From: Pirellulales bacterium
Lineage (GTDB): Bacteria; Planctomycetota; Planctomycetia; Pirellulales; Thermoguttaceae
Direction of reading: 5' to 3'
Assembly (NCBI GenBank): GCA_963845975.1
Contig: CAWJUD010000002.1
Location: 781,646 to 845,645, forward strand
Length of the DNA: 64,000 bases
A program made the translations under genes and the position numbers. The notes under the pieces were generated by a model, which searched no databases, had not been told where the DNA came from, and saw nothing but the letters and a program-made list of their open reading frames with translations. This document shows, piece by piece, positions 1-64,000 of the stretch (positions are counted from its first letter, which is position 1; each line of letters begins with the position of its first letter).

Positions 1-461
1 GCAACGAGAATCGCCCCGCTGGTGTCGCGATCCAATCGGTGCACGATTCCCGGTCGCGATGGCCCGCCAGTGGTGCTCAACGTTCCGCCGAAACGAAATT
101 GCAGCGCACTGGCCAGCGTGCCGGACCAATGCCCCCGTGCCGGATGCACGACCATGCCCGGCGGCTTGTTTACGACCGCCAAATGCTCGTCTTCATAAAG
201 GATATCCAGCGGAATATTCTCCGGCCGCGGCGCCTGGCGTGGAATTTCCGGCAGAACAATCCTTACCCGTTGCCCGGGTATCAACCGATACGCCGGCTTT
301 CCTCCCCGCCCGTCAATACTCACCCCGCCCGCCGTAATCACCCGCCGTAGATGCACCCGGCTGTAATCGGTAAAATGATGCGCAAGAAAAACATCCAGCC
401 GCCACCCCGCCTGAGCGGGCTCAACGGTAAGTTCAACAGGTTCTAATGAAATTGGTTTCAT
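1..461 (-). CDS. RluA/RluD-family 23S rRNA pseudouridine synthase, partial (C-terminus lies beyond window edge)
   Basis: Reverse-strand translation from ATG at 459-461 gives MKPISLEPVELTV... (S4-like N-terminus) and the catalytic motif GIVHRLDRDTSG; the listed + strand ORFs 39-350 are antisense artefacts. Confidence 0.8.
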   Translation of the reverse strand, partial: MKPISLEPVELTVEPAQAGWRLDVFLAHHFTDYSRVHLRRVITAGGVSIDGRGGKPAYRLIPGQRVRIVLPEIPRQAPRPENIPLDILYEDEHLAVVNKPPGMVVHPARGHWSGTLASALQFRFGGTLSTTGGPSRPGIVHRLDRDTSGAILV

Positions 462-469
462 TATTGAGT

Positions 470-505
470 CCCCTCTCCCTTTGGGAGAGGGTTAGGGTGA
501 GGGCC
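470..505. repeat. Partial copy of dispersed palindromic repeat (hairpin cccctctccc-tttg-ggagaggg followed by ttagggtgaggg)
   Basis: Same core as in the full 120-bp elements at 5775-5894 and 15226-15344 and partial copies at 4156-4213 and 8291-8356. Confidence 0.6.
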
Positions 506-686
506 TTGCTGATTGCTGAAAGCCAACCGTAGATCACTTATTTCTAATCCCTATCTACTATACACTGACAACCAACCACTGACCACTGTGCATTTGAGTA
601 GTTCAAAATGTATGTTGTTTAGCTATAATGCATGTAATCCTGACTGCCCGAAATTTCTTAAATATTTTTGAAAAGCTGAATAAACA

Positions 687-1835
687 ATGTTTAACTATGT
701 ACCTGTAAAATTAGCAGTTAATGATTTACCTATCGAAAGCTGTGATTTCTTACAGCATTATTATTTCTTAAAAGCTGCTTTTCTCATATCCCGTGACTTT
801 ATAATTGTTCCAGGTGTTGAAAATTTAAAAAGAGATCCTGGGCTTAATATTTGGAAAGAAATTCAGCCATGCAAAGGAGAGTATGAGTTTGAGCTAGCAG
901 TGCAACTCCCATTCTTTCTGCCAAGTTATAGGCAGGCAGATGAATATGCATTGACTGTAAACGGAAAAAAATACATTATCTCCAATAGACACTGCGAGGT
1001 CATCCTAGATGGTAAGTATCATGAGTATTTTCTAGTTCATTATTTGGGGCATGTGTCTCTATCCAAACAGATGAATACTAAAATTAGCCAACTTATTATG
1101 TCGAAATCACTTGTTATCACAAAGTTTACTGCAAAAGATATATCCGCCTCCTTGGCGATTGAAGAACATTTTTGGGATTGGTTAAATATTCTCAATCGTG
1201 ATATTCCGCAAATTATATGCGCACTCCGCTATCATCTGGATGATGAGTCTTACGAATTGCCAGAATGTAATGATGTAGGTAAATTCTGTCCTATTTATGT
1301 TCTATGCTGTGGGGAAAAAACCAGTAATGTCCTTCGCTTTGCTTCACATATTGCAGCACATCAGATTCGACCATTTTGCAGATTCTCTAGTGAAATAGCA
1401 GATTTAGAGGATTTCTGTGCAGGAAAACGCCCTATCAACATGTGCAAAGTCCTCCTTGACAGGGCCACATTTCTAATTCGATCGGGTGAAATATCTTTAT
1501 CTTGTGTGCTCGCATGCACAGCCTGTGAAACCTTATTGACGGAATATGTTCGTACCAATCTTTTCAGTCGAGGATTATCTAAGTCGAAGGAAAAAGAAGC
1601 ATTCCATGATCTTACTTTTTCACAAATGCTAAACCTTCTTTCTTATTTCTTATTTGATATGAAAGAAGGCAACAAAAAAGAGCTTATAGGGAAGGTGAAT
1701 GCCATTAGAAAATTACGTAATGACATTGTTCATGAGGGAAAATGGCTTACTATAGATTCACGCGATATTGTGAATAATGGCATAATAGCTATCAAACAAC
1801 TCAAACAAGAGATTTTAGCACAGCCAAAATTATAG
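687..1835 (+). CDS. Hypothetical protein on a low-GC (about 35%) foreign segment; C-terminal HEPN-like R-x4-H motif (KLRNDIVHEG)
   Basis: 382-aa ORF with very AT-rich codon usage compared with the roughly 60% GC flanks; AT-rich non-coding leader 540-686; preceded by a repeat fragment; Rx4H motif near C-terminus. Confidence 0.55.
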   Translation: MFNYVPVKLAVNDLPIESCDFLQHYYFLKAAFLISRDFIIVPGVENLKRDPGLNIWKEIQPCKGEYEFELAVQLPFFLPSYRQADEYALTVNGKKYIISNRHCEVILDGKYHEYFLVHYLGHVSLSKQMNTKISQLIMSKSLVITKFTAKDISASLAIEEHFWDWLNILNRDIPQIICALRYHLDDESYELPECNDVGKFCPIYVLCCGEKTSNVLRFASHIAAHQIRPFCRFSSEIADLEDFCAGKRPINMCKVLLDRATFLIRSGEISLSCVLACTACETLLTEYVRTNLFSRGLSKSKEKEAFHDLTFSQMLNLLSYFLFDMKEGNKKELIGKVNAIRKLRNDIVHEGKWLTIDSRDIVNNGIIAIKQLKQEILAQPKL

Positions 1836-1936
1836 CAGATTATTAATCACTTTCTATAAGCTCCCTTATTCAATATGTTTGCATCGTTGCTACAGTGAGA
1901 TTGTCGAGCGTTATAGAGTTTAATAACTTGAATGCC

Positions 1937-2398
1937 ATGAAAATAATTCAAGTAACTACTCCGGAAGAAATCGCCCAGGCGCGTTTCCTGTTCGAGGAGT
2001 ATGCGGCCTGGCTCAAGGTGGACCTTTGTTTTCAGGGATTCGCCGCCGAATTGGCCGGGCTGCCGGGAGTTTATGCGCCTCCGCGGGGGCGATTACTATT
2101 GGCTCTGGCTGGCGACGAGGCCAAAGGTTGCATCGCTCTGCGGTCTTTAGATGGCAGTATTTGCGAGATGAAGCGACTGTTTGTGCGGCCTGATTTTAGA
2201 AGACAAGGCATAGGTAGAATGTTGGCCGAAAGTATCGTTGCGGAGGCGCGGATTATAGGCTATACCGTTATGAAACTGGATACACTGCCGATTATGCTGG
2301 TGGCTACGCAGCTTTACGAGTCGCTGGGCTTTGTGCCCTGCCCGGCTTATTACGACACGCCCCTTGCGGACACGATTTTCATGGAGCTAAAATTGTGA
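1937..2398 (+). CDS. GNAT family N-acetyltransferase
   Basis: RQGIGRMLAE acetyl-CoA binding motif (R/Q-x-x-G-x-G/A), size about 150 aa; ATG at 1937 chosen over upstream in-frame extension. Confidence 0.75.
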   Translation: MKIIQVTTPEEIAQARFLFEEYAAWLKVDLCFQGFAAELAGLPGVYAPPRGRLLLALAGDEAKGCIALRSLDGSICEMKRLFVRPDFRRQGIGRMLAESIVAEARIIGYTVMKLDTLPIMLVATQLYESLGFVPCPAYYDTPLADTIFMELKL

Positions 2399-2434
2399 CC
2401 CAGCCGCTCGATATTTTGGATTGATTATCTATAA

Positions 2435-3337
2435 ATGGGACGGAACCAAATGGATGCTCTTTCTTTCTTCATCGTCGATGTCTTTGCCGAAGAAAAATAC
2501 GCCGGGAATCAGTTGGCGGTGTTCCGGGGCGGGGGCGCGCTTGCCGATGTTGAAATGCAACGCATCGCCCGGGAAATGAATTTCTCCGAAACCACGTTTA
2601 TTCTCTCTGAAACACAACGCGACGGCGGTTTTGACGTGCGAATCTTTACGCCCCGCGAAGAAGTCCCCTTTGCCGGCCACCCAACGCTGGGAACCGCCCA
2701 TGTTATCCGGCATGAGATTATGCAAATCGCCGCGGGCAAAATCGTGCTGAATTTAAAAGCAGGGCAGATTCCCGTTACTTTCGGCGATGACGCCGGCAAG
2801 GAAAACATCTATTGGATGAAACAGATCGAGCCGGTTTTCGGCCGTCAATTCAGCCCGGAGATCATTTCGGCGGTATTGAATTTGAAACAGAGCGAGATAG
2901 ACGATCGCTTTCCAAGCGAGGAAGTTTCAACCGGACTTCCACTTATAATTGCGCCGCTTCGCAGCCTGGAATCGTTGAAACAGGCCAGGGTGGATAAAGA
3001 AAAGTATTTCCACCTGATCCAGGATAATTGGGCAAAAGCGATTTTAGTTTTTTGTCCCCGGCCGCACAGGCCGCAAAACGATATCAGCGTACGGGTGTTC
3101 GGCGATTATTACGGCGTACCCGAGGATCCTGCCACGGGCAGCGGGAACGGCTGCCTGGCGGCATATCTTGTACGGCGGCGATATTGGGGGCAAGATAAAA
3201 TCGACATCCGCGCCGAGCAAGGATATGAAATCGGCCGGCCCTCGCTTCTGCTTTTAAAGGCCGAGGAAAAGGATGGAAAGATAGACGTCCGGGTCGGCGG
3301 CCAGGCAATCACGGTGGCAAAAGGCGAATTCGTGTAA
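2435..3337 (+). CDS. PhzF-family phenazine-biosynthesis-like isomerase
   Basis: 300 aa; N-terminal FxVDVFA...GNQLAV and overall PhzF/YddE-like pattern. Confidence 0.7.
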   Translation: MGRNQMDALSFFIVDVFAEEKYAGNQLAVFRGGGALADVEMQRIAREMNFSETTFILSETQRDGGFDVRIFTPREEVPFAGHPTLGTAHVIRHEIMQIAAGKIVLNLKAGQIPVTFGDDAGKENIYWMKQIEPVFGRQFSPEIISAVLNLKQSEIDDRFPSEEVSTGLPLIIAPLRSLESLKQARVDKEKYFHLIQDNWAKAILVFCPRPHRPQNDISVRVFGDYYGVPEDPATGSGNGCLAAYLVRRRYWGQDKIDIRAEQGYEIGRPSLLLLKAEEKDGKIDVRVGGQAITVAKGEFV

Positions 3338-3578
3338 AATAATAAAAAATCCCGCCCTGGAGAGCGGAAACAACGAAAAAAACATTTATTTGAATTACGC
3401 CAGCCTGGACCGGAGAATCTTTAATGTGCAAAATATCGAAATCGACTATCGTACTTGGTACAATAATCATTTGCGTCTTTGCATATACAAAGTTTAATAT
3501 CAGTCGGTCCGAATCGAGAGAAATGGAAACGCCGCCGAATAACCGGCAGTCGCCGCAGAATATTAATGGAATGTAAAT

Positions 3579-4064
3579 ATGAAAATCGAGTTTCGTCCAA
3601 TCGGTGTTGTCCGTTCAGCATTTAAAGAGCAGCAAGGCACGCCGATCCAACCGGTTTTTGCACAAAATGCCCGGGGAAAGATAGAGATCTTTGAGCCCTA
3701 TCGCGGGGCATTAAAAGATTTGAATGGTTTTTCGCGGGTGTGGCTGATTTACTACTTCGACCGGGCAAAAACCTGGCAACCAATGGTCGTGCCTTATAGC
3801 GACGTTCACCAGCGCGGCCTGTTTGCCACCAGGGCCCCGGCAAGGCCCAATGCCATCGGAATCTCAGCGGTAAAATTGCTTTCGGTCGAACAAGGAGCAA
3901 TCGAAGTAGAAGAGATTGACATTCTCGACGGCACGCCGGTGCTGGATATAAAACCGTACGTGCCCAAGTTCGATTCATATCCAAACGAAAGGGCCGGTTG
4001 GCTCGATAATGAATCGGTCAATAAAAAAACCGCTGACGAGCGCTTTGATAAGAATCAGGAATAG
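3579..4064 (+). CDS. trmO: tRNA (adenine37-N6)-methyltransferase TrmO/TsaA (YaeB family)
   Basis: MKIEFRPIGVVRS...FSRVWLIYYFD...GLFATRAP.RPNAIG...VLDIKPY, the typical YaeB-fold signature. Confidence 0.7.
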   Translation: MKIEFRPIGVVRSAFKEQQGTPIQPVFAQNARGKIEIFEPYRGALKDLNGFSRVWLIYYFDRAKTWQPMVVPYSDVHQRGLFATRAPARPNAIGISAVKLLSVEQGAIEVEEIDILDGTPVLDIKPYVPKFDSYPNERAGWLDNESVNKKTADERFDKNQE

Positions 4065-4155
4065 CGTTGACGATTGGTAATCCTTAGGAACTCTAACCAA
4101 ACCGCTTTCTTCCTTAGAGGAGCTTGGCGGTGGAGAATAAATAACAGTACATTTT

Positions 4156-4213
4156 GCCCTCACCCTAACCCTCTCCCAAAGGGAGAGGGGAGGTTTTGTT
4201 AGAGTTCCTTAAT
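4156..4213. repeat. Partial palindromic repeat copy with ttgttagagttccttaa tail
   Basis: ccctcaccctaaccctctcccaaagggagaggggagg; the same tail motif recurs at 8340-8356. Confidence 0.6.
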
Positions 4214-4264
4214 CTAAATTGGCGGCGTTAAATTGACGTGAAAAAACCGGCCGGGAGGTTAGTT

Positions 4265-4630
4265 ATGAATGCGAATGAACTCGTCGCCTATTGCGGCTTG
4301 ACGTGTCAAGGCTGCCCGATCTACTGGGCGACGCGCGAGGATGATCCGGTGAAAAAACAGAAAATGAGGGCTGCCATTGCTCGGCTTGGCCGGGAACATT
4401 ACGGCGTGGAGATGCGCCCCGAGGAAATAACCGACTGCGACGGATGCATAAGCGGAGATGATCGGTTATATCCCGGCTGTAAAAAGTGCGAGATCAGGAT
4501 TTGTGCAAGGCAGCGGAAGATTGAAACTTGCGCCCATTGTCCCGACTATGCCTGCGAAAAACTGCAAAAATCCTTCGCAATGGAGCCAAGTTCCAGGATA
4601 AAACTTGAAGTGATAAGAAGCGTGATTTAA
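4265..4630 (+). CDS. Cysteine-rich DUF3795-like protein
   Basis: CGLTCQGCP...CDGC...CKKCEIRIC...CAHCPDYAC cysteine pattern; start moved to MNANELV. Confidence 0.5.
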   Translation: MNANELVAYCGLTCQGCPIYWATREDDPVKKQKMRAAIARLGREHYGVEMRPEEITDCDGCISGDDRLYPGCKKCEIRICARQRKIETCAHCPDYACEKLQKSFAMEPSSRIKLEVIRSVI

Positions 4631-4740
4631 TCCGAACTATAAATGCGGATTTGCTTTTCTACATTCCAGCAATCCCTAGGTCAAGCTGTGCCTGACTTAT
4701 GCCGGAGTCATGGTCACACTTTTGTGAGGCAGAGCCCGAC

Positions 4741-5595
4741 CTACTTATTTGCCCCGGGCGCAGGTTGAGCATCGGCCGGTTTTTCGCCGCCGCTCGATTG
4801 TCCTTGATCGGCGGGTTTCTCGGTTTTTTCGGTCGGTTTGGGCGCTTCTGTTGTATTTTCCGCCTTTTCGGCTTTCTTTTCCTCGGCTCCCCGCTCGTTG
4901 ATCGCGCCCGGAGTGAAAACCGGACCTTCCTCGGGCAATTTATCAAGACTAGGATTACCGCCGGGCGGCTGGGTGAATACCGGCTTGGGATCGAACCGGG
5001 CGAATTTGTCGTAGACTTCCTTAGTTGAAAGCCGCTTCAGATCCTCCACACGCCGCGAAGACATCCGGGCGTAGACCGTGTCCGGCCATTCGGTAGTCAC
5101 TTCCGTATAAAATTTGATCGCCGTATCCAGTTTACCCAGCGATTCCCAAGCCCTGGCCAGCCCAAAAGCGGCTTGGGCGCGTAAAGTGGGCGATGGGCTT
5201 TGCTCGCGAACCGTTTGATACAGTTTCAAGGCCTTGTTCAATTGCTGATTGGCGGTGGCTTTGTTTATAAAGAGCATGTTACAACCTTGGGCAAGTTGAA
5301 GGTCGGCCGCCACAAGATCGGCCGCCGGTGCGGCGCGAGAGCGGGGGTTGTCTTCCGCGACTTTTTCCAGCGCCGAGGGATTAGCCCCGCCAGATGCCAT
5401 GAAAAATTGCGTCCAGCCCCTGCTCGCCGAAGAGGCCGATTCGCTTGTCCACCAGGTCGCGAAAATCAACGCTAATATCACCATAATTATCACTGCCAAG
5501 ATGGCGTTCTGATAGGGTTTTATCGCGGCAAAGGTTTGGGAAAGCCATAGGGCCAGGGCATTTTGGTGCAGCTTGTGGCGTTCTTCGCTTTTCAT
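4741..5595 (-). CDS. Hypothetical N-terminally membrane-anchored TPR-like protein with low-complexity Pro/Glu/Lys tail
   Basis: 284 aa ORF, one TM helix, TPR-like helical region, disordered C-terminus. Confidence 0.5.
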   Translation of the reverse strand: MKSEERHKLHQNALALWLSQTFAAIKPYQNAILAVIIMVILALIFATWWTSESASSASRGWTQFFMASGGANPSALEKVAEDNPRSRAAPAADLVAADLQLAQGCNMLFINKATANQQLNKALKLYQTVREQSPSPTLRAQAAFGLARAWESLGKLDTAIKFYTEVTTEWPDTVYARMSSRRVEDLKRLSTKEVYDKFARFDPKPVFTQPPGGNPSLDKLPEEGPVFTPGAINERGAEEKKAEKAENTTEAPKPTEKTEKPADQGQSSGGEKPADAQPAPGANK

Positions 5596-5774
5596 ATTTT
5601 CTCGCCTTTTTCTGATCGAGGTTTAGCTTGATCCGGATGAATAATATCCATTCAAACATGAATAGAGAAGTATAAATCCCTGATCCAAAATTCGCAAGGT
5701 CTACAAAAGCACGGGGAAAATCCCGCTAAAATCGCGAAAAATACCCGCCCGCCGACGGCCCAAAGCCGGATTAA

Positions 5775-5894
5775 GAGCCTATCCCAAAACATAAAACTTC
5801 AATTATAGCAAGAGATTATAACAATGAATTCGTGGCGATTTAGCCCTCACCCTAACCCTCTCCCAAAGGGAGAGGGGACTTTTGGGATAGGCTC
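5775..5894. mobile_element. MITE-like 120-bp element with about 15-bp terminal inverted repeats (gagcctatcccaaaa ... ttttgggataggctc) and internal palindrome
   Basis: Reverse complement of 15226-15344 aligns over the whole length; internal hairpin ccctctcccaaagggagaggg. Confidence 0.6.
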
Positions 5895-6112
5895 TAAATA
5901 CATACCGTTATTGACGCCGACATGGCGTGCCTGCTTGACAATCTCCCCAAAAATCTCCCATAATCCCTTGGCGCCGTATCAAAACAACCCGAACAATTTT
6001 CAACAGGAGGACAGGCATTCTTGCCTGTCTTTTTCCAGCCGGACAAGAATGTCCGGCCCTCCTGATTTGGTTAATTAAGTGACAATCCGCGCAAGTCATT
6101 GTTTCAATCTCC

Positions 6113-8283
6113 ATGAATCTCAACGCCGCCCAACTCGATGCCGTCCACGCGCTTTCCGGCCCGTTGCTAGTGCTTGCCGGGGCAGGAACGGGAAAAACAA
6201 GGGTCGTAACTTATCGCATTGCCGAACTGATCCGCAGCAGGGTTCGGCCTGAACGCGTGTTGGCCGTCACTTTTACCAATAAAGCCGCCGACGAAATGCA
6301 AGAGCGCTCGGCCGCCCTGCTGGGCAAAGGCCTTAAGCAGCGCCCGGAGATCTCCACTTTTCATTCGCTTTGCGTGCGGATATTGCGCCGGCAGATTCGG
6401 CATCTGGGCTATCCCGCACAGTTCGCCATATACGACCGGGGCGATCAGGAAGGCGTCGCCCGGGGCGTGCTCAGGGAAATCAAGGCGGCAGAGGCCCTGT
6501 TGCGGCCCGGCGACCTGCTGTATTGTGTCAGCCGTTGGAAAAACACCGGCATCCGACCCGAGCAAGCCGCCAACCTGGCTCAAACCGACAAGGAACATCT
6601 TGCCGCCACGGCCTATCGCCGATACCAAAACACGCTAAAAGCGGCCGGGGCATTGGATTTCGACGACCTTCTGCTTTTCACCGAAGATCTTTTTTCCCAG
6701 TTCCCCAAAATCCGCCGGGCCGAGGCCGACCGCTTCGATCATCTCCTGGTGGATGAATATCAGGACACCAACGGCAGCCAGTATCGAATCATTAAAGCCC
6801 TGGCCGCCAAACATAGAAATATTTGCGTGGTGGGCGACGACGATCAATCGATTTACGGCTGGCGCGGGGCGGAATTGACCCACATTCTCGGCTTTAAAAA
6901 CGATTGGCCCGAGGCAAAGATCGTGCGCCTGGAAATGAATTACCGCTCAACCAGGGAGATTGTCGGCTGGGCGAACCGGCTTATCGCCTTCAATAAACTA
7001 CGCCACGACAAGGTCCTGCGAGCCATGATAAGCGGCGAGACTCCGCGAATTTTGCAGCTCCAAGACGAAACGGCGGAAGCAAAAACGGTTGTCGATGAAA
7101 TAGCCGCCCGGATTCTTGCCCATAAACGCAGGCCCCGCGATTTCGCCCTGCTCTGCCGCACGAACGAGCAACCACGGGCCTTCGAGACCGAACTAAGGCG
7201 GGCGAAGATCCCCTATGTCCTTCTCGGTGGCATGTCGTTTTACGACCGCAAGGAAGTCCGAGACGTGCTGGCATACTTGAAATTGCTGGCCAATCCGGCA
7301 GACGAAATCTCGCTTTTACGCATCATCAACACGCCGCATCGGGGAATCGGCCGGCGCGCCGTTGAACGCCTGTTGGAAGAAGCCGTCGGCAAGAGTCAGA
7401 CCATTTGGAACATATTGCCGCGGCGGGGCAATTGGATAATCTATCTCCGCTGGCGGTCGAGGCCGTGCAAAAATTCCGCGGCCTTATCGAGCGCTATCAC
7501 AAACAAGCCGACTCTGCAGGAAAAGCCCGCACGGCGCCCGCCAACCACTGGTGGGTCTTGTCAAAGAACTATTGCAGGAAATCGGTTATAAACAAGAACT
7601 AGCCCGGCAATACCCCGACGCCGGAGATCAAGAGTCGCGTTGGGCGAGCGTCGAGGAATTGGTCAATGCCTTGGGATCGTACTCGCGGCGTTCGTCGCCG
7701 GCCACGCTGGCCGGATTCCTGCACGAGGCGGCCCTGGCCGGCAACGAGCCAGATCGCGACAGACAATCGCAACTCGATCGCGACGCCGTAGCGCTTATGA
7801 CGCTTCATGCCGCCAAGGGTTTGGAGTTTACCGAAGTTTACATGGTCGGCATGGAAGAAGGCCTGCTGCCCCATCACCGCTCGGTGGCCGGCGGCGGCTC
7901 GGCCCTGGACGAAGAACGCCGCCTGTGCTACGTGGGAGTTACCCGCGCCAAGCGCCGCCTGACGCTTACCATGGCCTTAAGCCGCAACAAATGGGGCAAG
8001 CCCCGGCCGACAGTCCCCAGCCGTTTCCTTTTTGAAATCACCGGCCAAGCTGATAATCCAAAATATCTGGAAATCAAACGAAAAATACATCAGCCCCATG
8101 CGGCAACAACCTCAAAAAAGAGCGAAATCAGGGCAAAAAAACCGCCGCTTTCAACCCGATCTCCTTCCGGCAGTCGGCGAAATCCATCATCCAAAAGGTC
8201 TGATCGTGGGGCGTAAAACGATCGGCGATCATTCGTTCGGTGTTGCTTTTGATGCCGGCAAAACATATATTAAGGGACTCTAA
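6113..8283 (+). pseudogene. uvrD: UvrD/PcrA-family ATP-dependent DNA helicase interrupted by three frameshifts (near 7400, 7540 and 8130)
   Basis: Walker A GAGTGKT at N-terminus; UvrD-like sequence continues through frames 2, 1, 0, 1 (ORFs 6113-7591, 7405-7602, 7551-8216, 8032-8283); last frame carries the C-terminal Tudor-like VGEIHHPKGLIVG motif. Confidence 0.75.
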
Positions 8284-8290
8284 AAATACT

Positions 8291-8356
8291 CCCCTCGCCC
8301 GCTCGCGGGAGAGGGGCCGGGGGTGAGGGCGGTTGGGTATTGTTAGAATTCCTAAG
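8291..8356. repeat. Partial palindromic repeat copy (cccctcgcccgctcgcgggagagggg + gggtgaggg + ttgttagaattcctaag)
   Basis: Shares the core and tail with 4156-4213. Confidence 0.55.
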
Positions 8357-8392
8357 ATGATTTGTGGTTTTTTCAATTTATGGGATATTTTT

Positions 8393-8623
8393 ATGCCGCC
8401 GGATTGGGATCGCGACAAAACAGGCCAATGGATAAAACTTTGGGCAAAAACAGCTCCGCTATTGGAAAATATTCGCCGGCGGGAACTTCGGGAAATGACG
8501 TACGAACAGCGCACTAAAGCCATCGCCTCTGTATTGCAAATCGGCGCTTGGGCCCTCATCCCGATACAATCAGCGGTCTGGTCGAACAGCAACGCTTGTT
8601 TCAAAAGGCCCGGAAATGATTGA
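8393..8623 (+). CDS. Small hypothetical protein overlapping the start of the downstream nucleotidyltransferase gene (possible antitoxin-like partner)
   Basis: Stop overlaps the ATG of the 8616 ORF (aaATGAttgatc); start placed at the first Met after the repeat element. Confidence 0.35.
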   Translation: MPPDWDRDKTGQWIKLWAKTAPLLENIRRRELREMTYEQRTKAIASVLQIGAWALIPIQSAVWSNSNACFKRPGND

Positions 8624-9179
8624 TCTTTTAGAAGCAGCTCTTGAGATCCAAAATTTCCTTCTCGATCGCCAATGGCGATTCTGCATCATCGGCGGTTTGG
8701 CGGCGGTGCGCTGGGGTGAACCTCGCGCCACACAAGACGTGGATATTAGTCTTTTAACCGGTTTCGGCGATGAATGTTGCTACATCGAGCCGATACTCTG
8801 CCGTTTTCATCCCCGCATCAAAAACGCGGAAGAGTTTGCTTTGGAAAATCGGGTGTTACTCATAAAGTCCTCCAACCAAGTTCCGATTGACATCGGCTTG
8901 GCTGGAATTCCTTTCGAGGAAAAAGTGATCGCACGCGCTTCGCCATTCGCCTTTTCCAATGATGCAGTGTTGATCACCTGCTCGGCTGAAGATCTCATCG
9001 TGCTAAAGGCCTTTGCTGGGCGAGAACGGGATTGGACTGCGATTCAAGGGATTTTGATTGCTCAGGGAAACCGGCTTGATTGGAACTATATCATAGAGCA
9101 ATTAACGCCTTTGTGCGAATTAAAAGAAGATCCTGAAGCTCTCAACCGTCTAGAAAGACTTCGTCAATCTTCCGGATAA
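8616..9179 (+). CDS. Nucleotidyltransferase-fold protein (AbiEii/MNT-like GG..R.T.DVDI motif)
   Basis: IIGGLAAVRWGEPRATQDVDISLL matches the pol-beta superfamily GG/GS...R...D.D pattern. Confidence 0.5.
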   Translation: MIDLLEAALEIQNFLLDRQWRFCIIGGLAAVRWGEPRATQDVDISLLTGFGDECCYIEPILCRFHPRIKNAEEFALENRVLLIKSSNQVPIDIGLAGIPFEEKVIARASPFAFSNDAVLITCSAEDLIVLKAFAGRERDWTAIQGILIAQGNRLDWNYIIEQLTPLCELKEDPEALNRLERLRQSSG

Positions 9180-9432
9180 AAAAAGGCACATTCCGGTTCC
9201 GTGATTAACACAATCTTTCCGGAATCGAACTTTTTCCTGAAATCCGATCTATCTAAGGCTATGTGTCTCCACAAAAGCTATTGCCCCATTTTATCCATTT
9301 TTATTGTTTTAACAATTGCACACTAGAATTAATGTAGCTCTAGAATTGGAATTTCGCTACACTCCCTTACCACCAACTCCCCAGTTGCCGAAATTCTCCG
9401 GTCACAGGAATATAGTAGTTTAAAATCCGCGC

Positions 9433-10620
9433 ATGGAGGCGCTTATGTCGAACCGGCCTTTTCGATTCGTTCATGCCAGCGACTTTCATTTGGAACAACC
9501 GCTGGCCGGCGTGGCGGAAGTGCCGGAACATCTCAGCGAGCTGTTCCTCAAAGCCCCTTATGCAGCCGCCACGAAGGTGTTCGAAACCGCCCTCATCGAA
9601 CAGGCCGCCTTTTTGATCCTTTCCGGCGACGTCTTGCACCCGCTTTACGCCGGACCGCGGGGGATTATTTTTCTCTGCGAGCAATTCGCCCGCCTGGCCG
9701 AACGCGAGATTCCCGTGTACTGGGCTGGTGGAACAGTTGATCCGCCCGACGCGTGGCCGGCTTCAATCGCTCTGCCTGGTAATGTTCATATTTTTCCCCG
9801 CGGCCGGGTAAATGAATTTATTTACGAGCATGACGGCACACCGGCGGCCCGGTTGCTGGGAATCAGCCGCGACAAGCAATTGACTATCCGGGCCGGCGAA
9901 TTTCATCCGGACCCCAGCGGGCTGCCGACCATCGCCATAGCATACGGCAGCGCAGACGCGGCAGCCTTGCAAGCCCGGGATATTTATTACTGGGCCTTGG
10001 GCGGCCGGCACGATCGCGCAACCCCGGCCTGTACGCCGCATACGATCCATTACTGCGGCAGTCCCCAAGGCCGGCGCCCGGAAGAAAATGGCGTGCACGG
10101 TTGCACCTTGGTGCAGGTCGACGAGCAGCGGCAAATCCGCACCAGTCTCGTTCCCACCGACGCCGTGCGCTGGCTTAATGAGCGGATCCCGGTCGACAAG
10201 GGAGCGATCCAAACCGACCTGGAAACACGCTTTCGCGAACGAATCCACTCGCTCCGAGAATCCGCGCCGAACTTGCATCTGCTAATAACCTGGACAATTG
10301 CCGGCGGCGGCCCCCTGGTCAAGCAATTGCAGCGCGGCAGGCTGGCCGGGGACCTGCTCGATCAACTACGGGCCGACTATGGTTTCAGCACGCCGTCGGC
10401 TTGGAGCCTGTCGATCGAGGCCGAGCCGGCGGATCGCTTGCCCGAGGAGTGGTATGAGCAGGAAACCATCCGCGGCGATTTTCTCCGCGAAATCCGCCGC
10501 CTGGAGATGAATTCCGACGAGCCCTTGGAATTGCAGGCCTACATCTCCGAAGCCCACCAGGCCGGATCGCTGGGCGCAATCCGCAGTTGGCCGATACAAA
10601 CGCCCGCGGACGCGTGCTGA
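9433..10620 (+). CDS. Calcineurin-like metallophosphoesterase, SbcD/YhaO-like DNA repair exonuclease
   Basis: FVHASDFHL N-terminal phosphoesterase motif; immediately upstream of an SbcC/YhaN-like ATPase. Confidence 0.7.
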   Translation: MEALMSNRPFRFVHASDFHLEQPLAGVAEVPEHLSELFLKAPYAAATKVFETALIEQAAFLILSGDVLHPLYAGPRGIIFLCEQFARLAEREIPVYWAGGTVDPPDAWPASIALPGNVHIFPRGRVNEFIYEHDGTPAARLLGISRDKQLTIRAGEFHPDPSGLPTIAIAYGSADAAALQARDIYYWALGGRHDRATPACTPHTIHYCGSPQGRRPEENGVHGCTLVQVDEQRQIRTSLVPTDAVRWLNERIPVDKGAIQTDLETRFRERIHSLRESAPNLHLLITWTIAGGGPLVKQLQRGRLAGDLLDQLRADYGFSTPSAWSLSIEAEPADRLPEEWYEQETIRGDFLREIRRLEMNSDEPLELQAYISEAHQAGSLGAIRSWPIQTPADAC

Positions 10621-10687
10621 CCGAGGCGGCCTTATTAGGCGCTGCTTTGCTCGGTGGCGATGCGGATGAGATCAGCGAGGGCCGATT

Positions 10688-13600
10688 ATGAAAATCAACG
10701 CCCTGGAAATCGACGGTTACGGCATATGGACCGGGCTGCGGATCGAGCGTCTTTCAGACGGGCTAAGCGTGCTTTACGGCGCCAATGAAGCCGGCAAAAC
10801 AACGCTTTTGCAATTCATCCGCTCGATGCTTTACGGATTTTCGCCGGCGCGACGGCGGTATTTTCCCCCTGTCCACGGCAGTAGACCGGGCGGAATAATC
10901 GACGTATCCGGACCGCCCGGCCGGTTCGAAATCTCGCGCCATCTTCAAGACGGCGGTCCCGGCGAGGAGGTCGTGCTCACCGCCCCAGACGGTACCCGGC
11001 AAAGCGAACATGTCGTCAAACTACTGCTCTCGAATATAGACGAGGCGATATTCAACAACGTTTTCGCGGTTGAGCTCAGCGAATTACAGGAACTGGCCAC
11101 GCTGGGAAACACCCAGGCCGCCGAATTGCTCTACAATTTGACCGCCGGGCTGGACCGCATTTCGCTCGTCGATGTGATGCGGGAATTGGCAGCATCGCGG
11201 AACCGCATTCTGGACGCCTGCGGAAAGCCCTCGCAAGTTACGCAGCTTTGGGCCCGAACGGGAAAAACTGCGGTCGGAAATTGAGGAACTCGGAGAGCTT
11301 ACTCGCCGTTTCAGCCATCTGACCGCCCAGCGCAGCCAAATCGACGACGACCTCGCCCGGCTCGAGGAAGAGAAAAACCAGGCCCAACGCCAACTCCGCG
11401 TGGCAGAGCTTGCCTTGGCGCTGCGCGACCGCTGGATGCAGCGCAAGGACGTTCAGGACCAATTGGCCGCCCTGGGACCGCTGCCGCCGGTCGAGGAAGG
11501 CGAAATCGAACGCCTGGACGCCCTGAACGAGCGGCTAAAAAGACATCAACAACGGATCGGCCGCCTGCAAAAACGGCAGGAAGAACTTATTGCCCAGGCC
11601 TCGGCCTTGAAAATCAACGAATCGCTGCGCCGTCAATCCGCCCGGATCGAAGCCTTGCAGGAGCAAGAATCATGGCTTGTCTCGCTGCAAACGCGGATCG
11701 GCGAAATGGATACCGAAATCGCCAATCTGCAAAATGAACTGACAAACCAATGGCAGCGCCTGGGCTTGGACGAAAATACGGCGGGCACGGCGATGCCGGT
11801 CCTTTCCAGCCGGTCGCTCGCCACATTGAAGTCCCCGGCCGGGGCCTTGCGGCGCTGCCGCGCCAAACTCAAGCAGGCAAAACGCGAGCAAGACGAGGCT
11901 GACAAAACGGCCAAATCGCTTGCCCTGCAGATCGAGACCGCGCTCAGCGCCCGTCAAGAACAGGATCTCGGCGCGGCAATGGAAGGCTGGGGAAACCTGG
12001 TTGCACAGTATCGCCGGCGGCTGCAAATCGACGATCGGCTCGATCAATTATCCCGCCACCGGACAGACTTGGAGGAAAAATGCCGCTGGCTTCTCGATCA
12101 TCAACTCCTGCCCGTGGGCGTTTTGGCCGGCTTGGGTACGGCATTTATATTGGGAGTTGTGCTGATACTGGCCGGCCTGTTCATGCCCGTCTCGATTATA
12201 GGCTCGATAGGTTGGGCCCTGGCCGTCTTAGGATTAGCCGGCAGCGGGGCGGCCGTATTGGGGAAATATCTCGTGGAAAAATCCCGTGCCTCGCGCTTGG
12301 ATTCCTGCCAAAAACAACTAAACATGCTCCAGGCGCAGCAGGAGCAGGCAACAACCGAGCGCGAGCAGTTGGATGCCCAGCTCCCGCGCGGCGGCGGGCC
12401 GATGGTCGGCCGTTTGCAAGCGGCGGAACAGGATTTGGCATCCCTCGAAGAACTGGTCCCCTTGGAAACGCGGCGAAATTCCGCCCGGCAGCAGGCAACC
12501 GCAGCCGAATCGCGCATCGCAGAAGCAAAACAAGAGTACAAGTCAAACCGGCGAACTTGGCGCAAGGCATTAGCCGCCGCGGGTCTGCCAAGCAAGATGT
12601 CCGTCCGCCAGGCATGCCTTTTGTCTCAAAATTGGCGACATCCGGCCGAGTTACAGCGCCGCTTGAACCAATTGCGCGAGGAGGTCGAGCGCCGGCGGCA
12701 GGAATGGGACCTGCTCGCGTCGCGCATCGGACAAGTGGCATCCGACGCCGGAGTTGCACTGGATGGCACTGACGCGATGGAACGTCTCAAACAACTCGGG
12801 GCGGCATCGGCTTTGCAAAAAGCCGACGCAGATCAGCGCGAAACCATTCGCGGGCAAATTCGGCGTTTGCGGCTGGGCCGCGCGAAACACGAAGAGGCCG
12901 CCGCCCGCATTAAACATCGCCGCCGGGAATTGTTCTTCCAGGCCGGAGCCGAAGATGAGACGGAGTTCCGCCGTCGAGCCCTGCAACACACCCGCGCCAA
13001 TGCGCTGCTCAGGGAACGAAACATCCTCAGCGAAGACATAGCCGCGGCAATCGGGAATCAATGTTCCGAAGAGGCCATCGGCATGCAAATCGAGAAGGCA
13101 TCGGCCGGGGGACTTGAGGCTTTAGGCATGGCAACCAAGGAGCGCCTGGCGGCGGTGGAAACACAAATCCGCCAGCGCATGGAAAAACGGGGGGAAATCT
13201 CGGCAAATATACAAAGTCTGGCCCAGGATCGGCAATTGCCCCTCAAACGGCTGGAATTGGCCATGCTCGAAAAAAGGCTGGAAGTGGCGCTCGATCGCTG
13301 GCAAGTATTGGCGGCCGCGTGCGGGATTTTAGAGCATATTCGTTCGGTCTACGAAAGCCAGCGCCAGCCCGAAACCCTGCAAGAGGCCTCCGGATACCTT
13401 CATCGCTTGACTCAAGGGCGATACCGCCGCGTATGGACGCCGCTTGGAGAAAATACGCTCCGCGTGGACGACGCCGAAGGCCGCTCCATGCCGGTGGAAA
13501 TCCTCAGCCGCGGCACGCGCGAACAATTGTTCCTCAGCCTGCGCATGGCCTTGGCCGCCGGTTATGCCAGGCGGGGCGCGGCATTGCCGATGGTGCTCGA

Positions 13601-14162
13601 CGACGTGCTTGTAAACTTCGACACCGACCGGGCCGCCGCGGCCGCCGCCGTATTGCGCGATTTCGCCGCCGCCGGACATCAACTCCTTGTATTTACCTGT
13701 CACCAACATATTTCAAATATATTTGCATCGCTTGGCGTGCCGATCGGCTCTCTGCCATGCGGCGCCGACGCCGGCCCCGCTCTGATTTCTTTTGAAATTG
13801 CCGGGGAAAGGGCGGAAAAAGCGGAGGCCGAAGTCAAACGACCCCGCAATCGTCCGTCCAACAGGCGAAAAACATCCCACAAAGTCAAAACGCTTCCTGA
13901 AGAAGCTGAATTGCCGCCCATACCGGCCGATGGAAACCCAGCCCTTGAAAAACAGGCAACGAAACACAAACCAACACAGATCGTCACACCCAACACCAAA
14001 ACGCACGACGTGTTCGACGCCGACTTTTTCGATTTCACGGAAAACGTCGAAATGGAAGGGCCCGCATCTGATCACGATCAATTACTGTGGGAAAATAATC
14101 CAGACGAGAATGACGAATTTTACCCGTTCAACGACGATGACGACAGCGCTGAAGCGGCGTAG
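10688..14162 (+). CDS. SbcC/YhaN-like AAA ATPase with coiled coils, a central two-helix transmembrane segment and an acidic disordered tail; one frameshift near 11250
   Basis: Walker A GANEAGKTTLL at N-terminus; C-terminal LVLDDVLVNFD D-loop/Walker B; frames 2 and 0 join at gggaaaaactg (A5 homopolymer). Confidence 0.7.
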
Positions 14163-14242
14163 ATGCAAATAGCCGTTGATCTTCAAAAATCGACGCCGCT
14201 AGCCTGCACTTAACGACCGCCCGAAAAGGAGATTGCCAAGCA

Positions 14243-15226
14243 TTGATCGCACCACTTAATTACGAACCTGCGACAAACATTTATGCGGAACCAAGACCCG
14301 TCTTGGAAAATACAAATTGCCCGATGTGCGGAAGCAATCGAACATCATTAGTCGTGGCCGCACCGGACAGGGAGGGGCCGCCGCCGCAACCGAGTTTTAC
14401 CGTAGTCCGTTGTTGCGAGTGCGATTTGTGTTACACGAATCCGCGACCATCTCCGGCCGAAATCGGGCGGTTTTATTACGATGACTATGCCCCGCACCAG
14501 GCGCCTCAAACCCCGCCGAAAACTCCGAAGTCCCGCCATAAATGGCGGCCAAGGATTCTCGGCAAAAAACGACCGAATTGGGAACGCGGCGAGATCGATC
14601 CGGCGGGCCAGTGCCGTTTGCTCGATTTCGGCTGCGGCACAGGGCTGTTTTTGCAGCGCATGCACGATCGCGGCTGGCAGGCGGTGGGCTTGGACCTCTC
14701 GGCCAAAGCGGTGCAATACGTGCGTGAAGAATTAAAACTCCCCGCCTTGGTCGGTACGCTGCCGAATCCGGTTCTGCCGCCGGGCAGTTTCGATCTGGTC
14801 ACGTTTTGGCATGCCTTGGAACACGTGCATCGGCCCCTGGAAGTGCTATGCGAAGTCCACAATTTATTGGCGCCGGGCGGAAAGGTGCTCGTGGCAGTGC
14901 CAAACATCGATAGCGCCCCTTTCCACTGGTTCGGATCGGCCTGGTACGGTCTCGACTTGCCCAGGCATCTGACCCATTTTACCCCGGCGACGTTAAGAAA
15001 AATGCTCGATCTTGCGGGCTTCCAGTTCGAAGCGATGCAAATGGTGCGGCACAGCTATTGGCTGCGACAATCGGCCCAATTAGCAAGTCGCCGCGGCGCA
15101 ATTTCTCCGCCCTTGTCCTTGTTGAAATTCCGCCTCCCCAGCAGCATCATTTCGAAATGGCATCTACTTGCAGGCAAGTCCGACAGTTTTGTCATTATGG
15201 CCCAAAAGGCCGCCACGAATAATTAG
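14243..15226 (+). CDS. Class I SAM-dependent methyltransferase with N-terminal zinc-ribbon
   Basis: CPMCGS...CCECDLC zinc ribbon followed by LLDFGCGTGLF SAM-binding motif I. Confidence 0.7.
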   Translation: MIAPLNYEPATNIYAEPRPVLENTNCPMCGSNRTSLVVAAPDREGPPPQPSFTVVRCCECDLCYTNPRPSPAEIGRFYYDDYAPHQAPQTPPKTPKSRHKWRPRILGKKRPNWERGEIDPAGQCRLLDFGCGTGLFLQRMHDRGWQAVGLDLSAKAVQYVREELKLPALVGTLPNPVLPPGSFDLVTFWHALEHVHRPLEVLCEVHNLLAPGGKVLVAVPNIDSAPFHWFGSAWYGLDLPRHLTHFTPATLRKMLDLAGFQFEAMQMVRHSYWLRQSAQLASRRGAISPPLSLLKFRLPSSIISKWHLLAGKSDSFVIMAQKAATNN

Positions 15227-15344
15227 AGCCTATCCCAAAGTCCCCTCTGCCTTTGGGAGACGGCTAGGGTGAGGGCTGAATCGCCGTGAATTCGTAGTTC
15301 CAATCTCTTGCTGTGATTGAAGTTTTATGTTTTTGGATAGGTTC
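15226..15344. mobile_element. MITE-like element, inverted copy of 5775-5894
   Basis: gagcctatcccaaag ... ttttggataggttc terminal inverted repeats; about 85% identical to the reverse complement of the 5775 copy. Confidence 0.6.
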
Positions 15345-15355
15345 TTAGTCTAAGA

Positions 15356-15943
15356 TTATTTAGAAAGCGACGCCCGGTAACGGCGGCGAAGATCGGCGAA
15401 GATCCAAGTCAAATAGGCATTGCCGCCTAAAGAAGCAAACAAACCCAGCGACACCAGGATAAAAGGCATCCAGGGCTTGGCCGGTTCATCTTTTTTTGCC
15501 TCGGACCGATTTTGTGGAGTCGCCTCGGACTTGGTGGAGCCATCGGCCGGTTCATTGAAGACAGTTCTGGCAGTCAGGGGTTTCATGGCCGGATCTGGTA
15601 TAAGCGTACGGGGAAAGGGAGCTGTTTGCCCCGGCGTTGTCGTTTGGGCCAAGTTTGAAGATGGCATCCGGGCGTCTTCGGCGGCATTAACCGACTGCGG
15701 CTGCGCCGATTTTGCAGGCGGACCGATCCGCTGCGGTTTCTCCGTGCCCAAGTAGAATCTAAAAGAACGTACGTCGCCCGCACCGGGTAGAATGTCGCTC
15801 TGGATCGGCTCGCCGGCCTTTAAGGCTTCCAAAGATTGAGGGTCGAGTTGGATAATATACTCCATACCCCCCTCCTGCAAGGGTTGCCAGCCGACATTGA
15901 TTCCAACAACTGCCGTGCAAAAACACAGGACATGGGCGAACAT
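15356..15943 (-). CDS. Hypothetical membrane protein (Pro/Thr-rich linker, C-terminal TM helix)
   Basis: ORF only; true start may be the internal MEYIIQ. Confidence 0.4.
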   Translation of the reverse strand: MFAHVLCFCTAVVGINVGWQPLQEGGMEYIIQLDPQSLEALKAGEPIQSDILPGAGDVRSFRFYLGTEKPQRIGPPAKSAQPQSVNAAEDARMPSSNLAQTTTPGQTAPFPRTLIPDPAMKPLTARTVFNEPADGSTKSEATPQNRSEAKKDEPAKPWMPFILVSLGLFASLGGNAYLTWIFADLRRRYRASLSK

Positions 15944-16209
15944 CGCAATATCCTCCGGGTTTATAAGAGCGGGGAAAAAATCGGCTTCCCTCGCGGCTTG
16001 CCATGCGACGGGATGGAATTCCTTCTGGGACGAATTACAAATTCGTCTTACATGCGTCTACTTCATGTTAACTTGCCATATGCTGTTAAGTAAAGACGAA
16101 TTGATAATCCCGTCAAAGGATGATATGCTGCCGAAAAACACGACAAATATCTTGATATAAACGGCAACACCCGCGCTTAACATTCGCGTATTTATAAAAT
16201 CAAAGGTTC

Positions 16210-17043
16210 TTGGTACTCATGAATAGGGCCTTGTGGCGAAAGGCGTTTTCGGACGTATGGGTGCAGTTGCTCATCAGCAGTCTGATTCTTGCCGGGTTTA
16301 GCTGGCTTTTTTTGTGGCTTATAAGCATGTTCAAGGCCGATCTGGCCTTTGCCCTGCTTAGGGCGATGCCGGGATTCTTTCAACGCATGTTGGGCATACC
16401 TCTATCCGAATTAGTCACTCCCGCCGGCGCCATCAGTTTGATTTTCGTGCACGTAGTGACTCTGCTGGTTTGTGTGGGCTGGGCGGTGGGACGCGGATCG
16501 GACACTATCTGCGGCGAGATCGGCCGCGGCACCATGGATCTGCTGGTCTCGCTGCCGGTATGGCGGTCCAGTTTAATCCTGGTTCCCGCAGTCGCGGCGA
16601 CTTTGGGGGCGGCCGTGCTGCCGGCCTCGATTATGCTGGGAATCGCCTTGGGCCTGAAAACCGTGGGTTTTCCCCAAGATGTCGTGCTTTTACAGTTCAC
16701 GCCCGGGGCAATCAATCTGTTCTCCATGATTTTCTGCCTCACGGCGATTACCACCTTGCTATCATCGCTCAATCGCGATCGCTGGCGCACAATCGCCATG
16801 GCAGTGGGCTTTTATGTGATCTCCTTGATCATCGAAGCCGTCGCCCGGCTTTGGCCCGCCGGGGCCTGGCTGCATTATTGTACTTTTTTAAGCGTTTTCC
16901 AGCCTCAGGAATTGATTCTTCTGCGGGGAAAGTCCCCGGGAATGCAACTAAGTTACAACGCGGTGTTGCTGGGGATCGGCTTGCTTAGTTACACGGCCGG
17001 AATCGCGATCTTTTCCCGCCGCGACATCCCCGTGGCAAGATGA
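16210..17043 (+). CDS. Polytopic membrane protein, ABC-2-type transporter permease-like
   Basis: 277 aa with about six hydrophobic helices. Confidence 0.45.
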   Translation: MVLMNRALWRKAFSDVWVQLLISSLILAGFSWLFLWLISMFKADLAFALLRAMPGFFQRMLGIPLSELVTPAGAISLIFVHVVTLLVCVGWAVGRGSDTICGEIGRGTMDLLVSLPVWRSSLILVPAVAATLGAAVLPASIMLGIALGLKTVGFPQDVVLLQFTPGAINLFSMIFCLTAITTLLSSLNRDRWRTIAMAVGFYVISLIIEAVARLWPAGAWLHYCTFLSVFQPQELILLRGKSPGMQLSYNAVLLGIGLLSYTAGIAIFSRRDIPVAR

Positions 17044-17094
17044 GACAAGCGGCAGTCGTTCAGCGATGGGTTTTGACCTATCCGATAATTTCTG

Positions 17095-20000
17095 CTACTG
17101 CGTTTTTTCGTGGACTTGAAGCACTACCGGCAGTTCTACGCTGATTGAAGTGCCTGAACCGGGGGCGGATTGGATTTCTGCCCGGCCGCCCAACAGGCGG
17201 GCCCGCTCGCGAATGCTCCGCAGACCGAAGCGCGTTTCCTCGACCGCGTTCGGATCAAAACCGACGCCTTGGTCTTGGATCTTGATATGCAATCGATCGT
17301 CGCGCTGGATTAGTTCCACAACGACGATAGGGCTCCGGCTGTGACGGCATGCATTGGCGACAGCCTCTTGGACGATGCGAAACGCGGCGCTTTCCAGCGG
17401 CGGCGCCAATCGTTTAAACCGCACGTCGTGATGAAAATCGATCTGCATCCCGCTGCGCTCCCTATTCTCGCACACGAGATAATCGATCGCCTCGACAATG
17501 CCGTACTCATCCAGGATCAAAGGCCGCAATCCGCTGATCAAGCGCCGCGTTTCATCCACGCTTTGGCCTATCAATTTCAAGGCGATTTCCAGGGATTTTT
17601 CCGCCGACTTTGTATCGGAATCTCTCATCCGCCGGAAGGCTTCCAAGTGGTATAGCGAGGCCGTAACCTGCTGGGCTATGCCGTCGTGAATTTCATAGGC
17701 CGTTATTTGCCGGTCGCGTTCGTGAAGTTCGATGATCCTTCGCAGCAGTTGCTGTTCCTTTTGAATCGCCTCGGCTGCTTGTTTTTTTTCGGTGATATCC
17801 GTACAGATCACTATCGCGCATCCCCCGGCAATATGATCGATAAAAGGGACAATCCGGCATGACCAATGATGGTCGAACACATCGAAAGAGTCCGCTTCCT
17901 GGACCGTACAAGTGGATATGGCCCTGTAAAAGGCCTCGCGGCATTGCTGTTGATGGGAAGCACGAATAAAGCCGAATCCATCCATGCCTACCATCGTCTC
18001 TTTGGTTGCTCCCGGCGCATCGCGGTTGGCAAAAAGGATTTTTGCGTTTTGGTCGACAAGAATTATGAAATCGGGAAGATTCCCGAACAAACCGCGGAGC
18101 AAGGCCTCGTTTTTCCGCAATTGTTCTTCGGCTTGTTTGCGATCGGTAATGTTCTCGATAATGCCGATGCCGTACAGGGGTGCGCCCTCCGCGTCGCGTA
18201 TTATAGAGATATTGAGCCGGCCCCAGATAATGCCGCCATTCTTGTGAATGTACCGTTTTTCCAATAAGAACTTATCATGCTGGCCTCTAAACAGTTCGTC
18301 TAGAAGTGTTTGTTGGACGCCGACATCCTCGGGGTGGGTGTATTCAGAGTATCTTTTGCCGACCAATTCCTCCGGTGCATAACCCAGCATTTTTGCAAAC
18401 GTGTTGTTGACCACCAGCATTGTTCCCTGCAAATTGCCCAAGGCCAAACCTGTCGCGGCGCTTTCGAATATCGCGCGAAATCGCGATTCGCTTTCATACA
18501 GCGCCAACCGGGCATGATGGCGTTCGCTGAGGTCCCGGGCAATCCCGAATAACGCCTCGATCTCTCCCCATTTGCCGTGGGCCATAATGATTTCCACGGG
18601 AATTTGGCGCCGTCCTTCGCCAGTAAAGGGATATCGCATACTGAAGCCTCCCCGGCCAAGACTCTTCGAAAATAAGTCAAGCACTTCTTGACGCCGCTGG
18701 GGCGGATGAAAATCCGCGACTTCCATATTCGCTAGTTCCGCCGGAGCGTATCCCAGGCGCTTGCCGACCAAATTATTGGCGTATAACAAGCGTCCCGTTT
18801 TATCCATGACAAAGATCATGTCCTGCAGCGAATCGAACAAGGATTGCAAGTTTTGCTGGCCGATTTGTCTTGCCGATTCGGCCACCGCCCGCGCCACGCC
18901 GCCGCCAATTTGCAGGGTTATGGCTTCGATGGCGCACCGAGCGCTAAGCAAAATAGTTTTGTGCGTGTGGGAACCGAGATTCAACGTCCCTATTATTCGT
19001 TCTTGATACGTAATGGGAGCAATCGCTCCTGCTATTATTCCCGCCTTTTCAAAGCCCGGCCTGCTCGAATGCCGGATCATTTTAGTGCTTAAATACAAAG
19101 GCTTCCCCTGCATCATGTATTGCATTTGGGGTTCTTCCAAAGCATATTGTGAAACGGATTGGATAAGCCAATCAGGAAGCCTTATCGAGGCGGCAAGTTC
19201 GAATTTCCGCGAAGCATCGTTAAAAAGATAGATTCCGCCGCAATCCACGCCCTCGATCTGCATTGCCGCGTTGAGGACTTCGTTTAACGTTGTTCGAAGA
19301 TCGAACGTATTTGACAGTTGTAAAGCAAGATTGTATTGAATTCTCAGCAAATTAGGGTCTTTTATCGATGCCGATATGTCTTGAATCGTGCCTTCGAAAT
19401 AGAGAAAATTGCCGGCATCGTCGAATACCCGCCGCCAATTCATTCGTATGGCTATCGGCCTCCCGTCACGGTGCTTACAAAAAAAATCGTGGGTTTTATT
19501 CTCCGTCGAAAGTTCGGTCAACAATTTGATTCGCATCAAAGGATCTACGTAAAAATCCCGGGGAATGTCAATCTGCATCAATTCTTCCCGCGATTCATAC
19601 CCCAGTATTTCCACCAGACACTGATCGACCTCGAGAACCTTCCCCTCCAAGCTGCTGCGAAAATAACCCTTGGGCGCGTCTTTAAAAGAAATTCCATTAT
19701 TTTTTTGCCCAATGCACGGCCCTTGGATCGCCGCGGGATTGGAGGATGTCGAAACGCGAAACTCGGCCAATGCCAGGCGAAATTCGAGTTCGGCTTTGTT
19801 ATTCGGATCGCTCAGGAAATCGTCGACCCCCGCCGCTAAAAGCGCCTGAATCTTATCGCGCCCAGGCACAGCGCCGCAGACCAAAATCTGTAGCGGCTTC
19901 GCCCCCCAGCAGGCGCGTAGTTGCCGGCATATTTCAATTGCCTCTTCGTTAAATTCGCCAATGCCCACGAAAGCCAGCGAACAATCCGCTTGTTCGAGGG

Positions 20001-20115
20001 CAGGACCGATCTTTCGACAATCATTGATGACCGAAAATGTATGGCCTCGCCGAACCAGTAATTCGCGCAAGCACTTTTCCCATTGAGCAACGACAGTTAT
20101 AAGAAGAGAATTCAT
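17095..20115 (-). CDS. Multi-sensor signal-transduction histidine kinase (receiver-like N-domain, several PAS, GAF, HisKA_3, HATPase_c)
   Basis: 1006 aa; YEIHDGIAQQ HisKA_3 H-box; C-terminal GGRAEIQSAPGSGTS ATPase G2 box. Confidence 0.8.
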   Translation of the reverse strand: MNSLLITVVAQWEKCLRELLVRRGHTFSVINDCRKIGPALEQADCSLAFVGIGEFNEEAIEICRQLRACWGAKPLQILVCGAVPGRDKIQALLAAGVDDFLSDPNNKAELEFRLALAEFRVSTSSNPAAIQGPCIGQKNNGISFKDAPKGYFRSSLEGKVLEVDQCLVEILGYESREELMQIDIPRDFYVDPLMRIKLLTELSTENKTHDFFCKHRDGRPIAIRMNWRRVFDDAGNFLYFEGTIQDISASIKDPNLLRIQYNLALQLSNTFDLRTTLNEVLNAAMQIEGVDCGGIYLFNDASRKFELAASIRLPDWLIQSVSQYALEEPQMQYMMQGKPLYLSTKMIRHSSRPGFEKAGIIAGAIAPITYQERIIGTLNLGSHTHKTILLSARCAIEAITLQIGGGVARAVAESARQIGQQNLQSLFDSLQDMIFVMDKTGRLLYANNLVGKRLGYAPAELANMEVADFHPPQRRQEVLDLFSKSLGRGGFSMRYPFTGEGRRQIPVEIIMAHGKWGEIEALFGIARDLSERHHARLALYESESRFRAIFESAATGLALGNLQGTMLVVNNTFAKMLGYAPEELVGKRYSEYTHPEDVGVQQTLLDELFRGQHDKFLLEKRYIHKNGGIIWGRLNISIIRDAEGAPLYGIGIIENITDRKQAEEQLRKNEALLRGLFGNLPDFIILVDQNAKILFANRDAPGATKETMVGMDGFGFIRASHQQQCREAFYRAISTCTVQEADSFDVFDHHWSCRIVPFIDHIAGGCAIVICTDITEKKQAAEAIQKEQQLLRRIIELHERDRQITAYEIHDGIAQQVTASLYHLEAFRRMRDSDTKSAEKSLEIALKLIGQSVDETRRLISGLRPLILDEYGIVEAIDYLVCENRERSGMQIDFHHDVRFKRLAPPLESAAFRIVQEAVANACRHSRSPIVVVELIQRDDRLHIKIQDQGVGFDPNAVEETRFGLRSIRERARLLGGRAEIQSAPGSGTSISVELPVVLQVHEKTQ

Positions 20116-20449
20116 GATGAATTCCTGCCCAAAAATGGACGCGGCTTTGCTTCCCGATTAAAACATGATCAACCCCCGTAGGATTATCTAGCTAATATTA
20201 ACAAATTAATCTGTAAAAATCACCAGTTAAGTGCCATAATTTTTAGGGGAATACCACTCTTGTGAGTGGCATGTAGTCCAAAACTCAATCCTTGACTTCT
20301 TATTCCGGCGGGTAAACAATTTTGCACTCAATGACTGATAAAAAATCTAACCTTCATTTCGCGCCCGCAATTTTTTCAATTTGGTAACCAGATAGTTAAA
20401 ACGATATAAAATTCTCACTCCAACGGCGGGTTTTTATAGAGATACTTGG

Positions 20450-22122
20450 ATGATTATTGCAATCATTTCCCCACTTGTTATGGCTCCTAAGGTTTCAAAA
20501 TGTATCGCTTTCGCGGTAATTTTCTGCGTGTCCGTCCTGGGAACCATTAACTGTATGGCGGCCAAAGAGCCATCCGCGCCGTTTTTCTCCAAACGCCTGG
20601 CCGTTCAGCCTTTTCCGATCTCGGATTCGTGGATCAATACCGCCCGTCCGATTAAACTCGATCAACTCAAGGGCAAATTCGTGCTTTTGGATTTCTGGAC
20701 CCTGGGATGCATAAACTGCATGCACATCATACCCGAACTAAAAAAAATCGAGGCCGCCTGGCCCGACAACTTGGTTGTTATAGGCGTGCATTCCGCCAAG
20801 TTCCAGGAAGAGAAAAACACCAAAATCATAACACAGGCCGTGTTGCGCTACGGAGTGCAACATCCGGTTATCAATGATTCCGACTTCAGCGTCTGGAAAA
20901 GTTTTGGCATCCAGGCCTGGCCCAGCCTGGTGCTTATCGATCCCGAAGGATACGCCGTGTGGGGTCATAACGGCGAAGTCACATTCGAGCAGCTCAACAG
21001 CCTCCTGAAACCCGCCCTCGCGTATTACCGGAAAATGGGGCTGCTCGATGAAAAACCGCTGGTCTTCGAACCCGAGAGCAAACGGGCGGCCGGCACGCCG
21101 CTTAGTTTTCCGGGCAAGGTGTTGGCCGACGAGGCCGGCAACCGCTTGTTTATCGCCGATTCCGGGCATAACCGCATTGTCATCGCCCGGCTCGATGGTA
21201 CGCTCCTGGATACGATCGGCAAGGGCAGTCGCGGACAGTCCGACGGCGATTATGCCCACGCCCAGTTCAACTCCCCGCAAGGGATGGCGCTAAAAGGCAA
21301 TATGCTTTATGTGGCTGATACCGAAAACCACTTGATACGCAAAATCGATCTGTCAAAGAAACAAGTAACCGCCATTGCCGGCGCCGGGCATCAAAGCCGC
21401 GATGCACCGCCCTTTGCCGAATCGGCAAAGCCCCGAAAAACGGCGTTAAACAGTCCTTGGGCCCTCTGGATTCAAGGAAACATGCTTTTCATTGCCATGG
21501 CTGGATCGCATCAAATATGGAAAATGCCCTTGGACGAGACCTCGATCGGCGTTTATGCAGGCAACGGCGTGGAAGACATTGTCGACGGCCCGCTCGCGCC
21601 CGCAAGGCGTATCAAACAGGTTTTGCCTCGTTTGCGCAGCCCAGCGGGTTGGCCTCCGACGGTATCTGGCTTTACGTAGCCGACGCCGAAGGCAGTTCCA
21701 TCCGCGCCGTTCCCTTCGACCACAACAAAAAAGTCCGAACCGTGGTCGGCACCGCCCATCTGCCCGACGCCAGGCTGTTTACATTCGGCGACGCGGACGG
21801 CCTCGCATATCAAGTTAAATTGCAGCACCCGCTGGGCATAGTCTTTCGCGAAGGCAAGCTGTATATTGCCGACACGTACAATAACAAAATCAAGGTAGTC
21901 GATCCCATTCACGGCGACACGCAAACACTGGCCGGAACCGGAGAGGCCGATTATGGCGAAAATCCGCCCGCCTTCAACAATCCCTCGGGCCTATCGCAGG
22001 CCGGCGGCAAACTCTTCGTGGCCGATACTAATAACCATTTCATTCGCGTGATCGATTTGGATAAGGACAACAAGGTATCGACCTTGGAAATCCCCGGCCT
22101 AAAACCGCCTGAATCATTGTAG
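20450..22122 (+). CDS. Thioredoxin-like (TlpA-type CxxC) fused to NHL-repeat beta-propeller; one frameshift near 21600
   Basis: WTLGCINC CxxC motif; repeated NHL-type FNSPQGMA / LNSPWAL / FASFAQPSGLA / FNNPSGL motifs; ORFs 20450-21679 and 21457-22122 join. Confidence 0.7.
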
Positions 22123-22153
22123 AGAGCAAACACCGAGGTTGTGATTTTTTGTG

Positions 22154-22205
22154 GGGTGCGTGAAACACACCACCTCCTATGAATTTTGGTGCGTTTCACG
22201 CACCC
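22154..22205 (+). terminator. Large perfect hairpin (13-bp stem gggtgcgtgaaac / gtttcacgcaccc) between convergent genes
   Basis: Stem seen directly; weak T-rich tract follows on the + strand. Confidence 0.35.
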
Positions 22206-22248
22206 TGCTTTCTTTCCTGCAACCTTTTCAAGGCCATTGCCTACGGCC

Positions 22249-22728
22249 TCAAGAATGATGGGCCAGCTCTTCGCCCACTTTTTCCATGTCTTTCCGGTAG
22301 AATCGAATCGCTTCGGACGGGCTGAGGTTCAGAATCGCCCGGCCGTCGGTCTCCCAATGATCGCGATCGTATCGAAACACCGCGGTGCCTAGTTGCATGT
22401 TGCCCACCGCATCGCCGTTATTGCGGGCGGCGGAATCGGTATCTTCCATGGCAAGTGCAATGGCCACCAGTGCCGATAGTTCGCCGGTGCCGCGATTGCG
22501 GACGTAAGAAACGTCGTCGGCAAAAGTGCAGTCCGAGCAGCGGGGCGATTCGGGCCTGGCTCGCTTGGACGCCAAGTGCACGAATTTTGCCTCCAGGCGC
22601 TCGCGTTGCGTATGGAAAAACTTCCTGGCCTTGGCAAACTGAACTTCCCTGGACATGGCCCGCACCGGCCGCCATAAACAGATCCAGGCGAAAACCAGCA
22701 CGCCCATCCCGGCTATCCACCACCACAT
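22249..22728 (-). CDS. Hypothetical N-terminally membrane-anchored protein
   Basis: ORF only. Confidence 0.4.
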   Translation of the reverse strand: MWWWIAGMGVLVFAWICLWRPVRAMSREVQFAKARKFFHTQRERLEAKFVHLASKRARPESPRCSDCTFADDVSYVRNRGTGELSALVAIALAMEDTDSAARNNGDAVGNMQLGTAVFRYDRDHWETDGRAILNLSPSEAIRFYRKDMEKVGEELAHHS

Positions 22729-23287
22729 TTCATAACCCCCGTGTAAAACACTCCTGGAATCACAATCTTTTATTTTACCATCATTTTATTATGTCCGGTG
22801 GAAAAATTGCAAGCAATTCCCGGACCCGACTTTTTTAATGTGGATAACAGCCCCCCCAATGTAGCTCCGGAATATCTTAACAATAGCCCCAAATGCAACC
22901 TCTCTTTGCATCTCTTGCTAATTCAACTAATTCAGGGTAAACTCAAATACCTGCCATAAAGATGGCCGATTACACACCTGAATCCTTTGCATAGGATACC
23001 CCTGAGATATTGAACAAGCTCATAAGTGCATTCGCCGGGGTAGCCAAAGCAACCGGCGGGTGCCAGCAGAAAGGCCTAATACGGCCGATCTTCACCCACC
23101 AGGGGGTTCACCTGCCACCTTCGCGATAGCCGTTCACCCGGTTGATTTTGTCGAGTGGCCGCAAAGGTTAACAAACTTGATTTAAAATTTATCGCCCTAA
23201 AATATAGTTACACAAGCCGTTTGGGATTGCTCCCTACGACAAGATTGCCGCGCTAACGGCCCGCAGGCCGCCCAAGTATCAACCGCC

Positions 23288-25378
23288 ATGGACATCGCAA
23301 AACTACGCAATATCGGCATCTCCGCCCATATCGACTCGGGCAAGACCACCCTTTCCGAGCGGATCTTGTTCTACACCGGCCGCATTCACCGCATGCAGGA
23401 AGTCCACGGCGACGGCGGCGGCGCTACCATGGACCACATGGAACTGGAAAAGGAACGCGGTATAACCATCACCAGCGCTGCCACGACCGTACATTGGGGC
23501 GATTCCGTTATCAACCTTATCGACACCCCCGGCCACGTCGACTTCACCGTCGAAGTAGAACGCAGCCTTCGCGTCCTCGACGGGGCAATCCTGGTGCTTT
23601 GTGCGGTCGGCGGAGTGCAGGCCCAATCGCTCACCATCGACCGCCAGATGCGACGCTATCATGTCCCCCGCCTGGCGTTCATCAACAAAATGGACCGCAT
23701 CGGCGCCGATCCGCACCAGGTAGTCGAACAACTGCGGGCAAAACTCGGTTGCGACGCCGTTTTGATGCAGTTGCCCATCGGCCGGGAAACCGAATTTCAA
23801 GGCATTATCGATCTCGTAACCCGCAAAGCAATTTACTTCGACGGCTTAAGCGGCGAAACGGTCCGCGAACAAGCCATTCCAGCCGAACTTGCCGCCGAAG
23901 CCCGGGCCGCCCGGCAGCACATGCTCGAAGCCCTCTCGATGTATAGCGACGAGCTTATGGAGTTGCTCCTGGCCGACAAACCCGTGCCCGAACAATTGAT
24001 TTACGATGTAACCCGCTCGGCAGTGGCGGAATTGGAATTTACGCCTGTTTTTCTGGGCTCGGCGTTTCGCAACAAAGGCGTCCAGCCGCTGTTGGACGCC
24101 GTGGTCCGCCTTTTACCCTCGCCTTTGGACGTGGAAATCAAGGCCTTTACCAAAAAAGAACCCGTCCGCGAACTCCAATTAACCCCCAATCCCGATAAAC
24201 CCATGGTCGCCATGGCGTTCAAAATGGTCGAGGATCCATATGGCACGCTTACCTTCATGCGGATCTATCAAGGCAGCATTAAAAAGGGCGAAAGTTATTA
24301 CAATCAGCGGACCGGGTGCAAGGAACGCTTCGGGCGCATTGTCCGCATGCACGCCGACGAACGCAAGGACATCGACGAGGCTACGGCCGGCGACATCGTG
24401 GCCGTGCTGGGCGTGGATTGCGCATCGGGCGACACGTATGCCTCCCAGCCGCACTATTGCCAGTTGCAGGGCATGTTCGTGCCCGAGCCGGTCATCCGCA
24501 TGGCCATAGCACCCATGACCCGCGACGGGGCCGACCGCCTAAGCAAGGCCTTGCACCGCTTCCGCCGCGAAGATCCCACGCTGCACGTATCGACCGACGA
24601 AGAGACCGGCGAAACGATCATTGCCGGCATGGGCGAGTTGCACTTGGACATCTACGTGGAACGCATCCGCCGCGAATACAACGTGGCCGTCGAGGTCAGC
24701 CCGCCCAGGGTCAACTACCGCGAAGCCCCCACGCAACCGGCAAAGTTCAATACCCGCCACAAAAAACAAACCGGCGGATCGGGCCAGTTCGCACACATCG
24801 TCGGCAAACTCGACGTGCTGCCCGAGGATGCCGAGGAAAACTTCGTCTTTGAAGAAGACGTCGTGGGCGGGCGTGTGCCCAAACAATACATCCCGGCCGT
24901 GGAAAAAGGCTTTCGTTCATTGCTCAACAAGGGCCCGATCGCCGGCTATCCGGTCGTCAAACTCTCGGTAACCCTCGAAGACGGCTCTTATCACGAAGTC
25001 GACAGCTCCGATCTGGCATTCCAAATCTGCGCCCAGACCGCCATGCGCGAGGCCTTTCCCAAAACTAAGCCCGTGCTCCTGGAGCCGGTGATGAAGATCG
25101 AGATCGAGTGCCCCGCACAATTCCAGGGCTCGGTCGTGGGCAATCTGACCTCCCGCCGCGGCCTGATATTGGCCGCCGAAGTTCACGGCCCAGACGTCCG
25201 CATCGAAGGCGAAGTCCCCCTGGCCGAAACCTTCGGCTACGCCACCGATCTTAGGAGCATGACCCAAGGCCAAGGCACCTTCACCATGGAATTCGCCCGC
25301 TACAAGCGCCTGCCCAAAACTCTCGAAGAAGAAATCATCGCCGAGCGGAAAAAAGCGGCAATGGCCGGGGCGGTGTAA
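23288..25378 (+). CDS. fusA: Translation elongation factor G
   Basis: AHIDSGKTT G1 box, DTPGHVDF, NKMD, full five-domain length of 696 aa. Confidence 0.9.
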   Translation: MDIAKLRNIGISAHIDSGKTTLSERILFYTGRIHRMQEVHGDGGGATMDHMELEKERGITITSAATTVHWGDSVINLIDTPGHVDFTVEVERSLRVLDGAILVLCAVGGVQAQSLTIDRQMRRYHVPRLAFINKMDRIGADPHQVVEQLRAKLGCDAVLMQLPIGRETEFQGIIDLVTRKAIYFDGLSGETVREQAIPAELAAEARAARQHMLEALSMYSDELMELLLADKPVPEQLIYDVTRSAVAELEFTPVFLGSAFRNKGVQPLLDAVVRLLPSPLDVEIKAFTKKEPVRELQLTPNPDKPMVAMAFKMVEDPYGTLTFMRIYQGSIKKGESYYNQRTGCKERFGRIVRMHADERKDIDEATAGDIVAVLGVDCASGDTYASQPHYCQLQGMFVPEPVIRMAIAPMTRDGADRLSKALHRFRREDPTLHVSTDEETGETIIAGMGELHLDIYVERIRREYNVAVEVSPPRVNYREAPTQPAKFNTRHKKQTGGSGQFAHIVGKLDVLPEDAEENFVFEEDVVGGRVPKQYIPAVEKGFRSLLNKGPIAGYPVVKLSVTLEDGSYHEVDSSDLAFQICAQTAMREAFPKTKPVLLEPVMKIEIECPAQFQGSVVGNLTSRRGLILAAEVHGPDVRIEGEVPLAETFGYATDLRSMTQGQGTFTMEFARYKRLPKTLEEEIIAERKKAAMAGAV

Positions 25379-25575
25379 AACTGAAGCATATCTCTGACTG
25401 CTTGTCATATACTGCCCAGGTTTTCTCGTTCAGAAACTCTCTTTTTAAAATGCCGTCTGCTACGGGTATTTGCCCGCAAATTATATAGAGCGTTAGCGAG
25501 GCGACAGCATTACCCGCCGCATTGACTCGGCCGATATGTAATGCCATACAATGGTCACACTACATGTTGTCTTTA

Positions 25576-26097
25576 TTACTTTGTCAACCAGATAATCAGA
25601 TGGTAGGCGCCGTAAGTGACTGCCAAACCGAACAAAATAAGAAAAATAATAAGGTAGCACAAACCCCAAAACGGTATAGAAGGCAGTTCGTCGATGTACT
25701 CCATGATGACTCTGAATTTCTCTGGATCTGGAACTCTATCTACGCGCTCCCGCAAAATCTCAGGATCTCGCTTAATAAATATAGTGTCTTCAATGGCTAT
25801 TTCGAGCAGCCTTGGATAGTCCCAGATCTCGCCGGTTGGTTCGATGTCATAAAAATCGTCTTGCGAGCGATATACCATGCAATAAGCGCGACCCGCACAA
25901 TCGATGGCCCTATCTTCTGGCATCCAGTCCTGAATCTTTTGGCCCTCGTGCCCCAAGGCGTCGAGGAGGCATTCTTGATCGGGGAAAAAGCCCAGCTTTC
26001 GTTTACAGGCAGGTTCATACGTCACGAATGGCCCCGTGGTGTTGATAATCTTGCCGGGTCCGCCGTCCTGATTATTAGATTGTGTTTTTCCTTCCAT
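25576..26097 (-). CDS. Hypothetical acidic protein with C-terminal transmembrane anchor
   Basis: Preferred over the overlapping + strand ORF on composition grounds; region is lower GC. Confidence 0.4.
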   Translation of the reverse strand: MEGKTQSNNQDGGPGKIINTTGPFVTYEPACKRKLGFFPDQECLLDALGHEGQKIQDWMPEDRAIDCAGRAYCMVYRSQDDFYDIEPTGEIWDYPRLLEIAIEDTIFIKRDPEILRERVDRVPDPEKFRVIMEYIDELPSIPFWGLCYLIIFLILFGLAVTYGAYHLIIWLTK

Positions 26098-26162
26098 ATT
26101 CGAAAACTCCAGTTATAAGGATATTGCCCTATCGGCTAACCAGGTTTAATGTCATTAATGCC

Positions 26163-26567
26163 TTATTTTGCCGTTTCCATGGCCGCCGCGCGTACGAAAT
26201 CCGAAAGTCCGGTGAAACCTTTTCGTTTTGCCGTCGCCTCCAATAGCACTTTTTCTTCCGCCGTTAGTCGAACATTGACTTGCGTTGTACGAGTGCCTTC
26301 CCGTGCCGGTGTCGGCGGTCGTTTACCTTCTTCGAGCAAGTATGCCACCCAACCGGCAAACGCCTCTCGGGTGTTTTTCACGCATTGGTCGACGGTTTTG
26401 CCATCGCCGTGTATGCCGGGCAACTCCAGCCCACGGCCGTACCAGCGGCCATCCTCGAAACTTAGAATGACCTGATACTGATCGGCAATCTTTTTGGCCT
26501 TGGCCATTATCTTGGCATCAAACGGCCGATCAATCGCCTTGGCAGACTTTTTCGACTTGATGGACAA
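26163..26567 (-). CDS. hicB: HicB-family antitoxin-like protein (RNase-H-like N-domain + ribbon-helix-helix C-terminus), no adjacent HicA
   Basis: YQVILSFEDGRWYGRGLELPGIHGDGKTVDQCVKNTREAF...LLEEGKRPP pattern; VNVRLTAEEK RHH. Confidence 0.55.
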   Translation of the reverse strand: MSIKSKKSAKAIDRPFDAKIMAKAKKIADQYQVILSFEDGRWYGRGLELPGIHGDGKTVDQCVKNTREAFAGWVAYLLEEGKRPPTPAREGTRTTQVNVRLTAEEKVLLEATAKRKGFTGLSDFVRAAAMETAK

Positions 26568-26585
26568 AACAGGGCTTCCTTTTGT

Positions 26586-26960
26586 CTATTTGCCTTTCCT
26601 CTTTCTCCGAGTTTCGATCACGTTCATTATCTTATCCACGGTTTTGGGGGCGGCTGTATGCTTTCCTGTTTCAATTCGCGATATGGTTTCCTGGCGTATG
26701 CCTGCCAATTCGGCCAGTTTCTGTTGACTTAGACCGGCGCGTTTTCGATCTCGAATCAAGTCTCGAGCCAAAGAAATGCGAGCATATTCCAAGGCCGAAA
26801 TACGGCCGTTCTTATCCGGCTTAGGCAGCGGCGGCAGTTCTTCATCGTCCACCGATAATGCCTGGCCTGCCTCGCGGCACAATCGTTCGTATTCAATTTT
26901 TGGCAATAACACAAATTGCTTGCCTTCCACTTCGATATGTTGTAATCCGATCATTTTCAT
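26586..26960 (-). CDS. XRE-family helix-turn-helix antitoxin (HigA-like)
   Basis: AGLSQQKLAELAGIRQETISRIETGK HTH; directly abuts the upstream toxin gene. Confidence 0.65.
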   Translation of the reverse strand: MKMIGLQHIEVEGKQFVLLPKIEYERLCREAGQALSVDDEELPPLPKPDKNGRISALEYARISLARDLIRDRKRAGLSQQKLAELAGIRQETISRIETGKHTAAPKTVDKIMNVIETRRKRKGK

Positions 26961-27215
26961 TCACTCCTTATAAAAACCATCGCGGTGTCCCACTCGCTCG
27001 ATAATTACTTCCGCGCCTCGAATGTGAAATTGCAGGCGATAATCTCCCGTGCGTATTCGATATCGCCCTGTAAGGTTTCCGCGCAACGGCTTGGCTCCGC
27101 TTACATTCGGCCAATGTTCCAGGCGTTCGATAATAGTTATGATGCGAGACTTGATTCGCTCAGGCAGTCGAGCGTATTGTTCCGCCGCTTCCACTTCAAA
27201 GGTCACTCTTGCCAT
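26961..27215 (-). CDS. RelE/ParE-family toxin (toxin-first HigB-like arrangement)
   Basis: 84 aa; LTGRYRIRTGDYRLQFHI...IIERVGHRDGFY C-terminal signature. Confidence 0.7.
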   Translation of the reverse strand: MARVTFEVEAAEQYARLPERIKSRIITIIERLEHWPNVSGAKPLRGNLTGRYRIRTGDYRLQFHIRGAEVIIERVGHRDGFYKE

Positions 27216-27272
27216 GACATTATTATGACATCTTTATGACATTTGTCAAGTTGGTTGTTCGCGATTGAGAAG

Positions 27273-28194
27273 TTATAGCCGCCCGGCGGGAGTGTCGGCG
27301 CGAAGCTGGGCGATCATGTCGCGGGTAGCCGATTCCACGGCCTCCTGCCAGCGGGAAGCGCCGAAGCGCTCGGAGTAGGGTTTTATGGCATGGGCGAAGA
27401 TGATGCCCCGGGAATTGTTGATGATCGCGCCTTTTCCCTGCCCATCGAATGCGCCGGCAACATCTCCGGCCGATCCGCCTTGAGCCCCGTAGCCGGGCAC
27501 TAGAAACCATGTATGGGGCATCGCCGCGCAGCTCGGCCAACTGCCGCGGATATGTGGCGCCGGCCACCGCTCCGACTATCCCATACCCGCAATCGCCCGC
27601 GGTCTCAGCGGCCATGCGCTCCACATATTCGGCCACATGGGCGAAAATCGGCTGCCCGCCGGCCAGTAAATCCTGTATCATCCTCCCGCCCGGATTGGAA
27701 GTTTTCACCAATACAAACACCCCGGCCGATCGCTCCCGGGCCACGTCGATAAACGGGCGCAGACTGTCTTCGCCCAGGTAAGGATTTACTGTCAAGGCGT
27801 CCGCGCCCCAAGGGCTTTGTCCGCCGGCCCCTAAAAAACCCTGGGCATAGGCCGTGGCCGTAGATCCGATGTCGTTGCGCTTGCCGTCCAAAATTACCAG
27901 TAGACCTTTTTCCCGGGCGTAAGCCATGATTTCGGCTAAAACCCCCATCCCGCTGGGACCTAGTCGTTCAAAAAAGGCGGCCTGCGGCTTGACCGCCGGG
28001 ACCAGCGGGGCGACCACGTCGATAACTCCCATGCAAAATCGCTTGCAGGCCTGGGCCTGCTCGTTCCAGTCATTCACACCTTCGATGGGCAACAAACCCT
28101 GTGGCAAAGATTCGATCCGCGGATCCAATCCCACCGACACCGGATTTTTCAAACGCCCCACCGCATCGGCCAAGCGATCGATAAACGAATTCAC
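27273..28194 (-). CDS. pyrF: Orotidine 5'-phosphate decarboxylase (type 2); one frameshift near 27530
   Basis: VSVGLDPR and ILDGKRNDIGSTA motifs in ORF 27223-28194; C-terminal WFLVPGYGAQGG in ORF 27273-27521. Confidence 0.75.
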
Positions 28195-28386
28195 GATATG
28201 AGTTCCTGAGTTATCAGTTACCAGTTTTCAGATATCAGTTTACCGCCTCCCGCCTCCGGCCTCCAGCCTTCGGCCACCCCCCGCAGCCTAAAGCCTTACA
28301 GTTCAAAGCCTATAAAAGGGCGTTGCATAATCGGCTTTGATTTGTCATACTGGTAGTCAACGGATATTGATGAGCCCATACCCAAT

Positions 28387-28461
28387 TCGGGGCGTGGCGC
28401 AGTCTGGCTAGCGCGTCTGAATGGGGTTCAGAAGGTCGCAAGTTCGAATCTTGTCGCCCCG
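28387..28461 (+). tRNA. tRNA-Pro (anticodon GGG)
   Basis: Manual fold: acceptor CGGGGCG/CGCCCCG, D stem GCGC/GCGC, anticodon stem TCTGA/TCAGA with loop ATGGGGT (U33, GGG, G37), T arm GCAAG-TTCGAAT-CTTGT, discriminator A; no encoded CCA. Confidence 0.85.
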
Positions 28462-28466
28462 ACAAC

Positions 28467-28509
28467 GCAAGCCCTTGCGTGACAATAAGTTGCGCAAGGG
28501 CTTGTTTTT
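28467..28509 (+). terminator. Rho-independent terminator after tRNA-Pro
   Basis: Perfect 12-bp stem caagcccttgcg / cgcaagggcttg with 12-nt loop, then TTTTTT. Confidence 0.6.
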
Positions 28510-28787
28510 TGGGGGGGGTTCCGGAAAAGAATGATTTCCGCCCCAATTTCGAACCGTTGAAAAATAAGTTTTAGGTTCAAAAGTTCAGGAAAGATATCCT
28601 TGCCGCTGTTCTATTAGTAAGCGGACCACCACGGCCATAGTCCTGGGCATGACCTGCCGGCCTCTGACCGTCAACCTGTACAAATGTTTCATATTGCAAT
28701 GCTGATATAGGGAATTATGTTAGATGATTGATAGGCATTCTTCGGTCGGATTCCCTGCCCCATCCGGCCACCGCCTATCAAATACAG

Positions 28788-28826
28788 CCCCCATGCCCGG
28801 CTAGTCCGGGCATGGGGGTTTTTATT
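28788..28826 (+). terminator. Orphan rho-independent terminator (possible 3' end of a small transcript)
   Basis: cccccatgcccgg-ctagt-ccgggcatggggg followed by tttttatt; no protein gene upstream. Confidence 0.5.
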
Positions 28827-29110
28827 ATTTTACCCGTCGATTACCACAGAATAAAGATCACTCATGCAAAAAACGGCTAAAATAGGTGTGAAAATGGACA
28901 GCTCCGCAGAACACCGGCGTTGGTTTCCGCGTGGTTAGTGTTCCTGAACCCGGTAGGATTACGATGTTGCTTTTTGGTGCCATCAGCCTCTTAACCTAAA
29001 CTTGGCGACCCCGCAAGCAATAACATATCTATTCCGAATTCTAAAATATGAATTGCGGCCGATGGATTCTTTATCCGCTGGCCGTTCATAAGCCTCTGAA
29101 TTGGGTTTAA

Positions 29111-29138
29111 TAGGTCGCAAGTTCAAATCTTATCGACC
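29111..29138. repeat. Degenerate direct repeat of the tRNA-Pro 3' end (att-like remnant)
   Basis: taggtcgcaagttcaaatcttatcgacc versus tRNA aaggtcgcaagttcgaatcttgtcgccc, 24 of 28 identical. Confidence 0.5.
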
Positions 29139-29277
29139 ATACTTTAGTGAGAAATTAGCCCTTCAGCCAAAACGTCGAAAGGCTTTCTCATTTTGGGGAT
29201 TGGAGTTACGACATCGAGACGTGCGGCCGAAAACTAGATGCATATCCGTTTTGAGTCCCTGTTTTCTGAAAATTTGT

Positions 29278-30354
29278 TCAGTCTGAGTATCTTTTTCTCA
29301 TACTCTGCGACCAACGGTATCCCAGTAGCCAAATAGCACCGATGCCGAGCAGAATGATGGCAGAAGGCTCGGGGATAGATTGCGCCAAGATGATCCCTTT
29401 GCTACCATCGCCAAAAGTTGCGTAGAAAGCGATGTCACCAGCGTCGTTCACGGAGGCATTTGTGGTCGTAGTAGCACTCCAAATGAAGCCGCTGATCGTC
29501 TTACCACCGATCACGTCACCTGTCTTGGCGATCACACTGTGTTGAGTAAAAAGGCCCGATCCGCCGGAATACGTCCCGTAAAACACCACAGTCCCAACGT
29601 CGTTCAAGGCAGGATCGGAACCTACATCAGTCAATGTCAAGCCTTCGATGATGTCGCCCGGCTTGGCGATGATACTGTTTTGGGTAAAGATGCCCGAGCC
29701 GCCGGAAGCAATATTCCCGTGAAAAGCCACTGTTCCCATGTCGTTCAAGAATGGTCCGTTGCCAAAACCATTAATTTTTACGCCGCCAATTGTATCGCCA
29801 GGCGTGACGAGTACGCTATCTTGGGAAAAAATTGCAAAGCGGATGCCATTTCCGTAGGTGTAATCGCCCAAGAAAGCCACATCACCCGCGTTGTTCATCT
29901 TACGATCACCTAGATCAGAAACATCCTTCAGAGTGTGGCTGCCAATGGTGTCGCCTGTTTTAGCAATCGCCCCATTTTGGGTGAAAATGCCCGACCCGCC
30001 CGAATACATTCCAACGAACTCCACAATGCCCGCATTATTCACGGAACACGAATCGCCAAAATCAGTTAATGTCAAGCCGCTAATGGTGTCGCCCGTCTTG
30101 GCGATAAGAGCATTTTGGGTGAAAATGCCCGAGCCACCGGAATAAGAACCTTGAAACGCCACAATGCCCGTGTTGTTCAGGGAAGGATTCTCAGGGTAGA
30201 TGTTGTTCAAAATTTTGCCGCCAATCGTGTCACCAGTTTTTGCAACTATACTCAGTTGATATTGTGCCTTTGCTTCTCCAACAGCCAAGGTCAAGAGCAG
30301 TACCATTTCGATTGCCGGCAATCCTGTTAGTCGATTCATTGCTATTGCTCCCAA
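29278..30354 (-). CDS. PEP-CTERM sorting-domain protein with about 45-aa tandem repeats
   Basis: C-terminal PEPSAIILLGIGAIWLLGYRW + basic tail; repeated SGGSGIFTQN.IAKTGDTI motif; N-terminal signal peptide. Confidence 0.7.
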   Translation of the reverse strand: MGAIAMNRLTGLPAIEMVLLLTLAVGEAKAQYQLSIVAKTGDTIGGKILNNIYPENPSLNNTGIVAFQGSYSGGSGIFTQNALIAKTGDTISGLTLTDFGDSCSVNNAGIVEFVGMYSGGSGIFTQNGAIAKTGDTIGSHTLKDVSDLGDRKMNNAGDVAFLGDYTYGNGIRFAIFSQDSVLVTPGDTIGGVKINGFGNGPFLNDMGTVAFHGNIASGGSGIFTQNSIIAKPGDIIEGLTLTDVGSDPALNDVGTVVFYGTYSGGSGLFTQHSVIAKTGDVIGGKTISGFIWSATTTTNASVNDAGDIAFYATFGDGSKGIILAQSIPEPSAIILLGIGAIWLLGYRWSQSMRKRYSD

Positions 30355-30603
30355 AGAGAGTAGAGGAATCCTCTAATTATTCAAGTGACAGCTTGGCCCG
30401 AATAATTCGCCTAAGAAGATAAACAGCTTATTATACTAATCTATTTTTTTGAAAAATCAATAGGCACTACGCCTGGAAAAGCCGGACGGCAGGCTTGATC
30501 GCTCATCAATAATCCGATATAAAGTGGGGGTGAAGGGCCTTTTATGAAGACAAGGATTAGGCGTCGGATATGCGGTTCGATGGCCGCGATACTACACAAG
30601 ATA

Positions 30604-30665
30604 AGTTCAATTGGCATCCTGTCGCCCCGACACTGAAAGCCCTTGCGCGACAATGAGTTACGCAG
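30604..30665. repeat. Second diverged copy of tRNA-Pro 3' end plus terminator stem (att-like remnant)
   Basis: gttcaattggcatcctgtcgccccgaca + aagcccttgcgcgacaatgagttacgcag aligns to 28441-28500. Confidence 0.5.
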
Positions 30666-30699
30666 TGCACACTTTATTAGGGATTTGAGATCGGGGGAA

Positions 30700-30855
30700 T
30701 CAAACTTTTTGCGGCGGGGTAGCGGTTATAGTGCTGTAGATAATATACCCGACCATGAAAATAACCCACGCTGTCCAGCCCACGGCCGACACGTAAACGT
30801 ACCAATTACTGGGATAGGCAATATAGGCCAAAAAAGCTTTTTTTATTGCATCCAT
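30700..30855 (-). CDS. Small membrane protein (51 aa), not in ORF track
   Basis: MDAIKKAFLAYIAYPSNWYVYVSAVGWTAWVIFMVGYIIYSTITATPPQKV; strong Shine-Dalgarno cagaGGAGaatatATG. Confidence 0.4.
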   Translation of the reverse strand: MDAIKKAFLAYIAYPSNWYVYVSAVGWTAWVIFMVGYIIYSTITATPPQKV

Positions 30856-31007
30856 ATATTCTCCTCTGACGTTTTGTTAGATCTCCTTCTTTAGTTGGTT
30901 TACAGAATTAAAACTAATATATTTTAAATTAAAAAAGGCGATTTGCAAAGTCTGTTTATTCACTCTGATTATACAGTCGATTTGATCCTAATTGGTGGGC
31001 TCACAAA

Positions 31008-32993
31008 TTACATTTTCGGTATTTCTTTCGGAGCAGGCGTTGCCGGGTCTGTTGGCGCGGATGGGGAAGCAATCCGCTCGGTTAGAAATTTCATAAGCGT
31101 AGCTCCCACGCCGTCCAGCGTGGCGCCGCCGCCGAGGGCCAATATTTCGGGCATGATTTTTACACCCCGTTCGGCCAAGGCGGTGGTGACGTTGATGATT
31201 GCCGTCGGCCCCTGGCCTAACGCGCGGACCTGGGCCTCAAAACCCTTTGCCCGGGCAAGTCCCACGGCTTCGACCTCGGCCCCTTTGGCGCGTCCCGTTT
31301 CGGCGATATAAGTCGCTTCGCCGTCGGCCTGTCTTTTGCGGGCCTGGGCGGTTTGCGTGGCGATCTCCACGCCCACCTGGGCCTGGGCCAACTGGGCCTG
31401 CATGTCGGCGGTGCCTTTGGTCTTTTCCATGTCGATCCGCAATTGCTGGGCCTCCTGCTGCATCTTGTATGTCGCCTTCTCCTGGTTGGCGATCTCGCGT
31501 TGCGTGAGGACCTTGACCAGGGCTTCGGGCAGGATCACGTCCTGGATGTACACGCCGCGGGTTTCCACTTCGTACTGGCTTAATTGTGCGCGAATGTGCT
31601 CCAGCGCTCTTTCCTGCACCTGCTGGCGGGTCTCGATGAATTGGATGGCCGGCATGCTTTGCAGTTTATCGCGGAAATGATTGCCCACGGCGGCTTGCAG
31701 CACTTCGTTGACAAGGTTGGCGATAGTGCCCACCATGCTGATTACGCGCGGGGCGGTGGTGTCGGGCACGTGGATCTGCACGACCAGTTCGATTTTGAAT
31801 ACGAAACCTTCCCGGCTCTTGGCTTCGATCTGCGACAATCGCTCGTCGAGCTTGTGGGCCATGCTTACCGCCTCGGACCAGTTGAGGCTGAGGATGGCCG
31901 TGGGCACTTTCTCGGCTTCGTAGCATCGCGGATTGATGGCGTATTTGCCGGTCCGCAGCGGTTCCTGCCATATACCGCGATGGCCGGGCCGAACGATCGA
32001 GCCGAATTTGAAAGCCGCGCCCGAGGTGTCTTCGGTGGGCAGCCCGACGTAGGCCTTGATGACTGCCACCTCGCCTTGCTTGACGACCAGCATGGGCACT
32101 TCCTCGACCCGCACCAGGAACGGATTGAGCAAGTATGCCCCGTAAAGCAGCGTATCGTGTTGCAGCCCGATCTTGCCGCCGGCCTTTAAAAACGCGTCAA
32201 AATCCTGATAGTTGTTGTGCTCGGCCGACTTCGATCCGATCAAGGCCTCGATGAGCGTCTGATCGGTGGTTTTTTCAGCTTCGAGTTTTTTGATATCGTC
32301 GAATTCGCCCAGTCGGCCGGCAATTGCCCCGGAGGGCAAAGGTTTGCCTTCCAAAGTCGTGACGATGCCGCAGGTATCGATGACCCCCTCGCCTTCGGCC
32401 GATTGCGGCGTAATCACCGTAACCTTAAGCTGGTCCTCTTCCAAGCCGAAGGATTGAAAAGTAAATTTGCCGTAAAACTGCAATCGCTGAAATTCTTTGG
32501 CCACGGGGACCCCGTATACGCGTTCCCGGGTGATCACCAGAAAGCCCACCGGATGCACGGGCATGAGGCTGCCCGGCGGTAAAACCGGGCGCTGCACGCC
32601 TTTTTGTCCGCCGGCCTTCAGCCATGCCCTAAGGTCGGTGATCAAGTTCAATTCGCTGAGCGACTCGGCCGACTTTGCCCCGACCGGAAGCGGCCGGCCC
32701 ACCTGTGCCACGACCACGCCGATCTCCCCGGCCCGAACCTGGACCCAAGGATGCTTTTCCACCGCGTACACGATCCATAACTTGAAGTGCCAGCCCGGCA
32801 TCAAAAGATCGGCTTGGTAGCCTGCCTCGCCGTGGAAGGCGATTGGGTTGTCGTCGGGGAGTTTTTTTAATGAGAATCGCTTTGTAACCAGCCCGACCGA
32901 CGTCGGTCCGATAATCCTGATCGAAGGCAATACCAAAATCACGATTAGTGCCGCAAGGATCCCTACAGACCAATACAAAACCAACAGTGCCAT
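31008..32993 (-). CDS. SPFH/band-7 domain flotillin-like protein
   Basis: 661 aa; N-terminal TM, SPFH core and long Ala/Gln/Glu-rich coiled coil (QAQLAQAQVGVEIATQTAQARKRQA). Confidence 0.7.
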   Translation of the reverse strand: MALLVLYWSVGILAALIVILVLPSIRIIGPTSVGLVTKRFSLKKLPDDNPIAFHGEAGYQADLLMPGWHFKLWIVYAVEKHPWVQVRAGEIGVVVAQVGRPLPVGAKSAESLSELNLITDLRAWLKAGGQKGVQRPVLPPGSLMPVHPVGFLVITRERVYGVPVAKEFQRLQFYGKFTFQSFGLEEDQLKVTVITPQSAEGEGVIDTCGIVTTLEGKPLPSGAIAGRLGEFDDIKKLEAEKTTDQTLIEALIGSKSAEHNNYQDFDAFLKAGGKIGLQHDTLLYGAYLLNPFLVRVEEVPMLVVKQGEVAVIKAYVGLPTEDTSGAAFKFGSIVRPGHRGIWQEPLRTGKYAINPRCYEAEKVPTAILSLNWSEAVSMAHKLDERLSQIEAKSREGFVFKIELVVQIHVPDTTAPRVISMVGTIANLVNEVLQAAVGNHFRDKLQSMPAIQFIETRQQVQERALEHIRAQLSQYEVETRGVYIQDVILPEALVKVLTQREIANQEKATYKMQQEAQQLRIDMEKTKGTADMQAQLAQAQVGVEIATQTAQARKRQADGEATYIAETGRAKGAEVEAVGLARAKGFEAQVRALGQGPTAIINVTTALAERGVKIMPEILALGGGATLDGVGATLMKFLTERIASPSAPTDPATPAPKEIPKM

Positions 32994-33366
32994 GACAGCG
33001 ACTCCTCGATAATAAGAGGTTTATTAAGATAACGCTCGAAAAACATCTGTGGCTGGGAAAAAAACACCCCGCGCTCAGTGACATCCATTATAATTCCCCC
33101 GTGGTGGACATTCAATCAGTCGGAATACCGATCAGTAGGGGGGGCAATCCGGATCGCGGGGAAATGCAGGCCAATGGGACAAGAAGCGTCGCACACAACT
33201 CTCGCCACTGGAGAAACATTCGGCGGGAATAGGGAATGGGAAACCGCGGTTAAAATCTTCAACGTTTGATGCGAATGGTTATATGCCTGAACGACCAATA
33301 GTAACGTAATACGCCCCGCAAAGCAAGCCGCTCAGCAGTGGCGCCAATGGATAATAGGTTCCTAAT

Positions 33367-36177
33367 CTAATGTGGCGGCGTAGCATATTTGGAAGGGATG
33401 GGTGCATTCAGGATACTCGACTGAGAGGCGCTGTGAGAATTCAACCAATCTTCAATTTTTATGCTCCACGCCGTCTGATTTTTGGATCGAGCAATGCTCA
33501 AAGCCTTCTGAGCCGCGGCAATAGCTTCTGTAGATTGGTGCGTCTTTGTATAGGCCGACGCCAGATTCACATAGGCTTCGATAAAGTCGGGGTTGAACCG
33601 CAGTGCTCGTATGTAATTATCAATTGCCTCCTGAGGCCGACCCATGTTGACGAGTTCATTTCCCAGGTTATAGTAGGCCTCGGCAAAGTCGGGTTGTAGC
33701 TGAACAGCGCGCTCATAGTGTTTGATCGCCTCAGGTATCTTTCCCAAGGAGCCCAAAGCAACGCCCAAGTTGTTGTGGGCGCGCGGATTATATTGGCATT
33801 TATCAACCGTATCCTGCCAAATCGCAATTTCCGACCGATAATCATAATTTCGCATTACAGTGCCGTACCCCAAGGCTATTACCACTGCCCCCAGCACAAC
33901 CACCGGCGCCACCCAATGCACTACACTTCCACGAAGCCTATCTCTCACTAGATCCGTCAGCAGCATTTCCCACAACTCGTAATTTCCCACAACTACGAAG
34001 ACCACTACCGCTGCCAACGATAGATACACGCGATGATCAAAAGCCGGGTCCAATGTGGGCACAAAAAATGAAGTGGGTGATAAAATAAAAAAGAACCACG
34101 CAAGTAGGAATCCCAGAACTGGGCGTTTCACCAGCGCCCAAGCCATCAGGCCGAGCAGACCGATAGTTAACATTATCGCTGGCAGGACTTCAGCAAGAGT
34201 TTTGGCAGGCGGCAACTGCCCATAATCCAGACACAAGCCCGAGGGCCACAACGAAAGGTTAAGGTAATGGATGATCACGCCCGTTTGTGTCAACAAATAA
34301 CGACTCCAATTCCACGTGAGTTGCTGCGTAGCAAAACCAGTAGTAGGGTTAGGCAAGGCAGTCGGGGTCAATAACCACCTCAGCAACCTCCACTTGGTGA
34401 GCCGCCATACCGGCAGCCCTAACGTTGCCGCCAAGCCGAGATATAATCCCCAACGCCGCTTCCAAGCCTCCCGGAATGATCCAGCCAAAAAAGTACGGTC
34501 GTAAAGTAAAACCATGAACGGAGCCGAAACCATCACTTCCTTCGTGCCCATCCCCAGCAGGCATGCCATTACAGCCCCAAGGTACCAAAGAAACACTCTC
34601 CTTGACGTAGCTCCGCGAAGCACGCAATACAGTGTCAGTAGATAAAACAATCCCATCAATGACTCTGCCCGCTGGACCACATACGTCACCGCTGATGTTT
34701 GCAATGGATGGACCGCCCAAATCAACGCTACTGCAAGTCCGAGAAATAACGCCCTTGAACCAAGCAGATCCCGGAGAATGGGTAAAAGCAACGTCCGCCG
34801 CACGATTCCGAACAACACCAAAGCCGCCATCACATGGATGGCCAAGTTTATCAGGTGATAGCCCCAAACGTTGGTTCCACATAGGGCATAGTTGATCGCT
34901 AAAGACAGGTTAAGTATCGGTCGGCCTGAAACAGTTGGCGCCCATGGCGGCGATAGCGCCCGCCAAAGCGGCCAAAGATGGCGGATACTCGGGTTCTCCA
35001 ATATGGCGTATGTGTCATCCAAGATGAATGGCCCCTCGAAACTATTGTGATAAGCCGCGCATACCGCCACTATAATCAGGCCCGCCCCCAGCAATACCCA
35101 CCGCGAAGATGCCGGCCTAAACGACTCGTCTGTCTCGGGAGAAGCGGTTGCTTGTACCACGGGGACGTCGGCAGTATGCCTTGCTTTCCTCCGAACCAGG
35201 TAGTCTACGGTCCCGGCAAGTACGCCAAGGCTCATAACAATCTGATCGAAAAAAAGCACTACGATCCCACATAGTGCAAAGCGGAATCCCTGCTGCTGAG
35301 CCAGATACCAGAGGAATTTCGCGTTTAGGGCTATCGAGGCTGCAAGAAAAATGCCCGGAAACCAGGAGGAAAGCGAACCCAGGGCACATGCCAGCATAGT
35401 GCCCAATGTTACCATGGCCAGACCTAGTCCTGCGATTTGGGTAAGGCTTGCGTGTGCAAACCGGCCTTTTTTTAGCAGTTTTCCCAAACTGAAACGTTCC
35501 AGGAAAATATTGGCCCAGGTATAAGGGATCAAGAAATCGTTCCGATAGAATGACAGAAGCGAGTATTCCTTTAAATGAGTCGCCTTGAGTTCATTACAGT
35601 AGATAATCGCAGTCCCGGTCGAGCTGAGGCGCAAGCCCAATTCCGTGTCTTCTCCCCTTTGGGTTTCCAAAAACTTTACGAAGGATGACCTTCTAATCGC
35701 TGCGACGGAAGTGAACAGGAAGTCAATCCGATTAGGAAGATTGGAAAATATATAGGACATGTAACAATTCTTGTACCGGGAGAAGTATCCCTTGACCGGG
35801 GCACTGGCGTCCAAGCGACCGTTAATGGCTCCCGCCTCGGGTTTTTGCCGAAACATTTCGGCCACCAATTTCAGTCCATCTTTTGGGATGACAACATCTG
35901 AATCGATGAAGACTAATACATTTCCTTTTGCTTGGAGGGCCCCCACATTCCTGGCCGCGCCCGGCCCGGCAGAATTCGGGAGGTCGATGACCATGGCGCC
36001 ATGATCGAGTGCAATTTGACGCGTCTCATCAGTACTAGTGGCGGCCACTACGATGATTTCCAAAGGTGGCAATGACGACTCTCGGATCGCCTTGAGACAA
36101 CTCCCTATGGTACGTGCGGAGTTGCAAGCGGGTACAATCACGCTGATAGACATCTCACCACAACCAGCAACGGTCAC
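33367..36177 (-). CDS. GT2 glycosyltransferase fused to a polytopic membrane domain and C-terminal TPR repeats
   Basis: ISVIVPACNSARTI...DSD GT-A N-terminus; more than ten TM helices; C-terminal AEAYYNLGN-type TPRs. Confidence 0.7.
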   Translation of the reverse strand: MTVAGCGEMSISVIVPACNSARTIGSCLKAIRESSLPPLEIIVVAATSTDETRQIALDHGAMVIDLPNSAGPGAARNVGALQAKGNVLVFIDSDVVIPKDGLKLVAEMFRQKPEAGAINGRLDASAPVKGYFSRYKNCYMSYIFSNLPNRIDFLFTSVAAIRRSSFVKFLETQRGEDTELGLRLSSTGTAIIYCNELKATHLKEYSLLSFYRNDFLIPYTWANIFLERFSLGKLLKKGRFAHASLTQIAGLGLAMVTLGTMLACALGSLSSWFPGIFLAASIALNAKFLWYLAQQQGFRFALCGIVVLFFDQIVMSLGVLAGTVDYLVRRKARHTADVPVVQATASPETDESFRPASSRWVLLGAGLIIVAVCAAYHNSFEGPFILDDTYAILENPSIRHLWPLWRALSPPWAPTVSGRPILNLSLAINYALCGTNVWGYHLINLAIHVMAALVLFGIVRRTLLLPILRDLLGSRALFLGLAVALIWAVHPLQTSAVTYVVQRAESLMGLFYLLTLYCVLRGATSRRVFLWYLGAVMACLLGMGTKEVMVSAPFMVLLYDRTFLAGSFREAWKRRWGLYLGLAATLGLPVWRLTKWRLLRWLLTPTALPNPTTGFATQQLTWNWSRYLLTQTGVIIHYLNLSLWPSGLCLDYGQLPPAKTLAEVLPAIMLTIGLLGLMAWALVKRPVLGFLLAWFFFILSPTSFFVPTLDPAFDHRVYLSLAAVVVFVVVGNYELWEMLLTDLVRDRLRGSVVHWVAPVVVLGAVVIALGYGTVMRNYDYRSEIAIWQDTVDKCQYNPRAHNNLGVALGSLGKIPEAIKHYERAVQLQPDFAEAYYNLGNELVNMGRPQEAIDNYIRALRFNPDFIEAYVNLASAYTKTHQSTEAIAAAQKALSIARSKNQTAWSIKIEDWLNSHSASQSSILNAPIPSKYATPPH

Positions 36178-36245
36178 TTCTGATGCTCCCTTTTTAAACT
36201 CCCGGCCGGCTTTTCCGAGAGAATATCAAACCAGCCCTTGGTCAA

Positions 36246-37709
36246 CTACGCCTTGGGATCGCCGCCAAGCGCTACTAGTCCGACCTCGTGATAGTAAGTA
36301 TCGGCGTTCACGTTCCATATGTCGTTTTTCTCTTGCAGTAAGAGGTTGCGAGCGGCTAGTATTCCCGTCAACATGGCATGATCCTGGTTGTCATATCGGT
36401 GGAGCCCCCCTCGACCTATGGGATAAAAGTTTTTAAACCCGTCCAGGAATTTCTTGAGAATCGACATCGCATGAGCATAGTTGGAATCGTACACGGGATA
36501 GGCCTTTGCCAATCGATACACTCGGCCATCCTCAATCGTGGCGCTGTTCGCAATTCCGATTTGGTCCAACTCGCGCTTGGCAAGCGCAATTAGTTCCTTG
36601 TCATCGGAGTTCCACAGATCGTCGCCCTTGCTGCAGAAATACTCGAGCCCGAGGCAAGTCTTGCTTGTATCGGGAACCATGTCAGTGCTCCAATTCTTGA
36701 AATTCTGTATCCGTGCGACTCTGACCGTCGGATCATGCACGTAGATCCACTGGTCGGAGAACAAATGCTCTTGACCGACGACGAGGCAGACAACGAGAAA
36801 GTCGCGGTATTTTAACATCCGCGCCGCTGCTAGTATCTCGGATGGCGCCGGCGGGTCCAGCTTCTCAATGAACTCGATTAAGGGAATGCTAGAGAGAAAC
36901 GCGTTCCCCTGAATCAAATCCTGGTCTTCATTACGGCGGACCACAATGCCGTCGATGCTATCGCCCGTTCTCTGGATCCGGACTGCGTCGCTATCCAGAA
37001 AGACTGATCCTCCGCAACGTTCAATGCGCTCCCGCATCGCGCGCCACATCATGCCTGGGCCAAGGCGGGGATAATCGAATTCGTTAATCAGGGTCCTGAC
37101 TCTGTTTTTTCGTCTGCCTAACATTTCGAAGACGGCCGTTTTCAGGGACAGTCCCCGGATGCGTTGGGCAGCCCAGTCGGAAGTCAGCTCCGCGCATGGA
37201 ATTCCCCAGACTTTTTCCGTGTATGTCTTGAAGAAAGTAAGAAACAGCCGCCTGCCAAAACGGTTTGTCACCCACTTCTCGAACGTGTTTTCGGGATGAT
37301 AAGGAAACAGCTGCCATCGCACATAGCTTAGACAAATCAATAGACTTTCTAACGGCCCCAGACCCAGAAATGCATTCCACGGTTTCAGCGGGTAATGGAA
37401 CAGCTTCTGTTGATAATAAATCCTCGAAAGACGAGTACGGCGGATCAAATCGCTTCCCAGCACTTCGCACCACATGGCATTCACTTCCTGCGACTTCGTG
37501 AAGAAGCGATGCCCGCCCATGTCAAAGTAGTACCCTCTGTGATTCTCCGTTCTGGCAAGTCCCCCAACCGTATGCGATTTTTCTAGAACGGTCGGTTTGA
37601 CGGCGTGCTTTGTCAATTCGTACGCCGCGGCAAGCCCTGCCGGTCCGGCGCCGATAATCACAAAGTGTTTGTAATTATCCATGCGCAATACTCCAGATTC
37701 TCGTGTCAT
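36246..37709 (-). CDS. FAD/NAD(P)-binding oxidoreductase (amine-oxidase / desaturase-like)
   Basis: FVIIGAGPAGLAAAYEL Rossmann GxGxxG at N-terminus, 487 aa. Confidence 0.7.
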   Translation of the reverse strand: MTRESGVLRMDNYKHFVIIGAGPAGLAAAYELTKHAVKPTVLEKSHTVGGLARTENHRGYYFDMGGHRFFTKSQEVNAMWCEVLGSDLIRRTRLSRIYYQQKLFHYPLKPWNAFLGLGPLESLLICLSYVRWQLFPYHPENTFEKWVTNRFGRRLFLTFFKTYTEKVWGIPCAELTSDWAAQRIRGLSLKTAVFEMLGRRKNRVRTLINEFDYPRLGPGMMWRAMRERIERCGGSVFLDSDAVRIQRTGDSIDGIVVRRNEDQDLIQGNAFLSSIPLIEFIEKLDPPAPSEILAAARMLKYRDFLVVCLVVGQEHLFSDQWIYVHDPTVRVARIQNFKNWSTDMVPDTSKTCLGLEYFCSKGDDLWNSDDKELIALAKRELDQIGIANSATIEDGRVYRLAKAYPVYDSNYAHAMSILKKFLDGFKNFYPIGRGGLHRYDNQDHAMLTGILAARNLLLQEKNDIWNVNADTYYHEVGLVALGGDPKA

Positions 37710-38250
37710 TTACGAGAACGCCATTAAGATATTCCGTTTCTACCTGTTCGTAGCCGATGGATCAAGATTTCGTTCGCAAAAGAGATTCTAGAAGTTGCCA
37801 GCAGAATTTATTGCACGAATATACACCGCTAACCTTCTGAAACCGACGCTTCGGCAACCGTGTTACGAGCTGTTCCCGATCACAACTTACTGGTGTTCGA
37901 ATCACCATCAAAATAATGGCAAAATGACTCATTGACATTCAAACACCAGCACAAATCGGGTATTCAACCCAAACCACACCTTCGTTAATTTATTTGATCC
38001 AAATCGATAAATCAATCCCCCCAGGAATGTTATTAATTGAGGTGTGTGAATCTTCGGATTTTTCATGACTCGCATCTCGCAGACAATTGATCTTTAGCCC
38101 GATGCCTGTTAGCATAGTAATTACTCGTCGTTGTGGTGGTGTATCCTTGTTCTTTGTTTGGACTTGTTGAAACCAATAGGGTGGCCTCCATGGCCAGAAG
38201 TCGCAAGATGTATTCCATGCTGAGCGCTCGGCCGGAGATCGAGCTTCTCC

Positions 38251-39405
38251 TTGCCTGCGCGGACCACTATTGACGCGGATTGGTCTCAACGAATTCAAAC
38301 GCTGCTACGGATAGATCTGGATTGGACATTTCTAATCTCGATGGCATACCGGCACAAGCTCATACCGCTCTTGTATCGGCACCTCAGTAGAATAGGCGCC
38401 GGAATTGTTCCTAAGGACATACTTGATCAACTACGAACCTATTTCCAGAAGAACGTTTGCCGCAGTCTTCTTCTCACTCGTGAACTTCTCAGACTACTCA
38501 AGCTCTTTGAAGAGCACAACATTCCCGCCGTTCCTCTTAAAGGACCGGTGCTGGCGGAAACGGTCTACGGCAATGCTTCGTTTCGGCAGTTCGTAGATCT
38601 GGACATCCTCGTCCATAGGAATGATGCCTTGACGGCCAAGAATCTACTAGCTTCACAAGGCTACCTTCCGCTGGACTCCCAGACTGACGCCGAGGCCGCC
38701 GACACTCTTGGATTGGTACCGGAGCATCACTTTTCTTGCATGCGTGACAGCCAGGTTTTCATCGAGCTTCACTGGAGGAGCGATCCGCCCTTGTTTTCCT
38801 TGTCCCTCGAGTCCGAATACTTGTGGGAACGCCTTGTGCCAATACCGTTTGCCGGCACGAAAGTGCTCGGCTTTCCCTCGACGGATCTGCTCTACATGCT
38901 CTGCGAGCACGGGGCCAGGCACTGCTGGCAACAATTGAGCTTAATCTGCGATGTGGCCGAACTCGTTCGTGATCCGCTATGTATAAATTGGAAACAGGTC
39001 TTGGAGCAAGCGAAAAAGACGGGCGGTCAGCGGATACTCTTTCTCGGCCTTTTTATGGCATGGGATCTCCTGGGAGCAGCCCTTCCGGAAAAGGTATTAC
39101 GCATGACACAGACCGACCCTATGGTAAAAGTTATTGCCAGGAAGGTGTACAAAGGATTTCTTCAGGAGAATTACGCCCCCCAGGGCCCTGTGGAAACGCT
39201 GCTTTTTTGGATCAAGGTGAGGGAACGCTTGAGTGATCAAATCCGAATGTGTATCCTTGCATTGGCCCCTGGCATATACGATCGATCCTTTGTGACATTA
39301 CCAAAGTCGTTGTCTTTCCTCTATTACTTGATCCGGCCGATCCGGTTATTTTGGCAGTATGAACTTGGCCCGTTGAGAAGTTACCTTAAGACGTTACTTT
39401 CGTAA
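38251..39405 (+). CDS. Uncharacterised-family nucleotidyltransferase (NTP_transf_5-like), RiPP-cluster associated
   Basis: 384 aa; PLKGPVLAE...FVDLDILVH nucleotidyltransferase motif; convergent with the maturase operon. Confidence 0.6.
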   Translation: MPARTTIDADWSQRIQTLLRIDLDWTFLISMAYRHKLIPLLYRHLSRIGAGIVPKDILDQLRTYFQKNVCRSLLLTRELLRLLKLFEEHNIPAVPLKGPVLAETVYGNASFRQFVDLDILVHRNDALTAKNLLASQGYLPLDSQTDAEAADTLGLVPEHHFSCMRDSQVFIELHWRSDPPLFSLSLESEYLWERLVPIPFAGTKVLGFPSTDLLYMLCEHGARHCWQQLSLICDVAELVRDPLCINWKQVLEQAKKTGGQRILFLGLFMAWDLLGAALPEKVLRMTQTDPMVKVIARKVYKGFLQENYAPQGPVETLLFWIKVRERLSDQIRMCILALAPGIYDRSFVTLPKSLSFLYYLIRPIRLFWQYELGPLRSYLKTLLS

Positions 39406-39505
39406 TCCATCATGAATGATGCGGCTTCGACGCATCAAGTCATATGTCTGCCGTCTTCGAGCTAAGCGACCTTTGCCCTTTCGTCGCGTGGCTGACCGAA
39501 CTCCC

Positions 39506-39997
39506 CTAGCGCTCACCGATGTCATGTCTCCATTGCTGCAGCCGCCGTAGCGCCACTCTTCCACTTCGCCATATCCGACCAGCCGGCCGGAGCAGCCATA
39601 AACTCCAAGGCGCACAGCGCATCCATATCAATATGGCAAGACGCCACGCGCCGCAATCGAAGACACGGACGCGCCCTCTGTGGTAGGAAACAATTGCCTT
39701 GCCCAAAACGTCGCGTTGGGTAAACGGTCCCTCGGAATCTCGCTGCGAGTCGCCGCGTAGAAAGAACTCGTCGCCGTCGATTTTTACGACGCGGTGTAAA
39801 ACGTAGCAATCTTCCAGATGACACACAAGGATCATGTCGCCAAACGACGGCCGAGAGCGCATTGATTCAAGTTCCACCACGTCGCCGTCGTAAATGAATG
39901 GCTCCATGCTCCTGCCGGTGACGGTCAGGCGCACGCGCTGGCCGCGCTCCAGTGCAGCGCGAATGACGGGCATCAGTTCGCGGCTGGGGACATTCAT
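39506..39997 (-). CDS. S24/S26 (LexA/signal-peptidase-like) serine peptidase, candidate leader peptidase
   Basis: TVTGRSMEPFIYDGDVV...LHRVV...VLGKAIV; paralogue of 51234-51821; start overlaps the upstream maturase stop. Confidence 0.6.
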   Translation of the reverse strand: MNVPSRELMPVIRAALERGQRVRLTVTGRSMEPFIYDGDVVELESMRSRPSFGDMILVCHLEDCYVLHRVVKIDGDEFFLRGDSQRDSEGPFTQRDVLGKAIVSYHRGRVRVFDCGAWRLAILIWMRCAPWSLWLLRPAGRIWRSGRVALRRLQQWRHDIGER

Positions 39998-42171
39998 AGC
40001 ACCGACCTCACGAGCGAAACCACCTCGGGCTCCGGGCGGCAGCGGAGGCGATAGACCGGCACACGCGCCAGAATCGCGTCGAGGTTTGCCATTGCACGCT
40101 GCATGAGCGCTCGATCCCAGTAAGGCAGAAACGCACGGGCGAGCAGCAACGGCGCAGAGGCGGAGGGGGAGAGCCGGTGGATTTCATTCTCAGGCGCTTG
40201 TTCCAGCAGGATGAGAGCGAAGAGCGGCGCACGATAATTGAGGGCTATGTTGGCGGTGCCGGCCCAAGGCGTGCCGTAGCACTCCGCACCGCTGGCTTTC
40301 GGTCGTACGGCGATCCGGTCGTCGTTCATCGCAATCACGCCGGCGAACTGACTCCACAAGCTCGCTTGTGTGCTCTTGCCCACACCGGAGTGTCCGACAA
40401 AGACTATGCCGCGCCCGTTGTCGTCAATTCCGGAGGCGTGGAAAAACAGGCCGTCCGTCAAAAGTATCTTGGTGCGCAGAATCAGATCACCTGCCCAGAA
40501 GTTAAGCAGACTCATCCAGGTTGGGCCGTCCCGCTGTTCGGTCAGTGTCAGGTCGTCCCACGCGGCGTTGGCCCGCAGCACTCCTTGCACGTTTTCGCTC
40601 TTATAACTGAATGCGGAGTAGTACGCCTGGGCCTCACGATACATCCGCCAGATGGAGCCCGGACTGTAGATCAATTCACCGTATGGGGATGGCGCTCGAG
40701 TGCTCTCTTCCCAGTCAAGCGACAGTCGCGCAATTGGATCCTCCGGCGCACCAACAAAAGAGCCAAACCACTTTTCGATTCCCATATCAGCGGCCGAAAG
40801 TGGACTATGCACCTCGATCAGAATATCGGCGATAGTAATAGGGATGTTATGCTGGCTGCTCATAATAATTCTTTGCGCCCGAGCTATTTGACACAGATAC
40901 GGTACTGGTTCGGTCAGTGTGTTTGTTTCTGTCAGCGACCATCCCGGGCAGCGCTTGCAGTAGACTCGCGCATCGCAGGAAAGACAAACGGATGCGATGC
41001 GCAACGAATCAACATATTCCTTCACTTGTTCCCATGCCACCGCGAAGCCGACCTCCAAGGGCTTGGCAGCAGGTCGCGGCAGGGATAGACAAGCATTTAT
41101 TTCTCCCGCTGGATTGATGGCAAAGTGCGCTTTACCGCATAGGCAGTGGAAATTGTAGTCACCGGCTGTGGCGTATCCCATGAGTGTGACATCGCTCCAT
41201 TCGTCGGCGGAGATACGATCAGTCGATTCAAGTTTGATACAGTCCTGTACAGACAGGCGGCATTTCTCAACCTCGGAAGGGGTGCCGTCGGGCCGCTTAC
41301 CGAGCAGCCAGTTCCCTGAAAAAGGCACACCCCAGTTGTGCGCCATCTGTCGCATCGCTTCCAGTTCGCCCACATTTTGTCGAGTGATAGTGATCTTCAA
41401 TTCTAGAGGCACGCGGCGCTTGATGAGTGATTCGATCCCGGCGCAACAGTGTGTGTAACTGCCGATCACGCCGGTAACTGCCTCGTAGGTGGCGGCTGTC
41501 GCGCCGTAAAGGGTTATAGTAGTGCAGTTGGGCGGAGCTTGGGCAAGGCGCTCTGCTACTGCCTCACTGATGAGCGTGCCATTGGTGCGGACAGCGATCA
41601 GCAACCCCAAGCGGGTGAGCGGCTCAAAGATTTCAAAAAAGTCGGGCCGCAAAAAGACCTCACCTCCAGTGAGGATCAAGAAGAGCATGCCATGACCCAC
41701 TGCTTGGTTGGCCAGAGACAACCATGCTGCCGCCGGCAGTTCCTTTGCCCGTCGCGCTACGTCATCAGCCGGATGCCGTACGGCGCACATTCGGCAAGCG
41801 AGGTTGCAGCGGGTAGTCAGCTCAAAACTGGCGCTGATAGGCTGACGGCGATCACTGGCGCGCCTGAAAAGTTCATCCGTCAGTGGACCATATTGGGTGG
41901 GAAGCGTGCTCATGCCAAAAGACCCATGCGCAAGTTCGTCCACAAAATTCCGAACATCGACGGCTGCATGTTCTACATCCACATCAAACCGCTCTGCCAT
42001 GCTGTTTGCCAGATAGTCTGCGGAACATTCTTCTGCAAGGAGGGACCAGATAAAGCACCCCGTGTTATTCAGAATCACCATGCCGTTGAGATCCATGACC
42101 CGTGATCCCAGAGGCACCAGCAGATTCTCACCGCTTATATTATGCAGCAGAAGATCATCATTGCGTTTCAT
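39994..42171 (-). CDS. Tri-domain fusion: PqqD-like RRE + radical SAM/SPASM peptide maturase + HprK-related kinase domain
   Basis: N-terminal LLVPLGSRVMDLNGMVILNNTGCFIW (PqqD-like); CNLACRMC radical SAM cluster with SPASM cysteines (CLCGKAHFAINPAGEINAC...CLSCDARVYCKRCPGW); C-terminal GIVFVGHSGVGKSTQASLW P-loop resembling the HPr kinase C-domain. Confidence 0.75.
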   Translation of the reverse strand: MKRNDDLLLHNISGENLLVPLGSRVMDLNGMVILNNTGCFIWSLLAEECSADYLANSMAERFDVDVEHAAVDVRNFVDELAHGSFGMSTLPTQYGPLTDELFRRASDRRQPISASFELTTRCNLACRMCAVRHPADDVARRAKELPAAAWLSLANQAVGHGMLFLILTGGEVFLRPDFFEIFEPLTRLGLLIAVRTNGTLISEAVAERLAQAPPNCTTITLYGATAATYEAVTGVIGSYTHCCAGIESLIKRRVPLELKITITRQNVGELEAMRQMAHNWGVPFSGNWLLGKRPDGTPSEVEKCRLSVQDCIKLESTDRISADEWSDVTLMGYATAGDYNFHCLCGKAHFAINPAGEINACLSLPRPAAKPLEVGFAVAWEQVKEYVDSLRIASVCLSCDARVYCKRCPGWSLTETNTLTEPVPYLCQIARAQRIIMSSQHNIPITIADILIEVHSPLSAADMGIEKWFGSFVGAPEDPIARLSLDWEESTRAPSPYGELIYSPGSIWRMYREAQAYYSAFSYKSENVQGVLRANAAWDDLTLTEQRDGPTWMSLLNFWAGDLILRTKILLTDGLFFHASGIDDNGRGIVFVGHSGVGKSTQASLWSQFAGVIAMNDDRIAVRPKASGAECYGTPWAGTANIALNYRAPLFALILLEQAPENEIHRLSPSASAPLLLARAFLPYWDRALMQRAMANLDAILARVPVYRLRCRPEPEVVSLVRSVL

Positions 42172-42483
42172 GTTATCTCCAAGTTGTTAGTGTTTCTGCA
42201 ATCGTATGGCCACTTCAAACACCGCGACTCCAACGTGGGATTACAATAGTTGTAGATTTGCTCAGCATGGGTTAGTTGCCATGGTAACGAGTTTAGAAGT
42301 CATGTAAACAATTTTATGCAGTCTTTTAATCAATACTTGATTGAAGATACGAACGAACCATATAAAATTAGACCGTTTTCACCGAAAACATCAATAATCT
42401 CATGCCGGTTATCAACCCAAATAAACGCCAGCAAAGAGTTTCTTCTCCATCTTAAGGGAGGTTTCCTATATCTCGATATCACG

Positions 42484-42627
42484 GTGGATGGGGTCAATCA
42501 GGTTGATAACTAGCAAAAAGTCTCTCTTCTATCCTGAGAGGAACAAAGGTTGCCTTGGGCGGCTCATAGGGCTGTTTGGGGCTCGGCTGCTCTTCATTTT
42601 GCTGGATGACTTCTTTTGGATCATCCG
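42484..42627 (-). CDS. 47-aa Pro/Glu-rich peptide sharing an ATGA junction with the upstream PqqD-like gene; candidate precursor
   Basis: MKNPDDPKEVIQQNEEQPSPKQPYEPPKATFVPLRIEERLFASYQPD; ATG overlaps the upstream stop (acATGAaaa); SD-like aaggga 10 nt upstream; below the 60-aa ORF-track cutoff. Confidence 0.4.
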
Positions 42628-42920
42628 GGTTTTTCATGTTTGTTTCCCTTTCAGTTGAGTTATGTGTAGACTCAGTTCGCTCGCATTGGCGAGGAGGTTG
42701 GTGAAAGCGCGGTCGACTTCCGTTACGAAGTCATCCACAGTGTGCTCCCGTACATCCTCTTCCACACGGCTATGCCCATAGGGTTGATTCCTACTACGGA
42801 GTCGCACCTGTAAGGATTAAACAAGACAGCACAATCGTCGAACTCTTCCCTCAGCACCACCAACGGATTAGCCAACGGTTTTTCAGACTTACTTGTTTGC
42901 ATAACAGAATCCTGATTCAA
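42624..42920 (-). CDS. PqqD-family peptide chaperone (RRE), with a 1-nt deletion frameshift relative to its degenerate paralogue at about 52.5 kb
   Basis: NPLVVLREEFDDCAVLFNPYRCDSVVGINPMGIAVW PqqD pattern; C-terminal part continues in the -1 frame (VDDFVTEVDRAFTNLLANASEL) up to the TGA that overlaps the next ATG. Confidence 0.55.
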
Positions 42921-43112
42921 TAATTGGGGTCACCCCGAAGAGAACCGACGTTAGTCGCGGCTTACAAACACTGCCTCCATGACTAGAGCCAGAAAGACGA
43001 TTAGAAATCTATCATGTCTATAGGAAATGTATATAACCCGGTACAAAACAATGTAGTTATTTTGAAAATAAGCCTGTTGGGGGGGGGCTCTCGAAGAATT
43101 GGCCCAATCGGG

Positions 43113-43412
43113 TTAGGGGCTGATTATGTGTACCGGAATCTGCAGTTCCCATGTACAGGTACGAGTATGTGTACTTCTATGCCGACAACACTCGCCATGA
43201 CCGGCTCGCTTGTCCACCCACTCTGGGCTCCTCTTGTAATGTTTTGCCTTGGTCAATTCGTCTGCCTTGGCCTCCAACAACGTATTGAGCATCTCTTCCA
43301 CCGAGTCCCACACCAAATTGCCCAGGTAGTTCGTTACCTCCTCTTCTTCCTCATTTACCTTATACAATCCCGAAAACTTCTTACATCTGGCATTTTCTGT
43401 CACACTGCTCAT
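43113..43412 (-). CDS. Hypothetical acidic protein with Cys/His/Thr-rich C-terminus (GHGECCRHRSTHTRTCTW)
   Basis: ORF only; possible second precursor type. Confidence 0.3.
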   Translation of the reverse strand: MSSVTENARCKKFSGLYKVNEEEEEVTNYLGNLVWDSVEEMLNTLLEAKADELTKAKHYKRSPEWVDKRAGHGECCRHRSTHTRTCTWELQIPVHIISP

Positions 43413-43774
43413 GGCAGTCTCTTCTGTTGGTAAAGGTTGAGTTTTATTAACATTTTTGTGCGCATGTTTACTATTGGTATTTTTTTGGTATCATTGGATA
43501 TTATAAATCGCTATTTTTAAAGGGAGCTTTCAACCTCGGATTCGGCAACTTCACCGCAACCTTAATATATGTAAGGCGATTTGGTGAATGACATAGCAAT
43601 GCGTATCTTAACCGGTCCGTAGGTTAAGCACTTACCACATTTGTTTTGTCCGCCTTCCGAATGGTTTGTTTTTCAAAAAACACATTAGTGACCGTACTTG
43701 GTTTGTGCGCTTAACTATCTGCCATCTACTATGAGCTATTCGGTTGCGACTGTTAGGCCGCACTAGGATTTTCC

Positions 43775-45589
43775 ATGTCCATCAAAGAAGGTTATCGCAC
43801 AGTTCTGGGCGCATTGCACATTGGTCCCGCCCTCCGTTTAGTCTGGCAGGGATGTCCCGGTTGGACCGTGGCAAGCGTCCTGCTCCTGATCGTACAAGGG
43901 ACGCTGCCGCTTGTGGCGCTTTACGTTCTCAAATTGATCGTTGATGCGGTGGCGGGCGGCCTCCAAGGGGGTGCAGGCGAACACGGATTCGGGCAAGCAG
44001 CCTTCTTGATCGGCATCGCGGGCTTTGTCGCTATTGTCGCGGCTGCCTGCCAGTCTCTGGCGATGCTAGTAGACGAAGCCCAGACGCAAGCCGTTTCCGA
44101 CCACCTGCATCACATTCTCCACGCCAAGTCCGTGGAAATCGATCTCGAGTACTACGAGGATCCGCAGTTTCACGACACATTGCATCGAACCCAGTTCGAG
44201 GCATTTTTCCGGGCCTCGCACATCTTCAGAACGCTATTGCAGTTGGGACAAAACGGGATTTCGCTGGTGGCGATGGTCGTTCTAATCATTTTGTGTCACT
44301 GGCTGGTTGCCGCACTTTTGTTCTTGGCAGCCCTCCCCCTTGCCTTCGTTTATCTGCGGTATGCCAACAAGCTCTATCAATGGCGCCGTGATCGCACTTC
44401 CACCGAACGCCAGGCGACCTACCTACACTGGCTGCTAACCAGGAGCGAACCCGCTAAAGAACTTCGACTTTTTTCCCTGGGTAATCTGTTCATGGAACGG
44501 TTCCGGGAGCTGCGCAAACAGCTCCGCGAAGAAAAAATCCATATTGTTATGGCACGTTCGGTGACGGAGTTGGTCACCCAAATCGGCGCTGCCCTGGGTA
44601 TTATCGGGGCCTATGCGTTTGTGACGTATCGTGCCTTTCAAGGTTTTATGACACTTGGCGATCTGGTGATGTATTTTCAGGCATGCCAGCGGGCACAAGG
44701 TTTTTTCCAACAGTTGCTGAGCGGTTTCAGCAGTCTCTACGAGGACAATCTGTTTCTCGCGGACTTATGCGACTTCTTTGCCCTGAAGCGCAAGGTTCTT
44801 GAGCCTGGTCACCCGAAACCCATGCCCAAGCAAATGGAGACTGGGATCGTATTTGAGGGGGTCGGCTTCCGCTATCCAAACAGCACGAAAGTGGTGCTCA
44901 ACGACATCAATCTGACAATCCGTCCTGGAGAAATTGTGGCGCTGGTCGGCGAGAACGGGGCGGGTAAAACAACGTTGATCAAGCTTCTCTGCCGATTGTA
45001 TGATCCGACTAGCGGCAGTATTCGGCTCGATGGAATCGATCTGCGCCAGTTCCGGACTATTGATCTACGGCGCGACATCAGCGTCGTATTTCAGGACTAC
45101 ATGCAGTACTACACCACCGCGCGGGAAAACATCTGGTTTGGCAATACCGATTTGCCATGCGATCAGGAACGAATTGCAGTTGCGGCGCGGCAGGCCGGCG
45201 CCGACCGCGTGATCGCCAAGTTGCCTCGCGGCTATGACACGATCCTGGGAAAATTGTTCGACACAGGAGAAGAATTAAGCACCGGCGAATGGCAGAAGCT
45301 CGCCCTTGCGAGGGCGTTTCTCCGCGACGCCCAGATCGTCGTGCTGGATGAGCCGACAAGTGCCATGGGAGCCAGGGCCGAATTGCAGGTCTTCAATAAG
45401 TTCCGCCGGCTGATCGAAGGCCGCACGGCAATCCTGATCAGTCATCGGTTTTCGACCGTCCGGATTGCAGACCGGATCTTTGTGCTCGACGAGGGGAGAA
45501 TCATCGAATCTGGCAACCATGAAGAATTAATAGCCCGGGGGGGAACCTATGCTCGACTCTTTGAAATCCAAGCACAATCTTACAGATGA
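43775..45589 (+). CDS. ABC transporter, fused permease/ATP-binding exporter
   Basis: Six N-terminal TM helices; Walker A GENGAGKTTL, signature LSTGEWQKLALARAF, Walker B IVVLDEPTSAMG. Confidence 0.85.
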   Translation: MSIKEGYRTVLGALHIGPALRLVWQGCPGWTVASVLLLIVQGTLPLVALYVLKLIVDAVAGGLQGGAGEHGFGQAAFLIGIAGFVAIVAAACQSLAMLVDEAQTQAVSDHLHHILHAKSVEIDLEYYEDPQFHDTLHRTQFEAFFRASHIFRTLLQLGQNGISLVAMVVLIILCHWLVAALLFLAALPLAFVYLRYANKLYQWRRDRTSTERQATYLHWLLTRSEPAKELRLFSLGNLFMERFRELRKQLREEKIHIVMARSVTELVTQIGAALGIIGAYAFVTYRAFQGFMTLGDLVMYFQACQRAQGFFQQLLSGFSSLYEDNLFLADLCDFFALKRKVLEPGHPKPMPKQMETGIVFEGVGFRYPNSTKVVLNDINLTIRPGEIVALVGENGAGKTTLIKLLCRLYDPTSGSIRLDGIDLRQFRTIDLRRDISVVFQDYMQYYTTARENIWFGNTDLPCDQERIAVAARQAGADRVIAKLPRGYDTILGKLFDTGEELSTGEWQKLALARAFLRDAQIVVLDEPTSAMGARAELQVFNKFRRLIEGRTAILISHRFSTVRIADRIFVLDEGRIIESGNHEELIARGGTYARLFEIQAQSYR

Positions 45590-45874
45590 CAGTCGCATGA
45601 TGATGCCAGAAAGGAAAATGGACAATAAGATTAAAACCGTCTGGAAGTTGAATTTGCCAATCGGTATTGACACCAAGATGTGCACATAGGAGGATGAACC
45701 TGGCAAGGCTTCCCGGAGCCATTGTGTCGTTCCTGCACCAAAGTGAAAGGACCGTCCGACAAGGTAACATTGCATTCTTCAGGGAAATTCACGCATAGTG
45801 AGAAATATATCGGCTTTACCTAGAATCTCGGGCTCATTGTGCGATTCGTTAGGCCATTCTTGGAGGAAACAATC

Positions 45875-46213
45875 ATGGAAACAAGAAAATTACTCTCCCT
45901 CAAACATATTTTATCACTCGGTCTGATCTGCGGGTTAATCCTGATGTTTGCGGGTTGTGCGCACCAACCAGCCCCACCCCTACCCCCACAGAATGTTCCC
46001 GGCTTCTGGTCGGGACTGCTTCATGGGTTACTGATTGTGTTTAGCTTTATTGGCAGCCTATTCATGGATGTCCGGATATACGCATACCCCAATTCCGGGA
46101 TACTTTACGATCTCGGATTCCTAATAGGCGCCAGTGGGGCCCTTGCTGGCGGGGGTGTAAGTGTGTGCCGTAAAAAACGTGCTTCCGACTCCGTCAGTGG
46201 CGGCCGAGATTGA
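45875..46213 (+). CDS. Small lipoprotein/membrane protein
   Basis: Signal peptide with lipobox LMFAGC, then two hydrophobic helices. Confidence 0.45.
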   Translation: METRKLLSLKHILSLGLICGLILMFAGCAHQPAPPLPPQNVPGFWSGLLHGLLIVFSFIGSLFMDVRIYAYPNSGILYDLGFLIGASGALAGGGVSVCRKKRASDSVSGGRD

Positions 46214-46219
46214 GCCGCG

Positions 46220-47198
46220 TCAAGCATTAATTATGGTCTTCATGAGAACATCGACGGTCTGGTCCAAAGGGCCGGGATGTAATTCGTAGCACTCGGCCTT
46301 GCGCAGGGCCGCCCCTAAGGTCGACATGGATCGATAGGCTCGGGCTGGATCGGCGATCATGTTATTGAGCGAGAGCAGCATTGCGGCGGTGATGGCCCGG
46401 GCGCGAGGCATCGGTTCTAATCTGGGCGCGTCTTCGAATCCGCCGAGGAAAAAAAAGTACCGCAGATTACATGGCGAGCCTATTTCGACATCATCAGCAT
46501 GGAGAATGTGAACTCCCAATGAATCATCATAGGCGTTTCGGATTTTGTGTAGCATCTTGTCGTCTATGCAGCCCTCGATCAACGGCAAACTTTCCGGACG
46601 AACCGAGATCGACTTGGGCAAAGGGACCATCCGGTACAACTCCTTGTGGAACACAGTGACATCGTCGGAGAAATATCGAAAGCCCTGGCCCAGTAGTCCC
46701 AGCGTCAGCGTTGTTTTGCCCCGCATTGTTGGCCCCGCCAGCGCCACGCCCTGCCCATTCCATGATAGTCCGGCAGCGTGCAGTAGTTCGTGAGACTGCA
46801 CTTTTGAGAAGCAGAATGGCGAATACTTGCGTTCGGCATAGATTGTAGAGCGATTCGATGGCAAGGATATAGATATTTGCGAGGCCTTCGGAAAAGATGG
46901 CAAGATACGGTTCGCCATCACCGCTGATAAGCATGAAGATGGGAACACTGTTGGCTCGGTTCTCCGTCTTCAGACTTCCGTAAATGGCATCGAGACATCG
47001 GATGACAACACGGTCGTTGGTCTTGACACGGACGAACACGTCCAACAACCGATAGGTTCGTTCCAACTCCTCCTGCCACTTCATGTTCTGGAGTTCCTGC
47101 ACCACCCCAGATACTATCTCCCTATCCGATAGCCTTTTGCATAGCGACATGCCGTCTAGACGCAGCATCTCAGAGACCAACTGTGGTGATTGCATCAT
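46220..47198 (-). CDS. HprK-related serine kinase (stand-alone); one frameshift near 46920
   Basis: GVALAGPTMRGKTTLTLGLLGQGFRYFSDD matches the HPr kinase C-domain P-loop (GxxGxGKS/T...ADD); ATGATG start at 47198 overlaps the last 30 nt of the B12-rSAM gene. Confidence 0.65.
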
Positions 47199-48552
47199 TG
47201 TTCTCCAACAGAAGATTCCACTTCGCCAAGAAATTCGAGTCTTCGAAACGCCAGTAGGGGGCAAAAACCTTGGGATGATCTTTGATCAATTGCAGCATCT
47301 CCGCGCTTCCATTGTTCAGGGCCATCATCGATCCGTCGCCGCGGCATACGAAGCGGACCTTTGCCGCCGCCTCGTCGAAGAGAATGCTGTCTTTGTACTC
47401 CGCGTACAGCGGCGAATTCGGCATCGGCATCAGGTGGTTGAACGCGAGTATCATCGAGCACTTGCCCTCCGCCGCCTGGGAAATGTAAAAGACAAGGAAC
47501 ATGGTCTCCTTGAATTCGATTAACGTTTCGAAGGGAAATCCCCACATCAGGAAAAGTTTGATGGTTTTGAAATGCGACATCGATTGAACGATGGTGTGGG
47601 TGGCCTCCTTGATGCTGAATCCCTTGTGAAGTATCTTCAGGACCGAATCAGACCCGGACTCCAGCCCGTAGCCGATTGCAGTGCAACCCGTTGCAGTCAT
47701 GCACCTTAGCAGCTCCTCGTCCATTAGATCCACGCGTCCCAAGCAGCTCCACTCGCTGCCGGGGGCCGCCCGTTGCAGTCCTTCGCAGAATTGTTGCACT
47801 CGCTGTTTTGATAGCACGAATGTATCGTCATGGATACTGAACTCTTTCTTCCCAAACTCGTGGTACAACAAATGAACTTCCCGGAGGACGTTATCCATGT
47901 CTCGATAACGAGCCCGGCGCCCCCAGTATGTGGATATATCGCAGAACGTACAATTGTGCGGGCAACCCCGGGTTGTTAGAATGCTCGCCCTTTCATATTT
48001 TTCGAGATCCAGAAGTTGATAGGCGGGAAAGGGCCGATGGTCGAGGTCGGAGATCAATTCCCGCGCCGGCGCGGTCCACGCGGAACCATCTTCCTTTCGC
48101 ACTATCACCCCCTTGACGCGACCGCATTCTCCCGGCGCGGACTCCAGGTAATGCATCAGTTCAACAATCGTGTCGTCAGCCTCTCCGCGAACAACCACGT
48201 CGATCCAGGGAAAAGATTCGATGATCGCCTCCGCGACGCCGGACGGTCCCGCCCCGCCGAGCACGAAAACCTTGTGCGGATCGAGCTGCTTCACCTTTTT
48301 CGTAGCGAGGATGACCACCGGCAGCATGTCGTACATGCACCCGATCCCGACTACGTCCGCACAACCGGAGAGAAACGAGACAAACGTATCGACGTCAAAG
48401 GGATTCTCGTATGGGTAGGTCTGGTAGTCCTTGAAGTCCACCTTATAACCGCTTTGTACAAGCGAGGTCGCTATGTGCAAGGGCCCCAAAGGAATGAAGT
48501 GTTTTTTCGGATCAATACGGTCATACGCGGCAACGATTGATATATCGCTCAT
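47170..48552 (-). CDS. B12-binding-domain radical SAM enzyme
   Basis: N-terminal cobalamin-binding Rossmann region followed by TTRGCPHNCTFCD CxxxCxxC. Confidence 0.8.
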   Translation of the reverse strand: MSDISIVAAYDRIDPKKHFIPLGPLHIATSLVQSGYKVDFKDYQTYPYENPFDVDTFVSFLSGCADVVGIGCMYDMLPVVILATKKVKQLDPHKVFVLGGAGPSGVAEAIIESFPWIDVVVRGEADDTIVELMHYLESAPGECGRVKGVIVRKEDGSAWTAPARELISDLDHRPFPAYQLLDLEKYERASILTTRGCPHNCTFCDISTYWGRRARYRDMDNVLREVHLLYHEFGKKEFSIHDDTFVLSKQRVQQFCEGLQRAAPGSEWSCLGRVDLMDEELLRCMTATGCTAIGYGLESGSDSVLKILHKGFSIKEATHTIVQSMSHFKTIKLFLMWGFPFETLIEFKETMFLVFYISQAAEGKCSMILAFNHLMPMPNSPLYAEYKDSILFDEAAAKVRFVCRGDGSMMALNNGSAEMLQLIKDHPKVFAPYWRFEDSNFLAKWNLLLENNDAITTVGL

Positions 48553-48572
48553 AGTTGCACTTGGGATAAATT

Positions 48573-48857
48573 CTAGGAATCGCCTGCGCTGCAACGCCCG
48601 ATCAGTTGCTTGGCCTCTAGCTGCCGGATCAGATCTTCAACGTCCGTTGAAATCGCAACCGCGTCCCCCTGATAGGACGAACAGAGCCCGTTCACGATTT
48701 CGGCGACTGTCCTTTTCCCGTCCAGAAGTCTCCATATACTTGCCGCGATTCGATTAAGCACGGATACTTTGCGGCCCTGGGAATCATACAAAATGACCTC
48801 GTCCTCAAGGTCCTGGCAAGCCACATTAGCATTGTGTTGGTAAATGCCATCGAGCAT
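48573..48857 (-). CDS. PqqD-family peptide chaperone (RRE)
   Basis: VILYDSQGRKVSVLNRIAASIWRLLDGKRTVAEIV...DVEDLIRQLEAKQLI. Confidence 0.7.
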   Translation of the reverse strand: MLDGIYQHNANVACQDLEDEVILYDSQGRKVSVLNRIAASIWRLLDGKRTVAEIVNGLCSSYQGDAVAISTDVEDLIRQLEAKQLIGRCSAGDS

Positions 48858-48921
48858 GGCAGGTCTCCTAAATAATCATAAACGGCCCCGCTTCGTCAAC
48901 CGTGATATCGGGTCCTTTGTA

Positions 48922-49980
48922 TCAGTATAAAAAAGGTACGGCATGTTCCCGAAATCCCCGGGATTTCCGCGAACGCGCAACGATCTCTTCCCGAAGGTGA
49001 TTGATCATCACCGTGGCCGCACATGCAAGCTCTCGACGCCTGGTTTCCGATCCAAGGCGATCGCACAGAGATTGCAAAACCTCCGGGCGAGAGAGCATGG
49101 CCATGCACAGTTCGCATTTAGTGACGCAATTGGTCGGTTTCTCCAGGATCACGCCGCTTCCCTCGAGTTCTTGTAACAAGCCGGCAGGGCCGCCGAGTCG
49201 AAGAATGTTCAGCAGAGGCGACCTGTCTGCCTTGTGCAATATCTCCACTAAGGAAGAACGCTTGGCGTTTCCCAGGATCAAAGGGCTGTCCGGGGTAAAA
49301 GCCAGATAAGGCCCGCAACAAGCGACCACCGTGCCGTCGGGGAGCACGTTTGGCACGAAGGAAACGAAGCAGCCGGAATTCGGGGCATGTGTAGACGTTA
49401 TCATCTCGGATCGCGGAATGGACTTGGCGCGGCCGAATGGAACCACCGGCTGATCGCCGAGGGGAACGCGCTCCTCGGATAAGACGCTGTGGATCTGTTC
49501 CGCCACCGGATCGTCGCGAAGCACCGAAAGATTGACTATAACGTGAATGTCGTTCTTCTTGCAGGCCCTCACGGCGTTCAGAACATTTTCCATCGGCACA
49601 AACTGCACATGAAATTGATCGGTGCTGATGGCAATCATTTTGACGCCACGTTGCTTCAGCATGGCCGTGGTATCTATAGCTTCGCCGAGAGTCCGCGCCC
49701 AATAGGTGTCGGTCTGAACGACCGGTCGCAGGCCGCAATCTCGCGACATTTCCACCAGGTGCAGTACGTCGTCGGGAAACAGCATGGGTTCGCCGCCGGT
49801 GATCCATAACACGCGAAACCCTGCCTTTGCAGCCTCCTCCACGGTCTTTTCTGCCAGAGGCATTGGCATGACTTCAGAACGTTCCGGACCACATTCGAAG
49901 ACGCAATGTCCACATCGAGCATTGCACTTAGACGTATATACCAAACAAAGAATCGCAGGTAATCTTTCTGCAGTCTTCAC
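48922..49980 (-). CDS. Radical SAM/SPASM-domain peptide maturase
   Basis: YTSKCNARCGHC CxxxCxxC; C-terminal SPASM cysteines (CCGPY...CVTKCELCMAM); GTG start. Confidence 0.8.
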   Translation of the reverse strand: MKTAERLPAILCLVYTSKCNARCGHCVFECGPERSEVMPMPLAEKTVEEAAKAGFRVLWITGGEPMLFPDDVLHLVEMSRDCGLRPVVQTDTYWARTLGEAIDTTAMLKQRGVKMIAISTDQFHVQFVPMENVLNAVRACKKNDIHVIVNLSVLRDDPVAEQIHSVLSEERVPLGDQPVVPFGRAKSIPRSEMITSTHAPNSGCFVSFVPNVLPDGTVVACCGPYLAFTPDSPLILGNAKRSSLVEILHKADRSPLLNILRLGGPAGLLQELEGSGVILEKPTNCVTKCELCMAMLSRPEVLQSLCDRLGSETRRRELACAATVMINHLREEIVARSRKSRGFREHAVPFLY

Positions 49981-50218
49981 AAGTACTTTACTTTCCCGGC
50001 GATGCCTTAGTCATAAACCAAGAGTCGTCTAATACATAGTAACATTCATTCCGTCTCTTCACCAAGCAGAGACGATAAAATGTATATATCCACCGCCAAA
50101 CGTATACTTTGCAGCGTTTGATTGTATGCATCCACGTCTTAAAACACGTTCACATGCTGCTTTGACTATGCAACCCACTTATTGGCGCCGCATCGACAAT
50201 ACTTTATCGGCCTGTGCA

Positions 50219-50374
50219 CTAGCTGGTGTAAGTAATTGGTCCAGGGAGGGTGAATATTTGATTTTCAGGGTCAAATTTCGCCGCCACCTTTACCTTCCCC
50301 AGGACTTCATTCTCATCGTACTCCGTGATTTGAGGCTTTTCCCATATCTGCATGTCTATCTTTTCCATATTCAT
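50219..50374 (-). CDS. Precursor peptide A (51 aa)
   Basis: MNMEKIDMQIWEKPQITEYDENEVLGKVKVAAKFDPENQIFTLPGPITYTS; leader shared with copies B and C, divergent core, ITYTS tail; the 87-aa track ORF is an over-extension. Confidence 0.6.
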   Translation of the reverse strand: MNMEKIDMQIWEKPQITEYDENEVLGKVKVAAKFDPENQIFTLPGPITYTS

Positions 50375-50388
50375 AAACCCATACCTTT

Positions 50389-50535
50389 CTACTTCACAAT
50401 CTGTGCCGTCATAAGCACTGGCATGACCTCCGAACGCTCCGGAACACATTCCCAAATGCAATGTCCACATCGAGCATTGCACTTAGACGTGTATACCAAA
50501 CAAAGAAGCGCTGGTAATCTTTCTACAGTCCTCAC
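50389..50535 (-). pseudogene. Duplicated 5' fragment (48 codons then stop) of the radical SAM/SPASM gene
   Basis: VRTVERLPALLCLVYTSKCNARCGHCIWEC... is about 85% nt-identical to 49840-49980, including the upstream region. Confidence 0.6.
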
Positions 50536-50827
50536 AAGTAATTTACTTTCCCGGCGATGTCTTAGTCATAAACCAAAAATCGCCGAATATATAGTAATGC
50601 TCAATCCACCTCTTCACCAAGTACCAACAACATAGTGCATACAAACCCACCACTAAGTGGAGGCTTCATATGCACCATTGGATTGCATGCATCCACCGCA
50701 CAAGGCAGGCTCAATTGTATCTTTCACTACATACTACCCACTTATTGGCAGCGCATTGACATAACTTTATCGATCTGTCGTAAAGCGGCTACTTTTTCCG
50801 GGCGAAGTTTGGGATAAAGCGTAGGCA

Positions 50828-50974
50828 CTAGCTAGTATAATTAATTGCAAAGGAAAGTGTGTATAAATTTTCAGCATCAAATTTCGCCGCCACCCTTACC
50901 TTCCCCAGGACTTCATTCTCATCGTATTCCGTGATCTGTGGCTTTTCCCAAATCTACATGTCGGTCATGTTCAT
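50828..50974 (-). pseudogene. Precursor peptide B, interrupted by in-frame amber (TAG) at codon 7
   Basis: MNMTDM*IWEKPQITEYDENEVLGKVRVAAKFDAENLYTLSFAINYTS; CAG to TAG relative to A and C. Confidence 0.5.
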
Positions 50975-51087
50975 AAATCATCTAAACCTTTCTTAAAGCG
51001 GCTATTGACAGCATATCGACTAAACTTTATCGATCTGTCGTAAAGCGGCTACTTTTTCCGGGCGCAGTTTCGGATAAAGCGTAGGCA

Positions 51088-51237
51088 CTAGCTAGTATAA
51101 GTAATTGAGCCGGCAACTGTCCAAGTTTGACCTTCAGGGTCAAATTGCGCCGCCACCTTTACCTTCCCCAGGACTTCATTCTCATCGTACTCCGTGATCT
51201 GGGGCTTTTCCCAAATCTGCATGTCGGTCGTGTTCAT
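51088..51237 (-). CDS. Precursor peptide C (49 aa)
   Basis: MNTTDMQIWEKPQITEYDENEVLGKVKVAAQFDPEGQTWTVAGSITYTS; ATG overlaps the TGA of the upstream peptidase gene (ATGA). Confidence 0.6.
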   Translation of the reverse strand: MNTTDMQIWEKPQITEYDENEVLGKVKVAAQFDPEGQTWTVAGSITYTS

Positions 51238-51821
51238 AAATCACCTAAACCTTTCTTAAAGTGCCGGAAGGCAGAAACGAAAGTCAGAACCTTTAAACAA
51301 AATTGAAGCACGCCAATGGATACCACACGTAAGCATCGAAATATCGTTCTCGTGATGAGGTTGTGATTGTTAGGCCAGATCCATTCCTTGACGCTCCTTG
51401 CCAGCCGGTAAAAATACCACATTACATATCCATATAGTCCTAAAAACCGATTCACTATTGTCCAGTGCAAGGTCTCGTAATGATGCCGCGATGCGGTATT
51501 CTGCACAACGATCACTTTTCCTAGCACTGCCCCTATATCGAGTTTTCTATACACAAAGGAATTGTCGCCCTTCTCCAGAAGACGATCTCCTTGCCGCCCG
51601 ACAAATCGATGGACGACCAGATGTCCATGTTCCTCGAATACAAGTATGTCTCCGATCGTCAACTTATCGGCTTGTAACGATCTTACGATCAGATTGTCGC
51701 CGGGACGAATAATAGGCGACATGCTTGTACCCATCGATTCGAATGTTGCCTCACCATGGTGGCGAAGGCGCATCTGCGCCACAAGTACTGCCAAGTCTTG
51801 TTCCTTACGATCTCCCGCCAT
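51234..51821 (-). CDS. S24/S26-like serine peptidase, paralogue of 39506-39997; candidate leader peptidase
   Basis: ESMGTSMSPIIRPGDNLIV...GDILVF...HLVVHRFV...VLGKVIVV; stop overlaps precursor C start. Confidence 0.6.
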   Translation of the reverse strand: MAGDRKEQDLAVLVAQMRLRHHGEATFESMGTSMSPIIRPGDNLIVRSLQADKLTIGDILVFEEHGHLVVHRFVGRQGDRLLEKGDNSFVYRKLDIGAVLGKVIVVQNTASRHHYETLHWTIVNRFLGLYGYVMWYFYRLARSVKEWIWPNNHNLITRTIFRCLRVVSIGVLQFCLKVLTFVSAFRHFKKGLGDL

Positions 51822-52335
51822 CTTCTCATTCTTCTAAATAAATGTGTTTTATCGTTGCATAAAAGGCGTGCTCTAGGAAACGCTTCTCGGCACACCCATC
51901 GCTGTAAACATCGAACACGTCTACAGGTTACAGCGGCTCCTTGGCGAACAGCCGAGTCAGTAGAATCACAGTAGCATTAAGTGCGTTGCCTCCGTTGTCA
52001 TTTTCAAGCTACCGCACCTCTGAATAACAATCCGGGTCCTAACATTTCCTGTATGTGATGAGTATGGACCGGATCCAATTTCACCATAAATCTTTTTGCA
52101 TATCCAAAAGGTCACGCTCAGCAGTAATCTTGTGCATTCACGAGCTACAGTAATAAATCACCCTTAATGCCGTTCACTCACGTAGCTTTAGTTTTGCTCA
52201 CCGAACGAGCACAAATATCCCTCTACTAAGCGATAAAACTTTAGATTTTTACCTATGGATCCAAAAGGCGGATCATTTCGTTTAAAACGAATACTACCTC
52301 TTGACATTATTGGAATAGAATTATGATTAAACAGC

Positions 52336-52363
52336 ATTATACTATGCTAGCAAGTCTTGTCAA
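52336..52363 (-). promoter_or_regulatory. Near-consensus sigma70-type promoter (TTGACA-16 nt-TATAAT) reading toward the peptidase/precursor operon
   Basis: On the - strand: TTGACAagacttgctagcatagTATAAT in an AT-rich region about 500 nt upstream of 51821. Confidence 0.4.
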
Positions 52364-52419
52364 TCATTCGGACCGCCAAGTCAAGAAAAATTTTAGGGGG
52401 GGTGCTTTGATTTCAGCCA

Positions 52420-52692
52420 CCGACAGCCGCGTTTGGCGGAGATATCGGCGGAGGCGCGCTCGGCTACCGTTACGAAGTCATCCATGCTGTACTTACCGTA
52501 CACAAGCTACCACACTGCTATTCCAATAGGGTTGATCCCCACTGCGTCGCTCGAGTCGGGATTGAACAAAGGCTCCTCCCTCAGTACCACCAAGGGATTA
52601 GCCGCTGGTTTTTCGGATTTCCTCGTTTTCATAGAAATGCAGACTATATTTTCCATTAATCCCCCGACGCCGCCAATTGACCGCCTCCACAT
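52420..52692 (-). pseudogene. Degenerate second copy of the PqqD-like gene (premature TAG and internal deletion)
   Basis: MKTRKSEKPAANPLVVLREEPLFNPDSSDAVGINPIGIAVW* aligns with 42624-42920 at nt level, including flanks. Confidence 0.5.
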
Positions 52693-53321
52693 GATGTAAA
52701 TTTATGAAGGCCCTTCCGAATTGGTCGACATCGGCCTGAAAAACCAGTCTGATTCCAGAATAGACGCTTGCGGTCCTCACCACGAATAAAATTATTTTTA
52801 GCCGCCGAATACAAACGCTGCCTCCACGACCGGAGCCAGGAGAATTCACAATGTATTTAATTTATTGCATCCTCAGGGAATGTCAATAAAAAACTAGAAC
52901 GAAATCACCACAAATATAGCAAAAAACCTCCGGTCGGGGGATAAAACTGCCGAAGAACTAACCCAAACAGGTTAAGGCTGGATCATGTTTGCTGAGATGG
53001 TGTGTGACCTGTCCATAAGCGTGCGACATAGATGGCTATGCCGACAACACGCATGGTTACCGGCTGATTATAGGATTCGCCGCGCTTCCCGATGAAAACC
53101 AAGACTTTATGCTCGGGATCATTCGGCGTCGGTCTTGTTGATTAGACTAGCATCTTTTTCATTAAGAGCTTCTAACAAAATGACGTGTGCCACTGCTGGC
53201 TTGCAAGCAGTGCCGGGAAAAGCACCAGAAAAACGCTGCTGGCAAGCCGGGCACCGACCGAAGGTTGGTCGTGGCACGCAACTTGCCCTTTTAACTTCAT
53301 TTTGTTAGACGCTCTAAGCCA

Positions 53322-53531
53322 TTATTCCAACGCGGCCTTGCCTTGGGGATCGTCGGCCACCTTGCCAAGGTAAACAAACCGTCCCCGAACCTTTTTGCAC
53401 CACCTACTCGTCTTGTGGATGAATAGAGGGAAATCAGGTCGGGATTTGGCCGGTTTGCTAGACCGTTTCCTTATGGTAGACTTAGGCGTTATGACACCTC
53501 CAATTGGCGCCAATTCAAATCCTTTTTGCAC
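53322..53531 (-). pseudogene. Remnant of a tyrosine-integrase N-terminus
   Basis: PDFPLFIHKTSRWCKKVRGRFVYLGKVADDPQGKAAL aligns with PDFPLIVHSCGYWTKKVRGKVFYFGVLNDPDTALAKW of 61053-61625. Confidence 0.4.
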
Positions 53532-53661
53532 GCCACCAACCTATAGGACAGTTCATCGGTTCCAATACTATCGAGTGGCATGCAACGGGCGTCAAACGGG
53601 TGTCAACCTTTTTATATCGCGGTATTGGGAGTTGTCGATAAGCCCAGATTTATAGGGTTTA

Positions 53662-53748
53662 GGATGGGTGGCCGAGTGGTCTAAGGCGGCAGTCTTGAAA
53701 ACTGCTGTGGGCGTGAGTCCACCGGGGGTTCGAATCCCTCCCCATCCG
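53662..53748 (+). tRNA. tRNA-Ser (anticodon UGA)
   Basis: Acceptor GGATGGG/CCCATCC, anticodon stem GCAGT/ACTGC with loop CTTGAAA (U33-UGA-A37), long variable arm, T arm GGGGG-TTCGAAT-CCCTC, discriminator G. Confidence 0.85.
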
Positions 53749-55051
53749 TTTTTGAGAAACATGAAGCAAGATTGTATTCTTTCGTATCTTTTCGTAAGTC
53801 TTTATTAGGGTTCGTTTTTGCCGCGTTTTTCTCGACCTGATAAGAATCACCCTTAACCGCCTCTAACGATCTATTACTGTGGATTACGTGCGCCGCGCTC
53901 GTAGGATTTTGCGTTACTTGCTGTGGCGTAACTGCCGCCCGAAAATGATCGTCTACAGTACGCGCATAGTGAGCTAAGGCAATTTTTGGTGAGTGTCCAA
54001 GCCACTTAGCAACAGTCTGAATAGGAAAGCGTTCAAGCAAATCTGTTTCACTACTGGCCCTCAACCCGTGGAAAGGTTTTGGCCACGGTCGCAAACCCGC
54101 ACGTCGAATGATCTTTTCAAAGCTTGTTCGCAAGTTACTATTTCGCCACCCGGCTTTAGAATCCGCTTGGGAACGGTGCTTACTAATAACGTATATCGCG
54201 CCGTCTTTCGCCATATCGAAAGCCTCTTGCAGCGGTCCAACTAATTCTGGAAACAGCGGAATAACGCGCTGGCCACCATTGGGATAGTGCTCTGTCTTAG
54301 GGCTGATAACAGTAATCCGTTGCCTGTTCCAGTCAATATGTTCCCACTTAAGCGATAACACTTCACTCGGGCAACGTAGCCCACCAAAACGAGACAAGGT
54401 CACGATCACCCGCCATTCGGTATCAGGGCAGGCGTCTAACACACTCTCTATATCCGCCTTTGAAACGTAGACGTTCCGGCTTTCATCTACAACGGCGGCT
54501 ACTTGTACATCATTAAATGGATTCTCTTGAATTACCCCGCGCCGAACCATTGCATTGAAAAACATTTTAGCCGCCTGTAGACGCTTGCGGACAGTGTAAA
54601 GGGCTAACCCTTGACCGATCAATGCCTGTTTATAATCTTCGGTCTGAGTACGGGTAATTTGTTGGACAAGTCGATCCGCTCCAAAATACTCAATTAGGCT
54701 GCGTTCACCTTGTTTCCACACAGTCTTACTGGCAGGCTTTACATCTTGCCGCTTGTCGATGTAGTCGGCAATGAAGGCCCCTAGTGTCACTAGTTCCCGT
54801 TTAGGCACTAAACCAACGGCCGCAAGTTTAGTGTGTAATGCATCTGTGATTTTACGCAACCAAGCAGCGGTATCACTGTCGATGTTATCGCCCGACTCGG
54901 CCGCGATTAAAAGACGTTCGATATATCCCTTAACTGTTTGGGCTTGTCTGAGGGGCAACCGTTTCCCTAGATAAATCGTCACTCGTTTCCCGTTTGGGGC
55001 TGTAAATTGGATTCGCTTACCGCCACTTTTGTCTAGGTTTAATGAAGACAT
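53681..55051 (-). CDS. Tyrosine-type site-specific integrase; 3' end of ORF runs into tRNA-Ser antisense
   Basis: C-terminal catalytic region FHGLRASSET...LGHSPKIALAHYAR (R, H..R, H, Y); last about 25 codons (KTDGEGFEPP...) translate the tRNA T-arm antisense. Confidence 0.85.
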   Translation of the reverse strand: MSSLNLDKSGGKRIQFTAPNGKRVTIYLGKRLPLRQAQTVKGYIERLLIAAESGDNIDSDTAAWLRKITDALHTKLAAVGLVPKRELVTLGAFIADYIDKRQDVKPASKTVWKQGERSLIEYFGADRLVQQITRTQTEDYKQALIGQGLALYTVRKRLQAAKMFFNAMVRRGVIQENPFNDVQVAAVVDESRNVYVSKADIESVLDACPDTEWRVIVTLSRFGGLRCPSEVLSLKWEHIDWNRQRITVISPKTEHYPNGGQRVIPLFPELVGPLQEAFDMAKDGAIYVISKHRSQADSKAGWRNSNLRTSFEKIIRRAGLRPWPKPFHGLRASSETDLLERFPIQTVAKWLGHSPKIALAHYARTVDDHFRAAVTPQQVTQNPTSAAHVIHSNRSLEAVKGDSYQVEKNAAKTNPNKDLRKDTKEYNLASCFSKTDGEGFEPPVDSRPQQFSRLPP

Positions 55052-55536
55052 TTATAGTGTTCCTATACACGTGAATCATTGTTCCAACACCTTAGCCATT
55101 ACACACAATTGGGTGGTATGCATCAAAACCAGTAAATATGCCGGAAACATATACTATAAAATCAGTTAAGTGTAATGAAGCTATATTAAGGGTGGTATCA
55201 TTTAAATTCATGGTTACTACATTGCTATGAACCCTTACATACCACCTAAGAGCTTATATATTATAGATTTAGTAATTATAAACACCATTTAGGGGTGTAA
55301 TAGTATGCACACGTGGAAAACCACGGGCTAGGCGTGATAAGTACGGGGCCTTCCGGCCGCTTCCCGCCTTACTTTCAAGCATATTCGTTTAAAGCCACTT
55401 ATTCAAACCATTACCCCTAAAGCCTCCAGCTTACCCAGGGATCACAACAAGACTGTTAGGGTCAATTATATCATCCCAACCAGCCGAGCGCCATCAGGGC
55501 GCTATACGCGCTGTCATGCCTTGTAATTCATAAGGA

Positions 55537-55926
55537 TTATGGATTAAACTTCGGGCCTACACCTACTTCGCTGTATGTTTGACCTTCTTTATTCCGCCAT
55601 ACTCGCCCGGCCGGCGGAGGCGGAGCCAAACGATCTTCATCGTAATTGAATGGCAGCGGGGCATGAAACGTTACAATATCGCCTAATCTATCCAAAATAA
55701 CCACAACATTTTTATTCACGATTTCTGATGGGTCCTCAAATTCACCTACGGCACGCTCTAAATGTCTTATCGCCGCATCTTCATCTAGTAAGACAGTAAC
55801 AACCCTTCCATGATTACCTACTAAAACTAAGCGTAGTAAACTAGTGCCCTCTCCCTGATATTCTGCCTTATCAATCTTAGCCAACCATTCAGTAGAATAC
55901 ATAGCCCGCTCAATTGTGAAGATCAT
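55537..55926 (-). CDS. Hypothetical protein (island cargo)
   Basis: ORF only. Confidence 0.4.
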   Translation of the reverse strand: MIFTIERAMYSTEWLAKIDKAEYQGEGTSLLRLVLVGNHGRVVTVLLDEDAAIRHLERAVGEFEDPSEIVNKNVVVILDRLGDIVTFHAPLPFNYDEDRLAPPPPAGRVWRNKEGQTYSEVGVGPKFNP

Positions 55927-56210
55927 ATTAGGTTCCCTCTTGATTGAAATGCTATAGTCATTGCCTTACTGATTATCATTTGAGTAATGAGGTTGTTTTT
56001 TCTCAGGTGTTACCTGTTTCCGGCCATACCCGCGCATACAGGTAAAACAAGGCTCCCAAGGCCGTATAACCGGACTTGCATACACCAATAGTAGTAAAAA
56101 AGTAAATCCGAGGGGCACTATGGGAAACATGGTAACAACGAACCTATTTCTTATCTTCTTCTTCTTCTTAATATATTATAAATAAAGCACTTATGAAAAA
56201 TATAAAAAAC

Positions 56211-56310
56211 CGAATCGTTGTTACTTTTTTCCAGTAACAACAAGGTAACACCTGGAACACCTGGGGTTTCGTTGTCACTTCGTTGTTACCCCCTTTTTGT
56301 AACAACGAAA
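56211..56310. repeat. Iteron-like cluster of TCGTTGT[TC]AC / GTAACAAC repeats next to the primase gene (candidate origin or operator)
   Basis: tcgttgttac (x2), tcgttgtcac, gtaacaacaa, gtaacaacga plus acacctgg x2 within 100 bp. Confidence 0.4.
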
Positions 56311-58634
56311 TCATGCCTGTATCGCTTCATAAATAACTTGTATTTTCCCTGAAATTGGAATAGAGCTAATCTTTATTCTCCCTTGATCCTCAAGTGCCCT
56401 AGCAAATTCATCTAAGGTTTTTACAGGAGCTTTCATCTTCAGGGAAACTTGCCGTCTAGTTGCCTTACCGCCAAGAGCTACAATAATACGATAGAATTTC
56501 TTGCAACCTTCTTGAAAGGCATTATCGGCCCCATATTCCGCCGTAAGAACCAGGGATCGCTTTGCCTGCCACACAGCTACACCTTGACCCCACTCCACGG
56601 CCGACCGGTCGATTCTTGGGTTCAGGTGGTTCTCAGACACCGCGTACAGCGTCGCTAGCTTTAACATCTGCTCATTTACCCTAGACCAGATCGCCGCTGC
56701 CCCGGCGTCGCTAGCCTGCTCTGCCAGCACATATTCCCGATCCGCTGCCTCTTGACAGGCTTCTATCATTTTCCATGCGGCCGGCGTTGCGGGAACCGTA
56801 AACTGAGTTGAACAATTTGCTATCCACAAGTCTCCGGCATCAGGCGGGCGATATTTGATCCAATACCTAACTTCCTCAATTAACCGTGTCGGCAATTCCT
56901 TAGCCCCTAAAGTTCGCCCTTTACCACGCGAATCGGCTTCGATAGCCAATGTACGGGCACAGAATCCGTTTTGCAGTAGCCGATTACCTACGGCCTTATA
57001 GTAATGTTGTGGAATCGCTGATCCGTGCAACACAACATGCGGTTTATGAATGAGCATTGGCTGAGAGCTATCATAGTTATTCTGTTCGGCCTTTACTCTG
57101 CGTGAAAAAGTTATGCCCGATGCAGTATATAATTCGTTTAACAAGGCGGCGATTGCCTGATAACGGGCATCCTTCCCTTTTTCCATAGCCTCAATCATTG
57201 CGTCAAATTCATCCGTTTGAAAAAGCACTACAGGATTAAGCGGGCTACGGAAAAGTCTATCCTCTATGCCTTCCGATGATGCCATTCGCTCTGACAATAA
57301 ATCCCCAGCATCGGCCGCTATTAGTAATTGACTATTAAGGTTTCTTGTAAAGTTCTTGCCGGTTCCAGAGAACGCCAAAGAAACTATATATAAATTAGTC
57401 CCAAGCCCCGTCGGTCCTTGAATCTTTCTTCCCGTGATTGTGGAAAGTAAGGCTAATGCTCCAGCAAGTGCAAGAGGTTTATTTGGATATGGTGCCGCCT
57501 CCATGCAATGTGAAACATACTCGTTAATAAAACCCGGCACGCTTCGTAGATTAGATGGTAGATAAAGGGATTTTGCCGGTCGCATAATTTCCGAGTCTGC
57601 CGTGTCGCTTGTGGTTATCTCTTGCGGTTTAGAAAGTGCCTTTTCGATCAATCCTTTTACGTCGATGCCACTGGTATCTATAGGTGCATAACTGTTATCT
57701 AATAATAACCAGCCGGCCGGCTTCTGTGGACTAAGTTTGCGTGCTTCACTAATTTTTCGTCTAAAATCCTTTTCATCCTTTGAATTGCTCAAGTCCCACG
57801 GCGGAACACAGCGGGAATTGTATTCACGTACCAGCAAGTCATAAGTTTGACTATCGGAGAGTTGAAACCCATGTACAAGGGCCACAGCAGCCCAAAGCAG
57901 TTTGTCATGCCCGCCCTGCCCCTGGATTGCAGGATCGCATTGAGCAAGGTAAAGATTGGCGCGTTGTAAAATATCATTGCCCGCAGGCGAAGACATATTG
58001 ATTGGCGCTTGGGTGGGGTTAGTTTCCCACGGCACACGTCTATTAGATTGAGGTTGCGATATTGGTAAAGAGATCGGGGATGTAGATTGCTTTATGGTTT
58101 CTGAAAAGTATATAGGCTGCAACCATCCAAGGTTGCAAGATTTTATGATGCCTAATCCAGGTAGGGCTTGTCCAGTGATGCAAAAGAATCGGCCATGATC
58201 GTAGATTTCAATACCGGCCTCTTTCTTGCCTTCACCACCGTATTGCGGAAACTTTTTGTTTTTCCCGGTATCAAAAGGTGACTTACCGCGAACGAAAATT
58301 TTAACGCCAGTCCCGCTGGGTGATATTTCAGAGTAGGAATCGAGTTTGTTAATTATCTCTTGCGCCAATCGGAAACCCCATCTCTTGCATGACGGCAACC
58401 ATCCAAATCAATACCGCAAAAAGGATCGTCTTTAGAGAAGACATAGCCAATACCGTCGAAGCCGCCATGATTGTAGGCTGCTAAAACTTTATCGAAGCTA
58501 GTCCAGGTAGATGGATCATTCGACTTTGCCTCGATGCCGCTGACTTGATAAGGAATTTTACCCGATTTATAAAGTACCCATTGGCTGCGTTCCTTTAATT
58601 CGGCAGGGATATTTTTTATATCAACTTTGCCCAT
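56311..58634 (-). CDS. Bifunctional primase-polymerase (Prim-Pol) fused to D5/P4-type helicase; one frameshift near 58370
   Basis: N-terminal GFDGIGYVF...GIDLDGC and SGTGVKIF Prim-Pol motifs; C-terminal SLAFSGTGKN Walker A; ORFs 58353-58634 and 56311-58398 join. Confidence 0.7.
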
Positions 58635-58901
58635 TTATTACCCCTTCCGTCTGAACGCAGCATATTTCAGAGTATGTTCGAGGAAATTATTCACTTATGC
58701 GGCCTCTAATAAGTTAGCGGATTTTCTTAATAAGTCAGGATATTCGGCTAATTATCTTTTCTAAAGATTGCAGCCAGTGTGCCAGTAATAGTTCCCGCCC
58801 CACGGGTATGAAGTGGTTCCATAAGCTATGTACCCAGTAACCATTTTTATTTCCTTTATTTAAAGTTCTGTAACTGTATGTATATTTGAATTATAAGATA
58901 A

Positions 58902-59129
58902 CTAATCTGCAATCTGGCGTGACAATTCTTTATCAGCCCATGCTTGAATCTGATGAACGAAATAAACTACGCGAGAGCCGACCTTCACAGCAGGAATATC
59001 GCCGCGAGGAAAAGTTCGATCAAATAAAGCCTTCTCTGACATGCCGAGAGAGATCGCACATTCGCGTGGCCTCAACGCTAATCGAGGTATCTCAGGAGCG
59101 GATTCATTGGAACTATAAATAGACTTCAC
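58902..59129 (-). CDS. AlpA/excisionase-family HTH DNA-binding protein
   Basis: LRPRECAISLGMSEKALFDR...IPAVKVGSRVVYFVHQIQAW. Confidence 0.6.
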   Translation of the reverse strand: MKSIYSSNESAPEIPRLALRPRECAISLGMSEKALFDRTFPRGDIPAVKVGSRVVYFVHQIQAWADKELSRQIAD

Positions 59130-59335
59130 TCGGCACCCACTTCCGTCTTTGCTGTTTGAGAAGCCAGAGCCGCCAATACTTTCATAACGGCATTAGGCGA
59201 AAAGAGGTATCGCCGCCCTGTTTTGAGACATGGGATAACGCCCACGTCGGCTTGTTCACGTAACCATTTTTGCGTAACGCCAGCCTGGAGCGACATGCGG
59301 GAAAGAGAAAGCAATTCCGACATACATAACCTCAT
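59126..59335 (-). CDS. Excisionase/MerR-like HTH protein
   Basis: LSRMSLQAGVTQKWLREQADVGVIPCLKTGRRYLFSPNAV; 4-nt overlap with the downstream gene. Confidence 0.5.
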   Translation of the reverse strand: MRLCMSELLSLSRMSLQAGVTQKWLREQADVGVIPCLKTGRRYLFSPNAVMKVLAALASQTAKTEVGAE

Positions 59336-59713
59336 TATACGTTTGAAGTAAATTCAATCCTATAACTCTATTATGACTGTTGGTATAGCTGAAGATGGGA
59401 GGAAATGTAGGGAGAACTCAGGTATTTTGCAGATATTTCACAGAGCGCATTTTTTTAGAGCGCATGTTTTCAAAAGGATATATTCCCCCTTCCTTTTCAC
59501 TTTAAATGGGCGATTATTTTTTTGAAAAAATGAATTGATGGTTTTAAGAGCCGGCCCTACCCGTTCGCCAACAGATAGGTTTCATGGCCCAAAGGAATAG
59601 ATTCACCATTTAAAGAAATAGTATCACCTAAAAAATTAACCTTACGCATTCTGGCTGATTTATAAGGGTATATTTTACCATTCAAAATAAACGCAAGTTT
59701 ACACTCCGCAAGT

Positions 59714-60418
59714 TTACACTCCATGAGATTTCCCACCTTTCGTTATTTCTAAAGGTGCATCTTTCAGAAAAATAGAAGTGCCTTTTATTGATGCCTTTAT
59801 CGGAATCTCATGTTGTTTAAAAAATTTATTAACTCCCTTTAGTGTTGTCCCTATTATTTGATTGCTAACGCCAACGGCACGATTTTTCCAAACATATTTT
59901 GTTAAAGTATTATCAATTTCAAGGGCTTGACCTTCTGCTTCCCAAAGTTTTTTTAGAAGACGCCACGGTCGCGGTGACAGCCCATCATACGGCACGCCTT
60001 TCCAATAGAACGAATCGCCCCGGATAGGTCCATCACCAGATTGCGGATTCTTTATTCCTAATTCCCGCTTATCTATTGCCTCTTGTGGCTTCAGGTCAAT
60101 CAATAGAGCCTTGACGTATTCGAGCGTTTGCTTTCTGTCGTTATGATAACATTTTAAAATGTGATCGGCTATAACTGGCCGGTCACATTCTCGCAATACT
60201 TGGTCGGCATTACGAAATACTTCTTGTACTCGGGGGTCAAAAGGTTGATGCACGGGGAGTATCGGGGGTTCATCATCCTTGCATACTTCTACTGGCTTAA
60301 AGTGCATTGCATTAAGTTTCTCAATTAACTCGACTTCACCCTTGAGATAGTCAGCCAGAGCGGAAAGTGCCGGCTGAATAATAAACCATCTTGAATTGGA
60401 TAGCTGTTTCGTTTGCAT
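59714..60418 (-). CDS. Hypothetical protein (island cargo)
   Basis: ORF only, low GC. Confidence 0.4.
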   Translation of the reverse strand: MQTKQLSNSRWFIIQPALSALADYLKGEVELIEKLNAMHFKPVEVCKDDEPPILPVHQPFDPRVQEVFRNADQVLRECDRPVIADHILKCYHNDRKQTLEYVKALLIDLKPQEAIDKRELGIKNPQSGDGPIRGDSFYWKGVPYDGLSPRPWRLLKKLWEAEGQALEIDNTLTKYVWKNRAVGVSNQIIGTTLKGVNKFFKQHEIPIKASIKGTSIFLKDAPLEITKGGKSHGV

Positions 60419-60560
60419 TAGAATGCCTTTCGTGTTTAAGATCAGGCTGCCAACCAGTTATAAGAGCGAAAGGCATGGCCTATAACTGGTTGACAACGAC
60501 GGAAGCGATCCGTCTGCCTGAAAAGATTAGATGACAATATACTTAATTCACTATTATTTA

Positions 60561-60878
60561 TTAAACAGGTTTCGGTAAAGCAGCAAAGAACGGCAAAGGA
60601 GTAATAGCACACTCATACGTCTCTAAGTAATCTTCGTGAACTACTTCCTCTGTTTTTAATTCACTTCCAGTAGCCTCTGCTATTAGTATTCCAACACAAG
60701 ACGCGATCTCTGCTTGCTCCTGTGATTTGCCAAAAGTGATTATACGAGTCAACAAATCTGTGTCATTCCAAGCAGTAATAATTACATAATCTTTGCCGAA
60801 TTGTTCAGCTATGTTTTTAGCTACGGAAACTGGAATTGGAGCCGAAAGTGTCCGAGGATTTGATGCTTGTTGTGTCAT
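60561..60878 (-). CDS. Hypothetical protein (island cargo)
   Basis: ORF only. Confidence 0.35.
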   Translation of the reverse strand: MTQQASNPRTLSAPIPVSVAKNIAEQFGKDYVIITAWNDTDLLTRIITFGKSQEQAEIASCVGILIAEATGSELKTEEVVHEDYLETYECAITPLPFFAALPKPV

Positions 60879-61052
60879 TTACAGAATCTACCTTTCGTGA
60901 ATCAAGTAATGTTAGAAAAAATTAGCGCAATCTGTATTATGTCCAGAGTGCCTAAAAAAATCAAAGAAAAAATAGGCTATTAAAGGAATTTGCAGTTCAA
61001 TAAGCGATGGTGCCCCGACACAATCCATTCAATCAGATTTTTCAGTACTTTT

Positions 61053-61625
61053 TTATATTGCATAAAAACGTGATCTGTCAGCTTCTTCCTGTTCAACTTC
61101 TATATCTATATTGGATGGAGCAACGAACCGGGGGCCATAATTGACTTCACCTATTAGCTCTATACATTGACCCCAATCAAAGACGGATTTTATAGCCATT
61201 ATTACGTTCTTTTGCGACCGAAAGTTGCGGACTGATGCCTCAATACTTCTTTGGACAGCGGCAAATTGCATCGGTCTCATATCTTTGACTGGCAAGGCGA
61301 ATACTGAAGCCGACTTGAGCAACTCAGGCAAGACAAGATAATCCTGCCGCGTCTCATGGCTAAGTTTACCGGCTGTAATAAGTTCGTCCACATATTTTAA
61401 GTGTGCTTTGAATAGTTCCTCCACGGTCAACATCGCGCCAGCTAATAGATAATCCTTTACGACTATCCATTTAGCTAGGGCCGTGTCCGGGTCGTTAAGA
61501 ACGCCGAAATAAAAAACCTTTCCGCGCACCTTCTTTGTCCAATACCCGCAAGAATGCACGATCAGAGGAAAATCTGGGTGAGCTTTCTTCCATTTTCGGA
61601 ACTCTGCAATCTTGTCTTCAGCCAT
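61053..61625 (-). pseudogene. Truncated tyrosine integrase (N-terminal arm-binding and SAM-like core-binding domains only)
   Basis: N-terminal HPDFPLIVHSCGYWTKKVRGKVFYFG motif and SAM-like helical domain; ORF ends before any catalytic domain. Confidence 0.5.
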
Positions 61626-62429
61626 TGGAAAGAGCCTCGTTTGCCTAGTGCGTATTTTTATATAGTCTCATTGTGATTCGCATGGTTGTCAAGAAAGAAA
61701 TATTCATTGTAGGGGCTTACTATTCGATGGAAGATTTTTCTTTGGCAGGCCAAGTATGAAAACTATCTCATTTGGTATCTTAAACCTAAGAATCAGTATA
61801 AGTGATCGCTTACCCCACTAACAGCGACGCGCTAGGATCGCTCCTGTTGCGGTCAAATGCCCCTGAACGACTTCCAGTACCTACCTTTTTTGTTACTTGA
61901 TGGTGGCGAAAAATTATTATATAAATTTTGCATTATGTTTATTTGATCGACATTCTATATCTATTTTTTAGTATTCTGTTCGGGTCCCTTTTTTATGCTC
62001 CCCTTTTTTATTCATTGCCGAGGCCGAGAGTGATTGGGCCCCCTTTGGTTATCGTTTGAAAGTTGGTGTATGGGCGAAGGGGAGATAAGTAAGGTACAGG
62101 CCATAGAATTCAGCGATCTAGGTTTTCGACTTTGGAGTTTTGGGGCCCCACTTGGAAAACTTCCTTATTATCAGTCAATCATTTAAACTCTGCTGCCGTC
62201 GTTGCTATCCTATATCGCACAATGAATCCAAATCGTCCTGCAAGGCAATACAGATATGTCTTTTACCCTTGGATGGTAGCATATTAAAGATGGTAGTCTT
62301 TCGCTCCTTGCCCTGATTATATAGTTGAATATTATTCCAATAGTGCAATAAAAAATGGCCGGAGGGGAACCGGCCGTAGTATTAACAGTTTATTGTGATA
62401 GGCTATTGGTTGGCAATAGCGTACAGAAG

Positions 62430-62729
62430 TTACCCGAATAAAACTGCATTTTTCGGGAGGGAATCCAGGGAGATAATCTTGTGGGCTATGCTGTAAATGC
62501 CGGATTCATACAGCCTGTTATCCAGACAATCTGCAATCCGGGTTATCACACTATCCGGGGCCGACTTATCGAAAACGTGCTTTCGCAATTTGTCATAAGT
62601 GGCTTTGCCGTACTTGCAAAGATATTGCAGCAGGGTAAATTGGTTTTCGGATAGCTTCGCGTGACGTTTGCCACAACGTACAATTCGGGGCTCCAAGAAT
62701 GTAATCGGCAGTGGTAATGAAGTTTTCAT
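62430..62729 (-). CDS. Hypothetical small protein
   Basis: ORF only. Confidence 0.35.
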   Translation of the reverse strand: MKTSLPLPITFLEPRIVRCGKRHAKLSENQFTLLQYLCKYGKATYDKLRKHVFDKSAPDSVITRIADCLDNRLYESGIYSIAHKIISLDSLPKNAVLFG

Positions 62730-63386
62730 TGCTGTTTCTCCGGTGACAAGAGATTAGAAAAGTTTAACAACTTAATTATGTCCACCTAAACACGTAGAGT
62801 CAAAAAAATCTTGCAACTAAAAAAAATTCTTTTTAAAATTCAGTGACACAATTAGACTAAATTGTTTTTGAATGATTCAACCGATCATACCGCCACACAA
62901 GTCACTGATTAGAAATTATACTGGAGTTTTTGTTGCAAATAAATTCCAGTTAGTAATCATACTAGGGTTTTTTATCGAAAGTATTTCAATTAGATAGGGG
63001 TTTTTTTAATATTGAATTTCTAAAATTCAGGTATAGTGAAATCTGTTATCAATCGTTTTAGTGACCGGAGAGCGCAGCTTATCTCTTGAATAAACCGCCG
63101 AGTTTTGGTTTGCGGTTTGCATGATACCGCTGGATTATCTAGGGAATGAAAATCGCCGCCGTAGCCGGGGTATAAAATGGGGCGGTAGTAAATCCGGTCT
63201 ATTTATTTGTATTCTTCCTCTTGGCCGATCTGCCGATCCGCTTTCCAGGTGACAAATAGAGTCTCTGTCCGAAAATCGCTCTAAATCCTTATCCATCGGT
63301 CAAATTTTAATTTGCTTTATGGTGCTTATTAGTGTATACTTTAAATGTCACCATCATAGGAAGTATATAACCAAAGGAGCACACCC

Positions 63387-63959
63387 ATGAAAACAGCTAT
63401 TTATATTCGAGTCAGTACAGCAAGCCAGAATGAAAAGGGCCAAAGGGCAGATATTCAGAAATGGCTTAGGGGCAACGGCATTGCCGATATCAAGTATTAT
63501 ACTGATAAGGAGTCTGGGGATAATCTTGACCGTCCCGCCTTCCAACAATTGCAAGCCGACATATTCAATGGCGAGATTAAAACCGTTGTCGTTTGGAAGC
63601 TAGATCGACTCAGCCGATCTTTACAGGACGGTATTAACACGCTATGCGATTGGCTTAACCGTGGTATCCGGCTTGTCTCTATCACGCAACAACTTGATTT
63701 TCACGGCACGGTAGGAAAGCTAATTGCCTCTGTCCTATTTGCCGTTGCCGAAATGGAACAACAGACAAGACGCGAACGCCAAGCCGTGGGCATTGCTCAA
63801 GCAAAAAATGACGGTAAATATACTGGCCGACAACCCGGCACATTTAAGGCATCTATCACACGCGCCCGACAACTCCGCAAGCAAGGCAATACAATGATCG
63901 AGATAGCTCAGTCACTCGGTATAAGCAAAAGGTCAGTCATTCGATACCTACAATCTTAA
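63387..63959 (+). CDS. Serine recombinase (resolvase/invertase family) with C-terminal HTH
   Basis: AIYIRVSTASQ catalytic Ser motif; C-terminal IEIAQSLGISKRSVIRYL HTH; SD aaaggag upstream. Confidence 0.85.
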   Translation: MKTAIYIRVSTASQNEKGQRADIQKWLRGNGIADIKYYTDKESGDNLDRPAFQQLQADIFNGEIKTVVVWKLDRLSRSLQDGINTLCDWLNRGIRLVSITQQLDFHGTVGKLIASVLFAVAEMEQQTRRERQAVGIAQAKNDGKYTGRQPGTFKASITRARQLRKQGNTMIEIAQSLGISKRSVIRYLQS

Positions 63960-64000
63960 AACGCAGGGCAAGCGCTGGGGTGGCAAGACAGGCCGATTCA

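Follow-up and report, generated by a model that had tools for sequence, protein, structure and literature searches.

The window, a 64,000-nucleotide stretch of a Thermoguttaceae-like planctomycete chromosome, carries between 38.25 and 52.7 kb a gene cluster in which Pfam and NCBIfam profile searches confirm every gene type, and its position, listed in the first-pass annotation. Three of its products are radical-SAM (rSAM) enzymes: one a SPASM enzyme fused to PqqD, one a YydG-like SPASM enzyme and one an ApyD-like B12 enzyme. Beside them are two P-loop kinases of the HprK/PEPCK fold, an NTP_transf_5 protein, an ABC exporter and PqqD chaperones, together with four leader-type peptide genes and two SipW/S26-like peptidases. 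Leader peptides together with PqqD proteins to recognise them, maturases of the radical-SAM type, a peptidase and an exporter bear out the initial assignment to a RiPP-type cluster. The genes had been read as one pathway; the cluster stands, but it resolves into two related units that do not share a precursor, rSAM enzyme, kinase or peptidase. Unit A (39.5-42.6 kb) runs in the order precursor, PqqD-rSAM, ScmC-like kinase and peptidase, while unit B (46.2-51.8 kb) runs peptidase, precursors, rSAM, PqqD, B12-rSAM and kinase and additionally includes the ABC exporter and the nucleotidyltransferase (NTP_transf_5) gene. ATGA overlaps join neighbouring genes of the locus, a sequence arrangement that suggests translational coupling. 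Between the two units lies an IS256/Mutator-family transposase fragment (43113..43412, minus strand, as are all features below unless marked +; PF00872, E 1.1e-6, profile positions 19-81 of 379 only). Ahead of unit B, a possible operon promoter matches the sigma-70 consensus TTGACA-16-TATAAT at 12/12 positions (52336..52363); this site is weak evidence, because promoter-like matches in the region overall are not above the shuffled expectation.

Unit A is built around a PqqD(RRE)-radical SAM/SPASM maturase (40864..42171; PF05402, E 1.5e-12; PF04055, E 8e-14), which aligns with MftC, ScmE/F, PqqE and AlbA in NCBIfam and displays, as judged by eye, a seven-Cys SPASM pattern. The adjoining ScmC-type HprK/PEPCK-fold P-loop kinase domain (39994..40863; GHSGVGKST ... 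NDDR) is fused in frame in the window to the rSAM upstream, giving a single 725-aa ORF (39994-42171), and matches HprK_rel_B (TIGR04355, E 1e-8) and ScmC (TIGR04249, E 4e-5), its homologues being annotated PF27840 ScmC. The domains of the reported PqqD-rSAM/SPASM-HprK fusion are thus confirmed, but the single gene hinges on one extra C at 40875; in the 99.89%-identical contig L003 (P0001/L003), which lacks this base, the region encodes two genes with an ATGA overlap, and either an artefactual indel or a polymorphism between strains may account for the fusion. ScmC-type domains are often fused to rSAM/SPASM enzymes in ~650-aa proteins, and P0002 resembles the window in that its kinase domain is fused or ATGA-coupled to the rSAM. 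The GHSxxGKST and DDR motifs are invariant or nearly so across 25 ScmC-type sequences, and an AlphaFold (AF2) model of the fused kinase domain (pLDDT 86.6) matches exclusively PEPCK or HprK/P among the 50 Foldseek PDB matches listed. Orthologues of the unit A rSAM mostly stand without a neighbouring kinase or peptidase, so the kinase is not obligatory for this maturase. Downstream, the SipW/S26-like Ser/His peptidase A (39506..39997; PF00717, E 1.2e-6), the putative leader peptidase of the unit, overlaps with its start the stop of the gene upstream (ATGA) and matches signal peptidase I and the SodN maturation protease in NCBIfam. The 47-aa precursor peptide A (42494..42637), called as a gene in L003, comprises a leader (...PYEPPKATFVPLRIEERL) and the short core FASYQPD. 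Its leader is homologous to peptides directly upstream of orthologous PqqD-rSAM genes on four contigs (L002, L011, L012 and L102); its core is Cys-free, whereas the cores of the orthologous systems are Cys-rich, and precursor A may be a degenerate substrate.

The precursors of unit B form a three-copy paralogous repeat family (D1), all ending in YTS. Precursor B1 (50219..50374; MNMEKIDMQIWEKPQITEYDENEVLGKVKVAAKFDPENQIFTLPGPITYTS), homologous to the precursor on the metagenome contig L004, and precursor B3 (51088..51237; MNTTDMQIWEKPQITEYDENEVLGKVKVAAQFDPEGQTWTVAGSITYTS), 63% identical to it, are intact at 49-51 aa, each behind a Shine-Dalgarno-like sequence. All four small peptide genes noted initially are present, but the middle YTS copy, B2 (50828..50974, ending AINYTS), is a pseudogene, interrupted by an in-frame TAG at its seventh codon. 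The leader, W-E-x-P-Q-I-x-E-Y-D-E-x-E-V-L-G-K-V-K-V-A-A, is near-invariant among the paralogues and the L004 orthologue, and the core of ~17-19 residues, terminating in (T/N)-Y-T-S, is variable except for Y-T; judged by sequence, this constant leader and variable core is the usual RiPP pattern. The sole orthologous precursor, that of L004, terminates in ...CTYTTN, with Asn in place of Ser. The conserved element is (T/N)-Y-T, whose Tyr is invariant and stands three or four residues away from the C-terminal end. A C-terminal Ser/Thr target had been proposed; the YTS ends are real, but the Ser is not conserved, and from the sequences its modification is not secure. Because the L004 precursor ends in Asn, a strict C-terminal Ser specificity like that of paeninodin cannot apply family-wide, and the target of the unit B kinase is probably internal.

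Among the unit B enzymes, the radical SAM/SPASM protein (48922..49980; PF04055, PF13353, PF13186; motif CNARCGHC) aligns over the full length of the YydG model TIGR04078 (E 1e-31), while the B12-binding rSAM, which is putatively a C-methyltransferase (ORF 47170..48594, gene placed at 47170..48552; PF02310, PF04055), finds its top NCBIfam match in ApyD (E 7e-48), followed by the RiPP C-methyltransferase TIGR03975. The free-standing PqqD-family RiPP recognition protein (48573..48857; PF05402, E 3e-15) matches PqqD, ScmD and lasso-PqqD models. The stand-alone HprK-related kinase (46220..47195; GPTMRGKTT ... SDD; TIGR04352, E 1.5e-18) shares an invariant GK and D with 40 relatives, all of which match both HprK_rel_A and HprK_rel_B, and the kinase matches to Pfam Hpr_kinase_C fall below threshold. 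Since each enzyme scores far under the curated cutoff of its nearest named family (in bits, YydG 110/300, ApyD 163/750, HprK_rel_A 67/200, ScmC 23/125), a confident transfer of function is ruled out.

Peptidase B (51234..51821; PF00717, E 1e-5; PF10502; TIGR02228, E 7e-9), the putative leader peptidase of unit B, is a SipW/S26-like Ser/His peptidase with a hydrophobic C-terminus. Both peptidases score above the PF00717 cutoff, have archaeal/ER-type signal peptidase I as top NCBIfam match and keep the SMxP, HR and GD motifs. On the plus strand lie the NTP_transf_5 nucleotidyltransferase-fold protein (38251..39405, +; PF14907, E 2e-62), which is placed in unit B by L004 synteny, and the permease-ATPase ABC exporter (43775..45589, +; PF00005, PF00664). 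A Pfam search finds no C39 peptidase domain in the exporter, and a separate leader peptidase is therefore required. Downstream of the ABC gene, a small predicted lipoprotein or membrane protein (45839..46213, +) with a lipobox-like LMFAGC and hydrophobic segments has no Pfam match and no counterpart called in L004; a role in immunity or as an accessory protein is possible, and its membership of the cluster is uncertain. Among the cluster ORFs that were profile-scanned, none is Asn-synthetase-like or transglutaminase-like, so there is no lasso cyclase and no B2 protease. The original observation that HprK-like kinases and an NTP_transf_5 protein occur here without these two lasso enzymes is upheld by the profile scans and the fold model. 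Profile searches likewise find no lyase or elimination domain in the cluster.

Several genes of the locus carry lesions. In the window, one extra T at about 46809-46810 shifts the frame of the stand-alone kinase, to which the L004 kinase aligns in two frames; in contig L093, which is 99.92% identical, the same kinase is intact at 324 aa and the B12-rSAM is frameshifted. The lesions in essential genes are not shared by two assemblies of 99.9% identity and so resemble assembly indels or rare variants, not fixed mutations. Additionally, the four PqqD-family ORFs of the first-pass annotation, one of them considered degenerate, comprise two solid PqqD units and two pseudogenes. Pseudogene 1 (42634..42920) has a 1-nt frameshift near 42747 that also occurs in the independent contig L003 and gives a weak PqqD match when repaired (E 1.4e-3); its paralogue, pseudogene 2 (52393..52692; repeats D5 and D6), has an internal stop and a deletion and is weaker still after repair (E 0.018). 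A duplicated remnant of the unit B rSAM 5' end and its upstream region (50389..50641; repeat D2; translation MRTVERLPALLCLVYTSKCNARCGHC...) is 82% identical to 49834-50086.

Four metagenome contigs (L004-L007) carry eight gene types of unit B in one order, at ~55% protein identity: S24 peptidase, 53-aa precursor, rSAM, PqqD, B12-rSAM, 319-aa kinase, ABC and NTP_transf_5. Because these eight genes recur in one order, their co-localisation is not due to chance. Specifically, the window proteins are identical to their L004 orthologues at 56% (rSAM), 41% (PqqD), 56% (B12-rSAM), ~48% (kinase), 64% (ABC) and 29% (NTP_transf_5, whose L004 gene sits after the ABC gene), and the leading gene of the L004 cassette matches peptidase B at 40% identity. 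On all four contigs, rSAM, PqqD, B12-rSAM and kinase are contiguous, co-oriented and partly overlapping, with one precursor gene and one PqqD, whereas gene orientation in the window is rearranged relative to the collinear L004 cassette. Beyond the window, the full unit B cassette was found in only one other lineage. Part of it, a module of kinase, S24 peptidase, PqqD and NTP_transf_5, recurs on contig L094 (NTase 30% identical to that of the window), where no rSAM lies within 8 kb downstream and the contig ends at the kinase's upstream side.

Collectively, these features define a real, partly decayed and uncharacterised RiPP cluster, in which small ribosomal peptides are probably processed by three radical-SAM enzymes before HPr-kinase-like enzymes phosphorylate them. 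We put at roughly 0.6 the probability that this is a chromosomal RiPP biosynthetic locus of two related units with a common logic, namely a precursor with a leader, a PqqD-type recognition element, a radical-SAM/SPASM maturase, an HprK/PEPCK-fold kinase and a SipW/S26-like leader peptidase. Gene content, kinase fold and catalytic motifs, precursor-family homology and unit B synteny are established, and we infer the whole chemistry of both units.

In unit B, the two intact precursors would be made and bound at their leaders by the free-standing PqqD protein, after which the YydG-like SPASM enzyme would take a hydrogen atom from the core, its nearest family making epimerisation the likeliest outcome and a crosslink the alternative. 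The B12-rSAM may then C-methylate the core, the conserved Tyr being a plausible, ApyD-like target. Whereas a crosslink of -2 Da had been predicted, for unit B the nearest families, a mass-neutral YydG epimerase and the Tyr beta-methyltransferase ApyD (+14 Da), suggest by analogy epimerisation and Tyr beta-methylation instead. With ATP, the kinase would phosphorylate a Ser/Thr hydroxyl of the conserved C-terminal motif, as the lasso kinases PadeK and PsmK suggest. The NTP_transf_5 protein may add a hexose to this phosphate in the manner of PsmN; by that precedent it would not nucleotidylate the peptide, as had been supposed. Finally, the S26-like peptidase would cleave after the conserved V-A-A, which matches the -3/-1 rule, and the product would leave through the ABC transporter. 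Unit A would follow the same scheme with a different precursor (leader Y-E-P-P-K...E-E-R-L, core FASYQPD), the PqqD-rSAM/SPASM maturase being followed by, or fused to, the ScmC-type kinase and then by its own peptidase.

That the HprK/ScmC-like proteins leave no final phosphate, serving instead for transient Ser/Thr activation, in the phosphorylase direction or as an ATP-dependent scaffold for the rSAM enzyme, appears somewhat unlikely. HprK/P is bifunctional, acting as kinase and phosphorylase, and in class III/IV lanthipeptide synthetases phosphorylation serves only as activation; both precedents favour such a role, as do the unconserved C-terminal Ser and the direct rSAM-ScmC fusions, which suggest tight coupling to radical chemistry and not late tailoring. 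Against it, the cluster encodes neither a lyase nor an elimination domain, the phosphates left by the only peptide-modifying HprK homologues so far characterised are stable, and the placement of NTP_transf_5 beside the kinase in the window, L004 and L094 fits a lasting, decorated phosphate. A more radical separation, in which kinase, PqqD, S24 peptidase and NTP_transf_5 form an independent module with its own substrate and the radical-SAM genes belong to a neighbouring pathway, is quite improbable. The L094 arrangement, the mostly kinase-free orthologues of the unit A rSAM and the NCBIfam 'HPr-rel-A system', in which such kinases are paired with their own PqqD chaperone, would suit it, but the contiguous, overlapping genes of L004-L007 share a single precursor and a single PqqD, the kinase domain is fused or ATGA-coupled to the rSAM in the window and in P0002, and rSAM-ScmC fusion proteins form a whole family; moreover, the L094 contig ends where an rSAM could still lie, upstream of the kinase.

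The lesions raise the question of decay. A decaying, mostly non-functional remnant of duplicated RiPP cassettes, yielding no mature product in this strain, is nonetheless an unlikely description. It draws on the two PqqD-like pseudogenes (one frameshift being shared with L003), the nonsense codon of B2, the truncated rSAM duplicate and IS256 fragment, the frameshifts of the kinase in the window and of the B12-rSAM in L093, the short Cys-free core of precursor A and the rearranged gene orientation. However, with the exception of the unit B kinase and its single-base frameshift, all enzymes are full-length, with intact catalytic motifs (CX3CX2C in the rSAMs, P-loop and DD in the kinases, SMxP/HR in the peptidases); two precursors are intact behind Shine-Dalgarno-like sequences, the lesions in essential genes are not the same in the two near-identical assemblies, and the pseudogenes are redundant copies. 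An atypical lasso-peptide cluster with an overlooked cyclase and protease is scarcely credible. Its kinase, NTP_transf_5, PqqD and ABC exporter are the accessory set of paeninodin and pseudomycoidin, and its unit B precursors end in Ser, but no cluster ORF matches the Asn_synthase or transglutaminase-core families, no window ORF of at least 500 aa outside the cluster matches Asn_synthase, although one of them, of 920 aa at 11400-14162, lacks any Pfam match, and the L004 cassette likewise lacks cyclase and protease; the precursors have neither Thr at -2 nor a ring-forming acidic residue, and they bear a different conserved leader. The two-unit radical-SAM locus with a kinase in each unit remains the preferred reading.

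In the searchable literature, RiPP-associated HPr-kinase homologues occur only in lasso papers, in agreement with the first-pass annotation, which held such tailoring to be established solely for lasso peptides, and no paper connecting HprK-like kinases with radical-SAM RiPPs was found. The combination had also been called uncharacterised, which, as far as we found, it is experimentally, but it has not gone unnoticed, being catalogued in family databases (SynChlorMet, TIGR04248-04251 and PF27840; the HPr-rel-A system). No description was found of a RiPP-leader-peptidase role for the S26/SipW-like family. Peptidases A and B resemble S26B ER-type and SipW signal peptidases and the cytoplasmic S26-like SodN protease (SMxP/HR/GD; TIGR02228, TIGR02227, TIGR02754), and the invariant V-A-A before the variable core suits the signal-peptidase -3/-1 rule; unlike signal peptidases, they score below the curated cutoffs of these models, have no N-terminal membrane anchor and presumably act on a RiPP leader, not a Sec signal.

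Unit B shares with the epipeptide system YydF/YydG its SPASM enzyme, for which YydG is the top NCBIfam match by a wide margin, as well as small precursor genes and a nearby ABC exporter; it differs in having precursors unrelated to YydF and no YydH-type protease, and in possessing a PqqD protein, a B12-rSAM, a kinase and an NTase besides. ApyD, of the aminopyruvatide system, is a B12-dependent radical-SAM enzyme that beta-methylates the penultimate Tyr of its precursor. The match of the unit B enzyme, in contrast, ends at position 455 of the 645-position model, with the C-terminal part missing, and the window cluster has no MNIO, P450 or ApyS partners.

In lasso clusters, the HprK homologues PadeK (paeninodin) and PsmK (pseudomycoidin) phosphorylate the C-terminal Ser of the precursor, and in pseudomycoidin the NTase-fold PsmN puts hexoses on that phosphate. 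The window likewise brings together an HPr-kinase homologue, a nucleotidyltransferase-fold protein, a PqqD-type RRE and an ABC exporter, and its two intact unit B precursors terminate in Ser, as the PadeK and PsmK substrates do. However, it has no cyclase or B2 protease, its class-defining enzymes are radical-SAM proteins, its leader peptidase is S26-like, and its kinases are only distant relatives of PadeK and PsmK.

Unit A most resembles the SynChlorMet (SCM) cassette (ScmC; ScmD, a PqqD protein; ScmE/ScmF, rSAM/SPASM enzymes), for which we know of no identified precursor or product. Both combine a PqqD domain, an ScmE/F-like SPASM radical-SAM enzyme and an ScmC-like P-loop domain, and in Dehalococcoidia rSAM-ScmC fusions adjoin a second rSAM and a PqqD gene. 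Unit A departs from SCM in having a single rSAM instead of two, a PqqD domain fused N-terminally, scores far under the SCM equivalog cutoffs, an S26-like peptidase and an identifiable precursor.

ORFs between 34 and 56 kb were listed, and every sizeable one was scanned with Pfam and NCBIfam models. These profile searches of the translated ORFs, proposed as a check by the first-pass annotation, recovered every gene type that it had named, and its inventory proved accurate. The single cluster that it described, however, separates by gene order, overlaps and homologues into two related units, both on the minus strand. Unit A starts with the precursor A gene (42637–42494) and continues with a 725-aa ORF (42171–39994) that combines an N-terminal PqqD domain, a radical-SAM (rSAM) core, a seven-cysteine SPASM pattern and a C-terminal P-loop domain resembling the ScmC kinase; S24/S26-like peptidase A (39997–39506) follows with an ATGA overlap. 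Unit B runs from S24/S26-like peptidase B (51821–51234) through three paralogous peptide genes ending in YTS (B3, B2 and B1, 50.2–51.2 kb) to a YydG-like rSAM/SPASM enzyme (49980–48922), a free PqqD protein (48857–48573; Pfam E 3e-15), a B12-binding rSAM enzyme (48594–47170) and a stand-alone HprK-related kinase (47195–46220). An ABC exporter that lacks a C39 domain (43775–45589) and an NTP_transf_5 gene (38251–39405; PF14907, E 2e-62) lie on the plus strand. The locus is chromosomal, since genes for EF-G, OMP decarboxylase and UvrD occur in its vicinity; the EF-G sequence groups at 90% identity or more with proteins of Thermoguttaceae MAGs, which agrees with a planctomycete source.

The main evidence that this co-localisation is functional rather than accidental comes from four metagenome contigs (L004–L007), in which the unit B orthologue forms a compact, collinear and co-oriented cassette whose eight-gene synteny is kept at about 55% identity. 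In L004 the order is S24 peptidase, 53-aa precursor, rSAM, PqqD, B12-rSAM, 319-aa kinase, ABC exporter and NTP_transf_5, with identities to the window of 56% for the rSAM, 41% for PqqD, 56% for the B12-rSAM, 64% for the exporter and 29% for NTP_transf_5. Because both the exporter and the nucleotidyltransferase belong to this cassette, the corresponding window genes were assigned to unit B. The window cassette is thus rearranged, with unit A and an IS256 fragment recognised by Pfam (43113–43412) now separating its parts. Upstream of the cluster, 29278–37709 contains genes for a PEP-CTERM/DUF7453 protein, a 661-aa SPFH/Band-7 protein, a 936-aa GT2-TPR glycosyltransferase and a flavin amine oxidase, which were left out of the cluster because no counterpart adjoins the L004 cassette.

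Searches for further relatives covered several collections. Exact-sequence look-ups of the 725-aa ORF and of P0121 matched no record. A scan of GTDB species representatives with an rSAM alignment returned relatives about 30% identical (Bathyarchaeia, Syntrophobacteraceae, Methanoregula, Acidobacteriota and others), and tblastn around these found no kinase, nucleotidyltransferase, PqqD or S24 gene nearby, so that the full cassette was not found among these representative genomes. In metagenomes, the precursor alignment gave no match and the kinase alignment gave seven weak loci and no further cassette. Outside the cassette, the protein closest to the stand-alone kinase is P0160 (33% identical). 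It is encoded on contig L094, where a kinase, an S24-like peptidase, PqqD and NTP_transf_5 follow one another at 20–2931 and no rSAM gene lies downstream of them; the end of the contig comes directly before the kinase, which leaves the precursor and any maturase out of view. The same four genes being adjacent in L094 marks them as a recurring module. The SMxP, HR and GD motifs, which mark Ser/His signal peptidases of the ER type (SipW/Sec11), are invariant in both window peptidases and in those of L004 and L094. No N-terminal anchor was found in any of these peptidases.

The precursors of unit B combine a conserved leader with a variable core. B1 (51 aa) and B3 (49 aa) are intact and preceded by Shine-Dalgarno-like sequences, and B2 carries an in-frame TAG at codon 7. 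Aligned with the L004 precursor, the leader is almost invariant (W-E-x-P-Q-I-x-E-Y-D-E-x-E-V-L-G-K-V-K-V-A-A-x-F); the cores vary, with Y-T as the sole element invariant across the paralogues and L004. The C-terminal Ser that the first-pass annotation emphasised is not conserved, the endings being ITYTS, ITYTS, INYTS and, in L004, CTYTTN. Precursor A reads MKNPDDPKEVIQQNEEQPSPKQPYEPPKATFVPLRIEERLFASYQPD, and its leader, Y-(E/A)-P-P...(V/I)-P-(L/V)-(K/R)-x-(E/D)-E-R-(L/M), is common to peptides encoded directly upstream of orthologous PqqD-rSAM genes on contigs L011, L012 and L102; the L002 peptide holds a looser form (YEAPKARCVRVKVAERL). The cores of these orthologous peptides are Cys-rich (MGCGKGAAKVVCAFGCK; GTCTYTTPSLCGYTT). 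The precursor A core in the window is short and Cys-free, and no remnant of a Cys-rich core was found downstream of it. Both leader families contain an aromatic-E-x-P-(K/Q) motif followed by a V-(K/R)-(V/I)-(A/E)-(A/E) stretch, and because of this likeness units A and B look like diverged paralogues. No NCBIfam family matched any of the precursors. Together, the conserved-leader precursors adjoin a CX3CX2C rSAM enzyme and a PqqD-type element, the arrangement of a radical-SAM/RRE RiPP locus.

Orthologues of the unit A PqqD-rSAM protein also occur as minimal precursor and rSAM pairs (L001, L011, L012 and L102; loci of homologues P0005, P0008 and P0006). Their surroundings are of a mobile or defence type, with integrases, IS66 and DDE transposases, NERD, BrnT/HigB toxins, restriction-modification genes, an AcrVA2-like protein and TraG/TrwC, which suggests that the unit A-type pair is a horizontally mobile peptide system. 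In L002 (1–11344), an ABC transporter, a 48-aa precursor (…ERLGTCTYTTPSLCGYTT) and a PqqD-rSAM gene form an inverted duplication whose arms face outwards.

Both kinases match HprK-related models below the family cutoffs. The stand-alone kinase aligns with HprK_rel_A (TIGR04352) over 190 residues at E 1.5e-18 and 66.9 bits (cutoff 200), the kinase P0141 reaches 71.1 bits against the same cutoff, and HprK_rel_B gives 33–35 bits against 200; equivalog level for HprK-related kinase A or B of the HPr-rel-A system is therefore not reached. The fused domain matches HprK_rel_B at E 1e-8 and ScmC (TIGR04249) at E 4e-5. Pfam Hpr_kinase_C stays below threshold for both proteins, and a PDB sequence search with the ScmC-like domain returned nothing meaningful. 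The fused domain was modelled with AF2 using 24 homologues (pLDDT 86.6, pTM 0.86) and compared with the PDB by Foldseek; the 50 best matches listed were all phosphoenolpyruvate carboxykinases or HprK/P (probability 1.00, E down to 4e-6), and the modelled domain is thus a PEPCK-like kinase fold, as in HprK/P. Its P-loop and acidic motifs are GHSGVGKST and NDDR, and GHSxxGKST and DDR show little or no variation across the ScmC-type alignment; those of the stand-alone kinase are GPTMRGKTT and SDD, with GK and D invariant among 40 relatives. All 40 of these relatives match HprK_rel_A and HprK_rel_B, and 30 match genuine HPr(Ser) kinase. An exhaustive phmmer search placed the stand-alone kinase in a large but distant superfamily, with 5009 representatives at E <= 1e-3 and only one close relative; when the intact kinase was used in a word-indexed search for homologues, the L004 orthologue was the sole match. 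P0141 has 363 relatives at E <= 1e-10. Conserved motifs, family matches and the fold match of the fused domain indicate that both proteins very probably function as HprK/PEPCK-fold phosphotransferases.

Two Logan contigs of run ERR10755944 (L003 and L093), which match the window at 99.9%, bear on the state of these genes. L003 lacks the C at 40875, and its rSAM gene ends in ...ARAKELL-stop, with the kinase gene starting at an overlapping ATG; L093 lacks a T at about 46809–46810 and encodes an intact 324-aa kinase, while its B12-rSAM gene has a 1-nt deletion of its own. The fused and the broken kinase of the window are accordingly single-base states, which may be assembly errors or strain variants. 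The fusion of PqqD, rSAM and HprK-like domains reported earlier does exist as one 725-aa ORF and has a fused homologue in P0002, but it hinges on the extra C at 40875. Programmed frameshifting was rejected as an explanation of these states, because the positions of the indels are unrelated to one another and assemblies that are 99.9% identical do not share them.

The window copy is partly decayed. A PqqD-like ORF at 42634–42920 carries a frameshift that L003 shares, and its paralogue at 52393–52692 carries a stop and a deletion. Three precursor repeats (69–84% identity) lie within 50216–51238, with their intergenic segments repeated too, and between B1 and B2 lies a 253-nt second copy (50389–50641) of the rSAM 5' region (49834–50086); this repeat architecture shows a duplication of the precursor-rSAM junction and the truncation of one copy of the rSAM gene. 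A perfect candidate sigma-70 match, TTGACA-16-TATAAT (52336–52363, minus strand), occupies the interval between the peptidase B gene and the PqqD pseudogene, about 515 nt upstream of the former. To the right, tRNA-Ser(tga) (53662–53748, plus) is directly followed by a tyrosine-integrase gene (53681–55051, minus) and a DUF3987 primase/helicase-like gene (56311–58398, minus), and G+C drops from about 0.53 to 0.41–0.46 from about 50 kb, where the cluster ends on the right, as far as the window end. The region 53662–58398 looks like an integrated mobile element; no repeat of the tRNA-Ser 3' end was found within the window. Elsewhere, ORFs of 920 aa (11400–14162) and 395 aa (9433–10620) on the plus strand lie in a stretch with unusually high G+C (about 0.60) and strong AT skew (about 0.16), and neither has a Pfam match.

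In the proposed scheme for unit B, PqqD would bind the conserved leader and the YydG-like rSAM would most likely epimerise core residues, a mass-neutral change. This enzyme aligns at full length with the epimerase family and no other NCBIfam family is close; its score of 110.5 bits lies below the TIGR04078 YydG equivalog cutoff of 300, and no YydF-type precursor accompanies it. The B12-rSAM, whose best NCBIfam match is ApyD, an enzyme that beta-methylates a Tyr adjacent to the C-terminus, plausibly has the invariant Tyr, or a residue beside it, as its methylation target. The kinase would then phosphorylate a hydroxyl within (T/N)-Y-T-(S/T), and NTP_transf_5 may place a hexose on the phosphate, as PsmN does in pseudomycoidin. 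Cleavage after V-A-A would fall to the S26-like peptidase, and export to the ABC transporter. Unit A would follow the same scheme, its only SPASM enzyme belonging to the MftC/PqqE/ScmE-like group; the kinase appears to be an add-on there, since most orthologues of its rSAM, which are paired with Cys-rich cores, lack one. Collectively, units B and, in simpler form, A may define a new RiPP class, to which a probability of roughly one in three is assigned: a linear peptide epimerised or crosslinked and C-methylated by two rSAM enzymes, then phosphorylated at (T/N)-Y-T-(S/T) by HprK/PEPCK-fold kinases, possibly phosphoglycosylated by NTP_transf_5, and released from its leader by a cytoplasmic SipW/S26-like homologue. 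The specific product suggested by the first-pass annotation, a radical-SAM-crosslinked peptide phosphorylated or nucleotidylated at a C-terminal Ser/Thr, is a weak prediction.

If this chemistry is correct, the locus would offer the first example of HprK-fold peptide kinases acting together with rSAM maturases, and such kinases would become a general RiPP tailoring partner family well beyond lasso peptides, one that takes in the widespread rSAM-ScmC fusion proteins. It would also give a testable function to ScmC/PF27840, a domain fused to SPASM rSAM enzymes in many uncultured bacteria, identify an S26 signal-peptidase homologue acting as a RiPP leader peptidase, and extend the kinase and NTP_transf_5 phosphoglycosylation pair beyond lasso peptides. 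Precursors, enzymes and the second orthologous cassette in L004 are now known in enough detail to be expressed directly in a heterologous host. On the other side, a very large number of radical-SAM RiPP families are uncharacterised, and the copy in the window shows partial decay. The finding gives natural-product enzymology a good lead and is not a conceptual surprise.

The locus was compared with known kinds of system. As in a lasso-peptide cluster, a PqqD-like RRE (B1) is present: the free PqqD protein (48573–48857), which scores 30–32 bits with lasso PqqD models, below their cutoffs. The lasso reading was rejected for want of both Asn_synthase and a transglutaminase-like peptidase: the former is missing from the cluster ORFs, from window ORFs of at least 500 aa with Pfam matches and from L004, the latter (B or B2) has no Pfam match, and the peptidases present are S24/S26-like. 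The Pfam scans thereby bear out the earlier remark that lasso cyclase and B2 protease are lacking, and the cluster is real; its general interpretation as an uncharacterised RiPP pathway that joins rSAM maturases with HprK-like kinases and is not of the lasso type stands.

The other comparison is with catalogued families. NCBIfam has models for ScmC/D/E/F (the 'SynChlorMet cassette') and for an 'HPr-rel-A system' that includes a PqqD chaperone of its own, so the pairing of HprK-like, PqqD and SPASM domains is known to curators. The earlier claim that the combination is uncharacterised holds in that no experimental paper was found in the literature searched; bioinformatically, the combination is already catalogued in NCBIfam and Pfam. 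Full-text searches linked HPr-kinase homologues to RiPPs in lasso-peptide work alone; they returned nothing on SynChlorMet or HprK-related kinase, only unrelated uses of the ScmC–F acronyms, no experimental study of the curator-catalogued ScmC/PF27840 domain and, for PF14907/NTP_transf_5/PF07475, an unrelated phosphonate paper alone. Close relatives of the 725-aa protein (48–59% identical) are mostly 434–464-aa PqqD-rSAM proteins without a kinase, with P0002 (59%) the one relative fused as in the window; a second homologue group is a broad family of about 650 aa in which an rSAM is fused to PF27840, named 'ScmC' in gene tables. P0002 and this fusion family carry precomputed PF27840 assignments; the local Pfam scan apparently lacked that model, giving no match even for P0072 and P0002. 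In Dehalococcoidia (L008–L010), an rSAM-ScmC fusion, a second rSAM, a GT9 glycosyltransferase, PqqD, a 381-aa protein, a SAM methyltransferase and a third rSAM form a larger SCM-type cluster, with no precursor gene called. Against TIGR04249 ScmC the window domain is a weak match (E 4.4e-5, 23 bits, cutoff 125); the unit A rSAM, which carries its PqqD domain at the N-terminus, scores 84 and 86 bits against ScmE and ScmF (cutoffs 400), and the free PqqD scores 36.9 bits against ScmD (cutoff 100). The model of the HPr-rel-A chaperone PqqD_rel_X gives 14.4 bits (cutoff 35). Because all equivalog cutoffs are missed, the window proteins appear to be relatives rather than members of the SCM and HPr-rel-A families, and whereas the SynChlorMet cassette has two PqqE-like rSAM/SPASM proteins, unit A has one.

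Follow-up and report, generated by a model that had tools for sequence, protein, structure and literature searches.

This locus raises the question of whether a single reading frame of 725 aa, in which a PqqD-type RiPP recognition element (RRE), a radical SAM (rSAM)/SPASM maturase and a kinase-like ScmC domain follow one another, is one polypeptide, and whether the three activities would act on one peptide. The window, meaning the whole 64,000-nucleotide stretch of a Pirellulales contig that was analysed (CAWJUD010000002.1, positions 781,646 to 845,645), contains the features listed in Table 1. On balance, we favour a reading in which the frame represents three consecutive genes of a widespread RiPP-type operon with the mechanism proposed below, joined between rSAM and ScmC by an error or a recent indel.

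Table 1. Features of the locus and their coordinates in the window.
Feature	Coordinates	Strand	Evidence or remarks
GT2-TPR protein (polysaccharide genes beside the locus)	33367-36177		
NTP_transf_5 nucleotidyltransferase-like protein, recurrent cassette partner	38251..39405	plus	PF14907, 211 bits
Signal-peptidase-I-like (S24/S26) putative leader peptidase	39506..39997	minus	PF00717; start overlaps ScmC stop (ATGA)
725-aa ORF, PqqD + rSAM/SPASM + ScmC	39994..42171	minus	ORF listing and translation
ScmC domain or gene, aa 437-725, PEPCK/HprK-fold P-loop	39997..40863	minus	His578, Lys599, Asp617, Asp618
rSAM-ScmC junction, GGGCGCAAAGAATTATTATG	40861..40880	minus	fused or separate genes, depending on base 40875; ScmC normally starts at Met437
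Radical SAM core and SPASM domain, aa 87-436	40864..41913	minus	PF04055 and Cys motifs
PqqD-type RiPP recognition element, aa 1-86	41914..42171	minus	Pfam PF05402, AF2 topology
Precursor-peptide gene, 47 aa, leader YEPPKATFVPL..EERL	42494..42637	minus	orthologous small ORFs in relatives
Second, stand-alone PqqD-like gene upstream of precursor, frameshifted	42634..42920	minus	two-frame reading
MsbA-like ABC exporter, divergent	43775..45589	plus	PF00005 and ABC_membrane; TIGR02203 MsbA, E 2e-89

Domain architecture of the 725-aa frame

An earlier note had described one ORF with three domains and no frameshift. In the sequence as given, the frame is indeed uninterrupted on the minus strand, and HMM searches placed its first two domains, PqqD at aa 18-81 (48.1 bits, cut-off 23.4) and Radical_SAM at aa 117-271 (52.6 bits, cut-off 29.5), both above cut-off. 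A plus-strand reading of 39994-42171 was rejected, as its translation contained many stops. The full-length AF2 model had a pLDDT of 88 and a pTM of 0.78, and for its N-terminal two thirds SuiB, with RRE, rSAM and SPASM, ranked first among the PDB matches (E 1.5e-13).

The RRE was modelled as a winged helix of three strands and three helices (E7-12, E15-20, E32-34, H36-46, H51-62, H66-82). The rSAM cluster motif CX3CX2C corresponds to C122/C126/C129 (CNLACRMC, aa 122-129), and this part gave sub-threshold NCBIfam matches to AhbD, MftC, ScmE/ScmF and PqqE. The seven-Cys SPASM pattern is complete (C345-X10-G-X4-C361; C396-X2-C399-X5-C405-X2-C408; C427), the last spacing, C405-C408, being X2 versus X3 in the motif CX9-15GX4C...CX2CX5CX3C...C. 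Despite a null result with the Pfam SPASM HMM (PF13186; no Pfam family at aa 304-442 even at E ≤ 10), the motif is present and the region folds like SuiB and PqqE. The join between PqqD and rSAM at Met87 recurs in the loci L001, L002/L009, L003 and L011 and in the proteins P0003-P0016, and it is a genuine fusion conserved across its sub-family.

The note had expected an HprK-like C-terminal domain and named the lack of any match to HprK-like or P-loop kinase folds as refuting, a condition that did not arise. The predicted structure of the last 289 aa (pLDDT 93.6) matched PEPCK and HprK/P only, and on this model the domain is an HprK/PEPCK-like P-loop fold with its catalytic residues in place. 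The P-loop GHSGVGKST is confirmed at aa 593-601, and the phmmer alignment to 1jb1 pairs fHasg / GhSGvGKS / nDDR with mHgvl / GdSGvGKS / aDDR, so that the Walker A Lys599 and His578, Asp617 and Asp618 are in HprK register. This is the His-Lys-Asp-Asp set of HprK-family RiPP kinases; in ScmC-domain numbering, H142, K163 and D182 were invariant and D181 nearly invariant among 50 sequences. HprK HMMs scored below cut-off (PF07475, 14.9 versus 33.3 bits; TIGR00679, 14 versus 240 bits), and a PDB search with the ScmC sequence profile alone gave P-loop-level matches only, with HprK at E 0.12. The ScmC equivalog model TIGR04249 reached 23 bits (E 4.4e-5) against a cut-off of 125; by its profile score, the window protein is a member of a family related to TIGR04249 and not the equivalog. 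About 500 stand-alone ScmC homologues were found at 60-77% identity, and PF27840 (ScmC) was precomputed on all 120 homologues among the matches listed (56-74% identity, covering 97-100% of the domain). A literature search on ScmC, SynChlorMet, PF27840 and TIGR04249 found no published function.

A single base at the rSAM-ScmC junction

Whether ScmC belongs to the same chain hangs on one base. An independent contig, L001, shares 99.89% identity with the window over 4376 columns, and the sole indel is base 40875, which lies inside a GCGC motif and is absent from L001. There the rSAM protein ends ...ARAKELL*, its gene overlaps ScmC by ATGA, and the genes are separate. Three forms of the junction can be distinguished: GGGCGCAAAG in the window (fused), GGGCGAAAG in the L001 arrangement, and the canonical GGGCGCGAAAG, which would give separate genes. 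The statement that the frame contains no frameshift therefore holds for the given string only. Relative to L001 the window has an additional base, not a missing one; relative to the canonical form it is one base short. Adding one G at the junction gives an rSAM end of ...IARARKNYYEQPA*, which is the family-consensus tail, and a 17-nt overlap with the ScmC start as in relatives. The repaired rSAM protein is 441 aa long, with closest relatives at 434-464 aa, and the consensus tail YLCxIAxAR[KQ]xxY is present in ~25 homologues.

All four difference events between the window and L001 fall in GCGC motifs, of which the 4.4-kb overlap has 30 sites (~2.7% of positions). Locus L010 is likewise 1 nt short at the homologous GCGCG; it was rejected as a second example of fusion, as the canonical tail returns on repair. 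Elsewhere in the window two conserved genes, UvrD and thioredoxin-NHL, are split, with GCGC in both shift intervals. When ORF pairs that an indel could join were sought across the whole window, the result was too noisy for statistics on an association with GCGC. Such GCGC-linked discrepancies can make an open frame appear or vanish in an assembly of this type.

Because L001 lacks base 40875, the differences all lie in GCGC, one added G restores both tail and overlap, and other genes in the window are broken, we consider it likely that the rSAM-ScmC join reflects either a consensus error made at a (possibly methylated) GCGC motif or a very recent indel. In the sequence, a very recent real 1-nt deletion looks the same as an assembly error. 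A true three-part fusion is probably not what the 725-aa ORF represents.

The foremost alternative is that the window is correct and that, through the recent loss of 1 nt, two translationally coupled genes came to encode one real 80-kDa RRE-rSAM/SPASM-ScmC chain. The ORF is intact with every motif present, natural rSAM-ScmC fusions with equally short linkers are viable, and the AF2 junction is an ordered helix-to-strand connection. It is also the window, not L001, that has the shared GCGC wherever the two disagree, and L001 may thus be the one that is derived or carries errors. Against these points, such a chain would have its conserved AR[KQ]xxY tail destroyed, although the neighbouring frame still encodes the canonical tail and its stop, two ~99.9%-identical assemblies disagree exactly at 40875, L010 shows the same shortfall, and conserved genes elsewhere in the window are frameshifted. 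A protein spanning aa 1-725 was found neither among 5.8 billion clusters nor among 1.84 billion representatives. We regard a real chain as rather unlikely, and unless reads confirm the triple fusion it should not serve as Rosetta-stone evidence. Against an artefact, besides the extra base relative to L001, stands the parsimony at the three substitution sites, by which the GCGC-bearing window looks more correct than L001 (Arg104 being the commonest residue among homologues).

The conserved cassette and its precursor peptides

More than 40 loci have in common the order precursor, PqqD, rSAM, ScmC and signal-peptidase-like protease, optionally with an NTP transferase and an ABC exporter. They comprise L004-L008, L061-L067 and ~35 more distant metagenome loci, and the hosts of the cassette or of ScmC include Planctomycetota, Acidobacteriota, WOR-3, Nitrospirota, Syntrophaceae and others. 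The cassette is common among soil, peat and sediment bacteria. The closest relative among the genome contigs searched was a Pirellulales MAG (64%).

Fusions occur in these relatives. Genuine in-frame rSAM-ScmC fusions with short linkers comprise a family of ~650-aa proteins (634-679 aa) on at least 24 contigs and, in addition, P0002/L068, and fusions of this type are already present in sequence databases as PF04055+PF27840; the 670-aa Dehalococcoidia relatives have a second rSAM gene. PqqD-rSAM fusions are common. The earlier note had argued from the window fusion that all three activities act on the same peptide. That idea is supported, mainly by gene order, by the rSAM-ScmC and PqqD-rSAM fusions and by the precursor family described below; the window fusion itself is weak evidence for joint action, since one base, in a GCGC context prone to error, decides it and the conserved rSAM tail is left broken.

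The putative leader peptidase matched PF00717 at 28.7 bits, with the archaeal-type signal peptidase I TIGR02228 as best NCBIfam model, and carries the motifs SMEP (Ser30), HRV (His68) and GDS (Asp83). Its gene comes after ScmC in most related loci. The NTP_transf_5 family also adjoins the cassette in L004, L061-L063, L064 and L067, and the ABC exporter does so in L004. The stand-alone PqqD-like gene has an identical interruption in L001 and intact counterparts in L015, L016 and L006.

Small ORFs orthologous to the window precursor lie upstream of the maturase genes in 15 or more loci. A search with the precursor family gave 383 matches; a C-terminal Ser was present in 108 of the 120 best-scoring representatives, and among 111 parsed cores two Cys occurred in 104 and C-x-K in 90. 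A YxxP leader, the two-Cys core and the C-terminal Ser, kept in 90% of members, define the family sharply. The terminal Ser tracks ScmC among close loci (10 of 12 precursors with ScmC versus none of three loci without it). An NCBIfam scan of the precursor peptides returned no family, and a crude scan upstream of PqqD in the distant metagenome loci (25-38%) recognised no precursors.

The window precursor, identical to P0438, is an outlier within this family. Its core is degenerate, with neither Cys nor C-terminal Ser, and ends ...SYQPD; as both features are missing, the locus may be inactive, or its enzymes may process a peptide whose gene lies elsewhere. Reading the precursor TGA as selenocysteine (an alignment can place it opposite a Cys codon in the L010 peptide) was rejected. 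No hairpin follows it, the MFE of -8.4 kcal/mol being weaker than that of shuffles (z +1.8), and the window contains no tRNA-Sec.

A further alternative is that the locus is a decaying remnant, a cluster without product in which the fused frame is a neutral lesion. The degenerate precursor would fit this, as would the upstream PqqD-like gene, which is frameshifted in both assemblies and adjoined by a transposase fragment, and the coding substitutions between window and L001, all of which alter an amino acid. However, the maturase, ScmC, peptidase, NTP-transferase and exporter are full length with catalytic motifs intact, more precursor genes are possible elsewhere in the genome, and the apparent lesions may be sequencing errors themselves. 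We hold decay of the locus to be doubtful.

Proposed pathway and relation to known systems

In the proposed pathway, encoded in the order precursor, PqqD-type RRE, rSAM/SPASM maturase, ScmC and SpI-like leader peptidase with NTP_transf_5 and the MsbA-like exporter alongside, the RRE would bind the leader YxxP motif (YEPPKA) and the rSAM/SPASM enzyme would cross-link the two-Cys core (L-x-C-x-K...C). ScmC would then use ATP to form phospho-Ser, most probably at the near-invariant C-terminal Ser, an acceptor that we assign from conservation only. The signal-peptidase-like protease would remove the leader, the NTP-transferase homologue would decorate the phosphate, and the ABC pump would export the product.

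Four groups of known systems bear on this scheme. The HprK-family enzymes PadeK, ThcoK and PsmK phosphorylate the precursor C-terminal Ser and have a common His-Lys-Asp-Asp motif, and the NTP-transferase homologue PsmN modifies the phospho-Ser (PMC9266682, PMC6993621). The tailoring of paeninodin and pseudomycoidin lasso peptides resembles the cassette in its HprK-superfamily enzyme with His-Lys-Asp-Asp (for ScmC, as judged by motif), at family level in precursors with a conserved C-terminal Ser, which the window precursor lacks, in the NTP-transferase homologue and in RRE-dependent leader recognition. It differs in that the cassette has no lasso cyclase and no B2 protease, the cross-link presumably being made by rSAM, and in that the similarity of ScmC to HprK models is marginal.

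Linear polyphosphorylated peptides (LPPs; Popov et al. 2026) are restricted to Bacillota according to the authors, and their kinase LppK phosphorylates Ser3 of the core, not the terminal Ser (PMC13381572). [quoted passage not shown] In contrast to LPP clusters, where phosphorylation is the primary modification and there is no other core maturase, rSAM/SPASM is a core, constant member of the cassette. Further differences of the cassette are short precursors whose cores have two Cys, a C-terminal position of the conserved Ser, ScmC (PF27840) in place of an LppK-type kinase, and fusion of the RRE to rSAM, the RRE of LPP clusters being discrete; the hosts are those named above.

The SynChlorMet cassette (ScmC TIGR04249, ScmD TIGR04248, ScmE/F TIGR04250/04251) also brings together a PqqD homologue, PqqE-like rSAM/SPASM and ScmC. 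The window proteins are far below its equivalog cut-offs (84-86 versus 400 bits for ScmE/F, in addition to the ScmC score), and there is one rSAM gene versus two (ScmE and ScmF). Beyond the SynChlorMet set, the window cassette includes an SpI-like peptidase, an NTP_transf_5 protein and precursors of a recognisable family. SuiB, and PqqE with PqqD, share the order of N-terminal RRE, radical SAM core and SPASM at ~15-20% identity, but neither has or partners with a PEPCK/HprK-fold domain.

A precursor family with a terminal Ser and two Cys points to the cassette being an rSAM-containing relative of phosphorylated LPP and paeninodin-type peptides. Its accessory enzymes also occur in the phosphopeptide pathways of LPPs and paeninodin (described in 2016-2026), and the cassette adds an rSAM maturase to them. 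That ScmC is instead no peptide Ser kinase, phosphorylating carboxylates or small molecules as PEPCK does, or acting as a phosphorylase or an ATP-dependent rSAM scaffold, would suit the low HprK HMM scores and the tight rSAM fusion of the 650-aa family, but is unlikely given that the His-Lys-Asp-Asp needed in lasso-peptide kinases is kept (PMC9266682), the partner proteins (SpI-like peptidase, NTP transferase, MsbA-like pump, RRE) are shared with the phosphorylated LPP pathway (PMC13381572), and the precursor C-terminal Ser is 90% conserved and absent from loci without ScmC.

As a tentative extension, ScmC cassettes could form a large, phylum-spanning RiPP class with a Cys-x-Lys...Cys rSAM cross-link, a C-terminal phospho-Ser and decoration of the phosphate by the NTP transferase. 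If so, they would stand beside LPPs and phosphorylated lasso peptides as relatives with an rSAM cross-link, and the natural rSAM-kinase fusions, possibly with an RRE-rSAM-kinase triple fusion, would show both chemistries on one RRE-held substrate. ScmC would gain a concrete, testable candidate function, and peptide phosphorylation by HprK-fold enzymes would reach well beyond Bacillota.

The window also has a second sub-cluster, for which the same functions had been claimed as separate proteins. That comparison is loose, since the families differ and the span cited for HprK, 46220-47198, is 979 nt, not a multiple of three, and so not one ORF. The part in the other frame, which contains the ATG at 47198 and would be N-terminal, gave no match to the HprK_rel_A profile. 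The HprK-like ORF is 46220-46948 (242 aa, GTG start) and is HprK_rel_A-like, not ScmC; the rSAM protein of this sub-cluster is YydG-like, and an additional B12-rSAM is present.

The open frame and its domains

The 725-aa ORF described in the earlier note was present without interruption at 39994-42171 on the minus strand (stops abound when the plus strand is translated), but its join between the radical SAM (rSAM) part and the C-terminal ScmC part hangs on base 40875. The PqqD, rSAM/SPASM and HprK-like domains assigned to it were borne out by Pfam scores, Cys motifs and the C-terminal fold. PqqD covers aa 18-81 (48.1 bits versus a Pfam cut-off of 23.4) and Radical_SAM aa 117-271 (52.6 bits versus 29.5), with CNLACRMC at aa 122-129. 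The full SPASM Cys pattern was observed (C345-X10-G-X4-C361, C396/C399/C405/C408, C427), and the Pfam SPASM HMM gave no match to the frame. Matches of the C-terminal 289 residues to HMMs were all sub-threshold (HprK_rel_B, E 1e-8; ScmC TIGR04249, E 4e-5; Hpr_kinase_C, E 0.02). The PqqD-rSAM join at Met87 is a genuine fusion, since it recurs in several contigs (L001, L002/L009, L003 and L011) and in ~12 database proteins (434-464 aa) of varied origin.

Searching with aa 437-725 brought up ~500 stand-alone relatives of ~290-300 aa, 60-77% identical across the whole domain; all those listed carried Pfam PF27840, and 'ScmC' appeared in the context listings. The AlphaFold2 model of this domain (50 sequences; pLDDT 93.6, pTM 0.90) was compared with the PDB using Foldseek and matched only PEP carboxykinases (PEPCK; best E 2.5e-7) and HPr kinase/phosphorylases (HprK/P; E 1e-4 to 2e-3), the first match outside these having an E of 0.2. 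In the phmmer alignment to L. casei HprK/P, FHASG...GHSGVGKST...NDDR pairs with MHGVL...GDSGVGKSE...ADDR. Domain residues His142, Lys163 and Asp182 (His578, Lys599 and Asp618 of the 725-aa frame) were invariant and Asp181 (Asp617) nearly so in 50 sequences, some only 22-26% identical. The region therefore does match HprK-like folds, as had been claimed, and ScmC is, by its modelled fold, an HprK/PEPCK-type P-loop protein that retains its catalytic residues.

The rSAM-ScmC junction

The nearest database protein, P0001, is 99% identical to the frame and has only 436 aa. In its contig, L001, the rSAM gene ends in ...ARAKELL* and overlaps the ScmC start by ATGA. Over 4376 columns (window 45073-40698) this independent, 99.9%-identical contig differs from the window by four substitutions and one indel, the latter being base 40875, missing from L001 and a few codons ahead of Met437. 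Every difference event sits within a GCGC of the window (GGCGCC, GGCGCG, AGCGCC, GGGCGCAAAG); the overlap holds 30 such sites, ~2.7% of positions, and 26 of the 30 are the same in L001. This clustering is not chance. It points either to miscalled bases tied to the motif, methylation being one candidate cause, or to mutation tied to it.

The rSAM C-terminal tails of ~25 homologues have YLCxIAxAR[KQ]xxY... in common, and in the closest cassettes with a stand-alone ScmC they end in ...RY(V/G)(Q/H)PA*, with a 17-nt overlap with the ScmC ATG. The window tail as given, YLCQIARAQRIIMSS..., departs from this consensus, and adding one G at the junction (GGGCGCGAAAG) gives YLCQIARARKNYYEQPA*, an rSAM protein of 441 aa with canonical tail, stop position and overlap. 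The Pirellulales MAG locus L010 (CAWGAJ010000001.1, 7280-7340) was rejected as a second fused case: its homologous junction is exactly one base short at GGGCGCG, and repair brings back the canonical tail (...ARARKERYAQPA*). Several more frameshifts were seen in L010 besides this shortfall. At least two further conserved genes of the window are broken, both with GCGC in the shift interval, and are likely assembly indel errors.

Taken together, the L001 indel, the GCGC pattern, the tail repair, L010 and the broken genes indicate that the rSAM-ScmC join is probably an error in the consensus, or else an indel of very recent date, and not an established fusion. That it is a real fusion appears rather unlikely. 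In favour of one, the window looks the better sequence of the two at the three sites where L001 has substitutions, in-frame rSAM-ScmC fusions elsewhere are viable, and AF2 gives an ordered junction (pLDDT 88, pTM 0.78); against it, searches of 5.8 billion clusters and 1.84 billion representatives turned up no protein spanning aa 1-725. The natural rSAM-ScmC fusions form a family of 634-679 aa (PF04055+PF27840), one member of which, P0072, is present in at least 24 contigs; in the fusion P0002/L068 (~60% identity) the boundary has no start codon.

Features of the window, with coordinates on the whole stretch
Feature	Position	Strand	Remarks
UvrD-type helicase, split	6113-7591 + 7551-8216		overlapping ORFs in different frames; GCGC in shift interval
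Thioredoxin-NHL repeat protein, split	20450-21679 + 21457-22122		overlapping ORFs in different frames; GCGC in shift interval
GT2-TPR fusion protein	33367-36177	minus
NTP_transf_5	38251-39405		211 bits
S24-like peptidase	39506-39997		ATG overlaps ScmC stop
Window/L001 differences	40875, 41418-41419, 41862, 44385		L001 reads GTGC, GTGC, ATGC + 1-nt deletion
Precursor-peptide ORF, 47 aa	42494-42637	minus	MKNPDDPKEVIQQNEEQPSPKQPYEPPKATFVPLRIEERLFASYQPD; just upstream of maturase genes
Stand-alone PqqD-like gene	42634-42920	minus	upstream of precursor; frameshifted in window and L001
Transposase fragment	43113-43412		beyond PqqD-like gene
MsbA-like exporter	43775-45589
Second sub-cluster: HprK_rel_A-like protein, 242 aa	46220-46948	minus	GTG start
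Second sub-cluster: B12-binding rSAM	47170-48594
Second sub-cluster: PqqD	48573-48857
Second sub-cluster: YydG-like rSAM/SPASM	48922-49980
Three tandem precursor genes	50219-51237	minus	...DMQIWEKPQITEYDENEVLGKVKVAA.FD.E...YTS; WxxP leader (WEKPQI), C-terminal Ser
Duplicated 5' fragment of YydG-like rSAM gene	50389-50535		among tandem precursors
Second sub-cluster: a further SpI-like peptidase	51234-51821

Cassette, precursor and proposed pathway

Neighbourhoods of stand-alone ScmC showed a constant order of small ORF, PqqD (88 aa), Radical_SAM (~360 aa), ScmC (~293 aa) and S24-like (154-181 aa), often with genes for NTP_transf_5 and for an ABC exporter alongside, and ~35 remoter metagenome loci (25-38% identity) retain PqqD-rSAM-ScmC-S24. 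The window cassette has the same gene set. Its S24-like peptidase had archaeal-type signal peptidase I as top NCBIfam match and carries SMEP (Ser30), HRV (His68) and GDS (Asp83). The conserved synteny, together with the independent rSAM-ScmC fusions, supports cooperation of the RRE, rSAM and ScmC activities. The earlier note had argued from the fusion that they act on one peptide; the functional linkage holds on these other grounds, whereas the triple fusion itself is doubtful and probably not a real protein. Polysaccharide-type genes adjoin the cassette, in the window the GT2-TPR fusion protein and in L004 glycosyltransferases, Wzy_C and an epimerase; clusters for linear polyphosphorylated peptides (LPP) have likewise been described inside capsular polysaccharide loci (PMC13381572).

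The 47-aa precursor ORF has orthologues at the same place in at least 15 loci, and a profile search found 383 family members. Among the best 120 of these, 108 of the 120 end in Ser, exactly two Cys occur in 104 of the 111 parsed cores, and 90 have C-x-K close to the core start. At close scored loci, a small and phylogenetically linked sample, the terminal Ser was present in 10/12 precursors adjoining ScmC versus 0/3 without ScmC (L002, L003, L013). The window's own precursor is an outlier, with no Cys and a final Asp, as against two Cys and terminal Ser in ~90% of the family. An alignment to the peptide of L010, the closest relative, can place its TGA opposite a Cys codon. No SECIS-like hairpin was seen 3' of this TGA (z +1.8), and the window lacks a tRNA-Sec, so a selenocysteine reading was rejected and the TGA is probably a premature stop. 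A second PqqD gene is intact in L015, L016 and L006 at the place of the frameshifted PqqD-like gene. The first-cluster locus may be idle. L010 has two intact precursors and a third (P0433) elsewhere on the contig, whose N-terminus resembles the window peptide.

The HprK-family proteins PadeK, ThcoK and PsmK of lasso-peptide clusters phosphorylate the precursor's C-terminal Ser (PMC9266682, PMC6993621). In the LPP system, phosphorylation stimulates leader cleavage, and the peptidase is presented with its cleavage site by the RRE (PMC13381572). The window cassette has the LPP components (SpI-like peptidase, RRE, HprK-like protein, NTP transferase and MsbA-like exporter) plus an rSAM/SPASM enzyme. 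On this basis we propose that the RRE would bind YEPPKA, the rSAM enzyme would cross-link the two-Cys core, ScmC would phosphorylate the terminal Ser with ATP, the SpI-like protease would take off the leader, the NTP transferase would decorate the phosphate, and the ABC pump would export the product. The main alternative, a non-kinase role for ScmC, draws on PEPCKs being the best whole-domain matches and on the sub-threshold HprK HMM scores; beside the aligned HprK/P motifs, we consider it improbable. A literature search found no published work on ScmC or the SynChlorMet cassette. The underlying system appears to be an uncharacterised rSAM-containing variant of phosphorylated-RiPP pathways.

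Second sub-cluster and surroundings

The second sub-cluster, said to encode the same functions as separate proteins, proved analogous but not equivalent, having a YydG-like rSAM, a B12-binding rSAM and an HprK_rel_A-like protein. The likeness of the latter to ScmC is marginal (pairwise E 8e-4 across 26 residues). The HprK gene placed at 46220-47198 could not be upheld: these 979 nt span two frames, and the ATG at 47198 is off-frame from the 242-aa ORF. The family profile gave no match to the segment upstream of this ORF (region 46220-47264, minus), and the gene may be either frameshifted or just shorter. The middle tandem precursor copy (end 50828) has an in-frame stop. Leader motifs differ between the neighbouring clusters, YxxP in the single precursor and WxxP in the tandem ones, the same Tyr/Trp difference that is reported to separate co-resident RRE-dependent pathways (PMC13381572). 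Further along, a tyrosine-integrase gene overlaps a tRNA-Ser, and genes for a DUF3987 protein and a resolvase come next (53662-55051, 56311-58398, 63387-63959); this region looks like an integrated mobile element flanking the RiPP clusters.

Follow-up and report, generated by a model that had tools for sequence, protein, structure and literature searches.

Nested precursor duplications and decayed flanking repeats in a lineage-specific RiPP island of a Thermoguttaceae planctomycete

The window, by which we mean the whole 64,000-nucleotide stretch of DNA that was analysed, carries two RiPP sub-clusters in an interval next to a tRNA-Ser gene. The main features of the interval are listed below, in window positions.

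33130-53661, no strand: lineage-specific interval of 20.5 kb, holding both RiPP sub-clusters and both copies of the flank repeat; absent from the related genome L019
42494-42637, minus strand: orf47, likely precursor peptide of sub-cluster 1, with homologous small ORFs in L007 and L008
43775-45589, plus strand: ABC exporter (permease and ATPase; Pfam)
46220-47195, minus strand: HprK-related kinase gene (TIGR04352, E = 8.8e-18)
47170-48552, minus strand: B12-binding radical SAM enzyme, likely a C-methyltransferase (Pfam PF02310 and PF04055)
48573-48857, minus strand: PqqD-family peptide chaperone (RRE), intact (PF05402, E = 3e-15)
48922-49980, minus strand: radical SAM/SPASM enzyme (rSAM), YydG-related; the GTG start at 49980 takes in the CX3CX2C motif
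51234-51821, minus strand: peptidase of S24/S26 type in sub-cluster 2, likely leader peptidase (PF00717)
52336-52363, minus strand: sigma-70-type promoter, a perfect match to TTGACA-16-TATAAT (consensus match only)
53662-53748, plus strand: tRNA-Ser(UGA), right border of the 20.5-kb interval

The rSAM/SPASM enzyme (352 aa) found its best NCBIfam match in YydG (TIGR04078, E = 1e-31, 110.5 bits against a cut-off of 300) and is a relative of YydG rather than a member of that equivalog. Only 14 homologues at E ≤ 1e-10 were present among 5.8 billion proteins, and a profile search of the genome contigs with the rSAM alignment returned no relatives. Searches for exact matches to the rSAM, B12-rSAM and precursor A proteins of the window came back empty. 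The B12-binding enzyme matched the ApyD-like NCBIfam model below its cut-off (E = 7e-48). Together, the enzymes of sub-cluster 2 would supply an epimerase, a methylase, a kinase and a leader peptidase for precursors that end in ...TYTS, and the promoter match sits in unique DNA between the right flank repeat and the peptidase gene. A homologous cluster, L001 (rSAM 56% identical), contains one precursor, no rSAM relic and no scmD; its ABC exporter and peptidase are 64% and 40% identical to those of the window, respectively, and its ABC exporter has the opposite orientation. A single inversion as the source of the orientations of the ABC and NTP_transf_5 genes was rejected, as it fails to yield the L001 gene order. 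In sub-cluster 1, the homologues of orf47 share the motif PYEPP..T.IP...ER and, in both L007 and L008, are found immediately upstream of a PqqD-rSAM homologue.

Some of these reading frames differ between assemblies. In the window, an additional T near 46810 breaks the HprK-related gene into two frames, while contig L097, 99.9% identical, encodes an unbroken kinase of 324 aa; L097 itself has a frameshift in the B12-rSAM gene, and contig L005 splits a 725-aa ORF. Single-base indels thus vary among the window, L097 and L005 and may be errors.

The precursor genes of sub-cluster 2 lie between the rSAM and peptidase genes, in an array with the following parts.

49834-50388, minus strand: first tandem unit of the 555-bp duplication, with rSAM codons 1-49, the rSAM upstream region and precursor A
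50219-50374, minus strand: precursor A, intact, 51 aa: MNMEKIDMQIWEKPQITEYDENEVLGKVKVAAKFDPENQIFTLPGPITYTS
50389-50975, minus strand: second tandem unit of the 555-bp duplication, with the rSAM 5' relic, upstream region and precursor B
50389-50535, minus strand: rSAM 5'-end relic, a 48-codon ORF that retains CNARCGHC
50763-51261, minus strand: 263-bp tandem array of units B and C, 1.9 copies, extending 24 nt into the peptidase gene
50828-50974, minus strand: precursor B, a pseudogene in which leader codon 7 has changed from CAG to TAG
51088-51237, minus strand: precursor C, intact, 49 aa; start codon (ATG) overlapping the peptidase stop codon

The array is nested. In its 555-bp unit, the end of the peptidase gene is followed by a precursor gene, then by spacer and rSAM codons 1-45; a 263-bp unit is duplicated inside it. 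A repeat search aligned 49834-50086 with 50389-50641 at 82% identity over 253 nt, confirming a duplication of 49830-50060 at 50388-50630 that a sequence-only reading of this DNA had reported, now as part of a longer unit. In a blastn self-comparison this longer unit (49834-50369 versus 50389-50975) was 72% identical over 590 columns (E = 7e-98), and 50743-50998 was 87% identical to 51003-51261 (E = 2e-86); Tandem Repeats Finder returned a period of 263 with 1.9 copies and 88% matches at 50763-51261. The tandem precursor units of about 270 bp described in the same reading apply to B and C, which are ~263 bp apart, and not to A, whose distance to B is 606 bp owing to the rSAM relic placed between them. 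The relic tracks rSAM codons 1-45 and diverges after that point, and a copy of the peptidase 3' end (...aagaaaggtttaggtgatttATG) precedes the ATG of each of the precursors A, B and C. A 46-nt insertion past the stop codon, common to B and C and absent from A, identifies the former two as sister copies.

As befits tandem duplication, the units stand head to tail without unique DNA between them, and their junctions cut genes and leave pieces behind. The array also has the make-up of a multi-precursor RiPP locus, with a conserved leader (92-96% identical at the nucleotide level, and identical in protein between A and C), a variable core (73-77%), and PqqD (RRE) and two rSAM genes adjoining. Precursor C is 63% identical to the single precursor of L001.

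Two steps would account for this layout. A 555-bp unit running from the last ~8 peptidase codons through the precursor and spacer to rSAM codons ~1-45 would have been duplicated first, with the outcome that a dead relic of the rSAM 5' end separated two precursor copies; next, a unit of 263 bp made up of peptidase tail, precursor and ~110 nt of spacer would have been duplicated to give copies B and C. We infer this order of events, as well as unequal crossover (or slippage) as the mechanism of both. Precursors A and C would have been kept as working precursors with one leader in common and differing cores, and B would have died. The recombination-driven expansion proposed earlier is thus borne out for the precursor array, by the peptidase tails upstream of the precursors and the 3'-truncated rSAM relic within it.

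Another pair of repeats brackets the sub-cluster 2 genes and is composed as follows.

42686-43206, minus strand: left flank copy (R_L), spanning codons ~69-99 of the transposase remnant, a spacer and codons 1 to ~72 of scmD
42634-42902, minus strand: left scmD pseudogene, complete at 89 codons and frameshifted by the loss of 1 nt near 42747
43113-43412, minus strand: remnant of an IS256/Mutator-family transposase, reduced to 99 codons of the N-terminal region; R_L terminates within it
52433-53065, minus strand: right flank copy (R_R), an orphan fragment with ~107 extra bases at 52634-52748
52433-52632, minus strand: right scmD pseudogene, interrupted by an in-frame stop (TAG, 52507-52509) and lacking 5 codons, its 3' end swapped for unrelated sequence

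Comparison of the window with itself revealed extended similarity between the two flanks, in direct orientation, upholding the earlier proposal that 42480-43110 and 52430-52900 are homologous. The limits needed correction, as the left range begins ~200 bp too early and the right one stops ~165 bp too early; the true extent is 42686-43206 (521 bp) against 52433-53065 (633 bp), at ~78% identity with dozens of indels. By blastn, 42686-42903 and 52433-52633 were 71% identical over 219 columns (E = 5e-23), and the repeat search recovered the pair as three pieces (D5, D6 and D7) spaced 9747, 9748 and 9859 bp apart. Gapped local alignment carried the homology further upstream (42912-43206 versus 52749-53065, 78.7% over 268 aligned columns in 33 blocks), with a score of 47 compared to 21.0 ± 2.2 (maximum 30) in 200 shuffles. 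None of the flank, internal or precursor-unit repeats is due to chance, and a common origin of both flanks is supported. The unique DNA between the copies is 43207-52432 (9,226 bp), and the longest exact run that they have in common is 18 nt.

Read on the minus strand, the repeat runs from the tail of the transposase remnant through the spacer into the first four-fifths of scmD, so that its ends sit within the remnant and within scmD and not at functional boundaries. Beyond R_L, the sequence continues as the scmD 3' end on one side and the transposase 5' part on the other, whereas R_R is truncated on both sides; neither copy has short repeats next to its ends. The transposase remnant matched Pfam PF00872 (E = 1.1e-6) at profile positions 19-81 of 379, and its codons 19-74 were 45-49% identical to annotated plasmid transposases (tblastn). 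The transposase homology in R_R comes to ~25 degenerate codons, detectable by DNA-level alignment only. Over R_R, the independent contig L011 was 99.95% identical to the window.

In SynChlorMet (SCM) cassettes, scmD (TIGR04248) codes for the PqqD-family chaperone. The left copy, whose stop codon overlaps the ATG of orf47 (ATGA), scored E = 6.5e-19 and 67.9 bits against this model and the right copy E = 4.9e-9 and 36.3 bits, both as repaired translations and both short of the 100 bits that, with an intact frame, are expected of a ScmD equivalog. The left product shares 50-62% identity with intact ScmD proteins, which are 95-99 aa long. Both copies are pseudogenes, through a frameshift on the left and through a stop codon and truncation on the right. 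Frameshifts are to be read with caution here, given that two assemblies differ at three single-base indels in ~11 kb; the left scmD frameshift is common to both assemblies, including contig L005, though the samples may be related. In the right copy, the sole mismatch to L011, at 52458, is off any lesion. Queries from L009 and L010 (tblastn) detected no ScmE, ScmF or ScmC genes beside either copy, and there were no ScmE, ScmF, orf47 or PqqD-rSAM remnants beside the right one. The gene in the flanks had previously been called PqqD-like, which holds at family level, yet the two copies are scmD pseudogenes with no relationship to the functional PqqD (48573-48857), and kinship with that gene or with the PqqD domain of the 725-aa protein was rejected, there being no detectable similarity.

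The bracketing of the ~9.2-kb block had been taken as a sign of mobility, which is not supported: the block lacks a recombinase, att or target-site repeats are absent, and the flanks match exactly over at most 18 nt. When the ORFs of 43207-52432 were scanned against Pfam and NCBIfam, no intact recombinase emerged, just the 99-codon transposase remnant, and no att-type copies of either end of the tRNA-Ser gene occur within the window. An att-type repeat would be short, near-identical and target-derived; the flanks instead consist of scmD and transposase remnant, ~78% identical. A composite transposon would have two IS copies with terminal inverted repeats, and here there is one truncated transposase remnant, of which R_R keeps ~25 degenerate codons. 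Were the direct repeats active, the RiPP block could be excised, lost or amplified within the population, with on/off or copy-number variation as the outcome. We regard this as very improbable, since it draws on direct orientation only and has to contend with copies that are 78% identical, broken up by dozens of indels and without any exact run beyond 18 nt, with a block that lacks a recombinase, and with three independent contigs of a near-identical strain (known from Logan contigs) that have the same arrangement at both flanks.

Nor does the bracketed block correspond to the stretch by which the window and a related genome differ. L019, a Pirellulales genome and the sole informative relative on this point, lacks the whole of 33130-53661 and not 43207-52432 alone. 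The variable unit would therefore be the entire 20.5-kb interval by the tRNA-Ser gene, through gain here or loss in L019, a view that we hold as part of the overall explanation given below. The borders of the interval carry no repeat longer than 10 nt, and a metagenome scan with the flanking amine oxidase yielded only matches of 37-51% identity, none with gene order in common.

The duplications had also been described as recent. Jukes-Cantor distances between repeat copies were 0.14-0.34 substitutions per site, compared to ~0.001 between the window and the near-identical strain contigs L005, L097 and L011, and to 0.31-0.50 at four-fold-degenerate sites between the window and L019, the nearest related species; recency is not sustained by these values.

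The flank repeats would represent two decayed copies of one ancestral segment (transposase remnant, spacer and scmD). The junction between transposase and spacer is the same in both, so the copying postdates the insertion and truncation of the IS. The left copy would be the original in its native context, and the right one an orphan fragment. They are not a by-product of paralogy of the whole clusters, because divergence between the sub-clusters is much greater in their working genes than in the flanks: the S24 peptidases are 30% identical, and the PqqDs show no similarity. With a PqqD domain present in each sub-cluster, scmD was presumably redundant, and both copies would have drifted into pseudogenes. 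The flanks would have no present function and would be too diverged for RecA-type excision or amplification.

How the second copy came about could be envisaged in other ways. A head-to-tail tandem duplication of at least 9.7 kb, starting from the repeat, followed by deletion of most of the second copy so that R_R was left, fits the direct copies with their 9.75-kb period and the smaller-scale tandem duplication demonstrable at the same locus. We consider it improbable: 53066-53661, to the right of R_R, has no similarity to the sequence from 43207 onward, to the right of R_L, and at least two further deletions would be required that have no supporting trace.

The left flank copy stands 570 bp from the ABC gene and the right one 610 bp from the peptidase gene, near the two limits of the L001-type gene set; such closeness is likewise expected if the cassette was inserted by recombination at an scmD-like sequence. 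In an ancient Campbell-type integration, which recasts the earlier idea of mobility as an old event, an incoming YydG-type cassette with an scmD-like segment would have crossed over with a resident scmD head, leaving the flanks as footprints. That the repeats tightly enclose a complete L001-type gene set except for NTP_transf_5, that relatives of sub-cluster 1 occur amid integrases, IS elements and conjugation genes, and that the whole interval is lineage-specific all speak for such an event. We nonetheless think it unlikely, as L001, the sole close relative of the cassette, is without scmD or transposase remnant at either end, an R_R truncated at both ends beside a continuous R_L is not what a simple single crossover predicts, and no donor-like sequence was found, the nearest intact ScmD being at most 62% identical. 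In the same vein, and as a rather doubtful proposition, the bracket could be the footprint of modular cassette exchange, a YydG-type cassette having entered a resident SCM-type cluster at the scmD head, and the cassette may encode an undescribed RiPP class.

Our preferred reading, to which we assign a probability of roughly 0.6, is that the repeats are scars of old, ordinary DNA duplication in a patchwork RiPP island of a member of the Thermoguttaceae (Planctomycetota), comprising a nested precursor array and decayed flank copies, with the 20.5-kb interval as the variable unit.

Several known systems resemble parts of this island. SCM cassettes (TIGR04248 ScmD, TIGR04250 ScmE, TIGR04251 ScmF, and TIGR04249/Pfam PF27840 ScmC), on which a literature search for SynChlorMet found no papers, have in L009 and L010 the canonical order Cys-rich precursor, ScmD, ScmE, ScmF, ScmC, ABC and NTP_transf_5. 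The flank gene is a ScmD homologue at the 50-62% identity given above, and the island shares with these cassettes an ABC exporter (55% identical to the canonical ones), an NTP_transf_5 gene and HprK/ScmC-like domains. It differs in that both scmD copies are pseudogenes under the family cut-off with no ScmE or ScmF after them. Its functional maturases comprise a PqqD-rSAM fusion and, together with a B12-rSAM, a YydG-like rSAM; its precursors lack the Cys-rich character, and ABC and NTP_transf_5 have the reverse orientation. Prochlorosin-type lanthipeptide and cyanobactin clusters are multi-precursor RiPP clusters with tandemly duplicated precursor genes; they and the array have in common one maturase set for several precursors, near-identical leaders, divergent cores and local tandem duplication, whereas the scars here (rSAM 5' relic, peptidase tails) are unusually legible and one of three copies is dead.

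The YydFGHIJ epipeptide system of Bacillus subtilis consists of the radical SAM epimerase YydG, the precursor YydF, the protease YydH and the ABC transporter YydIJ. Its counterpart here has an rSAM/SPASM enzyme with YydG as best match, a peptidase and an ABC exporter in the cluster; in contrast, the match reaches 110 bits against the cut-off of 300, a B12-rSAM, PqqD and HprK-like kinase are additional, the peptidase is of S24/S26 type and not YydH, and the host is a planctomycete. In paeninodin-type lasso-peptide clusters, an HPr-kinase-like kinase and a nucleotidyltransferase phosphorylate a C-terminal Ser. The window likewise brings together an HprK-related kinase, NTP_transf_5, PqqD and an ABC exporter with precursors ending in ...TYTS, and has radical SAM enzymes instead of a lasso cyclase and B2 protease, which were not seen here. 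Like tRNA-associated islands and composite transposons, the 20.5-kb interval abuts tRNA-Ser and is absent from L019, and there is IS and integrase debris; unlike in them, the repeats that bracket the 9.2-kb block are neither att sites nor IS copies, and the interval lies on the 5' side of the tRNA with no partial tRNA repeat in the window.

For the biology of such loci, bracketing by direct repeats does not here mean mobility, and that over-reading is corrected. The repeats themselves are ordinary, as RiPP clusters usually evolve by tandem precursor amplification with decaying gene relics. If true, the cassette-exchange reading would show how RiPP clusters swap entire enzyme sets. In the cassette, a YydG-like rSAM and a B12-rSAM occur alongside an HprK-like kinase, an S24 leader peptidase and cores ending in TYTS, and only one close relative was found among 5.8 billion proteins; this rare SCM-related gene set of a planctomycete, in a lineage-specific 20.5 kb, is a reasonable candidate for heterologous expression. 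The array is a dated example of precursor expansion whose junctions are intact and whose order is legible: duplicate, keep the leader, vary the core and lose one copy.

Comparison of the window with itself by blastn returned four off-diagonal matches in the region of the two RiPP sub-clusters, and a separate repeat search recovered the same pairs. The left and right flanks of the second sub-cluster aligned at 42686-42903 versus 52433-52633 (71% identity, E = 5e-23). Gapped local alignment extended this homology further upstream, to 42912-43206 versus 52749-53065, with 78.7% identity over aligned columns and a score of 47, compared with 21.0 ± 2.2 in 200 shuffles. The right copy carries ~107 additional bases (52634-52748), and DNA identity between the flanks is ~78%. 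The bracketing direct repeats and their extended similarity, as proposed by the sequence-only reading, are therefore genuine, while their limits had to be corrected to 42686-43206 and 52433-53065, which leaves a unique block of 9,226 bp (43207-52432) between them.

Read along the minus strand, each flank copy starts within a transposase remnant and continues through a spacer into the first four-fifths of scmD:

43113-43412, minus strand: short ORF, at the left flank, that retains the N-terminal part of an IS256/Mutator-family transposase and matches positions 19-81 of the 379-position Pfam profile PF00872 (E = 1.1e-6)
42634-42902, minus strand: scmD, left copy, dead through a 1-nt deletion near 42747
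52433-52632, minus strand: scmD, right copy, dead through an in-frame TAG (52507-52509), a 5-codon deletion and a 3' end swapped for unrelated sequence

Codons 19-74 of the transposase remnant showed 45-49% identity to annotated plasmid transposases (tblastn). After repair of the lesions, the second gene matched NCBIfam TIGR04248 (SynChlorMet cassette protein ScmD; E = 6.5e-19 for the left copy and 4.9e-9 for the right), and hundreds of intact ScmD proteins (95-99 aa) shared 50-62% identity with its translation. Contigs of a near-identical strain, assembled independently, carry the lesions too (L005, 99.89% identity; L011, 99.95%); the sole L011 mismatch, at 52458, lies outside them. When compared with the PqqD gene still in working order (48573-48857) and with the PqqD domain carried by the 725-aa radical SAM (rSAM) protein of sub-cluster 1, the scmD relics showed no detectable similarity to either.

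The two copies are not equivalent. The left one runs unbroken at one end into the remainder of scmD, whose stop codon overlaps the ATG of orf47, and at the other into the 5' portion of the transposase remnant. Neither the 3' continuation of scmD nor the 5' continuation of the transposase was found at the right copy, which we therefore regard as an orphan sub-fragment of left-type sequence. Since the junction between transposase remnant and spacer is identical in both copies, both were probably copied from one ancestor after IS insertion and truncation; support for this point is of moderate strength, as just ~25 degenerate codons of transposase are left in the right copy (AGNHACCRH... versus AGHGECCRH...). 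Between the two sub-clusters, functional genes have diverged far more than the flanks (30% protein identity between the S24 peptidases), so the flank repeat is not a side effect of whole-cluster paralogy. Insertion of the cassette long ago, through recombination at scmD, seems an unlikely origin of the bracketing copies, and the genomes at hand do not separate it from the stray-fragment reading that we favour.

Inside the block, the internal duplication of the rSAM 5' end and the tandem precursor units noticed at first reading were likewise recovered. Self-comparison by blastn aligned 49834-50369 with 50389-50975 (72% over 590 columns, E = 7e-98), 50743-50998 with 51003-51261 (87%, E = 2e-86) and 50216-50369 with 51085-51238 (84%, E = 2e-42), and Tandem Repeats Finder reported 1.9 copies of a 263-nt period at 50763-51261. 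The array is ordered as follows:

51234-51821, minus strand: S24 peptidase
51088-51237, minus strand: precursor C, intact, its ATG overlapping the peptidase stop codon, followed by a spacer
50828-50974, minus strand: peptidase tail and precursor B, whose leader codon 7 is TAG in place of CAG, followed by a spacer
50389-50535, minus strand: upstream region and rSAM relic, between precursors B and A
50219-50374, minus strand: peptidase tail and precursor A, intact, followed by a spacer
48922-49980, minus strand: rSAM

A copy of the final ~25 nt of the peptidase gene precedes the ATG of every precursor, and the relic retains rSAM codons 1-45, including CNARCGHC, and is divergent beyond. A 46-nt insertion past the stop codon is common to precursors B and C and absent from A. 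The array would thus have been built by two nested tandem duplications, presumably of a 555-bp unit and then of a 263-bp unit. Leaders (25 codons) are 92-96% identical in DNA among the copies, those of A and C being the same in protein, and the cores are 73-77% identical; a near-constant leader with a variable core is the usual pattern of RiPP multi-precursor arrays. A promoter consensus is matched at 52336-52363, between the right flank copy and the peptidase gene.

Upstream of the rSAM start, the duplicated region holds two small minus-strand ORFs (49988-50131 and 50543-50653) that share a conserved C-terminus, ..WFMTK(A/T)SPGK*, and finish just ahead of the rSAM GTG; they could be a micro-ORF or mere conserved leader sequence. 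The database models of this rSAM (P0001, 315 aa) and of a relative (P0002, 316 aa) begin ~37 codons past the GTG at 49980 (region 49870-49980, minus strand) and so leave out the CX3CX2C radical SAM motif. The N-terminal region of the rSAM is conserved in L001, a metagenome contig with a related cluster (tblastx).

Going by family matches alone, PqqD would bind the conserved leader, and the YydG-like rSAM and the B12-rSAM would modify the core, with epimerisation and C-methylation as best guesses. TYTS, conserved at the C-terminus, is a possible phosphorylation target of the HprK-like kinase; the S24/S26-type peptidase might cleave after the V-A-A motif, and the ABC protein would export the product.

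Three single-base indels (~40875, ~46810 and ~47920) distinguish the window from the 99.9% identical Logan contigs, and each alters a gene model. The extra T at ~46810 splits the HprK-like gene, which is intact (324 aa) in L097; the B12-rSAM gene is frameshifted in L097 and intact in the window; and the 725-aa window ORF is split in L005 into 436 aa and a second gene. As these differences may be assembly errors on one or other side, we do not claim cluster decay from them.

We then considered the age of the duplications. Jukes–Cantor distances were 0.26 between the flank copies and 0.14-0.34 between the tandem units, compared with about 0.001 between the window and the near-identical strain contigs. 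At four-fold-degenerate sites, the distance to L019, a related Pirellulales MAG, ranged from 0.31 (EF-G) to 0.50 (Band7). The duplications are hence two orders of magnitude older than the strain divergence and of the same order as the species split; contrary to the sequence-only reading, they are not recent. RecA acts efficiently on stretches of perfect identity of roughly 25 nt or longer; with a longest exact run of 18 nt, the flanks are poor recombination substrates today. Exact runs among the precursor copies reach 33-51 nt, and recombination or gene conversion could still be feasible there. The flank pair shows no sign of mobility or present function. Of the sequence-only reading, the repeats stand and the interpretation holds in part, recent expansion and cassette mobility being unsupported.

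EF-G (23288-25378) assigns the window to Planctomycetota, Pirellulales, Thermoguttaceae, with 93-94% identity to two Thermoguttaceae MAGs (SPRUCE 241 and 80 lineages) and 88-90% to L019. Gene order at 14.5-33.1 kb is common to L019, in which the Band7 gene is followed by 155 bp (20928-21082) and then a tRNA-Ser, 97.7% identical to window 53662-53748. The intervening 20,532 bp (33130-53661) have no counterpart in L019 and contain a GT2-TPR gene, an amine oxidase, NTP_transf_5, both sub-clusters and both flank copies, at a G+C of 0.511 versus 0.531 leftward. No boundary or att repeats of this interval were found in the window; it may have been gained in the window lineage or lost in L019, the one relative compared. 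A separate island lies to the right of the tRNA-Ser (53681-64000; G+C 0.43):

53681-55051: tyrosine integrase, its 3' end overlapping the tRNA-Ser on the opposite strand
56311-58398: DUF3987 protein
63387-63959: ORF called resolvase-like on visual inspection of its N-terminal sequence

No att-type repeat (a second copy of either tRNA-Ser end) was found within the window. Between the right flank copy and the tRNA-Ser sits a 69-codon ORF (53322-53531, minus strand) that resembles the N-terminus of a 190-aa protein of the right-hand island (61053-61625, minus strand), with 49% identity across 39 aa. Neither matched Pfam or NCBIfam; their common motif, PDFPL..H....W.KKVRG..Y.G, we take to be reminiscent of planctomycete integrase N-termini. 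A 48-nt stretch left of the tRNA-Ser (53236-53282) is 94% identical to L034 5730-5777, a stretch that in another Thermoguttaceae MAG precedes EF-G by ~300 bp, and its 25-nt core recurs in a third genome (L030 9598-9622); it may be a conserved small element.

Other repeats occur elsewhere in the window. The tRNA-Pro gene (28388-28463) has its 3' part copied at 30616-30664 (86%) and 29092-29138 (83%), and these repeats flank a DUF7453/PEP-CTERM gene (29278-30354) that itself has internal repeats within 29508-30188 (e.g. 29515-29747 versus 29950-30179, 72%). Window 28830-30656 has no counterpart in L019, and 28388-30664 resembles a small island that integrated at tRNA-Pro. A 36-41-nt element, possibly a small dispersed repeat or MITE, occurs four times in both orientations (467-504, 4151-4191, 5838-5878 and 15239-15276; 92-100% identity), embedded in a 132-nt inverted pair (5769-5900 versus 15220-15350, 87% identical).

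Among 5.8 billion proteins, the YydG-like rSAM had 14 homologues at E ≤ 1e-10, one of them close (56% identity). The contigs of this close homologue (L001-L004, JGI metagenomes) carry a simpler one-strand arrangement, in the order S24 peptidase, one precursor, rSAM, PqqD, B12-rSAM, HprK-like kinase, ABC exporter and NTP_transf_5, with no duplication, scmD or transposase remnant. Canonical SCM cassettes (L009, L010) comprise, in order, a Cys-rich precursor, ScmD, ScmE, ScmF, ScmC, ABC and NTP_transf_5. Relatives of the sub-cluster 1 PqqD-rSAM are surrounded by integrases, IS66 elements and conjugation genes, and have an orf47-like peptide directly upstream, without scmD; the 725-aa ORF weakly resembles HprK/ScmC over its last 301 residues. 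A leader motif links the orf47 product (42494-42637, minus strand) to 60-aa peptides found upstream of PqqD-rSAM homologues in L007 and L008; orf47 stops after ...LFASYQPD, where these peptides go on into a Cys-rich core; the sub-cluster 1 precursor may be truncated.

The island thus combines an orf47/PqqD-rSAM/kinase-like/S24 module, a YydG-type module and the debris of a canonical SCM cassette. Its repeats are scars left long ago in this patchwork RiPP island by duplication and recombination, and the precursor array is an ordinary multi-precursor expansion under selection.

Follow-up and report, generated by a model that had tools for sequence, protein, structure and literature searches.

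The window, by which we mean the whole 64-kb (64,000-nucleotide) stretch of DNA that was analysed, carries on its minus strand a PqqD-like reading frame, a small ORF of 47 codons whose start overlaps the end of that frame and, further downstream, a gene for a 725-aa protein with a radical SAM (rSAM)/SPASM domain. The window belongs to a 2.58-Mb contig, and its EF-G, through the members of the cluster formed at 90% identity, points to a planctomycete of the Thermoguttaceae kind as host. The genes named above and the features around them are as follows, in the order of their position.

38251..39405, plus strand: NTP_transf_5 nucleotidyltransferase-fold protein, convergent, a frequent cassette member.
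39506..39997, minus strand: S24/S26 (signal-peptidase-like) peptidase, overlapping the maturase gene, a candidate leader peptidase.
39994..42171, minus strand: 725-aa fusion protein with a PqqD/RRE domain (residues 18-81), a radical SAM/SPASM domain (about 105-440) and a ScmC/HprK-like P-loop domain (about 450-725, GHSGVGKS).
42172..42493, minus strand: spacer of 322 nt from the peptide gene to the maturase gene.
42637..42494, minus strand: 47-aa ORF, precursor-peptide family member, with a variable N-terminus (residues 1-22), leader motif (23-40) and tail FASYQPD (41-47).
42497..42517, minus strand: tail FASYQPD, with no Cys and a C-terminal Asp, not Ser; the shortest among 121 family members.
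42518..42571, minus strand: conserved leader motif PYEPPKATFVPLRIEERL, kept in about 120 homologues from more than 10 phyla.
42638..42654, minus strand: 5' UTR and ribosome-binding region of the peptide gene, CTGAAAGGGAAACAAAC, which recurs between the tandem peptide genes of locus L035, where there is no PqqD gene.
42634..42901, minus strand: ScmD-type PqqD pseudogene, copy 1, with a 1-nt frameshift at about 42746/42745, the C-terminal GF.G.EL segment missing, and the substitutions W24C and D51Y.
43022..43206, minus strand: part of a conserved non-coding upstream region.
43113..43412, minus strand: IS256/Mutator-family transposase fragment, between the exporter and the upstream region of the operon.
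43775..45589, plus strand: ABC exporter (fused permease and ATPase), divergent, a frequent cassette member.
52435..52632, minus strand: ScmD-type PqqD pseudogene, copy 2, with an in-frame TAG and two deletions.

The preliminary description of this DNA had reported a PqqD-like frame with a 1-nt deletion, ending in a TGA that overlaps the start of the 47-aa ORF, and both coordinates and translation confirm it. The frame opens with the ATG at 42901 (MQTSKSEKPL...GIAVWKRMYG). A one-base shift follows the GGG at 42748-42746, from where the reading resumes as (E)HTVDDFVTEVDRAF...ITQLKGKQT and runs to the TGA at 42636-42634. This TGA overlaps the ATG of the peptide at 42637-42635 as ATGA. The exact translation of the 47-codon ORF is MKNPDDPKEVIQQNEEQPSPKQPYEPPKATFVPLRIEERLFASYQPD.

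The N-terminal PqqD domain of the maturase scores 48 bits in Pfam, and the rSAM domain retains every invariant Cys of the family alignment. The C-terminal domain falls in the ScmC family by way of a homologue, P0004, that carries PF27840 (ScmC), and it matches HprK-related models weakly (HprK_rel_B, 35 bits; Hpr_kinase_C, E = 0.02). Its AlphaFold model (pLDDT 87) matches PEP carboxykinase (PEPCK, E = 3e-8) and HprK/P (E = 1e-5), and the P-loop residues G156, H157, S158, G161 and K162 are invariant in the alignment of the kinase-like domain. As modelled, this domain has a P-loop kinase fold like that of HprK/P and PEPCK and is a putative kinase.

The sequence of this region can be compared with a second assembly, Logan contig L001 (ERR10755944), which is 99.9% identical to window positions 40698-45073 and encodes an identical 47-aa ORF. 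The two differ at five positions, all of which lie within GCGC in the window. A single base, the C at 40875, sets the architecture of the maturase: the window reads through as a 725-aa fusion, whereas L001 encodes a 436-aa rSAM protein and, in a second gene that overlaps the first, the ScmC-like protein. P0004 also has a fusion at this rSAM/ScmC-like junction, most close homologues are unfused, and in L086 and L002 the PqqD-to-rSAM junction itself is split. Because one base decides between a fusion and two genes, the rSAM/ScmC-like fusion is plausible but not secure. The "fusion maturase" of the preliminary description therefore stands as an ORF of 725 aa in the window, but hangs on a base that differs in L001.

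Once repaired, copy 1 matches Pfam PqqD (PF05402) with E = 3.8e-5 and a score of 24.4 against a gathering threshold of 23.4, as a frame-shifted and C-terminally truncated domain. Its best NCBIfam match is ScmD, at 67.9 bits and below the cut-off of 100, and it is 50-60% identical to the ScmD proteins of canonical SynChlorMet cassettes (e.g. that of L084). At conserved positions, Cys replaces the Trp of FDDW and Tyr the Asp of MDG. L001, an independent assembly, has the frameshift as well. A ScmD HMM found no ScmD-type gene in 80 loci homologous to that of the window; what it matched there is the rSAM's own RRE, present as a fused domain or, in L057 and L022, as a gene of its own that precedes the peptide. 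By these sequence comparisons, copy 1 is a ScmD pseudogene and not the partner of the peptide. Copy 2 has 57% protein identity to copy 1, and the family HMM (described below) detected no peptide homologue after it; with its in-frame TAG and two deletions, it is a pseudogene that lacks the peptide, as had been proposed. Both copies follow part of the non-coding region that directly precedes the first peptide gene of L035. This L035-like region extends over about 400 nt at copy 2 (53067..52648, matching L035 8770-9185) and about 185 nt at copy 1, where the stretch at 43022..43206 is common to L035 8772-8962.

The junction itself is accounted for by the peptide gene. The sequence TGAAAGGGAAACAaACATGAAAAAC is the peptide's own upstream region, and it supplies copy 1 with its last six codons (LKGKQT) and its stop, while ATGA is read in the peptide as the start of ATG-AAA (Met-Lys). 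Because the junction sequence is the peptide 5' UTR, repeated in L035 without a PqqD gene, we read the overlap as incidental and without functional meaning. Copy 1 would have been truncated where the peptide 5' UTR begins, with the ATGA overlap as a by-product. Translational coupling through the ATGA was rejected on the same ground, since the junction is peptide UTR and is present in L035 without a preceding PqqD gene. Of the gene pair that had been described, the overlap exists, but the PqqD-like member is debris of a kind absent from all 80 loci.

We then consider the peptide. A word-based protein search with the window peptide matched an identical copy (P0001) and one relative (P0002), and on the contig of the latter (L002) the peptide lies 112 nt upstream of PqqD and rSAM genes. 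An alignment of the PqqD-rSAM part of the maturase retrieved 80 genome loci from many phyla, out of more than 570 genome matches that include Planctomycetota, Desulfobacterota, Chlorobiota, Acidobacteriota, Chloroflexota, Bacillota, an archaeon and others. With an HMM trained on two sequences, the window peptide and P0002, we found a small same-strand ORF just upstream of the PqqD-rSAM/SPASM gene in about 60 of these 80 loci, with two or three tandem peptide genes in L035, L008 and L044. A degenerate DNA pattern for PYEPPKATF[VI]P added 22 further loci on metagenome contigs, and phmmer against 1.84 billion representative proteins added 42 called peptides (E up to 0.001). The preliminary description had named a lack of conservation of the small ORF in related genomes as grounds for giving up its proposal; the ORF is conserved, upstream of the rSAM gene.

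These peptides share one layout, in which a variable N-terminus is followed by the motif (K/R)xPYEPPKATFVPLKxEERL and a variable tail with a median length of 18 residues (121 distinct members). At least two Cys follow the motif in 112 of the 121, a Cys occupies the third tail position in 100, and the C-terminal residue is Ser in 75. No model in Pfam or NCBIfam matches these precursor peptides, and a description of the cassette was not found in the literature that we searched (SynChlorMet, Scm genes, HPr kinase with radical SAM or RiPP). The window ORF has the motif at its residues 21-40, lies on the strand of the 725-aa gene and ends 322 nt upstream of it. A family HMM built without the window peptide scores it at 57 bits (E = 1.2e-16), and the next-best match in the 64-kb window is no better than E = 0.6, that is, no second precursor copy was detected there. 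This score, together with the homologues upstream of rSAM genes, rules out a chance ORF. On sequence grounds, the window ORF belongs by common descent to an uncurated RiPP precursor family, and its leader motif is the presumed contact for the PqqD/RRE domain. The earlier proposal of a precursor for the PqqD-rSAM maturase was thus right in kind, the peptide being a homologue of the precursor that accompanies this maturase.

Comparison of the 80 loci shows the usual cassette to consist of one or more peptide genes, the PqqD-rSAM/SPASM gene, a ScmC/HprK-like gene, an S24/S26 peptidase, an ABC exporter and an NTP_transf_5 protein. The identity of the last residue of the peptide follows the kinase-like gene. 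Where this gene is present, 25 of 28 peptides end in Ser; where it is missing, 4 of 23 do, and the others end in ...CGLTE, ...CGPNR, ...NAAYQ or similar (25 and 3 with the gene, 4 and 19 without; Fisher p = 4e-7, with kinship among the loci ignored). Homologues of HPr kinase are also found in lasso-peptide clusters, where they phosphorylate the conserved Ser at the end of the precursor; the phosphoserine is then elaborated by a nucleotidyltransferase homologue (PMC9266682). The co-occurrence of terminal Ser and kinase-like gene parallels that situation, which by analogy may point to a similar modification here.

The tail of the window peptide departs from this pattern. Only three of the 121 distinct members, the window peptide included, have a tail without Cys, against the usual two after the motif, and the window peptide ends in Asp despite the presence of the kinase-like domain. 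In the alignment with L035 and L002, Ser43 (AGT) stands at the position of the relatives' first Cys (TGT). The sequence CCATCCaCCgTGAT begins 2 nt after the window stop codon, and its counterpart lies at an equal offset after the stop codon of L002. The alignment of the two 3' UTRs is weak by itself, since 41 of 1000 shuffles score as well, and the homology gains weight only because the offset from the stop codon is identical. Given Ser43 at the first-Cys position and the post-stop sequence shared with L002, the sequences most simply suggest that an internal deletion removed the part of the window tail that held the Cys. The gene is also a mosaic: its 5' UTR and N-terminal leader have 89% DNA identity to an L035 peptide gene, while the rSAM proteins of the two loci are only 66% identical (best aligned segment).

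The 322-nt spacer downstream of the peptide gene has a distal part of about 140 nt that is homologous to the spacer of L086, and a proximal part of about 180 nt that is missing in L086. The spacer contains no Cys-containing ORF, no terminator or attenuator was found on the minus strand after the peptide gene, and the spacer RNA shows no significant structure (fold z = +0.45). A 15-nt inverted repeat (42515-42501 and 42417-42403) reaches z = -1.7 only. A miniature transposon was considered as the cause of the truncation and rejected, as the repeat arms lie off the breakpoint of the L086 homology.

L086, a 1.1-kb metagenome contig, is the closest relative of the locus, with PqqD and rSAM proteins 79-80% identical to those of the window. 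It encodes MERESQQTPEKTTQKQPYEPPKATFVPLKLEERLFASYVSK, which has the same Cys-less EERLFASY form and the tail FASYVSK; it is the only close relative to share the short, Cys-less tail of the window peptide. The two genes have a stretch of 24 codons in common (KQPY...FASY), in which we count 8.5 synonymous and 2.5 non-synonymous differences, a dN/dS of about 0.05, compared to about 0.27-0.29 for the enzyme genes (rSAM, about 0.27). This low ratio argues that the leader is under purifying selection along both lineages, and that the FASY start is no one-off accident. The tails diverge right after the Tyr (QPD and VSK). Either one old truncation with continued selection or two recent truncations of a longer FASYQP...C...C tail would account for the pair. 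Elsewhere in the family, tails that start with F[AGS]S occur in P0266, P0289, P0299, L022, P0272 and P0279, all with two Cys further on, and that of P0289, FSSFQPVVPPNC..., resembles the window's FASYQP. Since tails of this subtype often lack a terminal Ser, the terminal Asp of the window peptide is less anomalous within it.

The preliminary description had also named F31, F41 and Y44 as possible crosslink sites. Crosslinks at these aromatic residues are unsupported. F31 lies inside the leader motif (ATFVPL), and F41 and Y44 vary within the family, whose hallmark is the Cys pair. We found neither the conserved aromatic-x-x core motif nor the matching maturase of an aromatic-crosslinked RiPP; among the 25 best NCBIfam matches of the window maturase there is no aromatic-crosslink maturase family (e.g. 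of the triceptide type).

Taken together, we suggest the following model for the cassette. The PqqD/RRE domain of the adjacent radical SAM/SPASM enzyme would bind the (K/R)xPYEPPKATFVPLKxEERL leader, and the enzyme would then modify the variable tail, normally of the form xxC-x(5-10)-C...S, possibly by making thioethers in the manner of SkfB and AlbA, both of them matches of the maturase. The ScmC/HprK-like P-loop domain, often together with NTP_transf_5, may act on the C-terminal Ser; the S24/S26 peptidase would remove the leader and the ABC transporter export the product. The analysis establishes the kinase-like fold, the pseudogenes, and the homology, synteny and statistics of the family, and from there on we infer the chemistry and the order of the steps. 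The window locus appears rearranged, with an IS fragment, two ScmD pseudogene copies, and the exporter and nucleotidyltransferase on the opposite strand. Because the leader is intact but the seven-residue tail has neither Cys nor terminal Ser, the window peptide is, with a probability of roughly 0.6, a core-deleted and non-productive allele, and we infer its non-functionality from that tail. Most likely it cannot yield the usual product of the family. The missing Cys pair, as the hallmark of the family, also makes a defective allele likelier than a template for aromatic crosslinks. Three observations speak against a defective allele. The ORFs for maturase, peptidase, exporter and nucleotidyltransferase are intact, and the rSAM domain keeps its family-invariant Cys and has a dN/dS of about 0.27 against L086; other tails of the F[AGS]S subtype often lack a terminal Ser too; and the same EERLFASY form occurs in L086, where the mostly synonymous change in the motif block argues for such peptides staying under selection and not decaying.

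These same observations lend themselves to an alternative that we consider unlikely, namely that the short FASY-type tail is a functional, selected variant. The peptide would be bound through its leader and modified on residues other than Cys, for example Phe41, Ser43 or Tyr44 or through a PqqA-like Glu-Tyr link, or, reduced to its leader, it would serve the RRE-rSAM enzyme as a ligand or regulator. EERLFASY in intact ORFs of two diverged loci, the excess of synonymous over non-synonymous differences in the motif block, the intact downstream enzymes and the related F[AGS]S-type tails of P0266, P0289, P0299 and L022 are in line with such a variant, as is the presence of PqqE among the closest solved relatives of the maturase. 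PqqE links Glu to Tyr. On the other hand, all other F[AGS]S-type tails still carry their two Cys further downstream, enzymes whose peptides have Cys-pair tails share 55-66% identity with that of the window, and the split of the FASY tails right after the Tyr, together with the roughly 180 nt missing from L086, fits independent or serial deletions. The conservation of the leader could moreover come from gene conversion, which is possible because the window gene is a mosaic. In its more specific form, in which the Cys-less peptides of the window and L086 are selected substrates or ligands of the intact RRE-rSAM-kinase fusion with a cysteine-free chemistry (e.g. an aromatic or Glu-Tyr carbon-carbon link, or a modification of Ser43), this alternative seems improbable to us. 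If true, cysteine-free processing of FASY tails would mean that the substrate chemistry had switched among close relatives of a single rSAM family.

Two other explanations were weighed. The PqqD-like gene and the peptide could be a translationally coupled pair, with the frameshift a sequencing error; the ATGA overlap, the GGG run next to the frameshift, and the discrete PqqD genes directly upstream of the peptide in L057 and L022 would agree with this. However, the second assembly has the frameshift too, the repaired protein still lacks the ScmD C-terminus and is substituted at near-invariant positions, its last codons are peptide UTR, and the maturase has an RRE of its own. As a ScmD-type gene occurs in 0 of the 80 loci and the PqqD genes of L057 and L022 are of the cassette's own RRE type, we hold a coupled pair to be very improbable. 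Even harder to credit is a decoding of the two in-frame TGAs behind the tail (QPD-TGA-PHPP-TGA) as selenocysteine, or their read-through, which would give a longer tail with U-x4-U in place of the Cys pair. Both stops are indeed TGA and spaced like a short Cys pair, and the Cys pair comes late in some tails (L022, L019). But the homologous stop of L002 is a TAG, and xHPP-TGA comes after it at the same offset, which marks the stretch after the tail as 3' UTR, and the L086 peptide also stops at a TAG. No SECIS-like or other significant structure and no Rfam match was found downstream, there is no tRNA-Sec in the 64-kb window, and other genes in the window end normally in TGA.

With the peptides described here, a widespread relative of the SynChlorMet cassette is given a precursor family. 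The window itself holds a real but probably crippled peptide, next to a PqqD relic and upstream of a maturase whose fusion hinges on one base.

The SynChlorMet (SCM) cassette is among the known systems closest to that of the window. Its reference set comprises ScmD (PqqD-like), ScmE, ScmF (radical SAM/SPASM) and ScmC (NCBIfam TIGR04248-04251), in L084 in the order ScmD, two rSAM genes, ScmC and ABC transporter. The two systems are alike in that the window pseudogene resembles ScmD proteins (50-60% identity), that ScmE and ScmF are among the best peptide-maturase NCBIfam matches of the window maturase, that the C-terminal domain of the maturase belongs to the ScmC family PF27840 via P0004, and that an ABC exporter adjoins. 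In the canonical cassette of L084, moreover, a Cys-rich ORF whose leader, KYESPILVPLG, is similar lies upstream. The window cassette differs in having one rSAM instead of two, an RRE fused to it instead of a separate ScmD, and an S24/S26 peptidase and NTP_transf_5 in addition. The precursors of window-type cassettes are short with one Cys pair, as opposed to a 115-aa Cys-rich repeat. The window scores stay far below the SynChlorMet NCBIfam cut-offs (ScmE 84.1 and ScmF 86.4, both against 400; ScmC 23 against 125; ScmD 67.9 against 100).

The pathways to PQQ (PqqA/PqqD/PqqE) and mycofactocin (MftA/MftB/MftC) likewise combine a PqqD-type RRE with an rSAM/SPASM enzyme acting on a short, ribosomally made peptide. 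Of the solved structures, PqqE matches the window maturase best, and in NCBIfam MftC is its second-best match, but the scores are well short of the cut-offs, the signatures of PqqA and MftA are missing from the window peptide, and the other accessory genes differ. Sactipeptide and ranthipeptide systems (AlbA, SkfB, CteB, PapB) share with the family an RRE-dependent rSAM/SPASM enzyme and a small peptide made up of a conserved leader and a variable core with Cys, and SkfB and AlbA are among the sequence matches of the window maturase. In contrast to them, the window peptide has no donor Cys, and a kinase-like domain, S26-type peptidase and NTP_transf_5 are atypical there.

Finally, the tailoring kinases of lasso peptides (PadeK, ThcoK, PsmK; homologues of HPr kinase) and the nucleotidyltransferase homologue PsmN offer a parallel for the other end of the peptide: an HprK-like P-loop protein, which a nucleotidyltransferase-fold protein may accompany, is encoded with RiPP precursors that have a conserved C-terminal Ser (PMC9266682). 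The window cassette has no lasso cyclase or B2 protease, its kinase-like domain is only distantly related and of predicted activity, and the window peptide ends in Asp. For the family as a whole, the link between terminal Ser and HprK-like gene predicts products that may combine an rSAM-installed crosslink with phospho- or nucleotidyl-Ser tailoring at the C-terminus, a modification so far described for lasso peptides.

The window carries a second RiPP-type gene set, with two small ORFs beside it:

51821..51234, S24-like peptidase
51237..51088 (-), small ORF, candidate precursor MNTTDMQIWEKPQITEYDENEVLGKVKVAAQFDPEGQTWTVAGSITYTS
50535..50389 (-), 48-aa partial duplicate of the YydG-like rSAM gene, from its N-terminal part
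within 50482..50219 (-), small ORF, candidate precursor ...MNMEKIDMQIWEKPQITEYDENEVLGKVKVAAKFDPENQIFTLPGPITYTS
49980..48922, YydG-like rSAM of the second set
48857..48573, PqqD of the second set
48594..47170, B12-rSAM of the second set
46948..46220, HprK-like ORF (weak) of the second set

The two small ORFs are paralogues, conserved in their N-terminal parts and variable in their C-terminal parts, and each has a C-terminal serine; neither had a match in Pfam. They are flanked by the S24-like peptidase on one side and by the second gene set on the other and look like candidate precursors of this second cassette. The 48-aa duplicate of the rSAM N-terminus indicates that the cassette has been segmentally duplicated in part.

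The RiPP region adjoins the following pair of features, in which the tRNA gene abuts the integrase ORF and overlaps its end:

53662..53748 (+), tRNA-Ser(UGA) gene
55051..53681 (-), tyrosine-integrase ORF

This junction, together with the lower GC content (41–46%) of the DNA beyond it, suggests that an integrated element borders the RiPP region.

A non-coding region upstream of the operon with tandem peptide genes in another Pirellulales genome (L035, 8770..9185) recurs in the window at approximately 70% identity, upstream of each of the two ScmD pseudogene copies. The match extends over ~400 nt at copy 2 (53067..52648) and ~185 nt at copy 1 (43206..43022), and the conserved region may comprise a promoter and a long leader. 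At the 3' end of the 47-aa peptide gene, a 15-nt inverted repeat (arms 42515-42501 and 42417-42403, 87% complementary, 83 nt apart) encloses the final five codons and the beginning of the 3' UTR; its predicted hairpin presents a marginal gain over shuffled sequence (z = -1.7).

The window differs from the 99.9% identical Logan contig L001 at five bases (44385, 41862, 41419-41418 and 40875). In L001, two GCGC sites of the window read GTGC, an AGCGCC reads AATGCC, and a GCGCAAA reads GCG-AAA. Since all five lie inside a GCGC of the window, they suggest either that 5-methylcytosine was deaminated or that one of the assemblies has a base-calling error linked to a methylation motif. Whether the rSAM and ScmC-like domains are fused depends on the indel at 40875.

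In two homologous loci the PqqD/RRE of the cassette is a discrete gene immediately 5' of the peptide, in the order PqqD, peptide, rSAM:

L057, 9121..9462, separate PqqD/RRE gene
L022, 923..1276, separate PqqD/RRE gene

RRE fusion state and gene order are therefore variable within the peptide-cassette family.

The canonical SynChlorMet cassette of a metagenome contig (L084) contains, upstream of ScmD, a Cys-rich ORF of 115 aa with repeats (7470..7817, +), a possible SCM precursor; its leader, KYESPILVPLG, is similar to YExPxxxxVPL, a motif of the window peptide's family.
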